A stretch of 64,000 nt of DNA, taken from assembly GCA_905178155.1 (NCBI GenBank), contig CAJINV010000010.1, positions 583,851 to 647,850 on the forward strand, read 5' to 3'. This stretch comes from Amoebophrya sp. A120. Its lineage: Eukaryota; Protista; Dinoflagellata. The translations under genes were made by a program, and so were the position numbers. How positions within the stretch are numbered: the stretch's first letter is position 1; each line of letters starts with the position of its first letter. Positions 1 to 64,000 of the stretch are shown here, one piece after another. A model generated the notes under the pieces. That model did not search any database and was not told where the DNA came from. It was given only the letters and a program-made list of their open reading frames with translations.

Positions 1-302
1 GAAGTAGAGGAAGCCCCGGCCACCGCACCACCGTCTTGCTGATAATTCCCCGTCGCCATTAGCAGTGGGTGCGGTTTATTTTCAGTGGTGGCATCTGCTG
101 CAGCGGCACTACCTGCAGCTCCACTATTGGCTGCGAACAACCCCTTAGCAGTAGTACCTGCGGTGCTGGAAGAGGACGAAGAACTGGCGCCGCCCTGGTT
201 TGTGGTCTGCTTCGAAGAAGTTTGCTTAGAACCAGCCGGCCGCTTCATCGGCTGGGCCGCAGTGGTGCCCGGCTTCGGGAGACCCAGGAGACTACCCAAC
301 AT
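1..302 (-). CDS. 5' end of a hypothetical low-complexity protein (runs off the window edge)
   Basis: ATG at 302; open frame MLGSLLGLPKPGTTAAQPMKRPAGSKQTSSKQ... to position 1; S/A/G/T-rich like the neighbouring genes. Confidence 0.55.
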   Translation of the reverse strand, partial: MLGSLLGLPKPGTTAAQPMKRPAGSKQTSSKQTTNQGGASSSSSSSTAGTTAKGLFAANSGAAGSAAAADATTENKPHPLLMATGNYQQDGGAVAGASST

Positions 303-1203
303 GGTTCTTTCACTTTTGCTACTAGCTCGTGCTACAAGGGGGCAACACGGCTTGTAGCTTTAGTTCGAGCTACACCTTGGTTTAGCTTAGTTACTTCTCA
401 ACTATGCGCAAATCGCTTTTATCATTCCGAGCTCGGCTGCTTCGATGTCTATCTAATGCTAGAATGAAAAGGAACATCCCTGAAATAAAGCCGGTTGATG
501 TTGGTGCTGCTGCTAAATGAGCTGCTGTTGATGTCTCTGCGTAACTAGAGTTCGCGATGATCTCGGTAACCGGACTGTGAAGTGGCCTTTGTTCTGAGGG
601 TAATCGTAATGCCTACAAGATATTAGTATACCAAACAACGGGTTGCAAAAGGGCTACAGATTGACTCGCCATCTTCGTCCTTTGGCAAAAGAATAGGCGA
701 AGAGGAAGAGTCATCTAGAGTCATGAACATCATGATCCTCAAACCTAAATGAATGATCCTCGATGTTGTTGGTGGTGCACCATGGAAAACACCAAAAATG
801 GATCTTCTCTGTCTCCGTTCAAACACGACACTGCTGGAAGATGTAGCTGAAGCGGAAAACGACTGACCTGTGCTTCACAATCAACATGATGCCCCCGGCT
901 GCAGTATGTCCTCACCTGCGGACCAGGATTAAGCCGATTACTTAGAACAGCTACATCAAATTTAATCTGTTACAAGGCGGAAACAATTCGGATAAAATCA
1001 GAGCAATATTCTCGGGAAGAAACTACTGCTTTTCCGTGTGATAGATGTAGACTACGACGCCAGCGAATAAAACATGGAAAAGAATCTCGAAAATGAAACA
1101 TCAGAACTCAATTTTTCATTTTTGTTTCACGAGCCAGAACATCATCTCCTCAACAACCGAGCAGTTTATTTGGTCGCTCCTCTCTTCTAGTCGTGTCATT
1201 CCC

Positions 1204-4200
1204 TCAGTACGTCACGAAAGACGACGGTTCCGGTGTGTCAGCTTGCTCCGCTGATTCGACGTCGTTCAAGCGGTCCATCTCATTGAGCTGCGTCGTCCAC
1301 TCCGACTCTTCCTGTTTCTTCACGCGCCGCACGTACTTGTTCAGGGGCGTAGAGTTTTTGATTTTAACGCCCCCCGCCTCCGCGTCCTCCTGTTGTCCTT
1401 GGTGCTCGTCCTGCTTTTGTTTATTCGCATTGACACTTCTGTCCACGTTTACGTCCGCCGATTCGACAATCTCGGCACGATCGTGGTCCTGGCTGTATCC
1501 TGAGTAAAAACCTCCCCACCTCAGAGTTAAGATGGGAATTTCGCTACACAAATCAACACGTTCTGGCTGCTGCGCATGACAAATTTGGCTCGTAGTGTGA
1601 GCCCATTTAGGTAGTGAAAGCTGCATAACAAATCGCCCATCTTATCCTGCTTCTAGCATGACAAGTTCCCAGGCAGCCATAGAAAGCGCTGCTTTGTGGC
1701 TCCTGCGCATGAGAAACATTTTCGGCATGCAGATGTGCATTACAAACCTGGTGCGGGGACCTTTTTACAGAGGATAGGCTGCCTTTGCTGCTCATTTTTT
1801 CCTCCTCCTTCGCATTTGTTGACAACGCCCCGGCGGTGGCCGCGGGGGGTTCTCCACTACGATCATCATCAAAACTGCGATCATCGCACACTGGCGCCGT
1901 GAAGATCATCTTCTTCTGCGAGGTCGTGGGTGAGCTACTTGAGGCTGACGTAGCTGGCCCGGAGCTGCTGCAGGCGCACATCCGACCGCCGAGTGTGGAG
2001 TTCTCAAACGTTACATTCTCAACTGTTGCAATGCAACAGTTGAGAATGTAACGTTTGAGAACTGTAATGCAAGAATGGCAAAAGTGAAAGGAGGCAGATT
2101 GTGCCTTTTGCATTACAAAAAATTCGGGACGAATTCTAGTGCTATTTAGTGCGTCGAGAAGTTGTCATGCGAAGAAGGCCTGACCGTCTGACGAGTGAGA
2201 GCGCTCTTGCATGACAAACCATGTAACAGCTGAGAATGTAACGTTTGAGAACGCCATACCGAGGCTTTCGGCGTTGCTCTCGATCACGTCCAAGGTCGAC
2301 GCCAGGGCCATGGAAGGGCTTTTGGTATGAAAGTGCACAACTGCCCCTCCCCCTCTTTTGTCATGCAAAATCCTAAATCCAGCTGCTGCCTTGTAGCACT
2401 GTTTGCATGACAAATTCTGCAAGCCCAAACAGTATGAAGATCGCGCCCGGAGGGCGATATTGGTAACCAAATGCGTGCGCGAAAATCAAACCAGCGCGAA
2501 AGCCAAACCAGCCGCGCGGCGAAAGCGCGGCCCTGCAGGCCGCGCTTTCGCCGCGCGGCTGCCACCACCATTTTTTTTAATTAGAATCCCACTTCTTCTT
2601 CTTGAGCCGCGGGCCGCAGTTTGCGGGTCATCGGGGGCTTCCGGATTCGCATTCAAAAGGGCCGCGGACGACTACTGTCGCCCGCGGCGGCCCGCAGGCT
2701 CCTGCGATAAGCATTGAAGGCGAAATCCGGTCTGCTATTTCGCAGCGGGGCATCCTTTCTAGCCCCCTGCATGACAAACTGGCCTCCTGGCCAAGAAGGT
2801 ATGCGGAAAGCCGAATCTCCGCGGACCCTTCCGGGCCACCAAAATCGGGCATTTCAGACGCGGCGGAGGTGCAGGATTTGTGCCCACAAACCAGGGCAAA
2901 TAGGGATTTTGTGACATCCCTCCGCCCGCTTCTAATGCGTTTTTTTTTTCACAATCCCGATGGTATGGCGCGACCACGCGCCCGCCGGACCGCCCTTGGC
3001 GGCCAGTTTGTAAGCCTGCCGAGGGTTCTCGGTTTTTTTCAATTTTCGCTCTTTTTTGTGGTTCTTAGGTGGCCGAAGGGCTCCGGACATTTTCACCGAC
3101 CGCAGCTGCCTGGCAGTTTCGGAGCCTGCGGAGGGATTGCGCTTTTGCGCATTTTTTTCTCTTTTTCTGGTTTCCAAGTGGCCCGGGCGACCTGGACATT
3201 TTTACCGCCCGCATCTCCCTGGCAGTTTTGAAGCCTGCGGAGGGATTGCGCTTTTGCGCCATTTTTCATCTTTTTTCATTTTCCAAGTGGCCCCAGCGAC
3301 CTGCACATTTTTACCGCCCGCATCTGCCTGGCAGTTTTGAAGCCTGCGGAAGGNNNNNNNNNNNNNNNNNNNNNNNNNNNNNNNNNNNNNNNNNNNNNNN
3401 NNNNNNNNNNNNNNNNNNNNNNNNNNNNNNNNNNNNNNNNNNNNNNNNNNNNNNNNNNNNNNNNNNNNNNNNNNNNNNNNNNNNNNNNNNNNNNNNNNNN
3501 NNNNNNNNNNNNNNNNNNNNNNNNNNNNNNNNNNNNNNNNNNNNNNNNNNNNNNNNNNNNNNNNNNNNNNNNNNNNNNNNNNNNNNNNNNNNNNNNNNNN
3601 NNNNNNNNNNNNNNNNNNNNNNNNNNNNNNNNNNNNNNNNNNNNNNNNNNNNNNNNNNNNNNNNNNNNNNNNNNNNNNNNNNNNNNNNNNNNNNNNNNNN
3701 NNNNNNNNNNNNNNNNNNNNNNNNNNNNNNNNNNNNNNNNNNNNNNNNNNNNNNNNNNNNNNNNNNNNNNNNNTTTCTGGCCATTTCCCTGACCTTCACG
3801 CCTCCCGGCGGTTGCCCTATATGGTAACGGCAACTGCCTTCGCGCTGCGTTTGCTAAGCAATATCGCAAGCGCGCAGAGCGCGCGCGCCGGCTTCGTGGG
3901 CCGGCGCGCGCTCTGCGCGCGCGCGCGCACGCATTTGGTTACCAGACTACATTAGGCACATAGATTTGTCATGCATGGGCTCCATGTGCGCTAGTGTTTG
4001 TATTGCTGTTCATGCCATACAAACGAGGGGAGGGAGAGTTCTGCACTGTCATATTTGGTCGTCGCGAAACACTGGACGGGCGAGTCGGAAGCCTGATTTT
4101 TCGGTTTGAACATAGAACAAGACGAGTCGAGGGATTAATTAGCGATGCTGGCTACGGTATTGGTATAATCTTGCATAAACAACATTCATGAAGCCGATCA

Positions 4201-6351
4201 TAATTAACAGCTGTAGTTACACCGCCATGTGATCACCACCTCCAGTATAGTACCTTCCCATATCCCATGGACATGCAGCTGTTGCAGGCCTCAGCCGCGC
4301 CCTTGAGAAACGGCCCGAACTGCGACGACATCGAGTAGGTACTAGCACGCAAGGACGTGGTATGAAAGTGCACAACCCTCCCTCCCCCTCATTTGTCATG
4401 CAAAACCCGAAATCCAGTCGCTGCCGACGTGTGGCACTGTTTGCATGACAAATTCCGGAAGCCCAATCAGTACTACAACAGCAATAGGGACATAAGTTTG
4501 TCCTGCTTAGGCCCCAAGTGTGCTGGTGTTTGTATTGCTGCTCATGCAATACAAATAAGGGGGAGTGGGAGTTGTGCACTGTCATACGTGGCTTCAGTAC
4601 CGGCCAGCGCGTCACTCGACTCTTCCGCAGAAGTTTTGCTGGCTTTGCTCCCACCCTCCTCTCCCAAAGAGGCGGATCTCTTGGTGACAAATTTGTTCGG
4701 AATGCTTGATGTGGTCGAAGATGTTGTTTTGCTTCTTGCTACAGATCCGGTGTTAGTGTTGTTCCTGTTCGCTTTCTTATTTTTCCCGATCCTGTTGTTC
4801 CTCGAAGTTGTACTACTAGCAGCTCCGAGAAACTTCGAGTCCGGCCCCGAGAAAATGTCGTTGTCCAACCGGTCAAAAATGCTGCGGTCCTCAAAAGGCG
4901 ACTTCAGGGCAAGGGCTGGCTCCGGAAAAGTAGAAAATAAATCGTTCCCGAAAATATTGTCAGTGTCGAACATTTTCGGCGCCGGGGCGAACAGATCGTC
5001 GGCCGAGGAAAACAGCGAGCTGCCGTGCGACGGCAGGGTCAGGAGGTCTCCGCTGTCATGTTGAATGTAAAGTTCGTTACATTGCAAGTTCTTTTCGAAA
5101 ATTTTACGAACCCAAATCTGCACTTCTGCCTCCAGTTGCACTTCTTGCTGTTGCTCCATCACAGACAGGTATTTTTACAGAAGCTGATGAAACACATCAA
5201 GCAGCACAAAGAAAATCAATCAGATACAATAAATCCCCCTGCTGTGCCGAATCCCGGTCGTCCAGCTGCCTTGCCGCGTTGAAAAGTGTTGATTTTCCTT
5301 CATGTTGGCCGCTTCTATTCTCCTTGCTGGTGGTCTTCATCGCTTTCCTGTCCAGCGCAGCTGATGTCCCCGCGTCACTATTCGCTCCGTCCCCAATCGT
5401 CCCCGAACCCTGCTCCTCCGTCCCACCCAGGTCTCGCAAGTCTTCAAATCCCCCACAACTACTCGCGTCCGCCTTGCATTGGCATAAATTCTCGGATTTG
5501 ATTCGCTCCGAAAACCCCGCGGACTGCAACACGTTCTTGCTACTGCCGCGAGCAAAGGCGACGGTGGAAGTTGATGCAGGTGCAGCTCCAGTAGTGGTGG
5601 ATGATGAAGATGATTTTATTTGTCCGTCACCTCCTTCAGCTGCCGAGCTTGCGGCGCCGCTGCTCTCGGAGGCATTTTCAGCAGCTGTGGAAGCGGAGGT
5701 GGCTGTGGGGGATTTTTGCGCCATGCAGATTACGTCCCCGTCCTGGCCGGCCATCTTCTGCTGACACGCCGCGCCTGAGGTTAGTTTTTTGCGTATAGAT
5801 AAAATTCGCTTCATCGGGTCGTGTGAGTAGAGGTGAATCAACTAAAATTATACGGCTAGGTACTTCTAGCCCCATGATGATGTTGCGTCAGGAAATGTTA
5901 ATATACTGACTGCATCATGCCAGTACAGAACTACTCGCATCTTCAACAGTAACGATTTACATGCCGCTTTCTCGCTTTGGAAGGGTCCGAAGGAGAAGTC
6001 GACCGATCGGGAAACCACCGCTTTTCCATCAGGCCCGACTTCGGAGGACGAGGAGCTAGAACTTTCCGACGTCTCGAAGGTGCTGGAACTCCAATCCGGC
6101 GGAACTAGCTGCAAGCTGTCCAGCAATCGCCTCTGCAACTTCCGCGCGGAGACTGCGGAGTTGGGTGGTGTTGTGTGCGTTACGAGGAGGGAGGGCGCTA
6201 CCAGAGTAGTTGCAACTACGCGGAGGGCCGCGGAGGGGAGGAAGGTCGCTGGAGAGCCTCGGCAAGGCATTTTTGAATGTTGGGCTGACATGCTTGTCGC
6301 GTCACTTGTTCTCCGGTAGCAATGTGACAAGGTAAATACTTCTTGTTCCAC
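1204..6351 (-). CDS. Hypothetical multi-exon low-complexity protein (5' end uncertain)
   Basis: Minus-strand ORF pieces join in frame when introners 4361-4586, 2326-4053, 1994-2258 and 1496-1776 plus one TSD each are removed (TEATSLRAST; FATTKSPSMAL; ESLGGRMCAC; SKGSQDHDR); upstream ORFs 5197-5841 and 5866-6351 are likely further exons. Confidence 0.55.
1496..1776. mobile_element. Introner family B (TIR TATCCTGAGTAAAAACnTCCCCACC)
   Basis: TAT..ATA ends, TIR, TSD GGCTG. Confidence 0.9.
1994..2258. mobile_element. Introner family F (TIR TATGGCGTTCTCAAACGTTACATTCTCA) with a fold-back duplication
   Basis: TSD CCGAG; left end TGT, right end ATA; perfect palindrome 1999-2063. Confidence 0.85.
2461..3944. 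mobile_element. Nested non-autonomous element with 21-bp TIRs and subterminal hairpins (contains the assembly gap)
   Basis: TGGTAACCAAATGCGTGCGCG at 2461 and its reverse complement at 3924-3944; hairpins 2511-2559 and 3870-3920. Confidence 0.75.
3040..3353 (+). repeat. About 110-bp tandem repeat, about 3 copies, running into the N gap
   Basis: Repeated ...CATTTTTACCGCCCGCATCTGCCTGGCAGTTTTGAAGCCTGCGGAGGGATTGCGCTTTTGCGC... Confidence 0.85.
4361..4586. mobile_element. Introner family H
   Basis: TAT..ATA, TIR, TSD CGTGG. Confidence 0.9.
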
Positions 6352-6559
6352 CTTTTAATGTCATGCTGGTGTCGCTCTCTTTTTAGTATTAGTCTGTCTG
6401 TTTGCTTCGAAGGCGGCGGCGCGGCCGATCCTCTCTCGACCACCTGCAACACGTCCTTCACCCACTGATTACTACCTAGTGCCCCAGACCTGCTGTGGGC
6501 ACCAGATAAGCAGAACACGACGGCCAAATACTTCCTGGAGACGACCCGAAAGGGGCGGG

Positions 6560-7700
6560 CAGATGCCTCAAAAACTAACTGATGCCAGACCTGGCTGCGA
6601 CAGCGCTAACGGCCGCGAGCCTTCCTGCCAAGAAAGCCGCGGCGCTGGCTTCGCGCGCGGATGGATGCACACTCACAGCAGGCAGGCACAACGGCAGGGC
6701 GGGCCAGCGGCTGGTGGCGCTTGCACCAACGCAGCCGGGCGCGCCGCTGGGGAGCGAGAAATAAGCCGACTGGCCCGGCCGCCAGGGAGGCCCATGCCCG
6801 GCAAAGCCGTCGCAATTTCGCAGCCACGCCGGCTAGCCGTGGCTCTCACATGCCAAAAGCCCCAAACGCCTGAACAAAGGGCCCGGCCTCCCGTGAAACA
6901 CGGCGCACGCACGCAGCCGGCCCGCCCGGCGGGCGCGCCGTTTTGCGCCGGCTGGTGGCGCGGGCTGCCCGCCGCGCCGAAGAAGCCCCCTCGGGGCGAC
7001 CGGGGTACATATTAAGTGCGAAACCATGCGCCCCCCTTCCCGGCCGATCTTTGCAGATGGTAGATCTACCCTGCCGGCCCCCCCAAAGTCGCCAACCAGC
7101 CGGGCGCCCCCGCTACCCTGCCGGCCCCCCGCCTCCGCCACCCTGCCGGGGGGGGCGGGGGCAGAGTGCCCCCGGCCGCCAGGATTCAAATAAATGGCCG
7201 CGCCACACTGTGGTCGCGGGCCAATTGCAGGCCGTCCGTCCCTTTGCCGCGGCGGCATTTGCTACCGTCGCGCGCGGCGGCATCGCGCGCATCTGCACCC
7301 AAGCAAGCGCGTCGGGCGGGGCCACGGGGTCGGGGCCTCTTGCGCGGGCCAACCTGCGCGGGCTCGGGGCACCGCTCGCAGGTGCATCCGGCTCCGTGCC
7401 GCGCATCCATGCCCATGAAGCCGGTAGGGGGCGCGCAGCCAGCACGCGCGGGCCAACCTGCGCGGCCGTCTTGCGCGCCCATCCTTCCCGCAAACCCCCG
7501 GGCGCTTTTTCGGCCAATCCGAACGCGCGAAACTCGCGCGGCCTCGGCCCCTTCTAAAGGACTGCCCCGGCTTTCATTCGCTGCGATCTGGATGGCAACG
7601 CGGGACAGGGTTTCGCCTGGGTTGTACTTATATACGCAGCGCGCGCGACTTCTCCAAACTCCTCCTTGCGAACAGACACTGCAAGGACACGACACACGAA
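6560..7700 (+). pseudogene. Heavily mutated Ty1/Copia-like RT/RNase H relic
   Basis: ORF 6943-7557 holds distorted Copia-like motifs in the expected order: GRPGYI (GxLxYI), AGRPRYPAG (AxRxLRYLxG), PFAAAAFA (Y/FxDAxFA), RAASTRG (VAxSTxEAE); recognised by eye only. Confidence 0.45.
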
Positions 7701-7998
7701 GCGACGCCGCTTGAGTCTCAACCTCGAGGACGAGTGCACATGATTAAGGCGAACACACGAAGATGCTCATCCTCCTGCTCATTCGTTCGATCGGAGCCTT
7801 CGATATCAACATGCTTGCTGGCATTCGGAGATGACGAGTACTATTTTTTTGTTTTTTGGTTTCTCCATCTTCGTTTTTCTTTTTGTCGTCACACTGTGAC
7901 AGTCCTTCTCTTCCTCAAAAGTACAAAAAGTCAGAAAATGCTTCAGATTAGATCTTCTCATCATCACTTCATCGCTCCCCACCTCCAATCCGCAGCCT

Positions 7999-9802
7999 CT
8001 AATACCCGTAGAATTCTGCGTTCTTTCTTGGATACTGCTGCACAAGTAGTGCCACGCTGGTTTCTCGATCGGTTTCACACGCGAAGCAACGGCTACCAGC
8101 GCCATCACTGCTACAACCGGGCAAAACTACGCACTCGCCAGCTTTTAAAGTAATCGCGTCTACTACTTCTGTTCCCCCGACGCCGTCGCCTCCCCCATCC
8201 CCCACCTGCGTCAGTCGGGTTTCGCCCTCAATTTGAAACACCAGCGTCTCCACGCCGTTCTTTGGTAAGTCAATCGTTGCCGGCAACCCGATTTTGATGT
8301 TGAATTCCTTGTCTGGATGATCGCTTTTATCGTGGGCCGCTGCGGAATCATCTTCAGCACTACGATTTGCTTCTGTCGAACCATCCTTATCTGTTGCGCC
8401 GCGTGGTACTATTCCGCCAAACAGCGGCAAGGACTCTCCCGCTTGCAATCTTTGTCGATTTTCCCTTAGAAAGTCGGCCAGAAGAAACGGCTTCGGGACT
8501 GAGAAAATTTTCTGATTCACGGGAAATTTCGGCTCCTGACTGCTGTCCGTGGCTTCTTTCATTTTCTTCCCTGTGTTTGCTGTTGCGGACGCGTGCGGGG
8601 CAGCTGTAGAAGTAGTATTATCGCTAAACCAGCTAAACACGTTTTGGAAGTCCGTGGCCCGCGGGTCGTTTTTCGCACACTCCTCGCTGGACAAAAAGGC
8701 CTGTATATCCTGCGAAAAAACGTGATCACCTACCCGGAGATGTCAGATTAGATGTCATGCAAACGCGCATGCTAGAGATGTTTCTCATGCGGCTGTCCAA
8801 CATGAGAGGCATTTTCTCTATGGCTTTGTTTTGGGAATCTGTCATGCGCTAATCAGGATAAGAAAGATTGGATTGGTAAAATGCATCTGGACTAGCTAGC
8901 CAGCGGACTACGCAACTGCAGAGCCAAAGAACTTGTCATGCGTAACTCCCAAAAGTTATGATCAGGAGTTGTCTTGCAAAGTTCCCATCTTGATGAATCT
9001 GAGGTCGACGCGTGGGCGGCTCCGTTTTTACACAGGATACTTTACGACCGGTGCCAGGTCTTCCTTCAGGCTGCGGCAGTTAAAGAACCGCTCCCACAGA
9101 ATTTCGTCGATTTTCAACGCCTCCAGGTTCTTCTCGTGCTTCAAAAAGTCAAACCCCACGAAGTACTATCAAATGCAAGGGTGTCTGGGTCTGGAAGAGT
9201 CATGCAGTTTTTGCATGACGCAGAAGGTCTGGTATGGAAGCTCCAGCATCACAGGTCTCGAGAAGCTTCCGCAATGCCGAATCCGCATGATAATAGTCCC
9301 CATTTCGGTGACAAAAAGTAGGCAGCTTTTGCTACCTATGCATGAGAGATTTTTCTGTGTTCTGAAATGCGCATCACAAAGTTTGTATTCTTCCAGACCC
9401 AGACATATTTGCAATCCATAAGTACCGGAGGCCGTCCACTTCGTCCTCGTATCGTTCCCTCTCAACCACCAGCCCGAGGGAGCCCTCTTCCGGCCGCTGC
9501 GGGCTGTGGGGGATGCAGGAGGGGAGCAGAAACACCTGCCCTTCGTTAATCTCCACGATCTCCAACTGCTTGTTCGGCAGTATGATTGGCAGCTTCATGT
9601 TGCCCTTCAACTGGTAAAAGAACTCACTGCCCCGGTCGAGGTGGAAGTCCCTGCGCTTGTTGGGCCCACCGACAAACATTACCGTCATCTGGTTCTTGTG
9701 CATCAGCCGATTGCAAATCGGAGGTGCGAACTCCGCTTCGTGCTTCTTGTACCAGTCAAACACGTTGACGGGCTCGAGCAAACACTCCGACTCGATCCCC
9801 AT
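7999..9802 (-). CDS. HAAO: 3-hydroxyanthranilate 3,4-dioxygenase
   Basis: Motifs PPICNRLMH, VMFVGGPNKRRDFH, EFFYQLKGNM, EGQVFLLPSCIPHSPQR, GLVVERER..E.DGLRYFV, LWERFF; two introners removed; ATG at 9802. Confidence 0.93.
8706..9039. mobile_element. Degenerate introner family B in HAAO
   Basis: TAT..ATA; TSD CTGTA/CTTTA; removal gives LAPVVKAFLSSEE. Confidence 0.8.
9167..9420. mobile_element. Introner family A (TIR TATnnnnTGCAAAAATGTCTGGGTCTGGAA) in HAAO
   Basis: TSD AGTAC; removal gives DGLRYFVG. Confidence 0.92.
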
Positions 9803-10777
9803 GGTCTCGGTCGGTGGTCGTCCGATGGTCTCTTTTCTTCCTAGAGTAGTACTGGAATCTACTCGCCGTGAAGACCACAAAGACTTTGAACGGTCGTGGG
9901 GGGTTCTCAGGGTTTCATCTCTTGCTCGTCGTCAGTACGATACTACTTGATCAAAGTTATACTGTGAGTGTGATGGATATAATCTTCCAAATCGCTGAGA
10001 CCTGCAACTTGTGATCCTCGGGAAGACGGTAAAGAATGATCTCTTGCAGGAGTTCATCTTTTGGTACAAAGATTTTTCTGCTTAAAAAAATTATTCAAAA
10101 GCGAATTTGATCTCATACCAGAACCAGGTGATGTGCCCTTTTTGCATGAATACTTTAGCACTTTCTCGTCGGTGCATCAGACCACTCAACTCTACTGCTT
10201 CTCTCGGTCGAGAACATCATGACATGCATCCAATGATGGGGCCCCTGGTTAAATATGCAACGAACACTGCCTCATAGATAGGTGGTCTGAGAAAATTCTG
10301 CGAACACGGTAAGACAAGCAGGGACGCGATCACAAGTAGCTGCAACAGGATTGATGTGCAGGTACTACTCCAGGCGACCTATTATCAAGGGCCCTCCAAT
10401 TCCGATTAATTTTTTCTACGCGCAGGTGGAATACTTCAATGTTTTTCTAATTTTGTACACGACGAGCAGAAGGACTGCTACAATTTTCTCTACACAACTA
10501 CATGAGTGCACGACAATTTTTTCTCAAGTATCATACAGTCAGTTGAAGTTGCATACAGATGACTACCTGCCATCTTCGGCGTATTTTGTTTTTGACAAAT
10601 CTAAACCTATCCCTCGGCCAGTTCATTGGGTTGTTGTTTTCTCCATGAAACTTTGGAATTATAACGAGCTTCGCTTTTGTGACGAGACTATATTCTTGTT
10701 ATTTTGTCATGATGAAATTGATTTCAAAATAATCGACATCTTCTGTTGGGCGAGTTAGGCGCGAATAAATAAACTTT

Positions 10778-12923
10778 GCTTGTTTGTACATGTAGGACGA
10801 GATAATAAAAGTGGTACAACAACATCGGTGAAAGTGAAAGCGAAAGTGAAAGTGAAAGTGCAATGTCCGAGTCCGACCTGGGGATAAGGAGGACAAAGGG
10901 TTTAAGACAAGAACCTATGTGGAGCGGTAAGAAACAAGAGAGCTATGCCATCGGCTTTGTATCGTCGTGTCTCTGTCTTCCCGAATACCGAAGTAGTTCA
11001 ACAGAAACACAACAACGAAAGGCAGGGCACGGAGTCTCAGGCTCTTCCTCTTCCCTGCTTAAGGTATGGGTAAAAAACCGAAAGCAGGGAATGTTCGCAC
11101 CGACGAGCCGGCTAGGAAAACTCGGGCACTGCTAGGCAAGTAGGTGATCCATTTTCGCAGGCGGTTTCTCCCTCCGGCGGTTCCTACGTCGATTTTGGAC
11201 CACTACAGTCCGATTTGGGAGTCAACAGGGTGCTGGGATCCAGACTTGAAGCATGCAGACGGTTTTCCAGTGAAGCGGCAACGGGGGGTGGGCCTCGCAT
11301 GCAAGGTCATGACATGTCAAAAGTGAATAGATTCCAGAACTGACTGCCGTGAAAAATATCAGCAGCCACGCACTAACTCCGACCTGAAGCCCGTCAGCGC
11401 TACTCAACAGTCAAGGGCAACGGGCTGCATGGTTTCGCCCGTTCGCTTTGGTTGGACAAGGTTTGCTACAAGATGAAGAAAAGGGGCACACGATAGATCA
11501 AGACCGGGCAATGCAAAGACGAGATCGGACGCACGACATCCCCCCGAAGAAAGCAATAATCATTCCCACTCCTAGCTTTGTCGCCTGTTTTGAGCCGGGT
11601 GGCCCATGGGGGCATGCAAGAAAAAAAGGAAGGACGAACCGCGCCAAGGTCCTCTGAACAATGAAAAGGCTGACAAGATTGCTCGGGGATCCAAACAAAA
11701 AGGCAAACAATCCCACGCCTGGCGGGCGGACTCCTGACAAAAATACAGGAAAGACACTGACGAGTCTCTGTCTGCAGCCAAGGACGCCATGCAAGTAGTT
11801 CGGGGGGGTCGCAAGCTGTGCCAACATAACAAAACGGCACGGCAGTCAGGTCTGGCACTGGAAAACGACCAAGACAAAACCCACCATCACAAGATGGAAA
11901 GGAAACATGCAAAATACGGCCGGCCTGCGAATTACGATTAGCACCGTCGTCCATTGCTAATCGTAATTCGTGATCAAGCGGCGAATGAGGGTGGGGTAGA
12001 GCCACGGGGCTACCGGATGAGACCGGGGCTTCCGGGTGCAGGCACGGAGACACACCTGCGGGGCGACCGAACAGAACACAGCAAAATATAGGGGAAGGGG
12101 CTTCGCCGTTGGGTACTTCCTGAAGTGGGGAGGGGCTACAGGCTAGAAACGTTAAAAGTCAGGGGCTTGGGCGGCTAAGATGCTACAGATCTCTATTGGC
12201 TAACTATGTGCGTGTTGGCACGCGCGGCCCGTTCTATCTAACAAAAAAAGGAAGGAAAATGACCCAAGCACATACGCAGAGCAGGCGCGGGGGGGTGTAC
12301 GACATCACTATGCTATTCCATTCGCGCGCACATAGAGGCCTGCGCCTGGCGCGCTGCATTCACCAAACGGGCGCAGCAGTGGCAAGGCGTCCGAAAGCTC
12401 GGACCAGAAGGAAAACGAAGCACGCGGCTACGGAAAGATGCAAACTGTGCCTGTGCCACGCAGACATGACCACGAGCCGCCCAGATGCATAACCCACTGC
12501 GTAAACCTGCAAGGACTCGACTTTTAGCTGTAAATTGCGGCCAGGGGTGTGCCGTTTGGGACAGTTAAGACGGGCCCCGCGCCTGCCCTTGTGGTTGTGT
12601 TCATGTTCGGTCCAGCGCAACGGGTGGGGGGGGGGATTGGTATGGGTAGGCGGGCAATGGTCCATCGTAATTCTTGGAAAAAAACATGACCGAGCAGCAG
12701 ATGATACACAGAGGGCAGAAAGGGCCTCGCGAGGGTGCAGGTGGGATTCACGAAGTTGATCAAAGATCATCTCTGGCATCATCTAGAAGGACCGGGTCGC
12801 AGAAATTAAAACTCAAAAGCATGCCTTGTGGTGCACCTGTTGTTCAGTTTTGTCAGATACGCTTGTTTGTACATGTAGGACGCTTGTTTGTACATGTAGG
12901 ACGAGATAATAAAAGTGGTACAA
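10778..12923 (-). mobile_element. About 2.1-kb insertion between 42-bp direct repeats, with a (CACTTT)n tail; possible truncated non-LTR retroelement
   Basis: GCTTGTTTGTACATGTAGGACGAGATAATAAAAGTGGTACAA at 10778-10819 and 12882-12923; hexamer repeat at 10828-10860; no recognisable RT domain. Confidence 0.4.
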
Positions 12924-13052
12924 ACATACGAAAAAAACAGTACTACACCCCTGTGCAAATTTGCCATGCAAAACCGGCATTCTTTCTGATGCTTGCATTG
13001 CCGTTCGAGATGCTATACAAATGAGGGGGAGGGGGAGCTGGGCACTGTTATA

Positions 13053-13950
13053 CAAACGTGCCCGTCGACGGAAAATGTTTCTGTCCCGTGAGCGGTGCGC
13101 AGCTGGAAGTGGAAGAAGTGCAGAAGCCGGGTGGAACTGCAGCTCCTCCTGGGCAACATCGTCAACAATTGCTTCTGCAGAACAACATGAAGCAGGATCA
13201 TGCTGTGGAGGTTTTGCACATGCGGAACAAATTTCTCTCTTCTTGGCCGAACTCCCACTCCCAAGCCACGCAAGATGAAGTAGCTGCCCAGGAGCAGCAG
13301 GCCGCTGCCAGCAACGGTGACGACGAAGGGGATGCAGCTCCACACGAAGACGAGATCCATGTGATGCCCGTTATGCTTTCCAACACGGCACTGAAGCAGT
13401 TTTCGGAGCTTTGGAACGACCAGAACGGTGGATCTTCCGTTTTCTCCCAAATGAATCCGGGGGATGATCAACAAGCAGGAGGACTGCAAGGAAAACCAGG
13501 ATTCCCGGCCGCTTTTATGTGCAAGGACGCTAGAAATATTTCCACATCTGGTACGAAAACTTCTGGCACGGCACATGTTGAAGTCGACGTTCTGTGCGAG
13601 TACCCGGTGCTCGCAGTGGTGAAAGACGCGCACACGGGCGAAAACACCTTACGGATTGCAAATCTGTCTGGGTCGGGAAACTTGTGATGCTGGTTGAACG
13701 ATCATGCGGACACGCGCATGACAGATTTTTTACTTGCTAGGTGTTGCCCATTCTGCATGCCAAACTGTGTTTCTGCATGACATAAAAATGGGGCGTTTAT
13801 TAGGTAACGTGCATGACACATTTGAGAGGCATGCTGGTCGAGCATGACAAACCTTGCGCTCTTCCAGATCCAGACATATTTGCAATGCATACACCTCTGT
13901 CTCCTACAACTTCGAGCCGGCGTACTATGTGGACGAGACGGCGGGTACAT
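13053..13950 (+). CDS. Plus-strand hypothetical protein or gene fragment
   Basis: 209-aa ORF continues as ENTSVSYNFEPAYYVDETAG after removing introner 13650-13891; preceded by an orphan right half of a family H element. Confidence 0.5.
13650..13891. mobile_element. Introner family A in a plus-strand gene
   Basis: TSD CACCT; TAC..ATA ends. Confidence 0.88.
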
Positions 13951-14134
13951 ACATACACATCGGTCTTCGAACCTTCAAAAAGGTTTACAAACATACGTCG
14001 TCAGGGTGGGGTATTAAATAGCGACTGTTCTCTACCTCTGAGACCAGGAGGAGTTTTTGAATATATTTGCGCAAGAAGACTACATTGCTCCTTCCTAATC
14101 ATGCCCTTTGCTCACCTTCAACATTTCTTCTTCG

Positions 14135-17100
14135 CTAGTAGGTACCTCCCTTCTGTTTCATTTCCTCCTCGTTTTTGTGGATTTTTTATTGCGAGGAAAA
14201 ATCTCCCCCCCCCATATCAACCCGGGACACTTCTGAAAATTTGTGATGCTGTTTTGTGACGTCTCTGTATTGCAAGAAGGCAAATCGAAAAACCCCGCCG
14301 CGTTCTGCAGGGACTTTGTAACGCTGTATGGCCTACAGAGGACGCGACTGCCTTGCTAGGCGCCTACACCGAAACGCGCTTACTCAGGCTCTCTATCTGC
14401 CTGCAGTCCTCTACTGCAAGACAAAACCGATTTGTGTACACAAATTCCGCATCACAGATTTCCATGTCGATATAATGGGGTGGGGGGATGTTTCCTTTTG
14501 ATATTTTCCTGCGCTCCCGTTCCACCTCCAGCAGCCGGTTGAGGTCTAAACTTTGCGCCTCCAAGAGCTCATCCACCGACTTCGCAGCCGTTTCCGTTTT
14601 CGTCTCTGTATCGATTGCAAACACGGCAGCATAGAATTGTCCGTAAATTTTAGATAAACCGGCGAAGTAGATGGTGCCCCAAGCCCTCCAAGTCCTATCT
14701 CTCATAAACTTTTTCTATTCGTACTCTTCATGGTACCTTTTTCATGTGGCCGGCAATGTAACATCGTGCGTACAGAAAAATATCGCGCACGCAACTTTTG
14801 CAAGACTACTTTTTTTGCAAGAACACTGATTTGAAACTGCCAGTCTTCGCATTCGATACATTACGGTAGAAAGCAGCGATTTCAGCTTTTCCTGCTGTCG
14901 CTGTTTTGCGGCGGCCTTCCGCTCCTCGAGGGTTTCTTGCTTCAAACCACTTTGTATCAGAATGAAACAACCCCCCTCCCCATATCAAAACGAAGTTTGT
15001 GATGCTGGATTTGCGTACACACACAAATCAAATTTGTCTTGCTGGCGAGGAATGCAGGCCCATGCTAAGCCTGACGCGCCAGGTTTTGGCCTAGGCGCTT
15101 AGCATGGCAGACGTCTATGCTGTAGGTGCAACAGCATGACAAAGCACCTGTAGAATGCGGCGGAGCCTGTGGAGTTGCCTTCATGCAAGACAGAGGCGAT
15201 TTGTGGTCACAAATCAGCAACGCAAATTTTCGAAAACGTGCCTTGGCAATATGGGGAGGGGGGATTTTTCCTTTTGATACTTTGCTCCACGACCCCTGCG
15301 GCGGCGGGGTCTGTGTCTCTGGATTCTGTGTCCACCTGCGGGTGGAGATCATCGGCCTGGTCTCGCCCTGACCCTCCGGCTGATGTCGCAGACGAGGACT
15401 TTCTGCCGCGCGTATCAAATGCAAATATGTCTGGGTCTGAATGAAATTTGTGATGCTAAGTGGCGAGTGTTGAGCATGACACTCCTGAATGCAGACGGGC
15501 ATGAAAAATTCTGAGGACGCTTCCTCATGCGTAGTGCGCAGAGCATACTGTGCTTTTGCCTGACATCAAGACAGAGCTCGTTTTGTTTGTTGATGGTCAT
15601 GCAATACAGAAACAGATTTTACATCAATCCGAATCTTCCAAGACACGCAAGTATAGAGCTTCCTCTTTTCGAGACTCAGACATACTCGCAATTCATAGCG
15701 CGTGGCTTTGTCTTGTTCCACCGTGCCCTTCTCTAGCAGCACGTCGCTGATGGTGTGAACTGCAAAAGTATCGCACTCGGATAAAAAAATGCATTACAAA
15801 TTTTCTCAGCATGAGAGATAAAATTTGCTATGCTGATTTACCTTCAGAACAAGATTTGTATATGCATGATCGCGATACGAGTACGATACTTTTGCACAGG
15901 ATAGATGGTATCTTGCACGGATTTCCGTCGCTTCTCCGTTGTCTCCCGGGTGGCTTTCGCGGAAGCGGCAAGCCTATCAAGTGCAAAAATAACTGGGTCT
16001 GGAAACTTGTAATGCTAAAAGTGGATGATAGCTGGACTGCAATACGCAGCCAAGCATGACAAATTTTTAAGCTGCTATGTGTTGTGTATTCCGCATGAGA
16101 AACTGCGTTTTTGCATGACAGATAGGAGAGCCTTTTCGTGCCCATGCATCAGAGATTCTAGCGTCATGTCAGACAGGCATGACAAATGCAAGAATCTTCC
16201 AGACCCAGACACTTTTGAATTTGATAAAGCCCCTGCAGCAGCACCGCCCGCTTCACGGCGTGCCGAAAGAGCTGACCTAAAAAGTTTTAGATTTTCATCT
16301 TCTGTGAAGACCCTGCAGTAGCATAGCTATTGCTTGTTTCTGTTCCTGTTCCTCAATCTCAACTAGTAGTATCTCCCTGGGATCACGTGCTTACTGTCCT
16401 CCAGTTCGCTAAATTAATATGATCGTCGTCATAATAGTGCAGCAACTCAAGAAGTCTATACATCGAGATCGCTAGTTGATATCCGTATCAACGATGATAA
16501 AAGTAAAACAGCAAGTAACCCGTGAAACATTTTCATCAAATTGTCCGTTTTCGTAAAATAGTTCAACTTCAAACTACCTTGTGTGATTTTTTTTTCCTCG
16601 CAGTAGTGCTCCAGCTTCAGGTTCTTCCGAAGTCGCACGAACTCCTTGCGGGTCATGGGATTCAGGTGCTCACAAAACTCGTATGGATTGCAAATATGTC
16701 TGGGTCTGGAAACTTGTAATGCTGAAAGTGAATGGTAGACGCACTGCAATATTACGCAGCTACGCATGACAAATTTTTTGACTCCTATGTCTTACGTATT
16801 TCGCATGCCATGGCAAGCTGCGTTTTTGCATGACAGGCAAGAGGGCATTTTCGTGCCTATGCAACACAGATTCGCGAGTCATGCCAGACAAGCATCACAA
16901 ACTTGCATTCTTCCAGACCCAGACATTTTTGCATTTGATAACTCGTGAAAGTACACCATGAAAAACTCCATTTGCTCGTCGTTTTCGGCCAAAAAATTCC
17001 ACTCCTGGATCCGCGTTTCGTTTGGTGGAGGTGGGTATGCAGATTTACGACAAGTACTGCCTCGTGGTCTGGGCCTAGCGCATTAACGACAGTGGAACGG

Positions 17101-20100
17101 CCGCATGTACAACTAAAACGGCTTCTTTCATCGCACTAATTTTCCTACAAAGTTCATTCGTCGTCTGCCAGGTTTCGCTGCGAGTGAAAGCGACAGTGCG
17201 TTGTGTCTCAATTGTCCAATAAGTTATGCAATTATAAATTCAGCATAACAAGTTTCAAAGCCGCCGCCGCCAGACGAGGACGCTTTGTTTTCCAGTGGAT
17301 AGTTGGTAGTTGTCATCCACGTCGCCATGGTTTTGGTACACGAAAACCGATATCAAATGCAAATATGTCTGGGTCTGGATTTGTGACGCAGGACTTCAAG
17401 GACAACAAGATCTGTAATGCATAAATACCATTGGCCAGGTTTTTTGTCGTGCTGGAAGATGGCAGTGTGTAATGCTAAACACGAATGAATCCGCAAGGAG
17501 CCGAGGGAAATTTCTCATGCTGTTATGCCGTACAAGCAGCAAGTTTGCAATGCAAGTATCAGCAACACAAGTTGCCAGACCCAGACATTTTTGCATTTGA
17601 TAAGCGAGAAGGCCAGCCACGGATATCGACGAGGAAAAAGCGAAAGTCCTTGTTTGTACTACACGGAAAAAATGAGAATAGGCAAACGATGATCGCATTC
17701 TCCTGTAATGGGATCGAGCTGCCTAGAAGTACGGCCTGCTAGTCAAGAGTCTATGCTCTGATCCATGATACAACTTCTATTCATTCTCGCAACACAAGTA
17801 TGGCACACTCGCTTTTTTCTCCGGGATAGGGGAGTGGTCGATTTGGGGCGTTCGCGGTAGAGACTGGAGAGAATGAGAAGAGGAAGATTTATAGAAACAG
17901 TTTCGTCCTCCTATTCTTTTCTCTTCGACGTTTCAGCAAAGTAATATGGACATCATCAAAACAGCCAAGCATCTTCCGAAAAGCAAAATTTTTCTTTTTC
18001 TCACTACACTGCGCTCTTCTCCTTCTTCTTCTTCATCTTCATGTTGAAAAAAATAAAAGTGGAAACAAACATTTATCAAATTCAGTTACGTGGCTTCCTT
18101 GCCCCAGCGCAGCGAAAGGACGTCATCCAGGTAGAGTTGCGGGACCAACTTTCGCTCCTGCGTGTCGTTCTGGTCCGCGAACAAAACAGAGTTGTCCGGA
18201 CCAAACTGAATCAACCGGCGCTCGAGTAGAAGATTGTACTTGTTCTTGAGCCGCACTTTCACGTGCACGCCTTCCAGTCGCGCGCGCTTTTGTAGGTTCC
18301 GCAGGTCCATTTTGTGCTGCATCCGCTCGATGACGTACTCCTGGGTTCGCTGTTGCAACGCCAGCCGTTTCCCCTCCAGCTCCGTGAGCTCTTGCCGGTA
18401 CAAGGCTCGCTCGGCGTCAATGTACTGCAGAAACTGCAACGGCTCTTTCGCGTTCAGGTAGTCTTTCAGCTCGTTTTTCATCTTGCTGCTCAGCTCGGGA
18501 TATGAATTGCAAAGATCCCTGGATGTCTCGAAACTTGTGATGCAAGGAAGGGAATAGTGAGCACACTTTAAAAATGCGCTCCACAGCATGACAAGTTTTT
18601 CCGTGCTTCAGAGTTGATGCGTACTCCGCAAGAGAAGCTGTGTTTTTGCATGACAGACAAGAGGACCTCTTCGCGGGCACGCAATACGGAGTTCAGCGGT
18701 CACGCAATACGGAGTTCTAGCATGACAAATCTCGCAATCTCCCAGACATCCAGGGATATTTGCACTTGATACGGGAAGCACTTTCAGCACCACCTTCGCT
18801 TCCTCAATCACCTCGCTGACCTTTTCGGTCGTGAGCAAGCGGAGCTCCTGCAGCTTAATGCGCTCGTCCATGTTTGCGTGCCGGTTTTCCAAGTGCGAGA
18901 TAAATTGCAGATACTCTCGCGTTTCCTGTTCGTACGCGTCTTCTAGGTTTTTCAACAACACCAGCCACGGCACGACCAGATCGATGCCTTTCTGCAACTT
19001 TTCATCGTCGTTCAGGTTCTCTAAAAACTCCACACTGCCAGAATCGCGGACCTTGTATTGCAAGGAAAAATACCCCCTCCCCATACTGAAAAGGCATCCT
19101 TCGGAAAATTTGTGATGCAGATTTCTGGTCACAAATCATTTTTGTCTTGCAAGAAGGCAAGCGCTGAGGGATGAGCTGCATTATGGGTGCGATTTGTCAT
19201 GCTAGTTGGCCGACAGGGTAGGCATTTCCCATGCTATACAGCTAGACCCGTGCGCTCCTAAACAGCCTAAGAATCTGGCCACAATTCCTTACAGCAAGAC
19301 AGATCTCATTTGTGTACGCAAATCCAGCATCAGCAATTTCGTTTTGATATGGGGAGGGGGGATTTTTCCTTTTGATACCTTGAGCATTTTGTTTTTTTCC
19401 TCGTTCAGTTTCTGTTTCAGTATCAAATGCAAATATGTCTGGGTCTGGAAGGATGCAAACTTGTGATACTGCCTTTCGATTCTACATAAAATCTGTATTG
19501 CATAAAGAGCAAAAGAGCTCCAATTTTTGCTACGTGGAGAGGGCATTTCTCATGCGGTTTGAGCATCAGAAAGCCCTCGCAGAATCTGTGATGCTAGGGC
19601 ATGCATCACCGACATCATGGGTCAACATGCAAAATCTGCATGACAAGCTCCTGCACATTCTTCATCTAGACCCAGACGTATTTGCAGTTGATATTCAGCC
19701 GACGGACCTCCATTTCCGTCTCCACCTTTTCCCGCTTCGTTTTCTCGACGTTTTTTTGTACGTATCCTGAGTAAAAACGTCCCCACCCCAGAGTCAAGAT
19801 GGGGATTTTGCAACACAAACCTTGAAATTTTGGGAGCCACGCATGACAAATTGCAGGCTGTATTGTAATGCAGTTTAGCAAGGGAAGTCGCATTACAAAT
19901 ACATATGCTTATCCTGTTTACAGCATGACAAGTTCCAAAACGCGATCGGGAATGCCTATCATGGGGATGCGCATTACAAGTCTTCCTGTCTTAGCAAATC
20001 TGCATTACAACTCTGGTGTGGGGACGTTTTTACTCAGGATAGTACGGCCGCGTTCCGTATGCATTGCAAACACGTCTGGGTCGGGAAAGTCCTGTTGTGA

Positions 20101-23100
20101 ATACTCGCGTCGCAGAGTTCTTGTTGCCCCTTGTAGGGATTTCATAACAGCATATAGAAATTCAAATTTTTTTTCGAAAATTTTTCTGATGCTGTAGTAG
20201 TTACTGCGGATTGATTCGCAAATCGTGTGAAATAAAACTGTCTTGTTCCTTGCAGTACGACACAAAATCAAAACCTTGCAGCACTCCTCTCCATGCATCA
20301 CATAAGTACTACATCTTGTTCTTCAATGAAACCCGCATGACAAAAATCCACAGACCCAGATCGATATAATTTGCAATGCGTATTCCCGTCGAGCAGGTAC
20401 ATCAAATTGGTTTTCTCCCGCTCGATCTTCATTTCCATCGATTTCAGGAACTGTTTCTTCCGCGGCAAATCGCTGTGCTTCAGCTCTTCCCTTGCGAATT
20501 CGGCTTCCAGCGACAACTGGTTCAGTTGCTCGATTTTCTGCGCCGTCTGCTGCAGCTTTAGTTTCTGTGCGGAGATTTCGTTCTGATAGGCCCGCTATGC
20601 ATTGCAAATATGTCTGGGTCTGGAAACTTGTAATGCTATGAGTGAATGATAGACGCACACGCACTGCAATACGCAGCTACGCATAACAAATTTTTTGGCT
20701 GCCATGTGTTCTTACGTATTCCGCATGATAAACTGCGTTAGTGCATGATAGGCAAGAGCAGGGCCTTTTCGTACCTATGCAACACAGATTCTCGAGTCAT
20801 GCCAGACAAGCATGACAAACTTGCTTTTTTCCGGACCCAGACATATTTGCAATTCGTACCCGCGACTGCATGTGCAGCCACGCATTCGAGCCGCTGGACG
20901 AGGACGGCGCGTCGAGGGCGGTGGGAAATGATATCCCATGTAAAAACGTCCCCACACCAGAGTCAAGCTGGGGATCTCGCAACACAAATCGAGAAGTTTT
21001 GGGGGTCCAGCATGACAAGTTCGTCTCTGTATTGTAGTGCAGTTTAGCAAGCACAGCCGCAACACAAATCCATCTACTCATCCTGTCGACAGCATTACAA
21101 AGCGCAAAACGCGATTGGAAATGCCTCTCAAGTGGATGCGCATTACAAATCTTCCTGTAGCTGCAAATCTGCATGACAACTCTGGGGTGGGTACATTTTT
21201 GCTCAGGATAAATGAGTGTCGTGCTTCTTGTTGGTGCTGTGGTCCCGCGAAAAAAGTGTTACAGTTACACATTTCTTGTAGTGAATTCAGCAACACAAAT
21301 TTCCCTGCATGAGAGAGAAAACTTGTAATGCAGAAATCCTACGGGAAAACACCTATGAAACGAGGCTCCGATGCATATCCGGCATGACAGAGCTTGTTTG
21401 TCTTGCTTGGCCTGCAATACAATGTGTAAGTGTAACACTTTTTTCTTGCGATAGCTGTGGTCCCGCAATTGATATTTCCCGCCCGCCGCTGCCTTCCGCG
21501 GTTTTGCTCGCCGTCTCGGGAAACGTTCCGTATGCATTGCAAAAGTACTAATTGGAGGTATGCATTACAAATTTTTTTCCTAAGGTAGATCCGCATTACA
21601 AATCTTATTTCTCATGCTGAGGAAATTTGTATTGCAATTTATACTCGTACGATGCTTTTGCACAGGATATTCCGGATGCGGCGTCGACGTTGTCCGCCGC
21701 GCCGGAGGTGACCACTTGCCCAGGCACGATCTTCAATATGAGACTGCACATCTCCCCCTCCCCCTCGTTTGTGATGCAAGATGCCAAGCTCTCAGTTATC
21801 CTTATCTCCCGAGTAAGCCCTGCTCACATGAGAAATTTTGGAACCTGAAAGAGTCCTACGCTCCATGAGTAGAAGATTTGACGATGTCATGCGGAAGATA
21901 GTAAGGTGTACCCTTCTGGCACTCAGTCTCTTGCTGCTCATGCCATATCAACGAGGGGGAGGGGAAATTGTGCTCTCTCATATTGTTCAAAAAAGGAGTA
22001 GTTGTTGTGCTACTGGATGAACTGCCGCTAGTCCCGCCGTCCCCGGATCCCAGCCCTGCGAGCTTTTCGGCCAACTTTCCGCGCTTCAAAATTTGTCCCC
22101 GCTCGTTTTCGAACACGATTCGTTGCGCCTTCTCGTAGCTCAGGTGGGACTGCTTTTCCGCCACTTCTTCTTTCAGATTCTCCACCTTCTCCACCAGTTG
22201 CTGTTTGAAGCTTCGCAGCCGTGACACCTGCTCCTGCAGTTCTTGCTTCTTCTGCTCCAACACAATTTTGGCGGACTCTTCCTTGTTCAAGATCGTGGTT
22301 TTGGCCCGGGTGATCTCGTAGTGGTATGCATCCAGCTGCGAAGGGTGGAAGGACGTGCTAACAAGCGACCGCCTCTGTGGGTGCTGCTGCTGGCTCATCA
22401 TGCTGGTCTCTCCGCCACGCCCTGCGCCATACATCGTTTTGTTTCCGGGTGGTGCTAGCGGCAGCAGCTCGTCTGCAGTCGTTAAGTAGCCGGACTTCAA
22501 TATCCCGCGGTGCGTCCCCAGTTGCAATTCGGCGTGGATCATGTTCTGCGAAGGCCGTACAGCCAGCGGCTTCCTAGTCTTCGCCGCGGTTTTAAAGGCG
22601 GCGGTTGTTTTCACAGCACCCCGTAACTTCGACCAATTGCTCACTGGCGAACTACCCGCATCGTATCGACTGCAAATATGTTCTGTGGGTCTGGAAAGTT
22701 GTTAAATCTTCACGTTGCCAGCACTAGATGAACGGAGAAGTGACAGCATTCTTCATACTTACGCAGCCTAGCATGACAAATAACTTTTCGAGCAGTTCTA
22801 CTACTGTAGTGCGTAAGCGTATTCACGCGCCTCAGAAGGCGCTAAGATTCCGCGATAAGAAAATACAGAGCACAACGGGCCGCGTACATTGGAATCAATG
22901 CTAAGTAATGCGAGTGCTAAAGCAATGCTAGCTCAGCATCACAACAAGTCTTGTCATCTTCTAGACCACACCGTATTTGCAACGCATAAACCACTCACAG
23001 GTGGTCGGGAAGGGCCTGTCGTTCGCATTGGTTCGTTGTTCAACATCTTTGCTGACTCTGCCTCTTCCCCTACAACTGCCTCTGCCCCACTGTTTGCGCC

Positions 23101-24381
23101 GATGGGAGCCGAAGGAGCCGAAGCGGCCGTACTAGATCCTCCAGTAGTTGTGAGGTAGCTGGGCAGGAAACTGGTGAAGAATGCTGCTGTTGTCGACGAC
23201 TGCCCCGGTGGCTCTGCTTCCGTCTTGATGTGCTCATCATCTGCGACAGCAGCGGTGGCAGGGGACGTGCTAGCGAATCCAAGTCCTACCCCGCCCGGCA
23301 CGCTCCTTGGTATCGCGGTGGTGGACGAGGACGTCGCTGTGTTAGTATTATTGCTCATCTGCATGCTTGTACTTCTCGCGTCTTCCTCTTGTGCGGCCGT
23401 GCTGGTGGCAGCTCTCCCCTTGATCTCCGCCTCCACGATTGATTTTCGAACGGCTTCAGACCGTCTCCGTATCCACAGTAAATTTCCCGTACACGTTCAC
23501 GTACAAATGAGGTCTCCGCATGACAAAACTTGGGTTCGATGCTAGTGTAGCATGACAAGTTTTGCGCTCCAAATTGGCGAAATTTGTGATGCATCTTGTA
23601 CATGTACGGGAAATTTGTATTGCATACTCCGCGCGTACGGACTGCTGGGTTGGTTGTCGGCGCCGTGGCCCAGCTGCTTCAAGAGCACCTGGTGTATCCT
23701 GAGTAAAAACGTCCCCCCTGTCATGCAGATTTGCAATGACGGGAACATTTGTGATGCGCATCTCCATGATAGGCATAATTTCCAGTGGTGTTTTGGAAAA
23801 ATTTGTAATGCTGTAAACAGGATCAGCAGATGATTTTGTAATGCGGATGTCCTTGCCAACCTGCACTACATTACGGACTGCAACTTGTCATGCGTGACTC
23901 CCAAAACTTCTAGGTTTGCGTTGCAATATCCCTATCTTGACTCTGGGGTGGGGACGGTCTTACGTAGAATATGGTGCTCCATTTCTTTCAGCACTTTGTC
24001 CTGGTCCTGCCTCTCTAGCCGATCCAGAATCATGCTTGCTTCCTCGTAGAGCTCCTCCTTGATCTGCAACAGGTGCTCAGTGGGGGTGCTGGAAATGAGC
24101 CGGATCTTCCGGTTCTTCGCTTCTTCTTGTTCCGCCGCCTCTTTTACTTCACGCGGATGGGCCGCCATTGAGGATGTTGATGTCCTTGTTGCTGCAGGAG
24201 CGCCGAGGACATGATCCGCCTGGGGTATGCTGGCTGTACTCACCCTGGTCGTCGTGGCACGACCTCCGCCAACAGCGACGCCAGTCGGGTACAGCTCCTT
24301 GACAGAACTCGAGTCGCGGAACTTCTTCATCTTCTCCTCTTGTTGCACAACGACCAGAGGCTGCGGGGCCGCACTTGCCAT
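14135..24381 (-). CDS. Large coiled-coil hypothetical protein with a possible PH-like segment (may be two genes; ends uncertain)
   Basis: ATG at 24381; K/E/Q/L-rich exons between about 20 introners; segments LYLDDVLSLRWG and EFLAENDEQMEFFMVYFHEFCEHL. Confidence 0.5.
14187..14503. mobile_element. Introner family D (TIR TATnnnAGGAAAAATCCCCCTCCCCATA)
   Basis: TSD TTTTT/TTTTC. Confidence 0.85.
14955..15279. mobile_element. Introner family D
   Basis: TSD CTTTG. Confidence 0.9.
15413..15697. mobile_element. Degenerate introner family A
   Basis: TSD GCGCG. Confidence 0.8.
15754..15903. mobile_element. Introner family C (TIR TATnnnnTGCAAAAGTATCGnACTCG)
   Basis: TSD GATGG; left end TGT. Confidence 0.85.
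15975..16226. mobile_element. Introner family A
   Basis: TSD AAGCC. Confidence 0.9.
16682..16940. mobile_element. Introner family A
   Basis: TSD ACTCG. Confidence 0.9.
17351..17602. mobile_element. Introner family A
   Basis: TSD ACCGA/AGCGA. Confidence 0.82.
18501..18771. mobile_element. Introner family A variant
   Basis: TSD CGGGA; removal gives KVLPELSSK. Confidence 0.88.
19056..19377. mobile_element. Introner family D
   Basis: TSD CCTTG. Confidence 0.9.
19421..19693. mobile_element. Introner family A
   Basis: TSD TTCAG. Confidence 0.9.
19763..20041. mobile_element. Introner family B
   Basis: TSD GTACG. Confidence 0.92.
20058..20382. mobile_element. Degenerate introner family A
   Basis: TSD TTCCG/TTCCC; only 16 bp from the previous element. 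Confidence 0.75.
20596..20858. mobile_element. Introner family A
   Basis: TSD CCCGC. Confidence 0.88.
20932..21210. mobile_element. Introner family B
   Basis: TSD AATGA. Confidence 0.9.
21241..21453. mobile_element. Introner family E (TIR TATCnCAnGAAAAAAGTGTTACAnTTACAC)
   Basis: Near-identical to 45777-45989 and 56386-56595; left TAT replaced; 13-bp direct repeat. Confidence 0.85.
21531..21669. mobile_element. Introner family C
   Basis: TSD TTCCG. Confidence 0.88.
21737..21982. mobile_element. Introner family H
   Basis: TAT..ATA TIR; TTCAA repeat offset by 3 nt. Confidence 0.78.
22664..22988. mobile_element. Old, degenerate introner family A
   Basis: Eroded TIRs; TAT..ATA kept; TSD no longer matches. 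Confidence 0.6.
23470..23626. mobile_element. Introner family I (TIR TATnCAnnnnAAATTTCCCGTACA)
   Basis: TSD CTCCG. Confidence 0.88.
23695..23971. mobile_element. Introner family B
   Basis: TSD TGGTG. Confidence 0.9.
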
Positions 24382-26474
24382 TTTAGTTTCTATGATTTCC
24401 TGGCACTTTACTCATCTTCTTTCATTTTATGCAACTTAATTCGATCCGATCACGATGAGCGACTGCAATTTCATTCAAAAAGCCCGGCAGGAGAAGGACA
24501 CTAGATACTGCAGAACAAATAAACGAATAGAAGGCTCCTGCACCTACGACAAGAAACGATGGCGATTTTTGTCATCAGAGGACGAAATTCGATCGCGACC
24601 AGCATAGAAAGAGGAGCAAGCGTCGATAGAGCCTCTACTTTTCCAAGTCTTTCAATCGGACGAACAAGCGACTGCGCCAACAGGCGAGATACAGTTACAG
24701 GCGATGCGAATACTTCAATCCTTATCTCTGACCGACGTAGGCGTAGTACCTCTACACGATGCCTTTTTTCGAACAACGCAAAGGAAAAGGAGTTTCCTTG
24801 TCACATCAAGCGACGAGGATTAATTTCAAATCAAGCGGCAGAACAAACATGATGCCCGTGCGCGTCTTCCCAGCAGCACTGCAGTACCGACAAGGGCAAG
24901 TCGGGTCGGTTGTGGTTTCCCTGGAAAAAACTTTTTCTGACACTTAAGTATATTGCTTTTTCATTGCGTTTGCGGGTGGAGGTGACGAAGTCATCCAACC
25001 ACTTCCCATAGTCATTTTTTCGTTGTCCTCTGTTCTATTCTTTCAAATACAGCACCTCCTACATATTTTTGCGCAGAAGTCTGTAGTATTTTTGCAAAAA
25101 AAAACGAAGCATCATGGAAAATTTGAGCAAGTAGCTGAAAACGGAATGACAATTTTTATCAGTTGTATCAAATACAAATGCCTTGTTTGCTGACATATGT
25201 TCTTGCCAAACGCGAAACATAATTCGTTTTCTCGTAGTTCTCCCTTCGACACTTAGCACCAGGTCGTGATTGTCACAAAGATGAAAGTGAGTCCGAGCTA
25301 TTTGTGATATTATCGGAGCGATGCGTAGAAGCGGGAGTCAATGTCAAAGTCATGGCGCCGGCTAAAATTTGTTGTCCACATACAATGTTTCATTTACAAT
25401 CAACTTCGACACCCAGAAAAACCAGCTAGCGCGCAGTCGAAGACTCGGCAGATGGCCCAAACGCATCTGACTCATCCGAATGCGCGTACCCGCTGGCACA
25501 GTTGGAACCAGAGCAGAAAGTAGGTATCCCAGAGAAACTAGTTCGAATAGTATGCTGTTCATACAATGCGAAAATAGGTTTGGCCTGCTGCCTCTGAATT
25601 TTTGCATGACCTACTCAGCGCGCCATGGGCTCGCCCACGAAGTTCATTCTTGCGCATTTGCATATGCATCACAATGATGTCCTTCGTTCATTTTTCCAAG
25701 GGATACGCCTTCCGTTCCACGACGGCAACGACCACCGGTTGCGGGTGGGTTCGGCTCTCGCACTCTTCTCTTCCTCTTTCGGTGGATTGCTTCCGGGCGA
25801 GGATTTCGCGACGATTTTTGGTTCCCCATTCGTATGAAGGGACAAATTTCCGTGGCCTCACGCATCCATAAGCATCCGGAAAAAAAAAAGCTCAAATTTG
25901 CAAAGCACGAGAAGGCGCGACTTTTCAGATCACAAACGACGAGCCCCGCACTTCAGGCTCGACCAAAAAAATTGGAAACCCCGGACGGAAAAGCCGCGAT
26001 GTCGAAACTCAGAACCGACATCCTCGACGGCCCACGTCGGTTTCTTAGTTCGCCGCGGGTTCTCATATATCAATCGCGACTAAAGTGCTAAAGTTCGACT
26101 ATTGTTTTTATCAGATAGTTCGTGCTTTGGATTATAGCTCGCTTGAGCAAGTGTGAGGCTTTGGCTGCATTTTGTCCCTTCATAGTCGTTCGTGCTGATC
26201 TCGTAGTAAAAGAACTTGTTCTTCCCCAACTTGCAGTCGAAGCCGTACGGTAAGTCCTCGCGGCACCGGGACGTTGCCGCGCAGGTGAATTGTGACCCGT
26301 CTCCCATACTCCAAAACGCGTTCCCCCAGCCTCTGCTCTCATAATCGCAGCACGGGTGTTTCATTTTTATGGATGGAAAACTGACAAGCGCTTCACTCTT
26401 ATGTATAAAATACTAGCCAGCACGGTCAAGCCGCGCTAATCCTAATGTAAGTAAGTTACTTACTTACATTACGT

Positions 26475-26537
26475 CGCTACAACCAAGTCGGCGCAATAAG
26501 TACTTGAAATACTTACTGCGCCGACTTAGTTGTAACG
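26475..26537. repeat. Inverted repeat with 28-bp arms (hairpin)
   Basis: CGCTACAACCAAGTCGGCGCAATAAGTA-7 nt-TACTTACTGCGCCGACTTAGTTGTAACG; 3 mismatches. Confidence 0.85.
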
Positions 26538-26599
26538 AAGTCGCCGGATTTTTACCAGGGTGGAGGCGTGCTAAAAAAGAGGTCCCAACCTTGAAAGCT

Positions 26600-29500
26600 G
26601 AGAAACATCAGCAGCCCCAGCGGTCGCTCGGGTCGTATTTGCGCGGCCCGGCCGTTGAAAAGAGAAACACTCTACGCGGCAATCGACTGCACAGGCAGAC
26701 GCTTCCTTTTCTGCGACATCTATTCGCTTCGGCATGACTGCGGCGCGGCCAGTGAGGATTGCTAGCCAGATGCCAATCGCGCCACGGAACGTGGCGACGG
26801 CGAGAAAGTGAGCATATAAGGAGCCAAACTTTTGCTCTCGCAGGTACCATCAACACACTGCGGCAACCCTCCTTGCCCGAGAAGAATACTAAGCCTCCGC
26901 ACCAAGTCCACGCGGGTTGATCTAATACTAACTTACCGGTCGCCGCTTGCTGATGGCGCTTGCGCCGGCGAAATAGTGGGCCTGCATTCGGTTCACGCTG
27001 TGTGTGCCTGGCCGCTCTTTTTAAAATTTTTGGACGAGCGCCGTAGTGGATGAGTGTTCAGCATTTTGTGTGGTGCCGCGTATTCGCTATGTCTAGACGC
27101 ACGAAAAACAATACTCGGCTCCCACTCTGGACTTGGAAGGGGCGCCGGGCTGCAGAAAAAGTCTGCTAAAGCGTGCCCTGCAAGCAAGGGCGCCGACCCG
27201 GCGCCCGTCGTGCTACGGGCGCCAACACTTTGGGAAAATCACGCACATAGCCAAGTTGCGTACGGTGCGCCTTGCCTTTGCGAGCCGAGCGCGCAAATAG
27301 GGCACGGCCTCGAGGAAGAGGCGGAGGGCGCTCCCCACTTTCCGCCGCTTTTCATGCCAACCGGGGTCGCGCCGCGGGCGAACGCAAAAGCTGCAAAATA
27401 AACCACACCACCCACCGACCACACCCTGGCGGGCTTTTTGCGTTGGCTGCTTTTCTAGCACGGCCGGCCCCACCGTGCTAGCGGGCGCGGCAAATACCGC
27501 AAAAAAAGCGACCGCCCGCGCGCCCATGCTTGCAGCAGCGGCCGCCCGCGCTCTCTCTTACTCTATAGAAAAGAAGCGCGCGCGCGTTTTCCAGTAGTAT
27601 TTGACTTGCCCGTGTCGGTCTGAATGCTGCACCCGTCATCAAATTCGGCAACACTCCGAGGCGCTTGCTTGCTGGCCGAACTGCCGCCGCCTCCTGTGTC
27701 GATCCAGGCGTCGGTCCCGTCCATGCTAAAGATGTGAGCTGCACAACCCCCATCCTCGGCCAAAATGCGCTGCTCCTCGTCGTCGCATTCTGGGTCGCTA
27801 AAATCGTTGTCGCACTCGTGGTAGCCACCATAATTGTCGAAGTTCCACCAAGTCCAAGGGACGTCGCCCCAACGGCAGCACGGGTGCTCCCTGCTTCGCG
27901 ACGCCCAACACCCGCACACACGCCCACACACCCGCGCGCCCCCCCAGTTGCCGAGGCCCCTCAACCCGAGCAAGGGCGCAAGCGCTGGCGGACGCCTGCT
28001 GCGCTCTGTCATGCAAATTAATACGCCCACGAACGACACCCGGCAGGCATTCGCGGGCCGCTAGCCGGCCCGCAAGCGAACCACTATGGCTGTGCGGCCG
28101 CAACCGCCCGCGAAGGCTGGCCAAGCGGCCTGCGACGGACCGCAAAGCCAGAAAAGAGACAGCCCTCCGTCCCAGAGGCCACCACGAAAAGACACAACCC
28201 TCCGTCCCAGAGCCGCCTGCGTCTGTCATTCGCGGCCGACGCGAAAAAAATGGCTGCAACGCACACTGGCTGCGCAGCGGTGGCGGCGGTGTCTTTGTTT
28301 GCCTGCGAGCGCACACCAGAAAAGCGGCCAGCTAGAAACCAGCGGGGCCGCCTCGGTTTGCCACACGCAAAGCAAACCAGGAGGGGCCGGCGCGATCAGA
28401 AGCAGCAAACCAAATAGAACAGGGCCGGCTGCTTCGCCCCCTCCTTTTATTTGCCTAGGCAGCCTAGGCAGAAAAGCACGGCCGCGGCCTGCGCCTGCAA
28501 GCGAAGTGTGGCGCGTTTGTATGTTTCCTACACACAAGGCGGAAGGGCGAGGCAGGCACGCCCGCGCCAGGCACAAGCGGCGGGCGCCGCTTGCTTCGGT
28601 CTGTCGTGCGCAGCGAGCGCAAAAAAATTAATCGCAGCAGGGGGGCGGCCACAGGCGCCTGGGCCTGCGTGGGCGCGTGGGAACGCAGACGAGGAAAGCT
28701 GCGCCAGACAAGCGAACACCGCCGCCCCTGTTCGCCATGCGGTGCGAAAACGCAAAAGCAAAAGCACTCACCAAAGACGCCCCACGCCACTTTCACCTAA
28801 TGCGCAGCGCAGAACGAAAAACCGCAGCAAGCCGAGAGGCGGCCGCGTCCGCCTGCGCTGGCATGCGCTTACCAGAAAAAGCACTTACGCAACGGGAAGG
28901 GGCGCTCTGGTTCTCGCCCATGCGCGAGCCAGAAAAGAAAACCGCGAACCGAGAGCAACCAAAGCCGCCCGCCGCCTGCCATGCGGCGCGCAAAAATAAA
29001 AACGTATATAGGCGCAACACGCAAAGAGGTTGCGACCAACCGCGGCCGCTTCTAGTACTTTGCACGCGCAGACCAGGAAAACCGCGAACAGGAGAGCGCA
29101 CAAGCCCTCTTTTTTTCGCTCACGCAAACCAGCCAGGACACTCGCAACGCGCGCAGGCTGGGAGGCAACAGGGCCGAACGCGTAAAACGCAGCGCAAAGG
29201 CTGCCGTGCGCAACGCAAAAAAAAAACAGGACGGGGGCAAGAGATGGCCCTGGCCTAAACCGTTTCTGTTTACATACTATACCCAGACCAGAAAAGCCGC
29301 GGGCCAACTACGAGCGGGCCCGCTCTTGTTTGCAATGCGCAAAGAAACCAGAAAGCCAAAGGCGCACGCCAGAAGGCCCCAAAACTGCTGCCGCGTGCCA
29401 CGCGCATCGGAGAAAAAGCGGAACAAAATAGCAAGGGCGCGCGGCTCTGTTGTGCGAATGCCCAGACACGACAGGCGGGCCAGAAAGGCAAAAGCCACAC

Positions 29501-32500
29501 GGGGACAAGAAACGACCGGGCCCGCTTCTGTTTGCCCTGCGCAGACCAGCCCGGGCGCAGGTTGGAAACACTCACCAAAAAGCGCTCCCGGCCGTCCTTC
29601 AGAAAAGCTGCAATCTGCAGGCGGCGGCGGTCGTTTCGGCTTGCAAGCATCGATCCATGAGCAGGCTGGCCAGAACGGCAAAAAGCCGCCGCGCTTTTGT
29701 TCGCCGTGCCTGCGCAAACTACAAAGGGCGCAGGCTGGAAGGAAACACCCATCCGCGGGCGCGCTCGGCTGTCCTGCGCAACGAAAAAAAACACAACTCC
29801 GGACCAATCGAGATCGCCTAAGCTCGCGCGCGCTGGCCAGAAAATAAACGCCAGCCGCGGACCAGGAAAGGCGGCCGCTGCCCCTGCCCAACAAACATGC
29901 ACAAGCCTGCCAGGAAGCCCCCGAGGCCGGGCGGGCGCGCGCTGCCCGAGCGCGGGCGCCTGTTAATATGATAGCCGAAAAAACCCAGAAAATACGCAGC
30001 CATGGGTGGCGGGCGGCGCGGCGGCAGTGGCTCTGGCTGCCCCCGGGGGGTGGCCTGTCTGAGCCGCCAGCAAGGTCAGGCCACCCCCCCCCCTCTCGCC
30101 CGACGGGCTGCCTTTGGGGGGGTGGCCTAAGCTGCCCGCGCCGCTTCTCCCTTTGAGCCTTTGCTTTGGTTTGCATTTCCAGGCGCGGGCACGGCGGGGC
30201 CGCGGGCGCGACGTCCTTTTCGAAGAGGCTGCCAGGGCAAGCCCCGTCCCTCCGTCCGGCAAGTTGCACCAGGCCCCCAGAAGAATGTGCCTCCTGGGGG
30301 CGCGGCTGCGGAGCTCGTAGCCTGCCGCCTCGGGCCGGTCGGCGTCGCCGCAAGAACCTGTTGCGGGGTCCTGCCTTAGCAAGCCCCTTAGGGCGGCAGG
30401 CGCCTGAGGGAAGCGGCCGCCGCGAGGCCTACAGGAGCGCCGCGCCGATGCTGCTAGCATTTGCAATAATATTGCTCTGGCGCGTTTTCTTCCCGGAAGC
30501 GCTTGCGTGGCAAATCTGTTCCGGTTGATTCCATTGCGACGACCAGCCATCGCAATAAGTGCTGCGCTGTGGATTAATCCGCGGCCATCTGCAGCATTAC
30601 GCCGGGCCAGGGGTGTCCAGATTGAAACGGTAAGGCCCCGGCTGACAACGAACAAAAACCGGGGCGGGCCAGGACGGGCGCGGGCGGAGCGGAAATTGGG
30701 CTCGGGCCCCTCAACCTGGCTAGCCGCCAAAAAAAAAAGCCGAAAACGATATGCGCGCGCGCCTGCGCGAGGGTGGCCAAAGGGCTGAAAAGCAGCACCC
30801 ACGCCCCCCCCGCGCCGGCGCACAAGACAGCAAGGAGAGCGGGCCGCCGTCGAAGGGGGCGAGCACCCCGGAAGAGACGAGAAAAAGCTGGGCCGCCAAG
30901 GCTGCGCGCCCGCCCCCCTAGTGCTTGGGCGGCGCACGGGGCGGCCAAAATGCTGGAGAACGAGGGCGGGGCCTGAAAAAAAAAACGCCCGGAAGGCGAG
31001 GCGCCAAACACACGAACACCGAACACGCCCCCCCCCCGCCCGGGAAAGCTGCGGCCGGGGCCCCTTTTTCAGGTTACCGAAAACAAAAACCCCCGGGCCG
31101 GCAAAATAATTATAATTAAGAAAGCGGACCCAGGGCAACGAGCCCGCGGGCCTTGGCACTACTGCTTTTTTCTGGCGGCCCCATTCGCCGAAACCTGCCA
31201 GCTGCCAATGAATGCGCCTGCGCCGGTGGCGAGCCCAATCACGCAGGCACGGGCGGGCGCACGGCCGGGGGGGGCGTGGCCCTGACTACACGCCGCCCCC
31301 CTGCTGGACACCAACGCCGCGGCCCGCTGGCTAGGTGCGGCCCTTGCGCGGCTTCTTACTTTCTTTCATTCGTTTCATAGCAAGCGAGCGCGGGTAGAGA
31401 CGGGCCGGGCGCGCGCGTCGCGCGTTTGCTTCTGTGCGGGTGCAATGCCTGCGGTTGGTCTTCGTGGCCAACTGCCGCGCATCCGTTCAAATTGTTCTCT
31501 TCCCCGTTTGCATTTGCAGGCGAGCTGGCCCCCTTCGTTTTTCGTTTCTTTCGTCGCGCGTTCCTATGACGAGGGCGAAGAACACACGCCCCCCGGGTAT
31601 GCTTCTGCTTTTCCGGGCGTTAGTAAACTAACGACGGCGCGCCGCCCTTTTCCTCCTTCGTGAAATGATTGCGCCGAGGGCCCATGACTAGATCGCGAAG
31701 CGATTCACTGGAAGCAAGGAAGCATGGGCGCGGTGCGGCCATGAACATGCCTGCTCACCACAACGGCCGTCGGGGCGGGGGCCGTCGGGGGGCGCCAGCT
31801 CTTTCGCCTGGCCGCTCGGCGCTTGCGGCTTTCGCTTTTCGCGCGAGCGTGCCGCGCCCCGGCCCCCTTGCCGCGGTGCGCAACACAACCAGGGCAGCCA
31901 GGGGGGTTCAGTTCTGAGGGGCGCGAGGTAGGAGTGGCAAAAAGAGAAGACAACGGGCAAAAGGCACGCGCGCGCCGCTTTTAGATGCGCGGCACCCTTC
32001 ACACCCATGCCACGGCCTAACCGGGACCAGCGGCAGGGCCGGAGCCTTGGGCGCCCAAAGTTAGTGGCCCCTCCCGTTCGACGCTGCCGCCCTAGCTAGA
32101 CTGCCCCTGTACGGCCTTGCTTCCTTGTCTTCGTTCTCATTTATTACGGCCTGGGCCGGAACCCATCTGCGGTCGCGCTGATTGGAATGGCGTGGCCCGT
32201 TTTTTTCCCATGCTGCAACCACTTCGACGCCCGGCGCTCGCCGGTGCCGCCCTCTGGCCATGCTTCTGCTTGGCGCTGTGGCGGAGGGCTTTTTGAATGT
32301 GTGCCAAGCGCCTGTCCGGGTGCCGCGCAACGAACGTGACCGACGTAGCGCGGCCAAGCCTCCTGCCCGCGCTTCTAGTGACAGAGGACGCCCATTAAGT
32401 TTGGCGCGGGTTTTGCTTTTGCAGTTTGCATGGACTTTGGCATGCGAAGGAAATAAGAAACGGGCGGCATGCTACGCCCTTTGTTTGTTTCCGCAGGTGA

Positions 32501-35500
32501 CGTGGCAAACCCTCGGCACCCGAGGAGCCCAGGTGCCTCCGCGAACTAGGGTGGGCCCGCCCCGCTCGGACAGTCGGCCCCAAAAGGGACCGCCCTTCTG
32601 GGCGACCAACCTGTCACAATCGGGCCGATGGCATGCCAGCTACCTAGGCCTAGCTCTCCACCTTTACTAAACTCGGCCGCTTTTGTTGCTTAGCTATCAA
32701 AAACACATCAGCGGGGCCAGCTTTTACGGCGCCCGAACGCGAAGCAATGCGCGGGCCAGCCCCTCTCTACATGCGGCCGCGCGCCTGTCTTTCGCGCGGC
32801 CCTTTTTAGGTTCCGCGGCATACATACCTAGCCAGTAGAGCTTGGCGCGCCTGCCTGAATGGCACGTCACAACCAGGGGCCGGCGGCGCCGCTTTTCGGT
32901 AGCGCGCCGATGAGATGCAACGCGCGCGCCCTGTTTGGGAAGAAATTCCGGACGATTTTGGCTCCTGGAGTATTTTGTCCAGTGGGTGGCAGCGGAAAGA
33001 AAAAGGCGCGCGGCCCGACGGCTAGACGGTGCCAGGCGCTTTGTTTCTTTTGTAGATGGCAAAACGGATAAGCTAAGGACGCCCTACGGGGGCGCCTGGG
33101 GCCTCACTACATACGGGGGCACCTGCATGCCTGGGCACAAGACCGACGGAAAGCGCGCAAGGCCGGGCCCAAATGATGGCAGCGCAACCCCTGAGATATC
33201 CGTGGCGCCGGCGGACCACCTGGGGTGCTGGCTGAAACTAAATAACCGCCACCGGCCTCATCGGCAAGGCCCCGCGCGGGCAGTGCCACTGGCGGCAGCG
33301 CCAAGAAGGGGCGCCGCTTTTGGGAGTATGCGCCCGGCGGCGCCACCTTCCGGGCCGCTGACTGGCAGGCGAGGCACCACCCGAAAGCGGCGCCGCACTG
33401 ACTGGCGCCCGTGCGTCGCCCTGGCACCCAGGGCCGGTCGCGAGCGTCCACTGCAACCGGCCGCGGCGCCACCTGGGCTGGCAGCATTTTTGGCGCCCCT
33501 ACTCTGGTGGAGGCGCGCGCGTGCCTGTCTTTTCGCCTGCGCGCCCACGCATGCATCTGCTATGGGAAACTCCGCCCGCCTGGCGGAGCGCGCGCGTGTG
33601 CTTGTAAGTAGGTTGTAGCGCAAACAAAGAGACACGCCACAGCAGTGCTCGGGCCGCCGCCCGTTCAGGAAAAACAAACACACCAAAGCACACGGGGGGA
33701 CCATACATGCCGCGCGGCCCAGCCATATCCGCCGGCAGTCCGAAACATGCTAGGTTCCAACATGGCAACGGGAAGGGCTCTCTTCGCGCGCCCTCTTTCG
33801 TTTTCTTCTCTATGAATCCCGCGCCCGGCGACCGATATTGCTGCTTAACCATATGCGCGCGCGAGAGCCTAGCCTCCCTGCGTGCCGAACCGCGGGCCGC
33901 GACTCCACGGGAGGCACGCTTCGCATGCGGCATCCCCCCGCGGCCCGGAAGGGCCAGGGCCAACTACGCACCGAACGTCGCCCGCGGGCGGCGGCCCGCG
34001 CGCAGGCTCCTTGGATAAGCATTGGATGCGAAAGCCACCTACGTCGCAGCGGGGCGTCCATCCTATCTAGCCTGCAGCGACGGCGGCAGCTATTTCAAGG
34101 CCGCCGTGCCGTCGCGCACGCAAAAATTTAAGGCTGAGGAGCGGGCCCTGGTCTGTGCGGCCTTTGCGCATTTTCCCGAAACCCGCGACCACCGCTTGGC
34201 CGGGCCGCCACTGCTGGCCGCCTGGAGTGCAAGAGAACACAGGACTTGTTGGGCCCATCGATCCAGAAAACCTGAAAAGGTGGGGGCGCTGTGACATGTC
34301 CCAAGTCGCGCTCTTTTTGCGCCGACGGACCTTCGCGAGGGCATGGTGCGAGACCGGGCCCCCCCGGCCGCCCTTCCTTGGTGACCAGCTTCTTGGGCCG
34401 GCGAGGATTTTCTGCTTTTGCACCCTCTCGCACTTTTCCGATTTTCTGTAGTCAGTGGACCGCGGGCCGGCTCTGGACAGGGTCCGGCGCCTGCTTCCGC
34501 CCGCGCTGTGGCGCTACTTTTTTCCGCCCTTTCCAAAGCCTGTTTGCGTGCGCAACCTGCAGGCGGCCCTGGGCCGCCGGAGGAAGCCAGGCGCCTGCCT
34601 CCGCGCGCCGGCCGGGCCCAAATTATGGCGCGGCCCTTTTCCTTTCTTTTTCCAACTCGTCGCAACCTGCGCGCGGCCCTTGGCATCCGGGCAGATCCCA
34701 AACAAAGCCTGCGGCGGCGGCCGGCACAAGACCGACGATCGAAAAAGGACTTTGCGAAGCCAATTTTTTGGATGTAGATGCGGGGGGCCCTGCGGGAAAA
34801 GCGTCGGCCTTCCAGCTTCCCCCGTTGGTCTGTTTTTTGCGGCTGGGCGCGCCTCGCTTCCGCGCACCTCCCGCGCCGCCCCCTCCCCCCGCCCGCACCT
34901 GATTCCCTTGGCCCTCTTGACTCCATATTGTTTGCATGTAGCGGCAAAGGCCTTCGCGCTGCGTTTGCAACGCAATATCGCGGGCGTGCAGAGCGAGCGC
35001 GCGCCCTGCGCATTTGATCTACCTGACCGCATGAATTACCCGACGGGCAAGTGGGTGATGGGCTTTTGCATGGCGGCGGCAACAAAAGGTAAGGCGCAAC
35101 GCTTCCTTGTCGGGGTGCTCTGAGGTAGCTGGCATCAAGCCCGGGCAAGGGCAATGCCAGTACCGCGCCCCGGCACGGAGCGACTCTGGCCGGTCGCGCC
35201 ACGCGCAGAAGCCGGACGCCCCACGCCTGTGGTGGTTCTGCTGGAAGCAAGAAGGCAAACACGCGGCCAACCTACCAAGTTCTGGCACAGGCATTCGGCC
35301 GACGCCCCACGCAGAAACCAAACCGACGATCGAAAAGGAGGCGCCCATTCCAGGCCTTCTTGAAATAATTCAAACTACAAGAGCTGCGCAACATCGGCGA
35401 GACCAATTCTGATGCCGCGGGCAAAGCGCACAGCCGAGCCTGGGCCCCGGGGGGCGCTTCTTGCCCTCCGGCCGTTTTGCCAGGGGTTCAGAAATCGGCC

Positions 35501-36200
35501 TTCTCCGGAAGCACGGCCCGGAGAAGGGCCCAAGTCCCCCCTTTTTTGTTTATACATAGTCATTTCAAAAACATATCCCATCCGGCCTTCCCGGCTTTGG
35601 GACTTTTCGCGAGCCGAATTCCGTAGGGCGGGCGCGCCGTGGGCGCGGTAGAATGCGCAGGTGGTCACGCTCAGGGCAGTTCGCGAGAAGCAGGGTCGAT
35701 CGACCTACAGAAGGAGAAGAAAGCTGCTTTTGCTCACCGCGTTGGAGAACGTTGCCGCCTCCTCCACTGCAGCGAAAGATCGGCCAGCCAGACGAGGCTG
35801 CTTCGCCTCGTCAGGCATGCCAGGTTCTTCAAACAGTTCCAGGTCTTTCGAAAGAGGGCACGACCCAACTGTAATGCGCCCGGCGCTCGGGCCGCCAAAA
35901 CGCGCAGGCGCAAGCGGCGTTACTCCCGCCGTACCCTTGGGACAGCCACTTCAATGGTGGACCACCGCGAGGCCTCAATGGGCAAGCAAGCTGGCGCCTC
36001 TGTGTCGCACACCAATCAGCTACGCTGAACTCATTTGTGGAAAAAAAAACCTGCTCTGGCTTAAGTCCTTTCCGTTGCCATATCCAGAAACACCGCCGCC
36101 GAGTCGCTTCCCGCGGCTGGCGCCCCTGTCTTGCGTTGCTTTTCTTTTTCTCTAGTTTCCAACGTGCGTCACATTTGCATATCTCAATAAGCGACCAACC
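26600..36200. other. GC-rich, homopolymer-rich, TC/GA-poor degenerate tract (eroded transposon or gene relics)
   Basis: Abrupt compositional change; no intact introners; only spurious R/A/P/G-rich ORFs apart from short normal-composition islands (about 27600-27880 and 35680-35870). Confidence 0.6.
28230..29900 (+). repeat. Degenerate tandem array, unit about 55-60 bp
   Basis: Recurrent ACCAGAAAAGCnGC...GGGCCGCTTCTGTTnGCnnTGCGCA-like units. Confidence 0.55.
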
Positions 36201-36772
36201 AACCGACCGGAGTTTGACCCTACAGGCCCACCCGTTTTGTTACTTTGACAAAAGTCACATAATCTCGCATGGCAAAAATTGACATCGCAAGCGCCAAGTC
36301 TTCAAAGGGTATTAACATGCAAGGTACTCGATGGTATAGATTAAAAAAAAAACGAAAAGAGGTACCTTCGTCCTCCTCGTCGGTCGTGAACGTATTTCCT
36401 CGCAAGTGTTGAAAACTGCCGTATTCCATGGAAAAGGATACCCGTACCCGCGGATAAAAAGAGAACTTGTATTGCAAAATTCGCGTCGCTCGGTCTTGCG
36501 GAGACCAGAGCAAGCGCCAGCAAGGCACTTTCCTGCCATGCAAAATGCAGTTTGTAAACTTGGCTTACACCTATACGCTATAGAAAAGTAGCGCAAATAA
36601 AACAAAGTATACTTGGCATGCTGAGCAGCCAAGAAGACCTTATTTGTGAAACGAAAATCCGCAACACCAATTCTTTTTTTTTTTTGTATTATGGGTGTAC
36701 TACAACTTTTCTGTAGGATATACCGGAGACAGCGTTTAGCTCCATACTGCTCATCGTGGCTGCACGCGACGA

Positions 36773-39343
36773 TATTACACTCAAAAGTGCCCCCACCGCC
36801 CCGGAAGTTGCAAATGTTTCTGATGCTAAGTTTCCAAATGGAAACTTTTCGTCTTGCATGAAAGCACCATGAGTCTTTCTGGCACAGAATCTAGGCCCGC
36901 AGGGCATCTGAGGCCCGGCTGCCCATTCAACATCGAAAATTTGTCACGGTGAAACGTGCAAAATGGAGAGCGTCTCTAACTTGTATTGCAAACATGCATC
37001 ACATGCCAAAAACGGTCAAGAATTTTTTAAGAAAAAAAGCCCTCTTTTTGATGCTAACTAGCGACATTTTCATGCAGAATCGCTCTTGTTAACTCAAAAA
37101 GGCAAAAACGCGCTGCAGCTGCACCGTGTGACGGATAGAGTTAAGCCTAAAAATTGCACAAATGCACAAAAGTGCACAAATTAAGCCACAAACGTGGCAC
37201 ATGTGCAGGATTTAGGGCAAAGGTGCAACATTTTGCACACTCAGCAAAAAGGCCACGACCCCGGCTGCGTGGACGGTTCTGCGTTTTTACAATATTCCAG
37301 CGCAGCAGCAGAAGCCGCAGCGGTGGCCTTTATTTCAGGCGCCGCGGCCGGTTTGAAAGCAAAATCCCGCAAAACGTGGCCGCTTTAGCTCATAGGCGCA
37401 CAGGGCGCAATAGCATGAACGAAATACGCGCAAACAACGGCAAAGAGACAGCTTCTTCGTGCTAACTAGGGCCATCCTGGTGCAGATTGGGTCTCGCTAA
37501 GCCAAAAAGACAAAAAGGCGACTAATTTTGCAGAAGTTATCAACTTGCATTGCAAACATGTATCACATGGAAAGAAAAGTGCCAATTTTCTTAAGGTACA
37601 GACGCACCTTTTTGGTGCTAATTCGACTCATTTCACTGCAGCACAGGTCTTGTTAAGTCAAAAAGAGCGAAATGGTTGGACGAAAAAGCGCACGGCGGGG
37701 CCACCTTGTTAAACCTAAAAATTGCGCAAATGCGCCAAAATGCAAAAACTAAGGCGGAAAGGGCGCAAATTTTTCAAAATAGGCACAAAAGTGCGCCACT
37801 ATGCGCATTCTCGAAAAATGCGCAAAGTCGCAACATTGCGCGCGCCGATGATTTTGCAGCGGTTCACAGCGCGTTGGCGCTGTCGCACCCGTAAGGCTAA
37901 CTCCCGACAGTTTGGTCGTACTTAGGACCAAAATGCGCCAAAAGAGCTCCCCTCAGCTCAAAAAGGTGCGCAAATGCACCAACAGACGCAAACTAAAGCA
38001 AAAACGTCGCAAAGCCATCGAAATAGGTGAAAAAGTGCAACACTTTGCAAATTCTCCAAAAAGGCGCAAAAGCGCGACAAGGCGCGCGCCGGTGATTTTG
38101 CAGGAGCAAGTCCGCAGAGCGGTGGCGCTATCGCATCCGCCAGGCCAATTCCAGACAGTTTGGCCGTTCTGAGGACCAAAATGCGCCACAGAAACTTCCT
38201 CCAACTTAAAAAGGCACAAAAGCGCGACGAAATGAACGAAATACGGCAACCCGGCGGCGAAAATAACCAGCCCCAGGCAGCTTGTTCGTTTTTAGCCCCA
38301 AAATGCGCCAGAAAAGCTCCGCGTAGCTCGAAAAGGCGCAAAAACGCAACAAAATGAACGAAGTACGGCAAAAAAGCAACGGGAAGACACCCAAAAAGGA
38401 AGACGAAGGCAAAACATGGACAGCGTCGCCACTTTTAGCGTAAAACCTTAGCAACCGCGGCGCCTCTCATGGATGCTTGGTAAGTCGGGGCTGGCGCTGC
38501 AGCGCAGCAAGGATAGTAAGCCCACAAATGCAGACAAGGAGCGAAAAACGCCGCCGCGTCACTCTTCTGCGCCCTGACATGAAGAGAAACGCCACGCGAC
38601 CAACGCGCGAAACGAAAAACGCCAGAAAAATGTCCGCACCAAGAAGCAGGCCGCTGGCTGACACGCCGGACCGGCCTCCGGGATTGCATTACATGGAAAA
38701 CCAACGAAGAGCCTCGCTTGGTGCTAATTCAGGGGCGCTTACGCGAAGCAGTCGCGCCACTAGCTCTGGAAGCAAAGTGCGAAAGACGCAGCCGGTGCCG
38801 CGTGTTTGGCCCACGAAAATTTCGACACGAAAAAGAGAAAAAGGGCGCCAACTGCAGAGGCGGGCTGCTGTTCATGTTCCTACTGGCATAAAATAAATAG
38901 CAAAAATGCAAAAAAAAGCCCCGGCAAAATAAAGCACAAAGCGCCACGGAGCCGCACGCCTTAGCTCCGACATGGAGACCCGCGCCGCGCGGGCAACATA
39001 AAAAACGGACAACACCCCAAAGGCGCCCACGTCAGCACGCGAGCCGGTGGCGGGGAAAACGAATCGCCTGCCGAGGCTACACTACACGCAAAGAAAGAAA
39101 AAGCCGAAGGGGCGGGGCAAAGTCTAAAATCTTCCGCGAACATGGGGAGGGCGAAGCCCCCCGGCAGCGCAAGGTTGCGCGCGCTGCAAAAATTAAAAAA
39201 GTTTCTCTTTTCATTTTTTCAAATATTCATCATCTAAAATCTCGGGCAGTGCTCGATTCAAATCTCTTGGGGAGTTTCCATTGGAAAGCTTTGCATCACA
39301 AATGCTGCCATTTTCTGGGGTGGGGGCACTTTTCATGGTAATA
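36773..39343. mobile_element. Introner family J (TIR TATTACnnTGAAAAnTGCCCCCACC) expanded by a nested insertion of about 2.3 kb
   Basis: TSD GACGA; ends align with the reverse complement of intact copy 41485-41792. Confidence 0.82.
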
Positions 39344-39409
39344 GACGATGAGGATGGTTCATGGTTCCGATCTTCGTGCTGGACGACGCTCTTTGTCGGA
39401 TCCGCGCGC

Positions 39410-39549
39410 TATGCATTGGCAAGAGTGTCTGGGTCCACCTCGCTCTCGGATGATGCAAACTTGAAGACGTGCGTTGCGTGCTTGTTGTCGGGCTCTGGCA
39501 TGTGTGAGACTACAGAAGTAGATCTTCACGTTCTTGCAGCCAATGAATA
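39410..39549. mobile_element. Degenerate introner (A-like) abutting the next element
   Basis: TAT..ATA; flanks CGCGC / TCGTGC. Confidence 0.6.
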
Positions 39550-39555
39550 TCGTGC

Positions 39556-39866
39556 TATCGAAAGGAAAGATCCCCCCTCCCCATATCGAAAACGAAATTT
39601 GTGATGCTGTATTTGAGGTCACAAATCGACTTGTCATGCTAGAAGGCCAAGAGCCGCAGTCGTGGCCTCGTTTGCAGGCAATTTGTCATGCTGTTTCCCA
39701 CTCTCAGCTGCCTCCTATCATGCTGAAGATGCAAGGCTTCCCCACGCCACCCAGCACTACAGTCCGCATCTTTTCCCGTGTAGCATAACAACGCTGATTT
39801 GTGACAACAAATCTGCATCACAGATTTCCGTTTTGATATGGGGAGGGGGGATTTTTCCCTTTGATA
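39556..39866. mobile_element. Introner family D
   Basis: TSD CGTGC. Confidence 0.9.
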
Positions 39867-40031
39867 CGTGCTAGAAGAACTACTGTCCGGAGGACCACGA
39901 CCCTGACGCACTTTATTTTCTCTTCATATGTCCCCGGACGACGGGTTCGTGGTCCTCGGCCGCCCACTACTAGAGGATTTCTGTGCTCCTCCCGAACTGT
40001 CCGGGTCGGCATTTGGTGTCTGCCCATACGC

Positions 40032-40179
40032 TATGCATTGCAAAAGTATCGCACTCGTATAAATGCATTACAAATTTCTTCAGCATGAGAAATAAAATTT
40101 GTAATGCTGATTTGCCTTCATAACAAGATGATTTGCAATGCATGACTGCAATACGAGTACGATACTTTTGCACAGGATA
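40032..40179. mobile_element. Introner family C
   Basis: TSD TACGC. Confidence 0.9.
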
Positions 40180-40244
40180 TACGCGGATGTCGTGGTAAAA
40201 GCCGCCGCTAAGCTGGTCAGCGCGAACAAGTTCTTCTTTTTCAA

Positions 40245-40419
40245 TATGCATTGCAAAAGTCTCGTACTCGTGCTAATAGTATCTATAAATCGCATGACAA
40301 AAAATTTCCTCAGCATTCAAAATGGAAATTGTACGTAATACGGGTTTATCATAAGAATGGTCGTGGTGCATGTCTACGCTTAAGTGCTACCAGCAGATCA
40401 AGTACTGCTGCAATGCATA
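40245..40419. mobile_element. Degenerate introner family C
   Basis: TSD TTCAA/TTCAC. Confidence 0.72.
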
Positions 40420-40463
40420 TTCACCGGTAAGCGAAAATGCGGAACTTGCATCGTCCTTGTCGC

Positions 40464-40713
40464 TATCAAATGTAAAAATGTCTGGGTCTGGAAGAGTCAT
40501 GCTGTTTTTGCATGACACAGAAGGTCTGGCATGGAAGCTCTAGCATCACAGGTTTCGAGAACCTTCCGCAATGCCGAATTCGCATGACAAGTCCCCTACT
40601 TTGCTGACAAAAAGTGCGAGCTTTTGCTACGTATGCATGAGAGACTTTTCTGTGTTCTGAAATACGCATTACAAGTTACATTCTTCCAGACCCAGACATT
40701 TTTACATTTGATA
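40464..40713. mobile_element. Introner family A
   Basis: TSD GTCGC; close to copies at 9167, 52240 and 55736. Confidence 0.92.
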
Positions 40714-40739
40714 GTCGCGGTTGTCGTTCGTCGACCAGC

Positions 40740-41081
40740 TATCCTGTGTGAAAACGTCCCCGAATTGTCATGCAAATCTGCAAGCCTCAGACGTTTTTCA
40801 TGCGCAGCTCCAGGAGGAGCATTCTGTAATGCTGTCTGGCAGTTTGCTGTCTGGCAGTTTGTCATGGCAGAAGCAGGATAAGAAGATCGATTTGCCATGC
40901 AGCTACAACAGCTACACGCGATTACACGATGATCTATCAGCCCAAATTTATCTTTATGCGCGACAACCAAAAGATACTGGATTGTGTAGCAAATTTGTCA
41001 TGCGAAAGAAACAAAGTTGGCTGATTTGTCTAGCAAAGTCCCCATCTTGACTCTGGCGTGGGGAAGTTTTTGCTCAGGATA
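40740..41081. mobile_element. Introner family B
   Basis: TAT..ATA TIR; CCAGC repeat offset by 3 nt. Confidence 0.8.
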
Positions 41082-41179
41082 CAACCAGCGGGCCGAGATT
41101 CAGAGTTATCATCCTGTGGAGAAAAATACAATTTCACGACATCGGGCCGGTCCCGGTGCTGCACATGTCGCCTGTTCTG

Positions 41180-41432
41180 TATCACATGCAAATATGTCTG
41201 GGTCTGGAAACTTGTGATGCTGAGTGACTTAGCATGTGGAGGCGATATATGATGGCTCAGCATGACAAGTTTCTGAGCTTCTAAGTGTTGCCTATTCTGC
41301 CTGAGAAAATGCGTTTCTGCATCACAGAAAAATAGGGTTTTTGGGTAACGTGCATGACAGACTTAAGAGTCTCACTAGCCTAGCATGACAAACCTTGCAC
41401 TTTTCCAGACCCAGACATATTTGCACTCGATA
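41180..41432. mobile_element. Introner family A
   Basis: TSD TTCTG. Confidence 0.9.
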
Positions 41433-41484
41433 TTCTGCTCATGTTGGCGATGATCCGTGGATGCAACAGAATCGCCCCTCCTGT

Positions 41485-41792
41485 TATTACAATGAAAAAT
41501 GCCCCCACCCCACACTTGGCAGCATTTGTATTGCAAATGCAAACCTTTCCAGTAGAAACACTTGCCGTCTTGCATCTCAGCATCACAAATTTTCCATGCT
41601 GGATAGCTCGAATTTGTGTTGCGAAGGGGCCCAACAGCAGCCGGATCTGTTATGCACAAGGCACCTTGTGCGCCTAGATTCTGCATCAGAAAGGCTCGCA
41701 ATCCTTTCATGCAAGACAAAAAGCTTTCATTTGGAAACTTTGCATGACAAACTTTCGCAAATTCGGGGGTGGGGGCATTTTTCACTGTAATA
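41485..41792. mobile_element. Introner family J
   Basis: TSD CCTGT. Confidence 0.9.
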
Positions 41793-43601
41793 CCTGTGTG
41801 GTTCCATGCTCGCGGAAGTGCAGGCCATGTCCTTGCCCTTGCGTGGTGGTCAAGAGGCTTGCTGCCCACCTGGTTTTATTTGTGTAGCTTTGTTGAATTT
41901 TCATATCCAAGTCACGACGGGGGAGACTAAATCCGAATGCGTCAAATCCCTTGGAAAATGAAACTAGCGCAACAAGCCATAGCACAAAAGAGTAGTACCT
42001 GCCCCTACGCTTGCTTGTTTGCGCCGTAAGAACCTCCGAAGTAGGAGGTCGAGTTCTTTTTATCCCCCGTGGCCCGTCCTTAAACACGGTTAGTTCTTGG
42101 ATCCGATGGCACGAGACTCACTGGATTACATGTTATACCTGATTTTGTCGTTCGTGCTTATTTGTGTACATATTTTTCTTGACAATTGGCGCCAAGAATA
42201 GGCAACGGTGCAAAAAGAATTGCGTTAGACAACGGTGCAAAAACAATTGCGCAATTTTTCTTTTTTGTGCTACTAGAATACTAAGTGGGCAACTCTCCAA
42301 CTGTTCGATACCGTCAGTTTCTGTTTGTGCGCGAAGAGCATCGCAAAGACGCCACAGGAACTGCAAGGAAGCCGCTTTTCACTGCGAGCCATCTTGATCA
42401 TGGGCCATCGAAGTAGTGGTAGTCAACGTGGTGGTGGTCAAGAGCAGACGAGTACAACTATCTAAATATAGGCCAAGGCCATTATACTTCGAGTGCAAAA
42501 CCCGCTAGGTAAGTCGTGGCGTTCCCTCGGCCGTAGTAGAAGGAAGATCTACATCAGGGTACTACTACCTAAAGCTCGCTTGATGTGATGAAACATGCCT
42601 ACACTACTCTCTCACAAAAAACAGATTTGATTATGTCAGTACAATTTTTCGCTCAAAAAGTGAAGCATCCTACTAGTTGTCGCTCAAATGTTGAATCATA
42701 TCACGTGACGCGAAGACGCATTAACGGAACATCTTCACAAGTAGTGCTTACTTCTCTTCTGCACCATGGTATTTCTTGTCACGACGGGCGACGAAGGAAT
42801 CATCTTCATGCTACAACTTGTTCTTTTGAATTTGTATTTGATCGGTCACGCTGTTCGGGGATACTGGTAAAATGGTTTCAAGGAGACATCATCTCAGGGT
42901 TGCGACAAAAGTAAGAGCTGCTCGTGACACAAATCAATGTGTCCGCTAGAGCTCCTGCTTGTTTTCGGGGACGTCCACAGGGGGCTTGGATTTGCGTGAT
43001 TGTGTGTAGGTAGTCGGGTAGCAGTACAGTTCTTCTACTTCACGTCATCGTGTTAGGGTTAGCAAAAAAAAAAAAGAGAGAGCAATAAGCTCATCCTGAT
43101 TCAGAATCAATGTTCTGTCTGTTCGAACTCGATTGCTGGTGGGATTGCAAGTTTACTTTTAGTATTTCATTGCGACTATAATTTTCAGAAAAACAAAGAA
43201 GTGGCGCAGGAAAGCACGATCCTTCTGCTCAGCATATCAGCCGACATAATATGCATCTGAAAATGATTTGCTACATCCTCCTTAGCCAAAAAAAGAATAG
43301 ACCCAAAAAAATCTGAAAAGCAGCATGTGTTTTACCTTACGTGCCGCTTGATGCGATTCCCAACTTGTAGTTCAGCGTTAGTTGTATCCTGAACTCGTTG
43401 TACTACTGTATTCTTGCGGCTGATGCACTTCGTAAAAGGTGTCCTGGCACGACTTCGTGAAGATTGGAACACGAAGTAGTAAGTCGTGACCAAGAACTCA
43501 CTTCGACCGCAGAATGCAGCAGCGCTTCTCATTTTTTATATTGCTTCTTTCCTATCATGTATGAAAAGTTCTTGGAGTGTTTAAAACTAAACACAAAAAA
43601 A

Positions 43602-43836
43602 TATGGAGCTCTCAAACGTTACATTCTCAACTGTTACGTGATTTGTCATGCAAAATTGCCTTGACTACTAACGCCATCAAGCTGCTTCGCGTGGCAAATT
43701 CTCAGACGGCCAAACAGGCGGAGAATCTGCGCCAAATCTGTCATGCACGACGCGCAAGGTCTTTCCTTTCACTTTTACCATTTTTGCATTACAAATCCAT
43801 GTAACACTTGAGAATGTAACAGTTGAGAACGCCATA
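43602..43836. mobile_element. Family F element downstream of the ACL stop (3'UTR or intergenic)
   Basis: TSD AAAAA; TIR shared with copies at 55346 and 1994. Confidence 0.88.
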
Positions 43837-44037
43837 AAAAAAATCCTTTGTTTCCAGTCAAGAAGTGAGAGCATCAATGACTCCATCCTGACGGCGCTAG
43901 AAGCACAACCCCTTAGATTCATGATACACGATTAATTGCCTTTATTTTTACACGAAGTAGAGGTGGAAAAACCAAAAGGAGCAACGCAGATTCTCGATTC
44001 TTTACATTTTCGTATGTCTTGATCGCGTACTTACGCC

Positions 44038-47000
44038 TCACGCCAAATTTGGCGTTGCAGCACCAGAAACCCGCGTGGGCGGGCGGTCCTCGATGTAGGC
44101 AATGTCCGTGAAGGGGTGGCGGTACAGCGGTTGGTTGAGCCGCTTCTGGTCTATCCTGTGCAAAAGTATCGCACTCGTTGTAATTGCATTTATGCATGAC
44201 AAATCTTTTTATTAAGGTAAATCAGCATGAGAAATTTATTCATTTGTAATGCTGAGCAAATTTGTAATGCAATTGCTATATATTATATTCATGCGAAAAA
44301 AGAGGTAGACAGAGGGTAAACAAGAGGTGGCCGAGAGGTCAAAAAGAGGTCAAAAGAGGTAAAAAAGAGGTCGACAGAGGTGGAGAGGTGGCGCGGGACC
44401 CCTTTCGAGAGGGTCGGCGAGAGGGTGCGCGAGTATAGCCCGCCGAAGGACCCACCTTAAGGCGGCGCCTAAGTGCCTCAGAGGGTGCAGAGAGGTCACA
44501 AAGAGGGGGCGCGAGAGGTCGACAGAGGTCGAGAGAGGTGGCGCGAATAAGGGCCAACCTCTCGCGCACCCTCTCGGCCACCTCTGTCGACCTCTACCCT
44601 CGAGTATAGCCGGACTATTAGCGGGGACCCCCAAAAGAGGTAAAAAAGAGGGTCTGCGAGAGGTCTGCGAGAGGGTAAAGACACAAAGTAGCGGGCGCGA
44701 ATCCGCATGGGAGTCCCCATATTTAGCGTCGCAGGCTCTTCGCGGACTTGTTTTGTCCGGCGCCTGTCCCCACCACCCTCTCGCGCACCCTCTCGCGCCA
44801 CCCTCTCGCGCGACCCTCTCGCGCCACCCTCCCGCGCCACCCTCTCGCGGCGGGCGGCTTCTGTTCGCCCCCGGTGTTCTTTGCAGTTGCTCCCTGCGCA
44901 GAGCGCCCACAGGCGCGGGAGGCGCGCAAGTAGTCCTGCGGGTTGGCGCGGCGCAAACTCCAGTATGCTTCGTTGCGCACAGGCCCGTGGCGTTGTGGTC
45001 CGATCGGCAAACTGTCTTGCCCCGGTCCAACAGCCTTGCGCTCCGGCGGCAGCCGGAGCATGGCTGGTTTATACTAGTACGACACTTTTGCACTGCATAT
45101 GGTCCAGCACGTGGCCGATCAACCCGATGGAGCGCGCCGGTATCAAATGCAAATATGTCTGGTGTTCTCAGTTAAATGTCATGCGGTTTTTGCATCATGA
45201 CCGCCCAGAAGCTTTGGTAAATGCAAGCAATAGCATCACAAGTTTAAAGTTTTGAGAAGGCTTCTTCTCGCTGATGCCCATCGGCCAGAGCTAGTAGCAT
45301 CACAAACGCACAAGTCTCTTCCAGAGGACCTGGACATATTTGCGATGCCTAGCCAGCACGAACAAGCCGTTCAGGCAGCCGGAATCCACGAACTGGTCAC
45401 ACTCTTCGACTGTGAACGCGCCGCACTTTCTATCGTGGGAAAAAACTGTCTCAGGCGCAACTTGCAATGCGCAACTCCCTTGAGACAGTTTTTTGTCATG
45501 CTCGACACGCAAGAAAATCGTCTTTCACAGGCATTTTTCCTTGTTTCTCACGCATCACAGGTTTTCCGTGTCTTGCTGCGCAAATTTCTATTGCTAGAGT
45601 CTACTGCAAAGGCTTGAGACTGGGACAGTTTTTTCGTACGATACTTTCGCAGCATGTCCACAAAGGCGGCGGCAATGCATCCGTCGACGTTGAGGATGAG
45701 GTTGGCTTTCTTGGTGATGGTCACTTCCTCCACCTTCAGCGCAAATCCCAGCACGGACTCCTGCGGATCCTCGCTGTATCCCACGAAAAAAGTGTTACAG
45801 TTACACATTTGTAGTGAATTCAGCAACACAAATTTCTCTGCATGAGAGAGAAAACTTGTAATGCAGAAATCCTACGGGAAAACACCTGTGAAACGAGGCT
45901 CCTATGCATATCCGGCATGACAGAGCTTGTCTGTCTTGCTTGCCCTGCAACGCAATGTGTAACTGTATTAACACTTTTTTCTGGCGATACGCTGGACCAG
46001 TTGTCCAATGCGAACTTCTTCAAAATTTCCACTCGTTTGTCTCGTGAGGAAAAACAACCCCTCCCCATATCGGACAGGAAATTTGTGATGCTGGATTTCC
46101 GTACACAAGTCGGCTTGTATTGCTAGAGGGCCAAGGGACGCAGTTATGGCCGAAAATTTGTCATGCTGTTTCCCACTCGCAGTTGCCTCCTGTCATGCTA
46201 AAGACGCAAGGCCTTCTTACGTCAGCCAGCGCTACAGACTGCATCTTTTCCCTTCTAGCATGACAATATGATTTGTGGTCACAAATCAGCATCACAAATC
46301 TTGAGTATGGGGTGGGGGGATTTTTCATTTTGATAGTTTGTCCGGGTTGTGCTTCGACTTGATTCGGTGCCCGATCCCCATGATGAGTTCGTTCTTCTTC
46401 TTCATTTCGTTCACGTAGTCACGCGCGTCAATGGCCTTGTCGAACTTATCGAGACTGCAAGATAAGTATCGCACTGGTAATAATAATTGCAGTCACACCT
46501 TAAAAAGCTCTTTCCCAAGGTAAAGCCGCACTACAAATTTCGTTTCTCATGCTGAAGAAATTTGTGTTTGTCATGCGATTTCTACTAGAAGTGCGATGCT
46601 CTTGCGATGCATAAAACGCCTTGGTGAAAGACTTTGCGGCGGCATCAAGCGCGCCGCCAAACCGCGGCCCAATGGTGAGCAACCCGCTGCAGAGGCTGTC
46701 CACCACATCCTTCCCCGCGCGGGCACACACGATTGCGTTGTGCGCTCCCGAGACGGCGGGACCGTGGTCGGCGCACACCATCAGGATCATCTCCATGAAC
46801 TGGCAGCTATCAAATGTAAAAGTGTCTGGGTCTGGAAGGTTGCAACTTGTGATGCTGTCTTTGGAAGGTAAAAAAATCTGTATTGCATGACCAGCAAGAG
46901 GGCTTCAGTTTGTGCTACGCGGAGTGGGCGTTTCTCATGCGGAATACGCATCAGAAGGCCCTTTAAAAATCTATGATGCTCGGCCATGCATTACAGGCGT

Positions 47001-50000
47001 CATGGGTTATGCAAAATATGCATGACAAACCTGGCAATCTTCCAGACCCAGACATTTTTACACTTGATAGCAGCACTCGAGCGGCAAGTTCCGTTTGAAC
47101 CACAGCAACGAAATGACCGAGCCCACGCCGCGGCTCATCTGCATGATGTTGCTCAATTTCATGCCCCCGTACGTCACTTCGTCCCCCCTGTCGTCCGAAA
47201 TGCTGCACACCATGTTGGCCGGGTTCGGGCGCACTACGCCGAGCTTCTGCAGCGTCTTGAAGTCTTTGGGCACTTGCGGCACCTCCGGCTCCTGAAACAG
47301 GGGAATCTCCTTCTTTTCGAGCAATTGCTTGTAGATTTTGTTGATCTCCGTGCCGAGGGAGTCAAACGATCGGGGCACTGTGATGCCGTTCTGAAGTGAT
47401 ATGACCCGCTCAAACGTTAGTTACAATCTCAAACGTTACAATAGAATCTGGATTTTTTATTGCATGATGAGCATAACAGAACCGCACAGCGTTCCACTTT
47501 CTGCAATACAAATTTCGGATGATTTGCTAGTGCGGTTTGGGACTCCAGAATTTGTCATGCGCAATGCTGTGGGAGTAGGCTAGGCCATTCGCCTTTTGCA
47601 TCACAGATTTCCAGATTCTATTATAACGTTTGAGATTGTACTAACACCTGAGCAGGTTATAAGGGAGAGCGCCAGATTTTTTGCCTTCGCGGTTTCGCGG
47701 TCGGACCGGGATTATCAACTGCAAGTGTGTCTGGGTCTGGAAGAGTGCCAGACTTGTCATGCAGGTTTTCCATGACCCATGAGGTCTGGTATGTAAGACG
47801 TAGCATGGCAGATTCTGTCAAAGTTGTTCTATCGTGCCTATCCTGCATGAGAAACCGCCTCTCGATTGGCTCAAAAGTGGAGAACTTTTAGTAATCACGC
47901 AACACAGATTTATTTTACATGACTCAGATTTAGCATGACAAGTTGCTTTGTTCCAGAGGACCCAGACACTTCTGCTTTTGATAGGGATTGCGCCCCGGCG
48001 TGCCCGAACTGCATCTCGTCGCTGAACGCCGCTGCACAGGTATTCTGAGGAAAAACATCCCCACCCCAGAGTTGTCGTGCAAATCTGCATGCCAAAAAAG
48101 CTTCTCATGCGGAGCCCCATGCGAAGCATTTTGTCTTCATGTTTTGGAGTCAATTTGTGATGCTTAATCAGGGTTATACGCTAGGCCTGTGATGCTGCTG
48201 AACTAGCTGAACAGGACTACACTACGAGGACAAACTTCTCATGCGAAACAACCAACTCTGGTTGATTTATTGTCTAGCTGATTTTCCAACTTGACTATGG
48301 GGTGAGGACGTAGTTTTCAGACAGGATAACAGGTGCCGACACACCACGCGACCAGTGGCTTGGTGATTCGTTTGTCCTTGACCGCATCGAGCACCTCGTA
48401 CTCATCCAACCCCCCGACTTCCCCGAGCAACACAATCATTTTCACGCTCGGATTCCGCTGGTACCGCAGGATGTGGTCCAGAAACCGCGTGCCCGGATAC
48501 CGATCCCCGCCCACCGCCACGCCCTCGGCCACACCGTTGGTGTTGCGACATATGATGTTGTTCAACTCGTTGCTCATGCCGCCGGACCGGGAGACGTATG
48601 CCACAGACCCCGGACGGTATGGATTGCAAATATGTCTGGGTCTGGAAGAGTGGAACTTGTAATGCTGTCTGCGGATTCTAGAACTATCTGTGTTGCATGA
48701 GCAGCAAGAGGAGTGAGTCCTTGGCACGTCGCGGAGAGGGCATTTCTCATACGTGATTAGCATCAATAACCTCTCAAAAAATCTGTGATGCTAGCACCAG
48801 CATCACCGACCTCAAGGGTCATGCAAAATGTGCATGACAAGCCCCGACTCTTCCAGCCCCAGACATTTTTGCAGTTGATAGACGGTAAAGTTTCGACATG
48901 ATAATGTTTTCGATCGCGCCCCCGGTGTTGCTATCAAATGCAAACATATCTGGGTCTGGAAGGATGTAACTTGTGATGCTCCATTAGGATGCTACAAAAA
49001 TCTGTATTGCTTGAATAGCAAAAGAGGCCCAGTTCTTGCCACGGCGCGAGGGCATTTCTCATGCGGTATAGGCATTAGGAAGGCGTCACGAAATCTGTGA
49101 TGCTAGGGCATGCATTACAGACATCAGGAGTCATGCAAAATGTGCATGACAAACCAGACCCAGACACATTTGCATTTGATAGTTGCCGATGCGAAAGGCG
49201 CCCGGCTTGATGCCGCCCACGGTGGCAGGACCAATAATGGACACGCCCTTTGCCTGATGTTTTTGTATTTTATTGTTTGTGGGCGGTGCATTACGGAAGG
49301 AGGAGCAGCTGTATAGAGGAACACACATCACAAAAAACCGTGCTTTTGTAGCAACGTATATCATGAAAGTGATACATTCATAAAGAAGAAATTATACCTC
49401 CGCAAGGCAGATCAGTTCCCGAGTTTGTCGTTCCGGCATCCCCTCCGCAATCGCTTCTCCTGAGGAAAAACGCCCCCACCCCGAAGTTGTCATGCAGATT
49501 TGCAATTACAGGAACGTTTGTAATGCGCAGCCGCAGCCCCATGAGGCGCATCATTTTGAATCGCGTTTCTGCAGACGGGACAAGTAGATGGGTTTATTGT
49601 GATCCACGCCTGTCCTTCTATACGTACTATATTCTAAACTGCACTACCATACGGAGAGACACAACTTGTCATGCGCGAGTCCCAAAACTTCTGCATTTGT
49701 GTTGCAGATTTACCAATCATTGACTATCAGGTGGGGACGTTTTTGCTCAGAATATCACTGCAATGGTCTTCAACCGGCTCGAAAACTTCAGGGCCTCCAT
49801 GGTGGAATCGTAGCTGGACCGGAAGTATGCATTGCAAAAGTATCGTAGTCGTACTTCTACTAATTGCAGTCATGCATTACAAATCTTTTTCTTAAGGTAA
49901 ATCAGCACAACAAGTCATGCAATTCGTACTTGTACAAGAATACTTTTGCAATGCGTAGGAATGAAGCGAAGTTGATCATGAAAGACACCTCTGGGTGCTC

Positions 50001-53000
50001 ATCAATCGCGTCGGCGATGTTCGGGTACACTGGAATAAAAATTTCCTCTACGCTATCCTGTGTACAAACGTTCCCACCTCCCCAGAGTTCTTCTTGCCAT
50101 GCGGATTTGCAAGTACAGGAACATTTGGAACGCGCATCCCCACAAGGAGTAGAGCTATTTCCATCTGTGGTTGGAAATTTGCAAAAATGCTGCCAACAGG
50201 ACACAGAGATGGCTTTGTGCTGCGACTGTTATTGCTAACCTGCACTACAATACATAGTAAACCGAGAAATTTGAAGATGGCATGCGTGACTCCCCATCAA
50301 CTTTCCAGATTTGTGGTGCAAAGATCCTAACTTGACTATCATGGGGTCCTCGTGGGGACGTTATTTTCACGCAGGATATACGCCCCAGTATATAACCCGC
50401 TCAGGTGTTACAATCCCAAACGTTACAATAGAGTCTGAGATTTGTCTTGCATGATGAGCATGATCCAGCCAACTCTCATAGGGTTGAGCATGACAAGTTC
50501 CGGAGCTGTAAGCCCCACTACATTCTGGCGAAATTTGTATTGCAAAAGGTGGAACGCTGTGCGAGTCTGTCATGCCCATCATGCAACAGAAATTCCAGAT
50601 TCTATTGTAACGTTTGAGATTGTAACCTTTGAGCAGGTCATACAGTAGACCTTCATGTTCTGTCTCCCGCCGAACGGAAACACGACTGCGGAGACCGACG
50701 GCTTCTGCCGCCCGCAGATGCCGTCGAAGTCGAGCATGCGCTGGACCGCGGCCTGCTGCAGGTTATACACAATGCAGGTGGTGTCCTGGGTGGTCTCTTG
50801 CGTTTCCAGGGTCCGTAGTGGATAGAACGCGTGCGGGTGGCGCTCCGAGCCGGAGAGTATGCTGTGAAAATAAAGCGTGTACCATGTTCCGTCCTACATC
50901 GAGTGAGTATGCAAAGCCGGGCGTGGCTGTAGAAATTATATGTATATCTGCCATGCAAAAAATCCAAATTTTGTTCTTGACTGTCATACCCAGGAGGTCC
51001 TCTTGGACGAATCGAAATCGTGGTATACTTTTATTTTCACCGGATACTCAACCCCGCTTGATTATCCTTCGTAGGTGCGGAGCCGGGACTGGCGTCAACC
51101 TGCACAATTGCGGTTTTTTTTGGTCGTTTTGATGTGCTTTGTCATGCTAAAGAGGAACTACCAGAGGTAAAATCTACTAGATCTAGTACGTCATCTTTAT
51201 CAAACTTGTTTCATACTTTGCTGTAGTACACAGTAGGTTATGGTCCTCGATGTCGACAAAAACACCAAGAAATACTTCGTCCCCCAACACCCTCGCTGCG
51301 GCCACATTGTGCCGGATCATGTTGCTGGGCCGCCCCCCATATGAAATGCAAAAGTATCGTACTCGTATAACTATAAATGCATTACAAATTTTCTCAGCAT
51401 GAGAAATAAAATTTGTAATGCGGACTTACCTTGAGAAAGAGATTTGTAATGCATGTTTGCAATTACTACGACTGCGATACTTTTGCACAGGATACCCCAC
51501 CGATGCGCAGGTACTCGGCGGCATCCAGGTCGGGCTCTTCTTATCAAAAGGAAAATTCCCCCCTCCCCATATCGAAAACGAAATTCGCGATGCTGGATTT
51601 GAGTACACAAATCAGATTTTTCTTGCTGCAGAGGACTGCAGGCCCACTTCAAGCCTGAGTAGAGAGGTTTTGGCCTAGGCGCTTAGCATGAGAAACGTCT
51701 GCGCTGTAGGCCACACAGCATCACAAACCGCCTGCATAATGCGGCGGAGCCTGTGGAGTTGCCTTCTTGCAAGACAGAGATCATCTGTGGTCGCAAATCA
51801 GCATTGCAAATTTTCGGCGACGTACCTTTTCGATATGGGGAGGGGGAATTTTTCCGCGGGATACTTCTAACACCTCCATGAGGCCGAGAGACATCGGGAC
51901 GATGGTATCAAATACAAGAATCCCTGGATGTGTGGAAGGATGCCAGTTTGTCATGCTGCCTTTGGATTCGACAAAAATCTGTACTGCATGAGCAGCAACA
52001 GGAGTCCAGTTTTCGCTACACGGACAGGGCATTATTATATTTCACATGCGGTAGAGGCATGAGAAAGCCCTCGGAATAAAATCTGTGATGCGAGAGCATA
52101 CATCGCAGGCATCCTGGTCTTCCAAAATCTGCATGACAAACTCCTACTCCCATCCAGACCCAGACACTTTTGCAGTTGATAGATGGAAGTCATGTGCGTT
52201 TCGGGACCGTAGACTTTGATGGGCAGGCCGACGCTGGTGTATCAACTGTAAAAATGTCTGGGTCTGGAAGAGTCATGCTGTTTTTGCATGACACAGACGG
52301 TCTGGCATGGAAGCTCTAGCATCACAGGTTTCGAGAAGCTTCCGCAATGCCGAATCCGCATGACAAGTCCCCCATTTTGGTGACAGAAAGTGGGCAGCTT
52401 TTGCTACCTATGCATGAGAGATTTTTCTGTGTTCTGAAATGCGCATCACAAGTTGCATTCTTCCAGACCCAGACATTTTTGCAATCCATATGGTGACCGC
52501 GTCCTTGATTTTCCGCAACCCCTATCACGAGAAAAAAGTATTACAGTCACACACTCTGATGGAAGACAAGCAAGAGAGACAACCTCTGTCATGCAGGAAA
52601 TGCTTGCCAGCCTCATTTCTTTCGTGTTTTCCCTTATAGTCTGCGCATGACAGGTTTTCTTTGCCATGTCGAGCAACTTTGTGATGCAGAAACTCCAACA
52701 AGTGTGTAACTGTAACACTTTTTTCCTTGGATAACCCCTCGAGAAAATTCAGTCCCGCCCGGCGCACCCAGAAGGTGACTTTGTGGTCTTTTAACTCGTC
52801 GTATCGTACGAAAAAAGTGTTTCACTGTAGGGATTTTGCAAGTTCTGCATCACAAGTTTGTTCTACATCACAGAAAAAATTTGCCATGCGAGATTCCTCA
52901 GGGAAAAGTACACAGCTAAAAATCCATTGTCTTGCATGTGTAGCAAGACAAACACTTCCCAGATACATTTTCTGCATGACAAGTTTACAGTGAAACAGTT

Positions 53001-56000
53001 TTTTCTTGCGATACATCGGAGTACGCCTTGATCGCCTTGATCAACCCGGAGAAGTATCCTCTGCAAAAACGTCCCCACGATCCCATACCTGTGACGCAAA
53101 TCTGCATGCTGAAACTGTTTCTCATGCGGAGCCCCACGAGACGCGTTTTCTAGTCATGTTTTGGACGAATTTGTGATGCTCAAAGTGTAGCATGACATGC
53201 TGGATTCGTGATGTTCTTGTTGCACTAGCTCAACACGATGATTTTTACACTGCGTGCCCGAACTTGTCATGCGTAACAGCCAAAGGTTGTTGATTTGTCT
53301 TGCAGATGTCCCAACTTGACTATGGGGTCTATCTTGGGGGCGTTTTTATTCAGGATAAGAAGGTGCCCGCCACATCGGTAAAGTTGGCAATGCCGCCCCC
53401 GATGATGAACACTTTGCCTTCCGGCCGCTTCGTGCCCTTGGTGAGGAGCTGAAACAGCGTTTTCGCGTACTGGTACGTCTCGTCCGCGGTCGGAGCGCCC
53501 GAGTATATTGTGAGTAAAAACGTCCCAACACCAGAGTTGTCATGCAAATGCGCAATGACAGGAACATTTGTAATGCGCAGCTCCATGAGAGGAATTCCCA
53601 GTCGTGTTTTGGAATCTGTAATGCTGTAAACAGGATGCGAAAGTGGCTTTCTCATGTGGCTTTTCTAGCCAATCAGCACTACACTGCAGAGAGAAAAACT
53701 TGTCATGCACAACTCTCAAAACTTGGAGATTTGTGTTGCTAGATTCCCAACTTGACTATGGGGTGGAGACGTTTTTGCTTAGGATAGAGTATTCGCCGTA
53801 GTTTGCGAGTTCCGAACCGTACCCGAAATCCACGACGGTGTATCAAGTGTAAAAATGTCTGGGTCTGGAAGGTTGGAACTTGTGATGCTAACTTTGGACT
53901 CTAAAAAAATTTGTGTTGCATGACCAGCAATAGGAGCCCAGTTTGTGCTACGCGGGGAGGGCATTTGTCATGCGGGATAGGCATCAGGAAGGCCTCTAAA
54001 AATATGTGATGCCAGACCATGCATTACAGACATCATGGCTCATGGAAAATATGCATGACAAATCTAGAAATCTTCCAGACCCAGACACTTTTACATTTGA
54101 TACTGTGTCGGAGTAGACCACGGAGGCACCACCACTATCCTGTGCAAAAGTTGTATCGTAAACGTACTAATCGCATCCATGCATTACAGATTTCATTTAT
54201 TGAGGTAAATCCGCATTAGAGATTCCATTTCTAATGCTGAGGAAATTTGTAATGCGATTTATACTAGTATGATACTTTTGTAATGCATAACCACCCGCCA
54301 CCATCAACCACACGCGGCCGTTCGGGTTCAACACGGTCAATTTCAGCGACGCACCGGTCTTTTCGTCCAGCTTGCGGATAAAGGCCTCCTCGTATCCTAT
54401 GTAAAAGCGTCCCCACCCAAAAGTCAAGCTGGGGAGTCGGCTAGACAAATCCACAAGTTTTGGCTGTTTTGCATGACAAATTTCGACTAGTAGTGTAGTG
54501 CTGTTTGAGGTAGTTCATCAGCATCACAGATCTAGTATAGCATGATGATTGGAGCATGACAAATTCCAAAACACGACTAGACAATGCTTCTCATGGGGCT
54601 CCGCATGAGAAACATTTTCAGCATGCAGGTTTGCATTACAACTCTGGGATGGGGACGTTTTTCAATACGATACCTCGGGAAATTCGTTGCGCCCAAAAGC
54701 GGTTGGAAAGTCCACCTCGCCCCACTTCTTGTCGCAGAGGAACGCGTATGCATTGCAAATATGTCTGGGTCTGGAAGGATGCAAGGTCTGTCATGCATAT
54801 TTTGCATGACCCCTGATGCCTGTAATGCTTTGCCTAGCATGACAGTTCTCTTGAGGGCTTCCTGATTCCTATTCGGCATGAGAAATGCCCTCTCCGTGTA
54901 GCACAAACTGGACGCAGCATCACAAGTTGCAACCTGCCAGACCCAGATGACATATTTGCATTTGATAACCCGGCCGTCTCGTCGATTTTTGCCGCGAGGT
55001 CCAGGGGCACGATCTGCAAGCCGCTGGCGGTTCGCGCGTCGTCGACGACACACAGAGGGTTGATTTCCAGGTAGCTGTAGTGACACTCGGCGTAGAGCTA
55101 TCCAAGAAAAAAACACCATCACAATCACATTTAGGAGGTTTTGCGTCAGAAATTAGTCTCGCATGACAAATTTTTCTTGTATTGCAAAAACACAAAGAGA
55201 AATCGCGTATAAGTCTTGACTGTGATGCATTTTTGCGCATGACAAAATTTTTTGTATTGCAAAAATGTGCAAAAGTGGTTGTGATGGTGTTTTTTTCTTG
55301 AATAAGAGCTCAAACAGGTTGCGGATGTACTCGGACAAAATTTTTTATGGGATTCTCAAACGTTACATTCTCAACTGTCACATGAATTTGTCATGCAAAA
55401 CTCTCATCAGTATCACTATCATCATGCTGCTTCGCATGACAAATTTTCAAAGGGCTAAAGAGCATCTAAATCTGTGCCGAACCTGTAATGCAAAACGCGC
55501 AATCTTGTTCACCCTTGCATTTTTGCCATTCTTGCATTACAAATTCATGTAACAGTTGAGAATGAACATTTGAGAAGGCCATATTTTTCGCCGGGACACC
55601 GGCACCTGGTGCAGCAGGTTGTCCAATTCGTCATCCGTCAGCTGCTTCTTCGAGTCCGTCTTTACCTTCAGCCGTTCGGCTTTCGCGTCCACGTCGCCGA
55701 TATCGACCCCGCCCTCGTGGTAAAAGAAGATCTCGTATCAAATGTAAAAACGTCTGGGTCTGGAAGCGTCATGCTGTTTCTGCATGACGCAGAAGGTCTG
55801 GCATGGAAGCTCTAGCATCACAGGTTTCGGAAGCTTCCGCAATGCCGAAACCGCATGACAAATCCCACATTATGGTGACAGAAAGTGAACAGCTTCTGCT
55901 ACCTATGCATGAGAGATTTTTGTGTGTTCTGAAATGCGCATCACAGGTTACATCCTTCCAGACCCAGACATTTTTGCGCTTGATATCTCGTCGTAGTACC

Positions 56001-57070
56001 GATCTGATTGGATCGCCACGTAGTACTCGTCCTCTATCCTGTGTAAAAACATCCCCACCCCAGAGTTGTCATGCAGATCTGCAAGCACAAGCGCATTTGT
56101 AATGCGCATCCCCATAGGGGGCATTTCCCAGCGTGTTTTGGAACTTGTAATGCTGTAAACAGTATGGGGAGATGGATTTCTTATGCGGCTTTCCTTGCTC
56201 AACTGCACTCCGCTACAGCCTGCAACTTGTCATGCGTGACTCCCAAAACTCCAAGGTTTGTGTTGCAAAATTCCCAGCTTGACTCTGGGGTGGGGACGTT
56301 TTTACACAGGATATCCTCTTGGTTGTGTTTCAGGAAGGGCTCGATGAGAAAATGGGTCAGAACCCCTGTCACGTTCTCGATCGTGTATCCCACGAAAAAA
56401 GTGTTACAGTTACACATTTGTAGTCAATTCAGCAACACAAATTTCTCTGCATGAAAGAGAAAACTTGTAATGCACAAATCCTACGGGAAAACACCTATGA
56501 AACGAGGCTCCTATGCATATCCGACATGACAGAGCTTATCTGTCTTGCTTGGCCTGCGACACAATGTGTGAATGTAACCCTTTTTTCTTGCGATATCGTG
56601 AGCTCCTTGTGCAGTCGCTCCGTGATCCATTCATTGCACTCCTCGAAGGTGCAATTCACCTTGATCAGACCGGCCTTGCCTCGTCGCTTGATCAGCTGGT
56701 CGGGCTTCACAACCAGCTTTTCCGTCTTCAACCAGGGATGCTTGGCCAGAATCTCATCCCATGCGAAATCTGTTTTGTTTTTGTGTCATGCAATATGAAA
56801 AAAAAACATTTGTGGTCATGCGGGTGGTGATACAAGTAAGTACTTCAATGCAAAAACAGAATCTTGGGGAGCAGACAATCATGCCATAACTCTGCTCCCC
56901 AACAGGCATGCAGTAGAAACACGATAGAAGTGATAAGTACGGATATCCGAGCTCTGCCACAGGGACGGAGTGACCAGGACACCTTTGTACTCCGCGTTGT
57001 CGAACGGTGCCTTCAGGTTCTTGTAAATCATGCATTTGCCATGATACTCGCGTATCGCTTTCACCGACAT
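44038..57070 (-). CDS. ACLY: ATP-citrate lyase, single fused chain; 33 introners plus at least 2 GT-AG introns
   Basis: Reconstructed [174 protein letters not shown]; stop TGA at 44038-44040; GT-AG introns 56770-56940 and 49254-49397; linker 50.85-51.3 kb not fully resolved. Confidence 0.97.
44152..45099. mobile_element. Introner family C with a nested minisatellite-rich insertion of about 0.8 kb
   Basis: TSD TGGTC; removal gives [16 protein letters not shown]. Confidence 0.9.
45141..45351. mobile_element. Introner family A (degenerate)
   Basis: TSD GCCGG/GCCAG; gives FVLARSIG. Confidence 0.85.
45431..45643. mobile_element. Introner, E-related
   Basis: TSD CTTTC; gives DMLRKCGAF. Confidence 0.9.
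45777..45989. mobile_element. Introner family E
   Basis: TSD CGCTG. Confidence 0.92.
46040..46335. mobile_element. Introner family D
   Basis: TSD GTTTG; gives NPDKRVEIL. Confidence 0.9.
46447..46613. mobile_element. Degenerate introner family C
   Basis: TSD GAACT/AAACG; gives TKAFDKAI. Confidence 0.8.
46808..47069. mobile_element. Introner family A
   Basis: TSD GCAGC; gives ECCQFMEM. Confidence 0.92.
47400..47661. mobile_element. Introner family G (TIR TATnACCnGCTCA..TACAATCTCAAACGTTA)
   Basis: TSD AGTGA/AGGGA. Confidence 0.88.
47713..47983. mobile_element. Introner family A
   Basis: TSD GGGAT. Confidence 0.9.
48041..48328. mobile_element. Introner family B
   Basis: TSD ACAGG; gives VGTCAAAF. 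Confidence 0.9.
48618..48880. mobile_element. Introner family A
   Basis: TSD GACGG; gives KLYRPGSV. Confidence 0.92.
48932..49181. mobile_element. Introner family A
   Basis: TSD GTTGC; gives RIGNTGG. Confidence 0.92.
49456..49754. mobile_element. Introner family B
   Basis: TSD TCGCT/TCACT; gives TIAVIAEG. Confidence 0.88.
49826..49957. mobile_element. Introner family C
   Basis: TSD GGAAG/GGAAT; gives NFASFRSS. Confidence 0.88.
50054..50378. mobile_element. Introner family B
   Basis: TSD TACGC. Confidence 0.88.
50391..50642. mobile_element. Introner family G
   Basis: TSD CAGTA. Confidence 0.92.
51340..51494. mobile_element. Introner family C
   Basis: TSD CCCCA. Confidence 0.9.
51542..51863. 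mobile_element. Introner family D
   Basis: TSD CTTCT. Confidence 0.92.
51906..52181. mobile_element. Introner family A
   Basis: TSD GATGG; gives HMTSIVPM. Confidence 0.9.
52240..52490. mobile_element. Introner family A
   Basis: TSD TGGTG. Confidence 0.92.
52523..52733. mobile_element. Introner family E
   Basis: TSD ACCCC; gives FLEGLRKI. Confidence 0.9.
52802..53013. mobile_element. Introner, E-related
   Basis: TSD CGTCG/CATCG. Confidence 0.88.
53055..53357. mobile_element. Introner family B
   Basis: TSD AGAAG; gives AGTFSGLI. Confidence 0.9.
53506..53786. mobile_element. Introner family B
   Basis: TSD GAGTA; gives GEYSGAP. Confidence 0.92.
53841..54102. mobile_element. Introner family A
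   Basis: TSD CGGTG/CTGTG; gives YSDTVVD. Confidence 0.9.
54136..54289. mobile_element. Introner family C
   Basis: TSD ACCAC; gives VAGGGASV. Confidence 0.92.
54393..54672. mobile_element. Introner family B (opposite orientation to the copy at 56035)
   Basis: TSD CCTCG; gives FPEEAFI. Confidence 0.92.
54747..54967. mobile_element. Introner family A
   Basis: TSD ACGCG/ACCCG. Confidence 0.88.
55099..55304. mobile_element. Introner, E-related (TIR TATnCAAGAAAAAAACACCATCACAA)
   Basis: TSD AGAGC; gives LFELYAEC. Confidence 0.9.
55346..55583. mobile_element. Introner family F
   Basis: TSD TTTTT; gives RRKILSEY. Confidence 0.9.
55736..55985. mobile_element. Introner family A
   Basis: TSD TCTCG; gives [11 protein letters not shown]. 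Confidence 0.92.
56035..56313. mobile_element. Introner family B
   Basis: TSD TCCTC; gives NQEDEYYV. Confidence 0.92.
56386..56595. mobile_element. Introner family E
   Basis: TSD TCGTG; gives KELTIENVTG. Confidence 0.92.
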
Positions 57071-58201
57071 TTTCTTCAACTGTTTTGTCGATTACTTTTT
57101 TACTTTTTACAAAAAGTCAAACCTTTAGAGCATGAGACTGAAGACGAGTACTTACTACAGAAACTTTGACTAATCTAGTCTTGCGCTATCCACCGCCATC
57201 AAAAAAAACGCACGAACTAAAGGAGTTCTTTTTCGCACCTAGTAGTTGATACAAAACTTAGCACGTACGTGTCTCCTAATAGGACTACTACTAGCGTGTA
57301 GCAATTATTTGGGCGCTTCAGCAACCAGCAATTTGCTATACGGTGCTTAGAAAAATGTACTTCTGCGTGGTGCGGAAGCTAGTACTTACGGCTCTTCCTT
57401 GACGCTCTATTTGCGCTTTTCCCTCAACGTCAACATTGCAATTCCCTCTCTGCACCATGATACAAATTCACTAAAAGTAGAATCAGGAGATTTGAAGAGT
57501 TCTCTCGGTTTTGTAGTAGCTGAAAGGCAGAATCATGAAATCGACAAACCTCTTTGGTTTTCCGGGTTCCATGGTAAATTATATATATTAGCGGCTTATT
57601 GTTTATTGTTGTCTCGTCACAAATGTTGACAGTATGACAACCTTCGCAGGATGCGAAATTTTGGCATTTGCACCACAGGAGCAAACATAACTTTTATTTG
57701 GTACCGAAGTGTGGACCGTAATTTGAGCTTCATTTCTTATCTCTCCTTTTTGCTCTCTTCTAGGACAAGATCCTGAACAGACAGTGCAGTAAGTAGAGTA
57801 CTTTTATCAGTTCCGAAATCTTCGAATTTCCTTGATAACAACTAGAAGTACGTTGAACGGCGCAGTCTTTGCATTCCTCCAGCTCCACCCACCACAGGGA
57901 TCTCTTTACAAAAAGAACCCCGCTCCTCAGAGGTTCCAGTCCTCTTTTTCTGTGCGTAGTTTTCTCTACCTCGAATCATGTTTCGGTTGCGCGAACTAAA
58001 CAAGAGGGCGTCAAGTAGTACAACTGCAAAAAGCTGTACAGAAGAATCGCGAGCACTGATTGCTTCATCTGCAGTATCATGTCTATCTCACAAGAAGATC
58101 TTTTCTACTTCGGTGCTTTGTTACATACTACAGAGTCCTCTCCTGTTGAGCAGGATGAAGATCACGTACGTCACGCTGCTTTCACCTTACCCCTCCCTCT
58201 T

Positions 58202-61200
58202 CTACCCTCCAACTGGCGTCGTACCTTGATGCCCGCCACCACGACTAGCGCCGCCTCCTCCCGCTGCCATCAACTTCCGTCTTCTTAGTTCCTTTAAAGC
58301 GAAAGTTTCTTCCACCGTGACCGTCTGGATTCCCGTGTCGATATCCAGCAGCGCGTGCTGCATTTTTCCGATATTATTCCTGTTTCCACCCCCGATGCCA
58401 CTCATCACGCCCCCCGCTGCACCGCCACAGCTTCCTGGCATGCCAGTGTAGCCCGCTCCACCTCCTCCGTTTTCTAAATCCTCGAACAGCAGTATGACAG
58501 TGCACAACTCCCCCTCCTTCTAATTTGCAACAGCAATACAAGCGTCAGCAAGAATACAGGTTTTGCATGACAAATTTGGACCACAGGCGTGTAGTGCTAT
58601 TTGGGCTGCCAGAACTTGTCATGCAAACAGTGCCAAGAGCCCAGGCGTAAATTAGGCACTTTGCATGACAAAGCAGGGGGAGGGGGAGTTGTGCACCCTC
58701 ATAAGCAGGGTCTGCGCGTACTCCAAGAGCATCGCGGCCGCGGGCTGGATTATTGCAAGGAAAAATCCCCCCTCCCCATATTGGAAAAGCATCTTTCTGA
58801 AAATTTGTGATGCAGATTTGTGGCCACAAATCGGGTCTGTCTTCCAAGAAGACACATTCAGGCTGTCCGCCAAGTTATGCAGGCGGTTTGTAATGCTGTA
58901 AGGCCTACAGGGTAGCCGTCTACCATGCTAGGCGCCTACAGCAAAAGGCCCCCGCTTAGGCTCAGGACCTGCGCGCACTCCTCTGCTGCAACACAAATTT
59001 GATTTGTGGATCCAAATCCAGCATCAGAAATTTCGTTTTGATATTTGGGCAGGGGGATTTTTCCTTGTGATATGGATCCGCCGCACTTCCGCCACATGGA
59101 GCTGCTGCGCCAGCCGGACCGCGTTTTCGTAATTTTTGTCCGTGATGAGATTTGCGTGGAGGAAGACAAGCTCCATGCGCAGGGTCTTGGTCAGCACCAA
59201 GTCCTTCAGCGTGGCCCACGCGTATCATATGTAAAAACGTCCTCACCCCATAGTCAAATTGGGAAATCTGCAAGACAAATCAACAAGCTTTGGCTGTTGC
59301 GCATGACAAGTTTTGGCTCGGAATGTAATGTTGCTTACCTAGTGTAGAAGCATCACAAATCTAGCAGCTCATGCTCATTCCAGCATCACAAGGTCCAAAA
59401 CACGACTAGAAAATCCTTCTCATGGAGCTCCGCATGAGAAACATTTTGAGCGTGCAGAATTGCATGACAACTACGGGGTGGGAATGTTTTTACACAAGAT
59501 AACGCGACACCCGAGTTTTGAGTCGAAATGCGGCTGTCCCCCGAGGAGTTGTTGTATTGGCTTATCAAATGTAAAAATGTCTGGGTCTGGAAGAGTTCCA
59601 ACTTGTCATGCTAAGTCTGGATCATGCAAAAATCTGTCTTGCGTGATCACCAAAAGTCGCGCTTTTTTGATCAACACGAGAGGCAGTTTCTCATGCAGGA
59701 TAGGCATGATAAAGACCTCGCAAAATCTGTCATGCTAGGTCTTGCATTCCAGACCTCTTGGGGCATCGAAACTTTGCAGGACAAGTTTCTATTCTTCCAG
59801 ACCCAGACATATTTGCATTCGATATGGCTCGACGAGGAACTATTGTTGCTCTCACCAACATTCTGGTCGGTAGTAACATTTCTGTTCTGCGTGTAATTGT
59901 TGTGTGCCATCGTGTTTTGGGGATTCAGTATCCGGGAACTCGCCAAGATATCCAAGGCGGAATTACCGCTCGCTTGGTAGGAGGAACTGCTGCGATGCGG
60001 ATTCGGGTTCGATCCTGCTCCTCCTCCCGCCCCTCCGACGGTATAACCAGTACCTTCTACTTCCCCGGCGGAACCACCAGAGCCTCCTCCATTTCGCATC
60101 ACTTGGTTGAAAAGTTTTTCGTTCAGAACTTGGCAGTTTTTCAGCAAGCCAACCAACACAATCACTTTTTCCACCAAGACATGTGGGTGCTTCAGTTCGC
60201 GCAGAGACTCGAGATCCTGCTTCTGGAAGTTTTGCAGAATCTGCTCGTTGATAGCCATCTGGTCCATATCGGGGGCCTCAAACAGCTTTTCCAGAAACGC
60301 ATCTGGATCAAAGTACCCGGGGAAAGTGGACGTTCCTTCGTCCGAGTGAGGATTGCCATTCGCAGTGGAAGATGATGATGAACTACTACTATTCACAACC
60401 CCTTGTTGCATTTCCAGCTGCAAGTGGTATTTGAAGTGGTTTTTGCTGTACTTCTGCCTTTTTACCGGTTTTATCAAGTGCAAAAATGTCTGGGTCTGGA
60501 AGGATGCAAGGTTTGTCATGCACATTTTGCATGCCCTAGCATCACAGATTTTACGACGGCTTCCTGATGCCTATACCGCATTAGAAATGCCCCCTCATCA
60601 TGGCAAAAACTGGACCTCTTTTGCTGTTCATGCAATACAGATTTCTTGTAGAATCGAAATCCAGTATCACAAGTTCAAACCTTCCAGACCCAGACATTCT
60701 GCAATGCATAGGTTTCGGCAACTCCGGTAGTTGCACACTGTCGGACAGGGAGATCGAGGTGGAGTGCCGTATCCTGAGTAAAAACGTACCCACACCAGAG
60801 TTGTAATGCAGATTTGCAGTTACAGGAAGATTTGTAATGCGCATCCCCATGAGAGCCATTTCCAATCGTGTTTTGGGATTTGTGATGCTGTGAACAGGAT
60901 GAGCAGATGAATCTGTGATGCGGCTGCACTTTCTAACCTGCACTACACTACGGAGTGCAACTTGTCATGCGTGACTCCCAAAACTCCTATGTTTGTGTTG
61001 CAAAATCCCCACTCTGACTCTGGTGTGGGTACGTTTTTACTCAAGATATGCCGTTGGTGGAGGTCTTTCTGAGCTGTAAAAGTCGTGCTTTGATGTGCAC
61101 TGCCTGACATAGCTGTCCCTTGATGTTGTGACGGCTTGCTGCTGCTCCGGTTTGACAGAATTGCTGAACCGGATTTCGTCATACCGCCAGGGCCTGAAGA

Positions 61201-63972
61201 CGGTGGTCCCGCTGGTGAAGGACCTCCTGCTGTACCTGCATTGCTGGCCGTGCTGGCCGACCCTGACCTATTCGCTGTCGACTGCACAGTAGAGCCTCCT
61301 CCAGCAACAGCGGTGTCTGCTGCTGAACCTCCACCATTATTGCCGCCTTTGGTCGCAGTACAGCCGCCCTGGTGCGACAGGGAAGATGAGGATTGCGCCC
61401 CGGACGAGAGGCCGCCAAAACTAGCCCCGCCTCCTGCTCGGGAACTTTTGAAGATGATTTCCTCCTTCCCGACGATCTCCTCTAAAAGCTCCTTAGCCTG
61501 CTGCACCACCTGCGGGATCAGAAAGGTCGGGATAAAGTTGCTCGCACTCAAACTCGCGTTGCTGTTGTCCAATTTTTCGGGATACAACGACTTGACCCGC
61601 TTCAGCGTCACGAGAAGAATCACAAAATCAAACCCGTCCTTTTTCTCCAACAACTCCAGCAATTTTTGCCCCACGGCGCAGGATTTTCCCTTCACCTGCA
61701 TCATGGGCAGTTCATCGTGGTTGTTGATGTTGATGCCATCCTGCTTTTCTTCGCTACCGAGGTGAGGCTCTGCTCTTGCTGTGGTGGAAGTAGTTTCGTT
61801 TTCATTCTCATTCTCCTCCTTCGGCAAGTAAGCCGACAGCGCCGTTGTTCCCGCCCGGTAAGCGTACGAAATGTGACTCGCCGCATCGTATCAAATGCAA
61901 AAATGTCTGGGTCTGGAAGCTTCTGAGAATTGTCATGCAAGTTTTGCATGAGCCATGATGTCGGTGATGCATGCCCTAGCATCAGAGATTTTTTGAGGGC
62001 TTCTGGATGCATATCCATATTCCGCATGACAAATGCCCTCTTTCCGTAGCAAAAATTACACTCCCTTTGCTGCTCATGCAATACAGATTTTTTTGGAATC
62101 CAAATGCAGCATCACAAGTTGCATCCTTCCAGACCCAGACATTTTTGCATTTGATACCTCGAAGCGCCGGTCGCGCATCATCAACGGTATTAGAGAGGGA
62201 ATGATGTCCACGTGCGGAATCCCGCACACGTGCGCCTGCAGCTCCGCCGCTACTTGGCCACCGGTAGAACTTGTAGTTGCTGCCAGCTGCACTTTTCTGC
62301 GGCTGGTGGATACCAGACTGCACAGGGATTTTTGCAGGTCCCGTTTCTGCTCCAGGTCCTCGTCGGCGTCCTCATTGACGGAATGGTTAAAGTTGTCATG
62401 CGCTGAAGTGTCAAATTGTGTCGAATAAAACTTCGACTTCTGGTCGTCGCCGAAAATTTCCTGCCCGGTACAGGTGAACGTCATGGAGTGTTGCTGGCTG
62501 TCTTCCGGCATGAAAGAATTTTCCTCCATCGACTGCTGGTGATGCTGGCAACTATCGTCCATCAGCGAGGAATCGTGATACCCGCGGCCAATTGCCTGCA
62601 GGTCGTTTATCGCAGAGGAAGATGATATCGCAGCTCCTGCTCCAGAGCTATTTTTTCGCCGATAATTGTAGCTTGTTCCACTACCAATCGCATCTGATGT
62701 TGTTGCCGTAGTTGACATAGTACCAACTTGCGCTGCGGAGTTCAGATTGTAGTTCCGCTGCTGGTTCATCTGCAGCCTTGCGTGTTGATCTGTCGGGAAC
62801 AAATTTGAGGAGGTGTGAAACTGCGACTGCGAATTGGTGTGCGAAGAGGAGGACAACTGCCTGTTTCTTGCAGTGGTGCCGCCGCTCGTGGGGCTCATCC
62901 AGAACGCTTCCAACTCCTCGCTGGCGGAAGAAAGCGGTACCTGCTCGTATGAACTCGCCTCGGTCAGAATTGTGTTTTCCCGATTCAAGTGCATGGATTG
63001 TTGCGACTGGGTTAACAAGACGCTGGAAGACTGGTTCACACTGGCGCCGCCACCAAAACTGAAGTCTTCCTCCGAAAGGAACAACTGGGGGTTCTGGTGC
63101 TGATGGTAGTTGTTCAACATCCCTCGAAGATTCTTGGAGCCGCGCCGTGGTGGCGAAAGGTGGTTCATCTGCTGCTCTTGTTCTGCAATAGCCCCGGTCG
63201 AATGATTCTGCAGTGGTTCTCCGCGTCCTCCAGTACATTGTTCTGCAGGGTAAAGAACTCCTACGGTGTGACCTGAAGACACTGCTCTTCCCGCGCCAGG
63301 AGGAGCGCCTGGAGGTCCTTCTCCAGAATGATTCGCTAGAAGCTCAAGCTGTTGACCAGCACCACCTCCGTTGCATGCAATTCCAGCTCCCGAAGTAGAA
63401 CCTGCCCGGGCTCGCTCCCGACTCTGTCGGGTGCTGCTCAGCAACGGCGCGCGCCGGTGGTAAGGCTTGTCTTTGAATAACGTGTTGACGTTTTCCCGAA
63501 TCAGTTTTGATTTGTCCACGACTACCTCCTCGTGGAGGTCGTTTTTCTCCTGAAGATGCTGCAGCTTCTCCAGCGTGTTTTGCACATCCTGTTCGACCGA
63601 TTCCCGGCTCTTTGCAAATTTATCGAGAACATCTTGTTGATCCCAAGAGGCATTAACGCCCGCGCCGTCGCTAGCATCTTCGTTTCTTGTAAACGAATTT
63701 GGGATTTGGTCCCCGCTTTGCTGTTGCTGTATAGTGCGGCTCTCTACTTCTTGTTCCAGATCATATCGTTCGTTCGACGCACTTCTCCCCGCCCTCAAGT
63801 TGTCGTGCGGTTCTAAGCTCTGGCTTTGGCCTTCTGTACTCAACATCTGCTGCTGCATCTGCGCTTCCTCATCACAGGGCGTCGCGTAGAAAATGTCCTC
63901 ATCGTCGATGACAGAGGAAGTTGCGAATCCGAGGTGCGACGAGGCGTTGTGATTGGTATAGTTGCTACTCAT
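58202..63972 (-). CDS. Large hypothetical protein with a low-complexity N-terminus and 7 introners (3' end uncertain)
   Basis: ATG at 63972 and a first exon of about 600 codons; downstream ORF pieces join across introners (e.g. VAEVRRIQPAAAMLLEYAQTLLFEDLE). Confidence 0.65.
58493..58703. mobile_element. Introner family H
   Basis: TSD AGCAG. Confidence 0.9.
58751..59072. mobile_element. Introner family D
   Basis: TSD TGGAT. Confidence 0.92.
59223..59501. mobile_element. Introner family B
   Basis: TSD ACGCG. Confidence 0.9.
59563..59824. mobile_element. Introner family A
   Basis: TSD TGGCT. Confidence 0.92.
60472..60710. mobile_element. Introner family A
   Basis: TSD GGTTT. Confidence 0.92.
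60770..61048. mobile_element. Introner family B
   Basis: TSD TGCCG. Confidence 0.92.
61889..62156. mobile_element. Introner family A
   Basis: TSD CATCG/CCTCG. Confidence 0.88.
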
Positions 63973-64000
63973 TTTTCTAGCCGGTGAGTTGTTGTTCTGC

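Follow-up and report, generated by a model that had tools for sequence, protein, structure and literature searches.

The introners of Amoebophrya sp. A120 carry three to seven copies each of one short internal motif, in either orientation, and we regard this array as probably, though far from certainly, a set of duplex-DNA sites for one shared mobilizing protein, used to bring the element ends together. Judged from sequence, recognition on duplex DNA is well supported, because the motif is shared across mostly unalignable families, better conserved than its spacers, helically phased, and strand-symmetric. An earlier note on this DNA had proposed a common trans-acting factor bound to phased duplex sites; the duplex recognition stands, and the proposal as a whole is partly supported.

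Introner elements of the window

About 30,000 introners have been reported in A120, spreading without a known transposase and spliced at non-canonical ends (PMC7789003). We identified 81 TAT...ATA inverted-repeat elements of this type in the window, the whole 64-kb stretch of DNA analyzed, which has co-oriented genes and a GC content of 51.0%, compared with an AT content of 48.8% for A120. A motif-blind finder returned 65 elements in the window, of which 64 were kept and one, at 26636, was discarded as false. The same finder gathered 402 further copies from a second assembly, and the elements fall into 16 families altogether.

Target duplications of 5 bp flank most window elements (perfect in 59 of 80, with one mismatch over the 5 bp in 14 of 80), and in the second assembly, where the finder tolerated up to two mismatches, the duplication is perfect in 319 of 402. 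The outer terminal consensus is common to all families. The 402 elements show a terminal signature of TAT, seven variable bases, and at least three A, with 85 to 93% A at positions 11 to 13 and with TA[TC] required by the finder itself. Short, noncoding, and present in many copies, with terminal inverted repeats and a duplication of fixed length, the elements have the traits of MITEs, or non-autonomous TIR transposons, and their family lengths group near 110, 150, 212, 260, and 320 bp. Scans of 39 frames of the window, of 0.71 Mb of loci, and of viral and prokaryote sequences turned up neither a transposase nor an autonomous partner, nor did the analysis find a protein that binds the motif described below. 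Farhat et al. likewise report no transposase in A120 (PMC7789003).

Family 4 (about 279 bp; six sites in a single orientation): 1496-1776, 19763-20041, 20932-21210, 23695-23971, 48041-48328, 53055-53357, 53506-53786, 54393-54672, 56035-56313, 59223-59501, 60770-61048
Family 0 (about 262 bp): 19421-19693, 46808-47069, 47713-47983, 48618-48880, 48932-49181, 51906-52181, 53841-54102, 59563-59824, 60472-60710, 61889-62156
Family 1 (about 252 bp): 13650-13891, 15975-16226, 16682-16940, 18501-18771, 20596-20858, 41180-41432
Family 5 (about 252 bp; strong sites in a single orientation): 9167-9420, 40464-40713, 52240-52490, 55736-55985
Family 2 (about 150 bp; sites + + - - with gaps of 18, 15, and 31): 15754-15903, 21531-21669, 40032-40179, 46447-46613, 51340-51494, 54136-54289
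Family 2, insert-bearing copy: 44152-45099
Family 3 (about 211 bp): 21241-21453, 45777-45989, 52523-52733, 52802-53013, 56386-56595
Family 6 (families 6, 11, and 13 are about 305-322 bp): 14187-14503, 14955-15279, 19056-19377, 51542-51863, 58751-59072
Family 11: 39556-39866, 46040-46335
Family 13: 41485-41792; long copy 36773-39343
Family 7: 4361-4586, 58493-58703; insert-bearing copy 2326-4053; half element 12935-13052
Family 9: 1994-2258, 43602-43836, 55346-55583
Family 12: 23470-23626
Family 14: 47400-47661, 50391-50642
Family 15: 55099-55304
Decayed or family-less elements: 8706-9039, 14609-14858 (no site), 15413-15697, 17351-17602, 17624-17828, 20058-20382, 21737-21982, 22664-22988, 36422-36720, 39410-39549 (no site), 40245-40419, 40740-41081, 45141-45351, 45431-45643, 49456-49754, 49826-49957, 50054-50378, 54747-54967
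Decayed element without target duplication, with one strong site: 50858-51046

One motif across mostly unalignable families

The motif consensus is W-GCA-W-[GCT]-ACA-RR-T (WGCAWBACARRT), looser than the shared code GCAT(G/C/T)ACAAA of the earlier note, whose sharing and strong enrichment hold. Both window strands together contain 126 matches to GCAT[GCT]A[CG]AAA, compared with 1.28 +/- 1.17 (maximum 5) in 100 dinucleotide shuffles, and the 77 window elements no longer than 450 bp contain 114, compared with 0.51 in shuffles. The motif, which the earlier note had called rare in exons, is rare outside introners: 124 of the 126 matches fall within elements, the exceptions being 2769 in a nested insert and 51138 in a GT-AG intron, and matrix-scored sites reach 17.4 per kb within elements versus 0.51 outside. 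At least one site is present in 79 of 81 window elements and at least two in 74 of 81, and motif-blind collection gives 64 of 64 in the window and 400 of 402 in the second assembly. Two arrays serve as examples.

1574, 1623, 1656, 1707, and 1737 (span 1574..1746), plus strand: motif sites of the family 4 element 1496-1776
52286, 52319, 52358, 52412, and 52443 (span 52286..52452), plus strand: motif sites of the family 5 element 52240-52490, antisense to the host transcript

A sixth site once listed in the first array, at 1543, proved to be a degenerate match, and all five sites of the second array score as such, although none is an exact copy of the four 10-mers originally named. Survival of the motif in copies with decayed inverted repeats was borne out at 8706, which keeps four sites, and at 22664, which keeps two strong ones. 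Among family-less elements, whose curation was partly motif-guided, 12 of 17 keep a strong site, versus at most 2% in a neutral simulation, a result that counts against the mobilization reading.

The families had been described as unrelated, and their motif-masked bodies are indeed mostly unalignable, with z of at most 3 in 109 of the 120 pairs among the 16 families. Alignment along the whole length was not seen, and residual similarity (z above 4) appears in only 8 of 120 pairs. The families are, however, not fully independent of one another: families 6 and 11 share bodies, and families 0, 1, and 5 share inner inverted repeats. Private changes affect 390 of 12535 core positions (3.1%) versus 2709 of 31944 spacer positions (8.5%), making cores 2.7 times better conserved than spacers, and decay of the two at an equal rate was not seen. 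At core position C2 only 19 of 1932 cases show a change, a lower rate than the 2-5% per-site mismatch seen in target duplications, and this too counts against the mobilization reading. Exon-inserted copies (3.2%) and non-genic copies (3.8%; 21 copies) differ little in core change, and a target-duplication clock gives a ratio of 0.68 with an interval of -1.7 to 4.1, which does not separate neutral decay from selection in place.

Internal duplications in a single ancestor could have left these repeats with no present function. Such shared descent is suggested by the common outer terminal consensus and the few similar pairs, but the low similarity of most masked bodies and the contrast between cores and spacers, which already largely refutes it, make it very unlikely. 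The number, order, and orientation of sites also differ among families while their phase is kept.

Helical phasing of the sites

Across the 16 family consensuses, the best period is 10.35-10.5 bp with an offset of 3.25-3.75, both fitted values, and a mean cosine of 0.44-0.64, compared with null maxima of 0.19-0.33 (60 randomizations per setting). The phasing persists with one family per end type and also without the direct pairs at 31-33 bp, which account for 25 of 68 adjacent gaps and whose spacers look unrelated in most families. Leaving out one group at a time keeps the period at 10.40-10.45 and predicts 9 of 10 held-out groups, and the peak at 10.4 is still present among pairs separated by 60-250 bp (n = 111). 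High-copy families show a strong long-range phase and 18 rare or decayed copies a weak one (0.15, P = 0.049); family 4 fits a 10.1-bp period rather than 10.45, and family 13 over its full length fits the period poorly. The rough helical phasing claimed earlier is therefore upheld as a period of 10.4-10.5 bp out to 250 bp, with a poor fit in family 4, its first example, and in decayed copies; aperiodic spacing was not seen in this sample.

Opposite-orientation pairs reach a cosine of 0.55 with the offset versus -0.29 without it (n = 69), and this orientation-dependent offset puts all sites on one helical face. From the geometry of the fitted offset, the common face would run through the centers of the GCA and ACA triplets, half a turn apart, as might be expected for one major-groove and one minor-groove contact. 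The outermost sites begin about 30-55 bp inside the element ends, in phase with the termini (n = 32, R = 0.53, P about 1e-4).

Phased sites could also position or exclude a packaging protein, either a nucleosome or the dinoflagellate viral nucleoprotein, helping insertion or tolerance only indirectly. The helical period and the grouping of family lengths are consistent with such chromatin architecture, as is the link of introners elsewhere to linker DNA in the available part of one study (PMC9860276). We nevertheless judge it very unlikely, as the motif has a high information content and a specificity that a dinucleotide signal lacks, and phasing to the termini points at the element ends.

Excision from host genes and strand symmetry

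44041..57012, minus strand: host gene with a Pfam CoA-ligase match, which we take to be ATP-citrate-lyase-like
18089..24411, minus strand: host gene in which taking out 13 elements restores a 963-residue frame
58205..63999, minus strand: host gene in which taking out 7 elements restores a 1300-residue frame; spliced contig record 10 matches it
8002..9931, minus strand: 3-hydroxyanthranilate dioxygenase gene with 2 elements

The CoA-ligase gene yields a 1146-residue stop-free frame once 3 GT-AG introns and 34 elements, each with 5 nt, are removed. The siteless element at 14609 contains stop codons in every frame, and the frame is restored once this element is taken out. Spliced contigs of run X6, which we presume to be RNA, lack 34 elements, each removed together with 5 nt and at non-canonical ends. 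Five spliced-contig intervals add up, one of them after inferring element 50858, which appears to be excised as 50854-51047, a span that in transcript sense begins one base ahead of TAT and runs four bases beyond ATA, given that the contig piece ends at 50853 and that the length of 194 follows by subtraction. Because this element with one strong site is excised, the full array is not needed for splicing, which favors a role in mobilization.

In shape the motif core resembles a UnAy branch point. The motif could be an RNA-level signal, either a branch-point-like sequence with a T-N-A-C core or opposite copies that pair into an RNA stem read by a splicing factor. Two window GT-AG introns have a sense site 23-47 nt before the AG, and the 14-18-bp gaps between opposite sites form local hairpins. 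Predicted RNA folds pair 44% of site bases with another site, an observation that also counts against the mobilization reading. Several results nonetheless make an RNA signal very unlikely. Phase is maintained between local modules (n = 132, P = 0.0002), and local hairpins therefore fail to account for the phasing; a B-DNA period across 60-250 bp is unexpected from RNA. A weak reverse site lies inside only 4 of 25 direct pairs. Cores change equally in sense (174/5258) and antisense (177/5583; P = 0.70), in keeping with the earlier argument that presence on either strand favors DNA-level recognition, and the would-be branch A at position 6 changes in 4.4% versus 4.8%. Families 4 and 5, whose strong sites have a single orientation, sit both ways in genes (16:11 and 10:12), and splicing also occurs in minus-strand transcripts that have no strong sense sites (52240, 54393, 55736; record 9). 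One contrast runs the other way: close to the 3' end, change is lower at sense than at antisense sites (2.65% versus 4.27%, P = 0.022), although this is confounded with outward versus inward orientation and gives P = 0.72 within the outward class.

A spliceosomal branch point is likewise an unlikely identity for the motif: sites lack a strand bias, are neither sense-only nor confined to the 3' end, and vary at position 6, which is not an invariant adenosine (G in 8% of sites).

Sites in GT-AG introns without inverted repeats

51100..51275, minus strand: GT-AG intron without inverted repeats, exact motif at 51138; in single-copy DNA contig (record 5)
56770..56940, minus strand: GT-AG intron without inverted repeats, one site at 56781; in single-copy DNA contig (record 7)
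49254..49397, minus strand: GT-AG intron, siteless control

Among 90 predicted GT-AG introns without recognizable element sequence, with RNA support for three in the window, 28 carry sites, versus 1.1 in shuffles, and 62 are siteless. These sites are 24 sense and 19 antisense, 5 of 9 direct pairs lie at 31-33 bp (P = 1e-5), and the terminal arms of site-bearing introns score the same as those of siteless ones. Sites thus persist where mobility cannot select them, an observation against the mobilization reading that keeps a further alternative alive. A host protein may bind the motif on DNA and flag intron bodies for co-transcriptional removal in a lineage in which U1 snRNA was not detected (PMC7789003), introners having spread by carrying the mark and selection maintaining a 32-bp pair or at least one site in inserted copies. 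This reading is possible but tentative. It draws further on a motif-blind gene model in which 23 of 23 element-derived introns keep a site, on the 36 of 37 introns with a site in the CoA-ligase gene, and on the clustering of site-bearing introns in neighborhoods (Fisher P = 0.009). Against it stand the 62 siteless introns, themselves predictions like the rest, and the siteless elements 14609 and 39410. Element remnants are visible in several site-bearing introns, which may therefore descend from families now extinct. Phasing is absent from the opposite-orientation pairs of the site-bearing introns (cosine 0.12, 15 pairs, P = 0.26), and a duplicated gene has one such site disrupted in one of its copies. 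We put forward with more doubt the fuller proposal that the motif is an "intron here" mark in duplex DNA, effective in either orientation and read by a host protein that recruits a U1-less excision machinery, with which introners conquered the genome as phased arrays and which old copies turned GT-AG introns keep under selection.

A model of the array and its significance

On the mobilization reading that we prefer, one shared protein would bind the motif copies along a single face of the duplex and bend the 110-320-bp element, bringing its ends into contact for transposition. The protein could be a transposase or a host bending cofactor common to all families, and an integrase-like enzyme would suit the 5-bp duplication. 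The internal array would then serve mobility, while an RNA stem for splicing would form from the TAT ends together with the inner inverted repeats specific to each family. In transcript sense, G-U mismatches in the inner repeats outnumber A-C mismatches (173:130, P = 0.016).

One motif in all families suggests that introners probably depend on a single trans-acting protein, for which the motif is a bait, and both what moves A120 introners and what marks them for removal become directly testable. If the factor is only a mobilizer, introners offer a clear-cut eukaryotic example of sites arrayed on a single face, with orientation compensated, throughout a miniature element. A factor that also marks introns would provide a DNA-level route to intron definition, and under the host-mark reading that definition would be written in duplex DNA rather than RNA. 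The motif is also a means of recognizing old introner-derived introns that have lost their ends.

Comparison with known systems

The A120 introners of Farhat et al. 2021 (PMC7789003) and Gozashti et al. 2025 (PMC12130899) have the same inverted repeats of TAT, seven variable bases, and at least three A, the same short (3-5 nt) direct repeats and non-canonical splice ends, and many families. They are mostly classed as TIR DNA elements of unknown superfamily, among 22 of 58 table rows in the available part of the later paper (PMC12130899). The available text of both papers, picture figures S19-S25 aside, covers the ends only, with no internal motif, phasing, or GT-AG carry-over, and the earlier note's impression that no prior description exists agrees with the literature searched, in which we found none. 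A120 family 38, an integrase-like TIR element known here by description, is of the same genome type and a candidate mobilizer (PMC12130899). Euglenid nonconventional introns share terminal pairing, duplication-like repeats, non-canonical ends, and an unknown excision machinery, but belong to an unrelated lineage, and the available part of their description mentions no internal DNA-phased motif (PMC11282704).

Among transposons, the hAT elements Hermes and Tol2 have subterminal repeats at which a multimeric transposase binds many short mixed-orientation sites inside the termini, a layout that introners share; as far as the available text goes, hAT repeats are variably spaced, whereas introner sites are phased (PMC6188088, PMC8151067). 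The Tol2 duplication is 8 bp, compared with 5 bp in introners (PMC8151067). The IS607-family element IS1535 has helically phased subterminal motifs, some 20-60 bp in from its end, at which an end-pairing transposase filament and so a paired-end complex nucleates, and introner sites are likewise phased. According to the available part of the same source, IS607 elements are bacterial, lack the terminal inverted repeats and target duplications that introners have, and carry direct repeats one turn apart, whereas introner sites lie mostly at least three turns apart in both orientations and, unlike those of the IS607 left end, fill the whole element and are common to many families (PMC6188088). By analogy, the best reading is that the introner array may work like the subterminal repeats of IS1535 or of hAT elements.

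Introner set and element ends

All statistics rest on 482 introners, short mobile introns with TAT...ATA inverted repeats, which represent a sample and not the whole genome. Within the window, a finder based on terminal repeats and target duplications alone returned 65 elements. Removing one false element and adding 16 by hand (some guided by the motif described below) and one through transcript lengths gave a final set of 81. The 5-bp duplication is perfect in 59 of 80 window elements and carries a single mismatch in 14. Window elements begin with TAT, seven variable bases and an A run, the introner signature of Amoebophrya sp. A120 (Farhat et al., PMC7789003). The GC content of the window is 51.0%, and the available text of PMC12005148 gives an AT content of 48.8% for A120.

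We also scanned metagenome contigs with one terminal pattern, covering 12 of 64 parts, and obtained 157 loci (0.71 Mb including overlaps) in a second assembly (accession prefix JACKZZ01). The scan recovered the window's introner families and added 402 elements without using the motif for detection, in a sample that over-represents families whose ends served as the query and is biased to three of them. The lengths of these 402 elements (loci L121-L277) group near 110, 150, 212, 260 and 320 bp in this biased sample, in steps of about five helical turns. Among the elements of at most 450 bp, 432 of 471 could be assigned to 16 families.

The 3' end in transcript sense lacks TA in five window elements (1994 and 15754, TGT; 21241, GGT; 46040 and 49456, TCT), two of which gained AG, and variation at the 5' end is confined to the third base. 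Constraint may be stronger at the donor end. No copy pairs with common flanks were found among the 482 elements. Duplicated segments occur in L146:1-7489 versus L155:3728-11220 and in L133 versus L155, at 90% and 98-99% identity. The introner common to L146 and L155 is 100% identical between diverged flanks, through either an assembly collapse or constraint.

A conserved motif shared across families

The earlier note described one motif concentrated inside all introner families, and the counts bear this out. The window contains 126 exact matches, 124 of them within elements, against 1.28 expected by chance, and the motif matrix W-GCA-W-[GCT]-ACA-RR-T occurs at 17.4 per kb inside elements and 0.51 outside. 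A site is present in 400 of the 402 second-assembly elements. The families had also been called unrelated. With ends trimmed and motifs masked, only 8 of 120 consensus pairs exceed z = 4 (11 exceed z = 3), so the claim holds for most families but not for families 6 and 11, which are clearly related.

In the proposed comparison of motif and spacer conservation, changes private to a single copy occur at a rate of 3.1% in cores (390/12535 positions) and 8.5% in spacers (2709/31944 positions). The conservation of cores is not explained by a C in GCA that seldom mutates, since C in spacers changes at 7.1%. Shared descent as the sole cause of the motif is very unlikely, because most masked bodies are unalike and cores change less than spacers. 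The motif may resemble an apicomplexan AP2-type palindrome and a composite HMG-box/POU site known from animal enhancers. A literature search on the AP2-type likeness returned nothing relevant among the matches listed (25 of 237).

Helical phasing of the sites

Direct pairs spaced 31-33 bp apart account for 25 of 68 adjacent gaps in the family consensuses. The spacings of convergent pairs cluster around 10.45n+3.5 and those of divergent pairs around 10.45n-3.5. Fitted jointly, the period is 10.35-10.5 and the offset 3.25-3.75, with a mean cosine of 0.44-0.64 against null maxima of 0.19-0.33; the fit holds when the 31-33 bp pairs are left out and when each end type is represented by a single family. 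For opposite-orientation pairs, including the offset gives a cosine of 0.55, and omitting it gives -0.29. Such a symmetric offset would be expected of sites lying on one face of B-DNA regardless of orientation. The phase is maintained between local modules (n=132, p=0.0002), and the best period for site pairs separated by 60-250 bp is 10.4 (n=111). A 16-bp lattice describes the spacing less well than the 10.4-bp period does (0.40 versus 0.55; 0.19-0.23 versus 0.47-0.48 at longer range).

The roughly helical spacing proposed earlier thus stands for nine of ten groups, each predicted when left out of the fit (0.49-0.92). The sole failure is family 4 (-0.03; best period 10.1), which was the first example offered for it (1496-1776). 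The outermost sites are in phase with the termini (n=32, R=0.53), particularly those pointing outward (n=22, R=0.80), and rare or decayed copies show weak phase (n=18, 0.15, p=0.049).

Probable recognition of the motif on DNA

Transcript strand could be assigned for 419 of 482 elements. As the earlier note held, sites occur on either strand relative to transcription; core change is 3.31% in sense and 3.17% in antisense (p=0.70). Families with one site orientation occur both ways in genes (family 4, 16:11; family 5, 10:12; family 10, 5:1), and the would-be branch A of the motif varies. These three observations led us to reject the motif as an RNA branch point. Against this rejection, antisense sites change more than sense sites near the 3' end (p=0.022), but for sites that point outward conservation is the same at the two element ends (p=0.72). 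Also against it, 44% of site bases in predicted RNA folds have another site as their pairing partner. Read in transcript sense, the inner inverted repeats contain slightly more G-U than A-C mismatches (173:130, p=0.016; 184:172 in the outer part), which suggests that these repeats, not the motif, act in RNA. Overall, the motif is very probably recognized in duplex DNA in some form.

Evidence that the elements are introns

Excising each element plus 5 nt gives stop-free frames of 963, 1300 and 444 residues, and additional excision of three GT-AG introns gives one of 1146. Two contigs of sequencing run X6, which we guess to be RNA, lack the elements. We checked five gaps between aligned pieces of X6 contigs, which cover 34 elements by summed length and show junctions directly only at piece borders. 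Three gaps agree directly (99, 243 and 54), one (335) agrees once a 144-nt GT-AG intron is counted, and one (1350) needs two GT-AG introns and 194 nt, assigned to the decayed element 50858 (50858-51046). The sole informative junction is cut 1 base before TAT and 4 bases beyond ATA. The raw RNA runs X9 and X10 contributed only partial reads over repeats, leaving exons uncovered, and have no bearing on splicing either way. The decayed elements in 21500-41480 are putatively spliced, as judged from reading frames and not from reads. One introner (13650) lies in a plus-strand frame (13025-14018) that interrupts an otherwise minus-strand gene block.

An element with a single strong site is excised. 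Element 14609 (14609-14858) is siteless and contains stop codons in every frame; excising it restores the reading frame.

Mobility array or host intron mark

These two cases, together with the ties of phase to element ends and to high-copy families, incline us to the view that the phased motifs form an array on which a shared mobilizing protein would dock. The similar core change in exon-inserted and non-genic copies (3.2% versus 3.8%, with only 21 non-genic copies) was counted for the same view. Alternatively, a host protein could bind the sites on DNA and flag introns for removal, which we regard as less likely. A motif-blind gene model, which recovered exactly two of three known GT-AG introns in the window, predicted 113 GT-AG introns. 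A site is retained in each of the 23 with likeness to known families, and 28 of the other 90 have one, against 1.1 in shuffles. In these non-family introns the sites lie on both strands (24:19), the terminal-arm signal is absent, and five of nine direct pairs are spaced at 31-33 bp (p=1e-5), as a host mark would have it. However, element remnants are visible in some of these site-bearing introns, their opposite-orientation pairs are unphased, and one site is disrupted in one duplicated copy. A clock based on duplication mismatches is compatible with both explanations: in older copies, the gain is 0.96 points for cores and 1.33 for spacers, and the interval of their ratio runs from -1.7 to 4.1.

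The predicted GT-AG introns of the window and L121-L190 have donors that are mostly GTA followed by T or C (the model favored GTA) and 3' ends that are A-rich, not pyrimidine-rich. In L177, near 2014, an intron with strong terminal repeats carries no site.

Search for a mobilizing protein

Pfam searches of 39 frames, including the long copy at 36773-39343 and the GC-rich stretch at 24.4-36 kb, detected no transposase, integrase or recombinase; three weak matches all fell under the cutoff. Rfam gave 0 matches. Element end patterns had 0 matches in viral contigs and 0 in prokaryote genomes. A paired-motif scan of viral contigs returned 120 scattered loci at background density, and the two multi-match loci examined were simple tandem repeats.

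Long and composite elements
36773-39343: long TAT element, 2.57 kb; perfect duplication, family-13 ends, internal repeats; Pfam-negative in its two longest frames
L142:505-1608: long TAT element, 1.1 kb; one end bears four sites
L148:11405-12270: TAC-ended inverted-repeat element, 866 bp; at most one motif
2461-3944: GC-rich 1.5-kb insert splitting the family-7 introner 2326-4053; TG...CA ends and terminal inverted repeats of its own (15 bp)
44281-45060: 780-bp insert in a family-2 introner; Pfam-negative; 77%-identical relative at L142:776-1573 in the other assembly

The insert at 2461-3944 spans an N gap, and fragments of it recur at 33977-34072 and 34938-35002. The 12-kb GC-rich stretch at 24420-36400 lacks introners and is Pfam- and Rfam-negative. 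The available text of Gozashti et al. (PMC12130899) reports an integrase-like TIR family in A120, which is a candidate mobilizer of these introners.

Comparison with known systems

The introner literature searched, covering the text of openly accessible papers, yielded no description of the motif. Neither motif string appears among the matches listed (25 of 110), and we found no literature joining introners with subterminal transposase binding. The motif array that the earlier note drew attention to is real, on stronger support than a reading of the sequence could give, and apparently undescribed.

According to the accessible part of PMC6188088, phased subterminal motifs in IS1535 seed a transposase filament and bring the ends together. 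The introner array would work like these motifs and, from the same source, like the subterminal repeats of hAT elements. The introners fall outside both hAT and the family of IS1535 because they have inverted repeats and a 5-bp duplication. Phased internal sites within a miniature transposon are thus already known in kind. What appears new is a motif common to many families, a probable single-face geometry in both orientations and the carry-over into ordinary introns.

Follow-up and report, generated by a model that had tools for sequence, protein, structure and literature searches.

The A/T-run-rich tracts in a 64,000-nucleotide stretch of the Amoebophrya sp. A120 genome (hereafter the window) are, on our preferred but tentative reading, non-coding DNA, in part transposon relics, that is under a regional AT-to-GC bias led by T>C changes, with a mark on thymine as the hypothetical cause. 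This bias is likely to be slow and regional, and not an assault on TC pairs like the one known from fungi: the spectrum is mixed, its direction is opposite to that of RIP, and there is no evidence of a hypermutation burst.

Layout and reliability of the tracts

The region at 26.6–39.2 kb, which the first-pass annotation had taken as one tract of transposon-derived DNA, is a composite of a single-copy intergenic part (27–36 kb) and a multi-copy insert inside a long introner (37–39.3 kb). The relevant features are:

2323–4053: introner hosting the young element copy at 2433–3946, which is nested inside it
2433–3946, plus strand: young copy of a 1.3–1.5-kb non-autonomous element with subterminal inverted repeats, terminal hairpins and a 109-bp tandem array
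2988–3353, plus strand: the 109-bp tandem array inside the element, running into an N gap
6500–7700: intergenic tract, GC 69%, composition as in tract A
12000–12500: weak tract within 2.1 kb of sequence that has a 42-nt direct repeat at either end
27000–36000: tract A, single-copy, GC 64%, rich in A/T runs and poor in lone T (from composition and depth), lying between two minus-strand genes save where it holds 5′ exon(s) of the left-hand one
27601–27889, minus strand (from a protein-like frame): exon-like piece with normal dinucleotides and a spliced-looking X3 contig at depth 187 (X3 is RNA by guess)
28200–29900, plus strand: degenerate short direct repeats of 25–64 nt, 65–88% alike, spaced ∼170–240, A-skewed
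33811–35030, plus strand: decayed full-length element copy (the relic), GC 65%, homologous to 2433–3946 (nhmmer, collinear alignment)
36770–39345: long introner with terminal inverted repeats at 36773–36846 and 39273–39343, of the family of 41485–41792 (arm alignments)
37000–39270: tract B, multi-copy insert, GC 51%, depth ranging along it from ∼2- to 16-fold single copy; has degenerate repeats of 122/244/564 nt and A-tracts phased at ∼10 bp

Transposon origin is borne out for only ∼1.2 of the 9 kb of single-copy tract and for the 2.3-kb insert. The repeats at 28200–29900 are possibly an old satellite or the interior of an element and, judging from the flanking frames, the long introner is probably an intron of the minus-strand gene ending near 36.3 kb. 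Tract A and the 6.5–7.7 kb tract both lie upstream of minus-strand genes. A strand switch at tract A was rejected because the identifiable genes on either side are, by inspection, both on the minus strand. When tract A outside the relic, the 6.5–7.7, 12 and 44 kb tracts and tract B were compared with other tracts and loci by nhmmer, there was no match above E 0.05 but weak, bias-dominated ones, and introner profiles found no relic in 27–36 kb. Among 38 window ORFs scanned against Pfam, 3-HAO alone passed its cut-off; of the 179 tract ORFs of at least 62 aa, 150 were scanned and none matched Pfam at cut-off. No TET/JBP thymidine hydroxylase was seen in either set, no viral ORF was found, and Rfam returned 0 matches at gathering score. 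The host belongs to the dinoflagellate lineage, the best named eukaryote matches being Amphidinium (68%) and Perkinsus (70–71%).

Low-quality consensus, raised earlier as a possible cause of the tracts, is refuted by a 13-kb X1 contig that spans 24001–37007 with 0 differences and 0 gaps (X1 is possibly the window's own source) and by X3 contigs from a second study, which agree with six pieces inside the tract at 0–2 differences each. Likewise, three element copies taken from a different record set share the composition of the window copy. One tract of the window does contain an N gap, and nanopore calls could be disturbed by modified thymine; given the concordance above, however, an artefact of sequencing or consensus, e.g. 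long-read errors at modified bases, is exceedingly improbable. Depth over 28.0–36.7 kb is flat at ∼44–56 in X1 and 0–11 in X3, the latter being RNA by guess only. The RNA runs X8 and X9 gave partial introner matches only and are uninformative on expression.

Tract composition reflects loss of lone thymines

The hand counts of TC+GA per 120 nt (5, 5, 18 and 9) from which TpC-directed hypermutation had been proposed were exact on recount. Over 26600–39220 we counted 1082 TC+GA, whereas shuffling bases within blocks of 500 nt gave an expectation of 1478±33 (observed/expected, O/E, 0.73). Run-preserving shuffles, with an expectation of 1298±27, still left an O/E of 0.83, and TC/GA did not return to normal after homopolymer correction (0.82); the control region 45200–57820 scored 1.02. 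The compositional signal is therefore real, and it has no TC specificity. GT+AC was equally depleted (0.72 by base shuffle, 0.81 by run-preserving shuffle and 0.78 homopolymer-corrected; control 0.94), while corrected values for CT/AG (1.10) and TG/CA (1.19) were not low. TTC/GAA was enriched (1.47) and TCT/AGA normal (1.03), whereas other T-containing trinucleotides were scarce: GTA 0.42, TCA 0.49, GTC, ATC and AGT each 0.50, and CTC 0.58. It follows that T outside T-runs is lost, not TpC as such, and TpC as the sole target is unsupported, even though, relative to background, trinucleotides with TC belong to the most depleted if TTC and TCT are set aside.

AAA stayed near its background level (26 per kb versus 30–36), GC reached 64–69% in the tracts versus 48% in background, CpG was not depleted (1.05–1.22) and CA/TG was not enriched (1.02). 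TC O/E followed X3 depth (rho 0.49, 30 bins). The 26.6–39.2 kb signal is discontinuous; the exon at 27601–27890 (GA O/E 1.06) and ∼36.0–37.2 kb score normal. As for the side tracts named earlier, those at 2.5–3.9 and 6.5–7.7 kb were recovered and 12.0–12.5 kb was recovered weakly; 44.5–45.0 kb likewise scores positive.

Models converting background DNA to tract A were compared by the G statistic, for which unmodelled background gave ∼3400–3700 and half-versus-half noise 119. A T>C-only model with protection by a 5′ T (sparing TT) reached G 146–211. Lone-T models gave ∼370–500, a TA/TC model 736–938, a TA-only model 940–1082 and context-free T>C ∼960–1075. The four-product TC scheme of the first-pass annotation fitted poorly (about 1300–1500); adding context-free T>C to it brought G to 227–301, so composition fits are not unique, and TC>TT plus TC>CC plus general T>C also fitted fairly well.

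Copies of one element, young and decayed, carry excess T>C

Substitution bias in the tracts was testable in a single element family. Four young copies yielded 100 polarised changes (34 T>C, 27 C>T and 39 transversions), with T>C in excess of C>T per site (34/1665 versus 27/2269, p=0.037) and W>S in excess of S>W (46/1665 versus 38/2269, p=0.025). Thymines changed more often after G (16/251 versus 33/1414 elsewhere), in TC (18/376 versus 31/1289 for other T) and after a base other than T (VT 38/970 versus TT 11/695; TTT 0/357), and T>A was scarce (3/49 versus 36/166 in introners). The proposed context bias stands in so far as young copies have a somewhat unstable T in TC, but the products TC>TT and TC>TG are unsupported, the C of TC being raised neither there (10/361 versus 41/1908) nor in the relic (5/53 versus 41/241). 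CpG was not unstable in the element (12/786 versus 39/1483).

The context signal in young copies is ∼2-fold, modest and fragile. The excess at the T of TC was strongest in the tandem array (7/95 versus 5/334); outside the array the relative rate was 1.6 for TC (p=0.25) and 2.45 for GT (p=0.03), and the strictest subset of 19 events had no context effect (index p=0.24). An earlier count, in which 6 of 7 differences in part of the tandem repeat touched TC/GA, did not extend to whole 109-bp units (16/33, 19/37 and 9/16, or 48–56%, versus a 43% null). Context-free change would be expected to erode the bias, and private young-copy changes do not (net AA/TT 0 versus −27.6 expected, GT/AC −3 versus +16, TC/GA −4 versus +12), although gene conversion between tandem units and mis-polarisation would likewise drive net change to zero. 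Their equilibrium, in a test that is partly circular, has a GC of 62–67% and a dinucleotide profile correlated with that of tract A at r=0.91 (genic 0.41). The young copy at 2433–3946 is itself already TC/GT-poor (O/E 0.78/0.51) at 59% GC. Depth at the right end of the element equals ∼70 copies, which are near-identical there; one collapsed contig matches the window copy at the letters shown, and the element end was not found in viral contigs.

The relic at 33.8–35.0 kb matched the element at E 8.7e-19 and 5.7e-15 (nhmmer). Counting from young copy L002, from which we infer polarity, T>C far exceeded C>T (48/219 versus 17/295, p=7e-8; 48 and 17 of 124 changes), and there were 67 W>S versus 29 S>W, compared with 79 versus 75 in eight deep introner pairs used as control. 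The relic alignment had no TC (19/52 versus 59/167), GT (15/35 versus 63/184) or TTT (12/37 versus 66/182) effect and no preference for TpA (4/24 versus 74/195); many small GC-rich duplications were present. The same bias would extend to the rest of tract A.

Introners and tract B lack this bias

Changes in introners were symmetric (T>C 93/3201 versus C>T 72/2497), with no TC bias in broad families (282 changes), close subfamilies (306 changes) or very high-depth introners. The TIRs of young introners had been called TC/GA-rich; introners are not, being near neutral (0.94). At GT and TA they do have a mild T>C excess of their own, and the introner and tract regimes are consequently not cleanly separate. 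What endures of the original proposal is a regional substitution bias in at least one transposon family, absent from short introners.

Of 26 majority-to-window changes in tract B, 7 were T>C and 6 were C>T (index p=0.30), a neutral outcome with no TC targeting (2/26 at TC/GA versus 16% expected). Tract B and the 109-bp array have A-tracts phased at ∼10–11 bp, AA autocorrelation in tract B peaking at lags near 9–10, 19–20 and 29; 10-bp phasing was absent from tract A.

A possible thymine mark

Under the regional bias that we favour, thymines (adenines on the other strand) would mostly become C and more rarely G, with a rate that is probably about doubled following G or preceding C and lower within T-runs. 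The eventual outcome would be GC-rich sequence with surviving A/T runs and GCGC/GGCC words. Exons would be spared via selection, short introners are free of the bias, and elements propagating from such DNA would bring its composition to new sites (2.4–3.9 and 37–39 kb). The most likely molecular cause, still hypothetical, would be 5hmU made by TET/JBP on repeat DNA, which may mispair after further oxidation or be followed by error-prone repair. The result would be a slow mutational footprint; nothing here indicates a dedicated defence.

5hmU would be a plausible cause of the regional bias. It is enriched on repeats in core dinoflagellates, according to the available parts of two reports (PMC11572971, PMC11071213), and opposite 5-formyluracil polymerases insert G or C (PMC2673420, in the part available), so that T>C and T>G would be expected. 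Those same parts also say that 5-formyluracil could not readily be detected in three core dinoflagellates (PMC11572971) and that, in Breviolum, 5hmU had no discernible sequence preference (PMC11071213); a TA/TC context is reported for Crypthecodinium. Our literature search found no report of 5hmU in Amoebophrya, nor any demonstration of it in syndinians. We regard as unlikely the stronger proposal that 5hmU or a derivative, placed on silent repeats of this syndinian-like genome, acts as a mutagen through which transposons are erased by T>C/T>G change outside T-runs (a 'reverse RIP' that would be to thymine what CpG decay is to cytosine), with introners escaping by residing in transcribed genes.

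Alternative explanations

The main rival, biased gene conversion plus slippage, has a modest chance of being right. In this account, unconstrained DNA would undergo GC-biased gene conversion regardless of context, or a W>S bias of a general kind, along with slippage that purges A/T-run interruptions, and no base mark would be needed. The W>S excess in young copies and relic, the rarity of T>A, the almost unchanged AAA density and a relic with many small GC-rich duplications but no context effect are all as it would have them. Against it, corrected TC/GA and GT/AC are low while CT/AG and TG/CA are not, its context-free and lone-T fits are worse than those with 5′/3′ context, and the GT excess remains outside the tandem array. 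Rather unlikely as a general account, though probably the right reading for tract B alone, is a composition that is intrinsic and selected, because elements need bent or hairpin-rich DNA or because GC-rich tracts are promoter-like, and that copies inherit. A-tract phasing in tract B and the array, the TC/GT-poor state of young copies, neutral change in tract B and the location of tract A and 6.5–7.7 kb upstream of minus-strand genes agree with it. However, tract A lacks phasing, inheritance does not account for the relic's further shift toward GC since it diverged, and private young-copy changes leave the bias uneroded.

Adenine deamination (A>G) of silent or foreign DNA in another context, as proposed for Bigelowiella natans, is improbable. 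It shares the direction (T>C/A>G) and, apparently, the kind of target, silent single-copy DNA (bioRxiv 10.64898/2026.01.13.699255), and T and A lesions are indistinguishable from sequence alone. There was, however, no TpA preference in the relic, TA-only models fitted poorly, CA/TG was not enriched, T>C made up 34/100 and 48/124 rather than nearly all changes, no viral ORF was found, and T>G was raised too; inosine would not give T>G. Equally doubtful, and if anything less credible, is the RIP-like hypermutation of TpC/GpA to TT, GC, CC and TG as a genome defence that the first-pass annotation had proposed. TC/GA O/E of 0.65–0.73, the reduction of most TC trinucleotides, the raised T of TC, most of all in the array, and the fair fit of TC>TT plus TC>CC plus general T>C speak for it; the poor four-product fit, a C of TC that is not raised, tract B and the 109-bp units speak against it, as do the small effect and many transversions, and the polarised spectra largely lack a strong TC excess. 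RIP-likeness, moreover, is unsupported in that GC rises, the spectrum is mixed and the ∼70-copy element end is near-identical across copies.

Relation to known systems

RIP, which requires duplicated sequence and comes in bursts, consists almost entirely of C>T (G>A) transitions and brings GC down; it involves a RID-type methyltransferase and is timed to the sexual cycle. The tracts resemble its products as repeat-derived DNA with a regional, dinucleotide-skewed footprint; unlike in RIP, GC rises, T>C leads alongside numerous transversions, young ends remain intact at high copy number and tract A is for the most part single-copy. In CpG decay, marked DNA slowly acquires a context-dependent footprint through deamination of 5mC, an epigenetic base; the mechanism proposed here is analogous but opposite in direction, and CpG is neither depleted in these tracts nor, in the element, unstable.

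In integrated viral DNA of Bigelowiella natans, nearly all changes are T>C/A>G transitions at TpA, at a ∼1000-fold rate and with CpA/TpG enriched (bioRxiv 10.64898/2026.01.13.699255). Shared with that system are a regional AT-to-GC bias through T>C/A>G transitions and a dinucleotide footprint, and the target may likewise be silent, single-copy, probably foreign-derived DNA of a marine protist; observed here were low X3 depth at 28–36 kb (X3 being RNA by guess), one transposon relic and no Pfam match at cut-off among the 150 tract ORFs scanned. In contrast, TpA is not preferred here, the spectrum is mixed, the GT, TC and non-TT context is ∼2-fold, and no viral ORF was found. A thymine-directed process on repeats, as proposed here, would also resemble core-dinoflagellate 5hmU marking, and the older TA/TC preference partly overlaps the TC signal; the available parts of the reports (PMC11572971, PMC11071213) describe 5hmU as a silencing mark and report no mutational footprint, and here GT is a target and TA is not.

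If modified thymine is the cause, a mutational footprint of 5hmU could be read from sequence alone, which would allow marked domains to be located and their history to be dated in whatever dinoflagellate assembly is at hand, and Amoebophrya would be a second protist lineage after Bigelowiella with selfish DNA drifting from AT to GC; the success of introners, in contrast to the decay of other elements, might also be explained in this way. If biased gene conversion and slippage are responsible, the effect would be an ordinary, isochore-like one.

As far as the available parts of the two Amoebophrya reports go (PMC7789003, PMC12130899), there is no description of satellite-like inserts nested in long introners, or of a compositional split between introners and other elements. 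These reports do describe dense non-canonical introns bounded by inverted repeats, in several unrelated families, and nested TIR transposons, and these introner elements account for the surrounding window.

Genomic setting and layout of the interval

The window is eukaryotic (GC ∼48%) and carries its genes on the minus strand, where they are interrupted by dozens of inverted-repeat-bounded elements of 130–330 nt (introners); excerpts of two papers describe intron architecture of this type for Amoebophrya (PMC7789003, PMC12130899). For a 3-hydroxyanthranilate dioxygenase exon, the top named eukaryote matches were Amphidinium (68%) and Perkinsus (70–71%). Introns and matches together point to a syndinian-like dinoflagellate. 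The interval 26600–39220 is composite and includes tracts A and B.

Features of the window and of matching metagenome contigs
∼27–36 kb: tract A, single-copy, upstream of a minus-strand gene
33811–35030: decayed, collinear copy of a 1.3–1.5-kb non-autonomous element, the sole provable relic in tract A
37.0–39.27 kb: tract B, multi-copy insert within a long introner (inverted repeats 36773/39343)
2433–3946: young element copy, nested in introner 2323–4053
L001 365–1834 (minus strand), L002 432–1769, L003 1–1098: young element copies on metagenome contigs
24932–28420, minus strand: putative multi-exon gene suggested by contigs of sequencing run X3, with an acidic, Trp/Cys-rich exon (27601–27889) and no Pfam match
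45700–57000+, minus strand: gene resembling a fused ATP-citrate lyase by inspection, cut by ∼25 introners

Depth in tract A is low in X3, a run of a second study taken as RNA by guess. No Pfam match was obtained at the cut-off (150/179 ORFs scanned), no match in Rfam and no introner relic in tract A. These searches gave no origin for tract A outside the relic or for 6.5–7.7 kb, and a transposon origin is thus shown for a minority of tract A. Depth at the right end of the element (3441 vs 44) indicates ∼70 copies, and a pattern scan of metagenome contigs supplied the three further young copies, 6–11% apart. The element ends are asymmetric, with ∼28 nt outside the left subterminal inverted repeat, and long perfect hairpins lie inside both; no clear target-site duplication was seen at the element, which we take to resemble Helentron-associated or HUH-type elements. 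Tract B carries degenerate 122/244/564-nt repeats and ∼10-bp phased A-tracts and has a GC content of 51%. Introners 36770–39345 and 2323–4053 have been enlarged to 1.7–2.6 kb by nested insertions and kept their terminal inverted repeats; the former seems still to be an intron of a minus-strand gene.

T outside T-runs is lost from the tracts

Our recount reproduced exactly the four TC+GA hand counts of the first-pass annotation, and the depletion it described is real: TC+GA in 26600–39220 stands at 0.73 of the block-shuffled and 0.83 of the run-preserving expectation (30 shuffles per type; control region, 1.02). It is not confined to TC/GA, as GT+AC is also low (0.72 and 0.81 respectively), and AA/TT (observed/expected 1.8–1.9) and GC (1.4–1.75) are raised. 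Trinucleotides are low for GTA (0.42), TCA (0.49), GTC, ATC and AGT (0.50 each) and CTC (0.58), and high for TTC (1.47), CTT (1.65) and TTT (4.4). G+C reaches 64% at 28.0–35.6 kb; AAA per kb stays close to background despite the drop in A+T from 52% to 36%. The class lost is T outside T-runs. Exon 27601–27889 keeps normal composition, and ∼36.0–37.2 kb scores as normal DNA.

That the tracts are low-quality consensus sequence can be dismissed, because contigs of two runs agree with the window: a single contig of X1, possibly the window's own source, spans 24001–37007 with 0 differences and a flat depth of 44, and X3 contigs match six tract pieces with 0–2 differences each. An artefactual composition thus has next to no probability.

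Substitution spectra of element copies and introners

Polarizing singletons by majority among the four young copies gave 100 changes in 3934 site-copies, with T>C at 34/1665 vs C>T at 27/2269 (p=0.037), T>G 12, T>A 3, C>A 11 and C>G 13. T changed more often after G (16/251 vs 33/1414 elsewhere, p=0.002), before C (18/376 vs 31/1289, p=0.023) and after non-T (38/970 vs 11/695, p=0.005), and never within TTT (0/357). C of TC showed no significant effect (10/361 vs 41/1908), nor were CpG changes raised. Placed context-free, the same changes would erode the compositional bias (AA/TT −27.6, GT/AC +16, TC/GA +12); the observed net changes (0, −3, −4) do not. Removing the tandem array and left end left 58 changes, with a relative risk of 1.6 at TC (p=0.25) and 2.45 at GT (p=0.03) and p=0.008 for the combined index; four-row columns without L001 (19 changes) retained no context signal (p=0.24). 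Much of the TC signal comes from the tandem array, in which units probably convert one another.

From L002 to the relic, over confidently aligned columns and assuming a young-like ancestor, T>C reached 48/219 vs 17/295 for C>T (T>G 19, T>A 11, C>A 12, C>G 17); the same procedure on eight deep introner pairs, a control for polarity, gave 79 vs 75. TC, GT and TTT effects were absent here, and TA changed less (4/24 vs 74/195). The TC dependence expected by the annotation was visible at T of TC in the full set of young copies, faded in the reduced sets, and was lacking in the relic and in tract B (below). Nine close introner subfamilies (306 changes) gave T>C 93/3201 and C>T 72/2497, with T of TC at 31/632 vs 135/2569; T>C was mildly raised at GT and TA, and TC/GA eroded as expected (+10 vs +11.8). 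A regional AT-to-GC regime differing between one transposon family and introners is supported, which bears out part of the annotation's interpretation; a context rule for T changes has moderate support.

Introner changes also create few TpA (+4, where +33 was expected) and remove less CpA/TpG than expected (−27 against −68), and T>C is raised at TA (22/420 vs 71/2781). Genic DNA may have a slight bias from TpA toward CpA/TpG, the context seen in Bigelowiella.

Models and rival explanations

Three background sets were evolved toward tract A trinucleotides, with fits that are non-unique and vary with the sequence taken as the start.

Misfit (G, lower is better; start ∼3400–3700, half-vs-half noise 119)
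TC>TT/GC/CC/TG alone: 1294–1493
Context-free T>C: 957–1075
TpA only: 940–1082
TA/TC: 736–938
Lone-T variants: 372–504
Four TC products plus general T>C: 227–301 (TC>GC and TC>TG fitted at ≤ 0.1)
T>C with freely fitted 5′ and 3′ factors: 146–211 (5′ T 0.01–0.05, 5′ G 0.6–0.8, A/C 0.24–0.5)

Young-copy rates give an equilibrium of GC 0.67, AA 1.5–1.7, GT/AC 0.7–0.75 and TC/GA 0.8, correlating with tract A at r=0.91 vs 0.41 for genic DNA. The similarity of the element itself to tract A makes this test partly circular.

Our leading reading, held with somewhat less than even confidence, is that the tracts are shaped by a bias toward T>C(G) change that is slow and regional. A thymine mark would be its most economical cause. 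According to excerpts of PMC11572971, core dinoflagellates contain abundant 5-hydroxymethyluracil (5hmU), enriched on repeats; TET/JBP enzymes make it, and it has a link to the silencing of transposons. An excerpt of PMC2673420 states that polymerases can insert G or C opposite 5-formyluracil, in keeping with T>C and T>G changes and the scarcity of T>A. Against the mark, the same sources in part report that 5-formyluracil was not readily detected in three core dinoflagellate species (PMC11572971), and other excerpts that Breviolum 5hmU is without sequence preference (PMC11071213) and that Leishmania 5hmU-only loci prefer T-stretches (PMC5282726). Literature searches, with excerpts of PMC12584245, PMC6313786 and PMC12005148, yielded no report of a 5hmU mark in Amoebophrya or Syndiniales.

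Biased gene conversion with slippage is a less probable but serious alternative. Selected or inherited element composition is improbable overall and likely correct for tract B, whose composition would be inherited from its master. Of 62 majority-vs-window differences 40 were listed, and the 32 at which X1 reached 50% were kept; among the 26 of these inside tract B, polarized from majority to window, 2 fell at TC/GA, where 16% would be expected. T>C (7) and C>T (6) were about equal there, and the erosion index gave p=0.30. Adenine deamination is very unlikely. RIP-like hypermutation of TC/GA, the original proposal, is hardly tenable: its four products alone fit far worse than T>C with free neighbours, the tracts fail RIP's direction and repeat trigger, and the 6 of 7 repeat differences at TC/GA cited for it did not generalize (16/33, 19/37 and 9/16 between units vs 43% by chance). 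The tracts are somewhat like integrated viruses hypermutated by T>C in Bigelowiella natans but, as far as the excerpted preprint goes, lack its TpA context and purity features (bioRxiv 10.64898/2026.01.13.699255). On dinoflagellate RIP/dinucleotide or GC-biased transposable-element spectra, a search that left most subscription journals uncovered returned just this preprint and a Tetrahymena genome paper.

Other repeats and motifs

Identical 42-nt direct repeats (10778–10819 and 12882–12923) flank a 2.1-kb stretch without Pfam match, and a 21-nt tandem duplication adjoins the second copy. A hairpin at 26471–26541 (35-nt arms, 86% complementary, 1-nt loop) lies where an intron-like region is locally AT-rich. 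At 44290–45050, purine/pyrimidine-skewed short tandem repeats form a large, imperfect, GC-rich inverted repeat whose repeats are TC/GA-rich. Introner families with unrelated terminal repeats all contain several GCAT(G/C/T)ACAAA-type motifs, which might act as a signal for splicing or protein binding; the T-form has 101 matches in 39.3–64 kb.

What the first reader, a model, noticed from the sequence alone, without database searches (positions are those of the whole stretch)
44038..57070. A conserved enzyme gene split by 33 TIR+TSD transposon-like introns with no GT-AG: a non-canonical, orientation-independent excision system
Seen: every element runs TAT...ATA (a few have one changed base), has TIRs and a 5-bp direct repeat of exon sequence. 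Deleting the element plus one repeat restores ACL motifs in all 33 cases. Junction dinucleotides vary with the TSD, and one family works in either orientation (B at 56035 vs 54393; A at 52240 vs 53841). Two ordinary GT-AG introns sit in the same gene. Known: inverted-repeat introners with short direct repeats were described in Amoebophrya (Farhat et al. 2021, BMC Biology), with the removal mechanism unresolved. Inference: removal reads the TIR hairpin and makes a cut staggered by 5 nt, either by a structure-guided endonuclease/ligase on RNA or by DNA-level excision.
Basis: partly seen in the sequence, partly recalled or inferred. Interest (0 to 1): 0.85.

Follow-up and report, generated by a model that had tools for sequence, protein, structure and literature searches.

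The report
Transposon introns cut at fixed offset
In the marine parasite Amoebophrya A120, a citrate-lyase gene is interrupted by 34 small hairpin transposons that are all missing from an assembled spliced copy although almost none has normal splice signals; such introns are already described, but the cut sites fit one fixed offset from the hairpin, likely the signature of an unusual RNA-splicing machine.

Summary
The window is Amoebophrya sp. A120. Its ATP-citrate lyase gene holds 34 (not 33) TAT…ATA inverted-repeat elements and 3 (not 2) GT-AG introns. Removing each element plus 5 nt gives a 1139-aa enzyme and matches a 4653-nt spliced contig at every checkpoint; genomic contigs keep the elements. 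These are the introner elements of Farhat et al. 2021 (same strain, TAT motif, 5-bp repeat), so the system is known.

Added here: elements whose two repeat copies have diverged fix the cut. Only '4 nt of the upstream copy + 1 nt of the downstream copy' fits 6 of 6 informative joints here, and only it reproduces a neighbouring gene's deposited protein (0 differences). The intron is N-TAT…ATA-NNNN, so the cut is not at the inverted-repeat ends. One element is removed without any direct repeat. The excising machine is untested: relaxed spliceosome about 0.5, nuclease plus ligase about 0.38, DNA excision about 0.03. Unchecked scan notes report similar hairpin introns in another dinoflagellate genome.

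The parts
44038..57070 (-). ATP-citrate lyase gene (fused beta+alpha), 38 exons, 1139 aa; Amoebophrya sp. A120
   Evidence: spliced contig
56770..56940 (-). canonical GT-AG intron 1
   Evidence: contig piece starts at 56941
56386..56595 (-). TIR element, family D, exact 5-bp repeat (for every element the removed intron in the 4+1 register is start-4 .. end+1)
   Evidence: removal shown only by summed length
56035..56313 (-). TIR element, family B, exact repeat; opposite orientation to 54393
   Evidence: summed length
55736..55985 (-). TIR element, family A, exact repeat
   Evidence: summed length
55346..55583 (-). TIR element in an A-run repeat; same family as 43602
   Evidence: summed length
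55099..55304 (-). TIR element, exact repeat
   Evidence: summed length
54747..54967 (-). TIR element, repeat mismatched at position 3; joint not displayed
   Evidence: summed length
54393..54672 (-). TIR element, family B; the only one that reads GT-AG in the 4+1 register
54136..54289 (-). TIR element, family C; opposite orientation to 51340
53841..54102 (-). TIR element, family A; repeat mismatched at position 4; joint not displayed
53506..53786 (-). TIR element, family B, exact repeat
   Evidence: piece ends at 53500
53055..53357 (-). TIR element, family B, exact repeat
   Evidence: piece starts at 53358
52802..53013 (-). TIR element; repeat mismatched at position 4; joint not displayed
52523..52733 (-). 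TIR element, family D; opposite orientation to 45777 and 56386
52240..52490 (-). TIR element, family A; opposite orientation to 53841 and 48932
51906..52181 (-). TIR element, family A, exact repeat
51542..51863 (-). TIR element, family E, exact repeat
51340..51494 (-). TIR element, family C, exact repeat
   Evidence: only this boundary restores both frame and contig length
50858..51046 (-). TIR element with no direct repeat left (4 of 5 positions differ), still removed with 5 nt; pins the register to 4+1
   Evidence: (X6 and X4 pieces end at 50853)
50391..50642 (-). TIR element, family F; opposite orientation to 47400
50379..50390 (-). micro-exon, 7 nt net, between two hairpins; retained in the spliced contig
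   Evidence: tables 5 and 5c
50054..50378 (-). TIR element, exact repeat
49826..49957 (-). TIR element; repeat mismatched at position 1; joint allows k 1-5
49456..49754 (-). TIR element, family B; mismatch at position 3; joint allows k 3-6
49254..49397 (-). canonical GT-AG intron
   Evidence: joint reads CT..AC on +
48932..49181 (-). TIR element, family A; joint displayed
48618..48880 (-). TIR element, family A; joint displayed
48041..48328 (-). TIR element, family B; joint displayed
47713..47983 (-). TIR element, family A; joint displayed
47400..47661 (-). TIR element, family F; mismatch at position 3; joint allows k 3-6
46808..47069 (-). TIR element, family A; joint displayed
46447..46613 (-). 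TIR element, family C; mismatches at positions 1 and 5; joint allows k 1-4
46040..46335 (-). TIR element, family E; 3' end changed; joint displayed
45777..45989 (-). TIR element, family D, 92% identical to 56386; joint displayed
45431..45643 (-). TIR element, exact repeat; joint displayed
45141..45351 (-). TIR element; mismatch at position 2; joint allows k 2-5
44152..45099 (-). family-C-like TIR element enlarged by a nested ~0.8-kb GC-rich insert; removed whole
   Evidence: length fixed by flanking checkpoints
14100..24381 (-). neighbouring gene (deposited protein P0137; 3' end approximate) with 23 TIR elements and 2 GT-AG introns; second test of the register

Best explanation
The 34 elements are short inverted-repeat insertions of Amoebophrya A120, likely non-autonomous DNA transposons, that are missing from the spliced copy of the gene together with 5 extra bases and are likely cut out of the pre-mRNA at a fixed offset from their terminal hairpin by a relaxed spliceosome. 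Shown: each element is removed with 5 extra nt, in either orientation, whatever the terminal dinucleotides, even where the direct repeat is gone. Shown on the informative junctions: the one register that fits all of them keeps 4 nt of the upstream repeat copy and 1 nt of the downstream copy, so the intron is N-TAT…ATA-NNNN. Inferred: insertion by a DDE transposase/integrase in trans makes the 5-bp duplication. Inferred: the TIR stem joins the two ends; N-U-A-U is read as the donor (positions +2/+3 as in the genome's GTA donors, G+1 not needed); the acceptor is measured 4 nt beyond the stem instead of by AG. Because both TIRs begin TAT, either orientation gives the same substrate, and the duplication makes the product scarless.
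For: Removal and lengths. Register k (nt kept from the upstream copy) at ACL joints: 2-5, 1-4, 3-6, 3-6, 1-5, 4; k=4 fits 6 of 6, k=3 fits 5, k=5 fits 4. Gene 2: uniform k=4 gives 0 differences from P0137; k=3 and k=5 give 2 each; k=0 gives 7. At k=4 the donors of 57 elements are CT 15, GT 15, AT 14, TT 13, and AG is the acceptor in 5 of 57. Canonical donors begin GTA in 5 of 5. The first two bases TA are intact at 57 of 57 transcript-5' ends, while the mirror bases are changed at 4 of 57 3' ends (about p=0.06, weak). In Farhat Table S4 all nine predominant A120 site pairs start N-T. In Gozashti's dataset GT donors are 26-30% in the seven families of 96 or more copies among the 21 of 58 A120 rows I saw. 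A120 keeps all but 6 of 89 spliceosomal proteins plus U2/U4/U5/U6, with U1 undetected; 15% of its canonical introns share the IR/DR layout. Strains with canonical introns include Kv, which has U1. Fritillaria is a precedent for likely spliceosomal removal of TIR-derived non-GT-AG introns.
Against: Nothing here tests the machine. Neither G+1 nor AG is kept, and both are central in known spliceosomes (recalled). The predicted donor sits inside a stable stem. The shared internal motif GCAT[GCT]ACA is not a convincing branch site: in its relaxed form it has no sense copy in 5 of 34 elements and is absent from 3 of 5 canonical introns. A polar offset is equally expected of a nuclease acting on an RNA helix. 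Only one register of six puts T-A at +2/+3, so the match to GTA has about a 1-in-6 chance basis. k=4 exactly rests, at RNA level, on one junction (50858) inferred from piece ends and summed length; without it k=3 also fits ACL. P0137 is a gene model, not an mRNA. At 54747 homologs have Ala (downstream copy), whereas k=4 gives Gly, and that joint was not displayed.
Confidence: 0.5

Rival explanations
1. A spliceosome-independent, structure-guided endonuclease cuts 1 nt before and 4 nt after the TIR stem and an RNA ligase joins the exons, as proposed for euglenid and diplonemid nonconventional introns.
For: No terminal dinucleotide preference. Strong terminal stems: median z -5.7, 32 of 33 close the ends. 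Orientation independence and a 7-nt micro-exon. Euglena's signature N3-CDG…CHG-N5-6 also leaves a longer unpaired 3' side, and its introns are released as circles. RNase III-type and tRNA-type routes are proposed for diplonemids.
Against: The register gives N-U-A-U, matching canonical +2/+3. The 5' TA looks more conserved than its 3' mirror (weak). In 50858 the stem extends 3 bp into the flanks, yet the cut keeps its distance from TAT/ATA, so it is not simply set by the stem end. 45141 and 46447 have predicted terminal pairing near zero but are removed. No such enzyme was identified.
Confidence: 0.38
2. The elements self-splice as hairpin ribozymes, or by some third RNA route.
For: All are highly structured.
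Against: Families share little beyond TAT-N7-AAA and a short repeated motif; lengths run 132-948 nt; no Rfam match in the window.
Confidence: 0.06
3. The elements are excised from DNA (programmed, ciliate-IES-like) before transcription.
For: TIR plus target-duplication anatomy. In one search, 2604 joints were not shown and life stages were not sampled, so rare excised alleles are not excluded.
Against: Run X1 contigs (depth 39-54, 0 differences) carry elements 45141 and 50858 whole. The spliced contig also lacks all three GT-AG introns. Low-depth unspliced pieces sit beside the spliced contig in X4 and X6. A two-fold symmetric transposase gives no reason for 4+1 rather than 1+4.
Confidence: 0.03
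4. The joins are reverse-transcriptase template-switch artefacts across hairpins flanked by direct repeats, and the gene is a pseudogene or spliced otherwise.
For: Hairpin plus short direct repeat is the known substrate of that artefact (recalled; a paper search found nothing).
Against: All 34 removals are needed for a conserved 1139-aa enzyme. One contig lacks all of them. 50858 is removed with no direct repeat.
Confidence: 0.01

Closest known systems
Introner elements / non-canonical introns of Amoebophrya sp. A120 (Farhat et al. 2021, PMC7789003; read: abstract, sections 11, 12, 16, passages, supplement legends and Table S4; figures not seen)
   Same: Same strain; IR begins TAT + 7 nt + AAA; 3-5-nt direct repeats (Fig. 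S19 legend: 5 bp); about 240 nt; repeated families; RNA-seq-supported removal; mechanism open; U1 undetected.
   Different: The paper calls the splice position relative to the hairpin variable or unknown (Fig. 3 legend). Here one register (4+1) fits all informative junctions, and removal without a direct repeat is shown. In the parts I read, orientation independence is not stated.
A120 TIR-DNA introner families (Gozashti et al. 2025, PMC12130899; passages and 21 of 58 A120 dataset rows)
   Same: TIR DNA elements of 150-320 bp, about half annotated with non-canonical donors, 'tens of introns in a single gene'.
   Different: Their automated labels disagree between families (co-opt 5', co-opt both, carry 5'; TSD 2-5); no common register is given in the rows seen.
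Euglenid nonconventional introns (PMC12501133, PMC11282704; passages) and hemistasiid diplonemid noncanonical introns (PMC12621601; passages)
   Same: No GT-AG, end-to-end pairing, TSD-like repeats, probable MITE origin, fixed offsets from the stem.
   Different: Different motif (CAG/CTG) and offsets (N3 / N5-6 plus purine rule), short stems, unrelated lineage. Circular products are known there and untested here.
Fritillaria borealis non-canonical introns (PMC11282704, PMC13326754, PMC12621601; passages)
   Same: TIR+TSD-derived introns without GT-AG beside a conserved U2 spliceosome.
   Different: They have preferred termini (AG-AC, AG-AT) and intact U1; here termini are essentially random apart from +2 U.
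Ginger2/Tdd DNA transposons (PMC2836005; passages), as a candidate mobiliser class
   Same: TIRs; TDD-4/5 make 5-bp TSDs; integrase-like enzyme, echoing A120 family 38.
   Different: Ginger termini are TGTNR, here TAT; Gozashti found family 38 lacks Ginger termini and TSDs; no transposase found in this window.

Membership tests
Amoebophrya A120 introner elements (Farhat 2021) | Occurs in A120 | tested here: met
   P0001 and P0137, both named A120, are 100% identical to window exons
Amoebophrya A120 introner elements (Farhat 2021) | Terminal IR beginning TAT + 7 variable nt + at least AAA | tested here: met
   142 element ends: T 142, A 138, T 138; A at positions 11-13 in 122-129
Amoebophrya A120 introner elements (Farhat 2021) | 3-5-nt direct repeat at the boundaries | tested here: met
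   5 bp; exact in 25 of 34 here, 40 of 57 over two genes
Amoebophrya A120 introner elements (Farhat 2021) | Repeated across the genome in families | tested here: met
   families of 2-21 members in the window, up to 92% identical; many paralogous contigs
Amoebophrya A120 introner elements (Farhat 2021) | Spliced out with non-canonical ends | tested here: met
   33 of 34 not GT-AG
MITE / non-autonomous TIR DNA transposon | TIRs, fixed-length TSD, no coding capacity, both orientations | tested here: met
MITE / non-autonomous TIR DNA transposon | Cognate autonomous transposase | tested here: inconclusive
   none among 3 ORFs of the 2.57-kb element and 5 other ORFs scanned; whole genome not held
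U2-type spliceosomal intron | GT (or GC/GA) donor and AG acceptor | tested here: not met
   1 of 34 GT-AG; donors N-T at random
U2-type spliceosomal intron | Branch point and lariat intermediate; dependence on U2/U6 | not testable with these tools
   motif scan gave no obligatory sense-strand branch motif
Euglenid nonconventional introns | N3-CDG…CHG-N5-6|R signature | tested here: not met
   signature here is N-TAT…ATA-N4
Euglenid nonconventional introns | Excised as full-length circles | not testable with these tools
   no raw reads of this strain covered the gene
Ginger2/Tdd transposons | TGTNR termini | tested here: not met
   TAT in most ends; TGT in 2 of 142

The most novel reading that the evidence does not exclude
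A120 has a dedicated, spliceosome-independent mRNA endonuclease-ligase that treats any TAT-ended TIR hairpin as an intron and cuts it by a 1-nt/4-nt ruler. That would be a host transposon-tolerance system making tens of thousands of insertions scarless in either orientation, evolved independently of the euglenid pathway.
Probability: 0.35. Interest if true: 0.85.

Novelty: already known. Interest (0 to 1): 0.45.

Why it matters
The elements are published for this strain, so the finding is not a new system. How they are removed is an open question, and the paper left the cut position unknown. A single rule (intron = N-TAT…ATA-NNNN, independent of terminal dinucleotides, repeat identity and orientation) makes it testable. 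It predicts the exact ends of the excised RNA and gives a minimal reporter design. It should also repair gene models: the deposited ACL covers only 550 of 1139 aa. Either outcome would matter: a spliceosome that needs neither G+1 nor AG, or a second eukaryotic mRNA-splicing enzyme.

Tried and rejected
No whole genome was held, so no genome-wide register test and no look at snRNAs, Prp8 or a transposase.
No RNA holder is listed on record. Raw-read run X9 gave no ACL exon reads at 90% likeness, only paralogous element ends, so it tells nothing on this gene.
Joints at 52802, 53841 and 54747 (informative mismatches) were among the 14 hidden rows and stay untested.
A search for a deposited N-terminal A120 ACL protein found none among the 120 of 1109 hits listed.
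A third gene (61051-61887) could not be searched because the queue was full.
Branch-site idea for GCAT[GCT]ACA (93 hits in 9.1 kb of elements, 49 sense and 44 antisense, vs 1 in 3.4 kb of exons): rejected as obligatory; more likely a DNA-level subterminal motif.
Whether the register follows the transcript or the element's own orientation: inconclusive, because the informative elements are too diverged to orient in pairs, and both genes are on the minus strand.
The 2.57-kb element 36773-39343, the nested insert and three long ORFs gave no Pfam match. Rfam found nothing.
Alternative donor for the linker intron (51231) and leaving that intron in: both break the frame and the contig length.
One element boundary (20058) was mis-set and corrected.
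Paper searches found no statement of a fixed register. Roy et al. 2023 (Curr Biol) was seen only as a citation, and Farhat's Figs 3 and S19-S25 are images I could not see; they may bear on this.

Full report
Identity. A 110-aa exon of the gene is 100% identical to a deposited protein of Amoebophrya sp. A120 with citrate-synthase and CoA-ligase domains. A neighbouring exon likewise matches A120 protein P0137. No whole genome was available.

Observation. A search for TAT…ATA ends with a 5-nt repeat and end complementarity found 29 elements in the gene, against 0-2 in each of 20 dinucleotide shuffles. A relaxed search and reading of the frames added five (45141, 46447, 49456, 49826, 50858), giving 34. 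The repeat is exact in 25 of 34, has one mismatch in 7, two in 1 and four in 1. TAT…ATA is intact in 30 of 34. Three GT-AG introns are needed; the third (51100-51275) lies in the beta-alpha linker. Deleting each element plus 5 nt gives a 1139-aa ATP-citrate lyase that aligns end to end with full-length homologs and is identical to P0001 over its last 550 aa. Elements fall into several families. All 33 elements folded have z < -2 (median -5.7), and 32 of 33 pair their ends.

Expression and level of removal. None of the holders is on record as RNA. However, run X6 holds a 4653-nt contig whose pieces match the model at every checkpoint, and X4 holds two contigs that agree. Laid at 100% likeness, X6 gives 29 joints in 45000-55080, the number the model predicts. 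15 were displayed: 13 single-element joints all skip length + 5, one is a GT-AG intron, and one is a double joint that keeps a 7-nt micro-exon. Ten elements from 53506 to 56386 and eight from 50858 to 53055 are verified only by summed length. The contig lacks the GT-AG introns too, so it is a spliced product. X1 contigs (depth 39-54, no differences; possibly the assembly's own sample) keep elements and introns. DNA-level excision is therefore very unlikely. Template-switch artefact is excluded in practice because all 34 removals are needed for the enzyme and one occurs without a repeat.

Where the cut lies. With an exact repeat the junction slides and is uninformative. Where the two copies differ, the product shows which was kept. 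Let k be the bases kept from the transcript-upstream copy. ACL joints allow 2-5 (45141), 1-4 (46447), 3-6 (47400), 3-6 (49456), 1-5 (49826) and exactly 4 (50858; from piece ends at 50853 in two runs plus summed length). k=4 fits 6 of 6, k=3 fits 5, k=5 fits 4. In the neighbouring gene (23 elements, 2 GT-AG introns), uniform k=4 reproduces the 1224-aa deposited protein with 0 differences; k=3 and k=5 give 2 each and k=0 gives 7. That protein is a gene model, so this support is indirect. The intron is thus N-TAT…ATA-NNNN. Over 57 elements the donors are CT 15, GT 15, AT 14, TT 13; AG is the acceptor in 5; 2 are GT-AG by chance. Published tables agree without stating the rule. All nine predominant A120 site pairs in Farhat's Table S4 begin N-T. 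GT donors are 26-30% in the seven large families among the 21 of 58 A120 rows I saw in Gozashti's dataset. Both tables depend on aligner choices. Against my reading: three informative ACL joints were not displayed, and at 54747 homologs favour the downstream copy's Ala over the Gly that k=4 gives.

Mechanism. Shown: precise removal of element plus 5 nt in the spliced product, in both orientations, with free termini and no need for the repeat. Shown on the informative junctions: one register. Inferred: cut-and-paste insertion by an unidentified DDE enzyme; none was found in the window. The machine is inferred. I favour a relaxed U2-type spliceosome (0.5) for four reasons. First, the register puts the TIR's T-A at +2/+3, as in all five canonical GTA donors of the two genes, and U at +4, which unmethylated U6 A43 favours according to a passage in PMC13326754. 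Second, the 5' TA is intact in 57 of 57 elements while its 3' mirror is changed in 4 (weak, about p=0.06). Third, A120 keeps nearly all spliceosomal proteins but no detectable U1, whereas strain Kv has U1 and canonical introns. Fourth, Fritillaria offers a precedent. Against it: G+1 and AG, central in known spliceosomes (recalled), are both unused; the donor lies in a stem; and no obligatory branch motif was found. A euglenid-like nuclease plus ligase (0.38) explains these points and has a similar asymmetric geometry. It does not by itself explain the donor-like register, or the removal of 45141 and 46447, whose terminal pairing is predicted to be weak.

Relation to what is known. Farhat et al. 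2021 describe this class in this strain: TAT + 7 nt + AAA inverted repeats, 3-5-nt direct repeats with a 5-bp example, over 60% non-canonical introns, and an unresolved mechanism. Gozashti et al. 2025 note tens of introner introns in single A120 genes. The elements meet every defining feature of that class that I tested. They fail the GT-AG test for spliceosomal introns, the euglenid signature and the Ginger termini. Four paper searches found no statement of a fixed register, and Farhat's Fig. 3 legend calls the border variable or unknown. I could not see the figures or read Roy et al. 2023. Unchecked notes from this scan report single hairpin-transposon introns without splice signals in another dinoflagellate genome; I did not test them.

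Verdict. Real and already known as a class. The fixed 4+1 register and the independence from the direct repeat are a useful addition that makes the open mechanism directly testable. Interest 0.45.

Noticed in passing
window 36773-39343: A 2.57-kb TAT…ATA element with an exact 5-bp repeat and internal repeats; no transposase-like ORF (3 ORFs scanned against Pfam, none matched). Possibly a decayed long or nested member.
   Followed up: partly
window ~44279-45071: A ~0.8-kb GC-rich insert with tandem and inverted AGAGG/CCTCT-type repeats, nested at a TA-rich site inside element 44152; similar sequence occurs in other contigs. Type unknown.
   Followed up: partly
elements throughout the window: The motif GCAT[GCT]ACA is shared by otherwise unrelated families (93 hits in 9.1 kb of ACL elements vs 1 in 3.4 kb of exons), strand-biased in family B and present in 2 of 5 canonical introns; candidate protein-binding site.
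   Followed up: partly
window 43602-43836: A TAT…ATA element in an A-run about 200 nt past the ACL stop, within the span the spliced contig should reach; whether elements in 3' UTRs are spliced was not checked.
   Followed up: no
window 44038-57070: At the 4+1 register 19 of 34 elements are phase 0 (p about 0.006 against one third); gene 2 has 11 of 23.
   Followed up: partly
run X9 laid on window 46808-47069 and 53841-54102: Raw RNA reads of another sample carry a family-A element end joined to unrelated flanking sequence (45 and 18 reads), i.e. an un-excised copy at another locus; cause unknown.
   Followed up: no
window 44038-57070: The deposited A120 protein covers only the last 550 of 1139 aa, starting after the 7-nt micro-exon; the annotation is truncated.
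   Followed up: yes
window 2326-4053: A 1.7-kb TAT…ATA element with an exact repeat and an assembly gap inside; a possible longer member.
   Followed up: no
window ~27500-36000: A GC-rich (60-66%) block with long overlapping ORFs and no TIR elements; three ORFs gave no Pfam match.
   Followed up: partly
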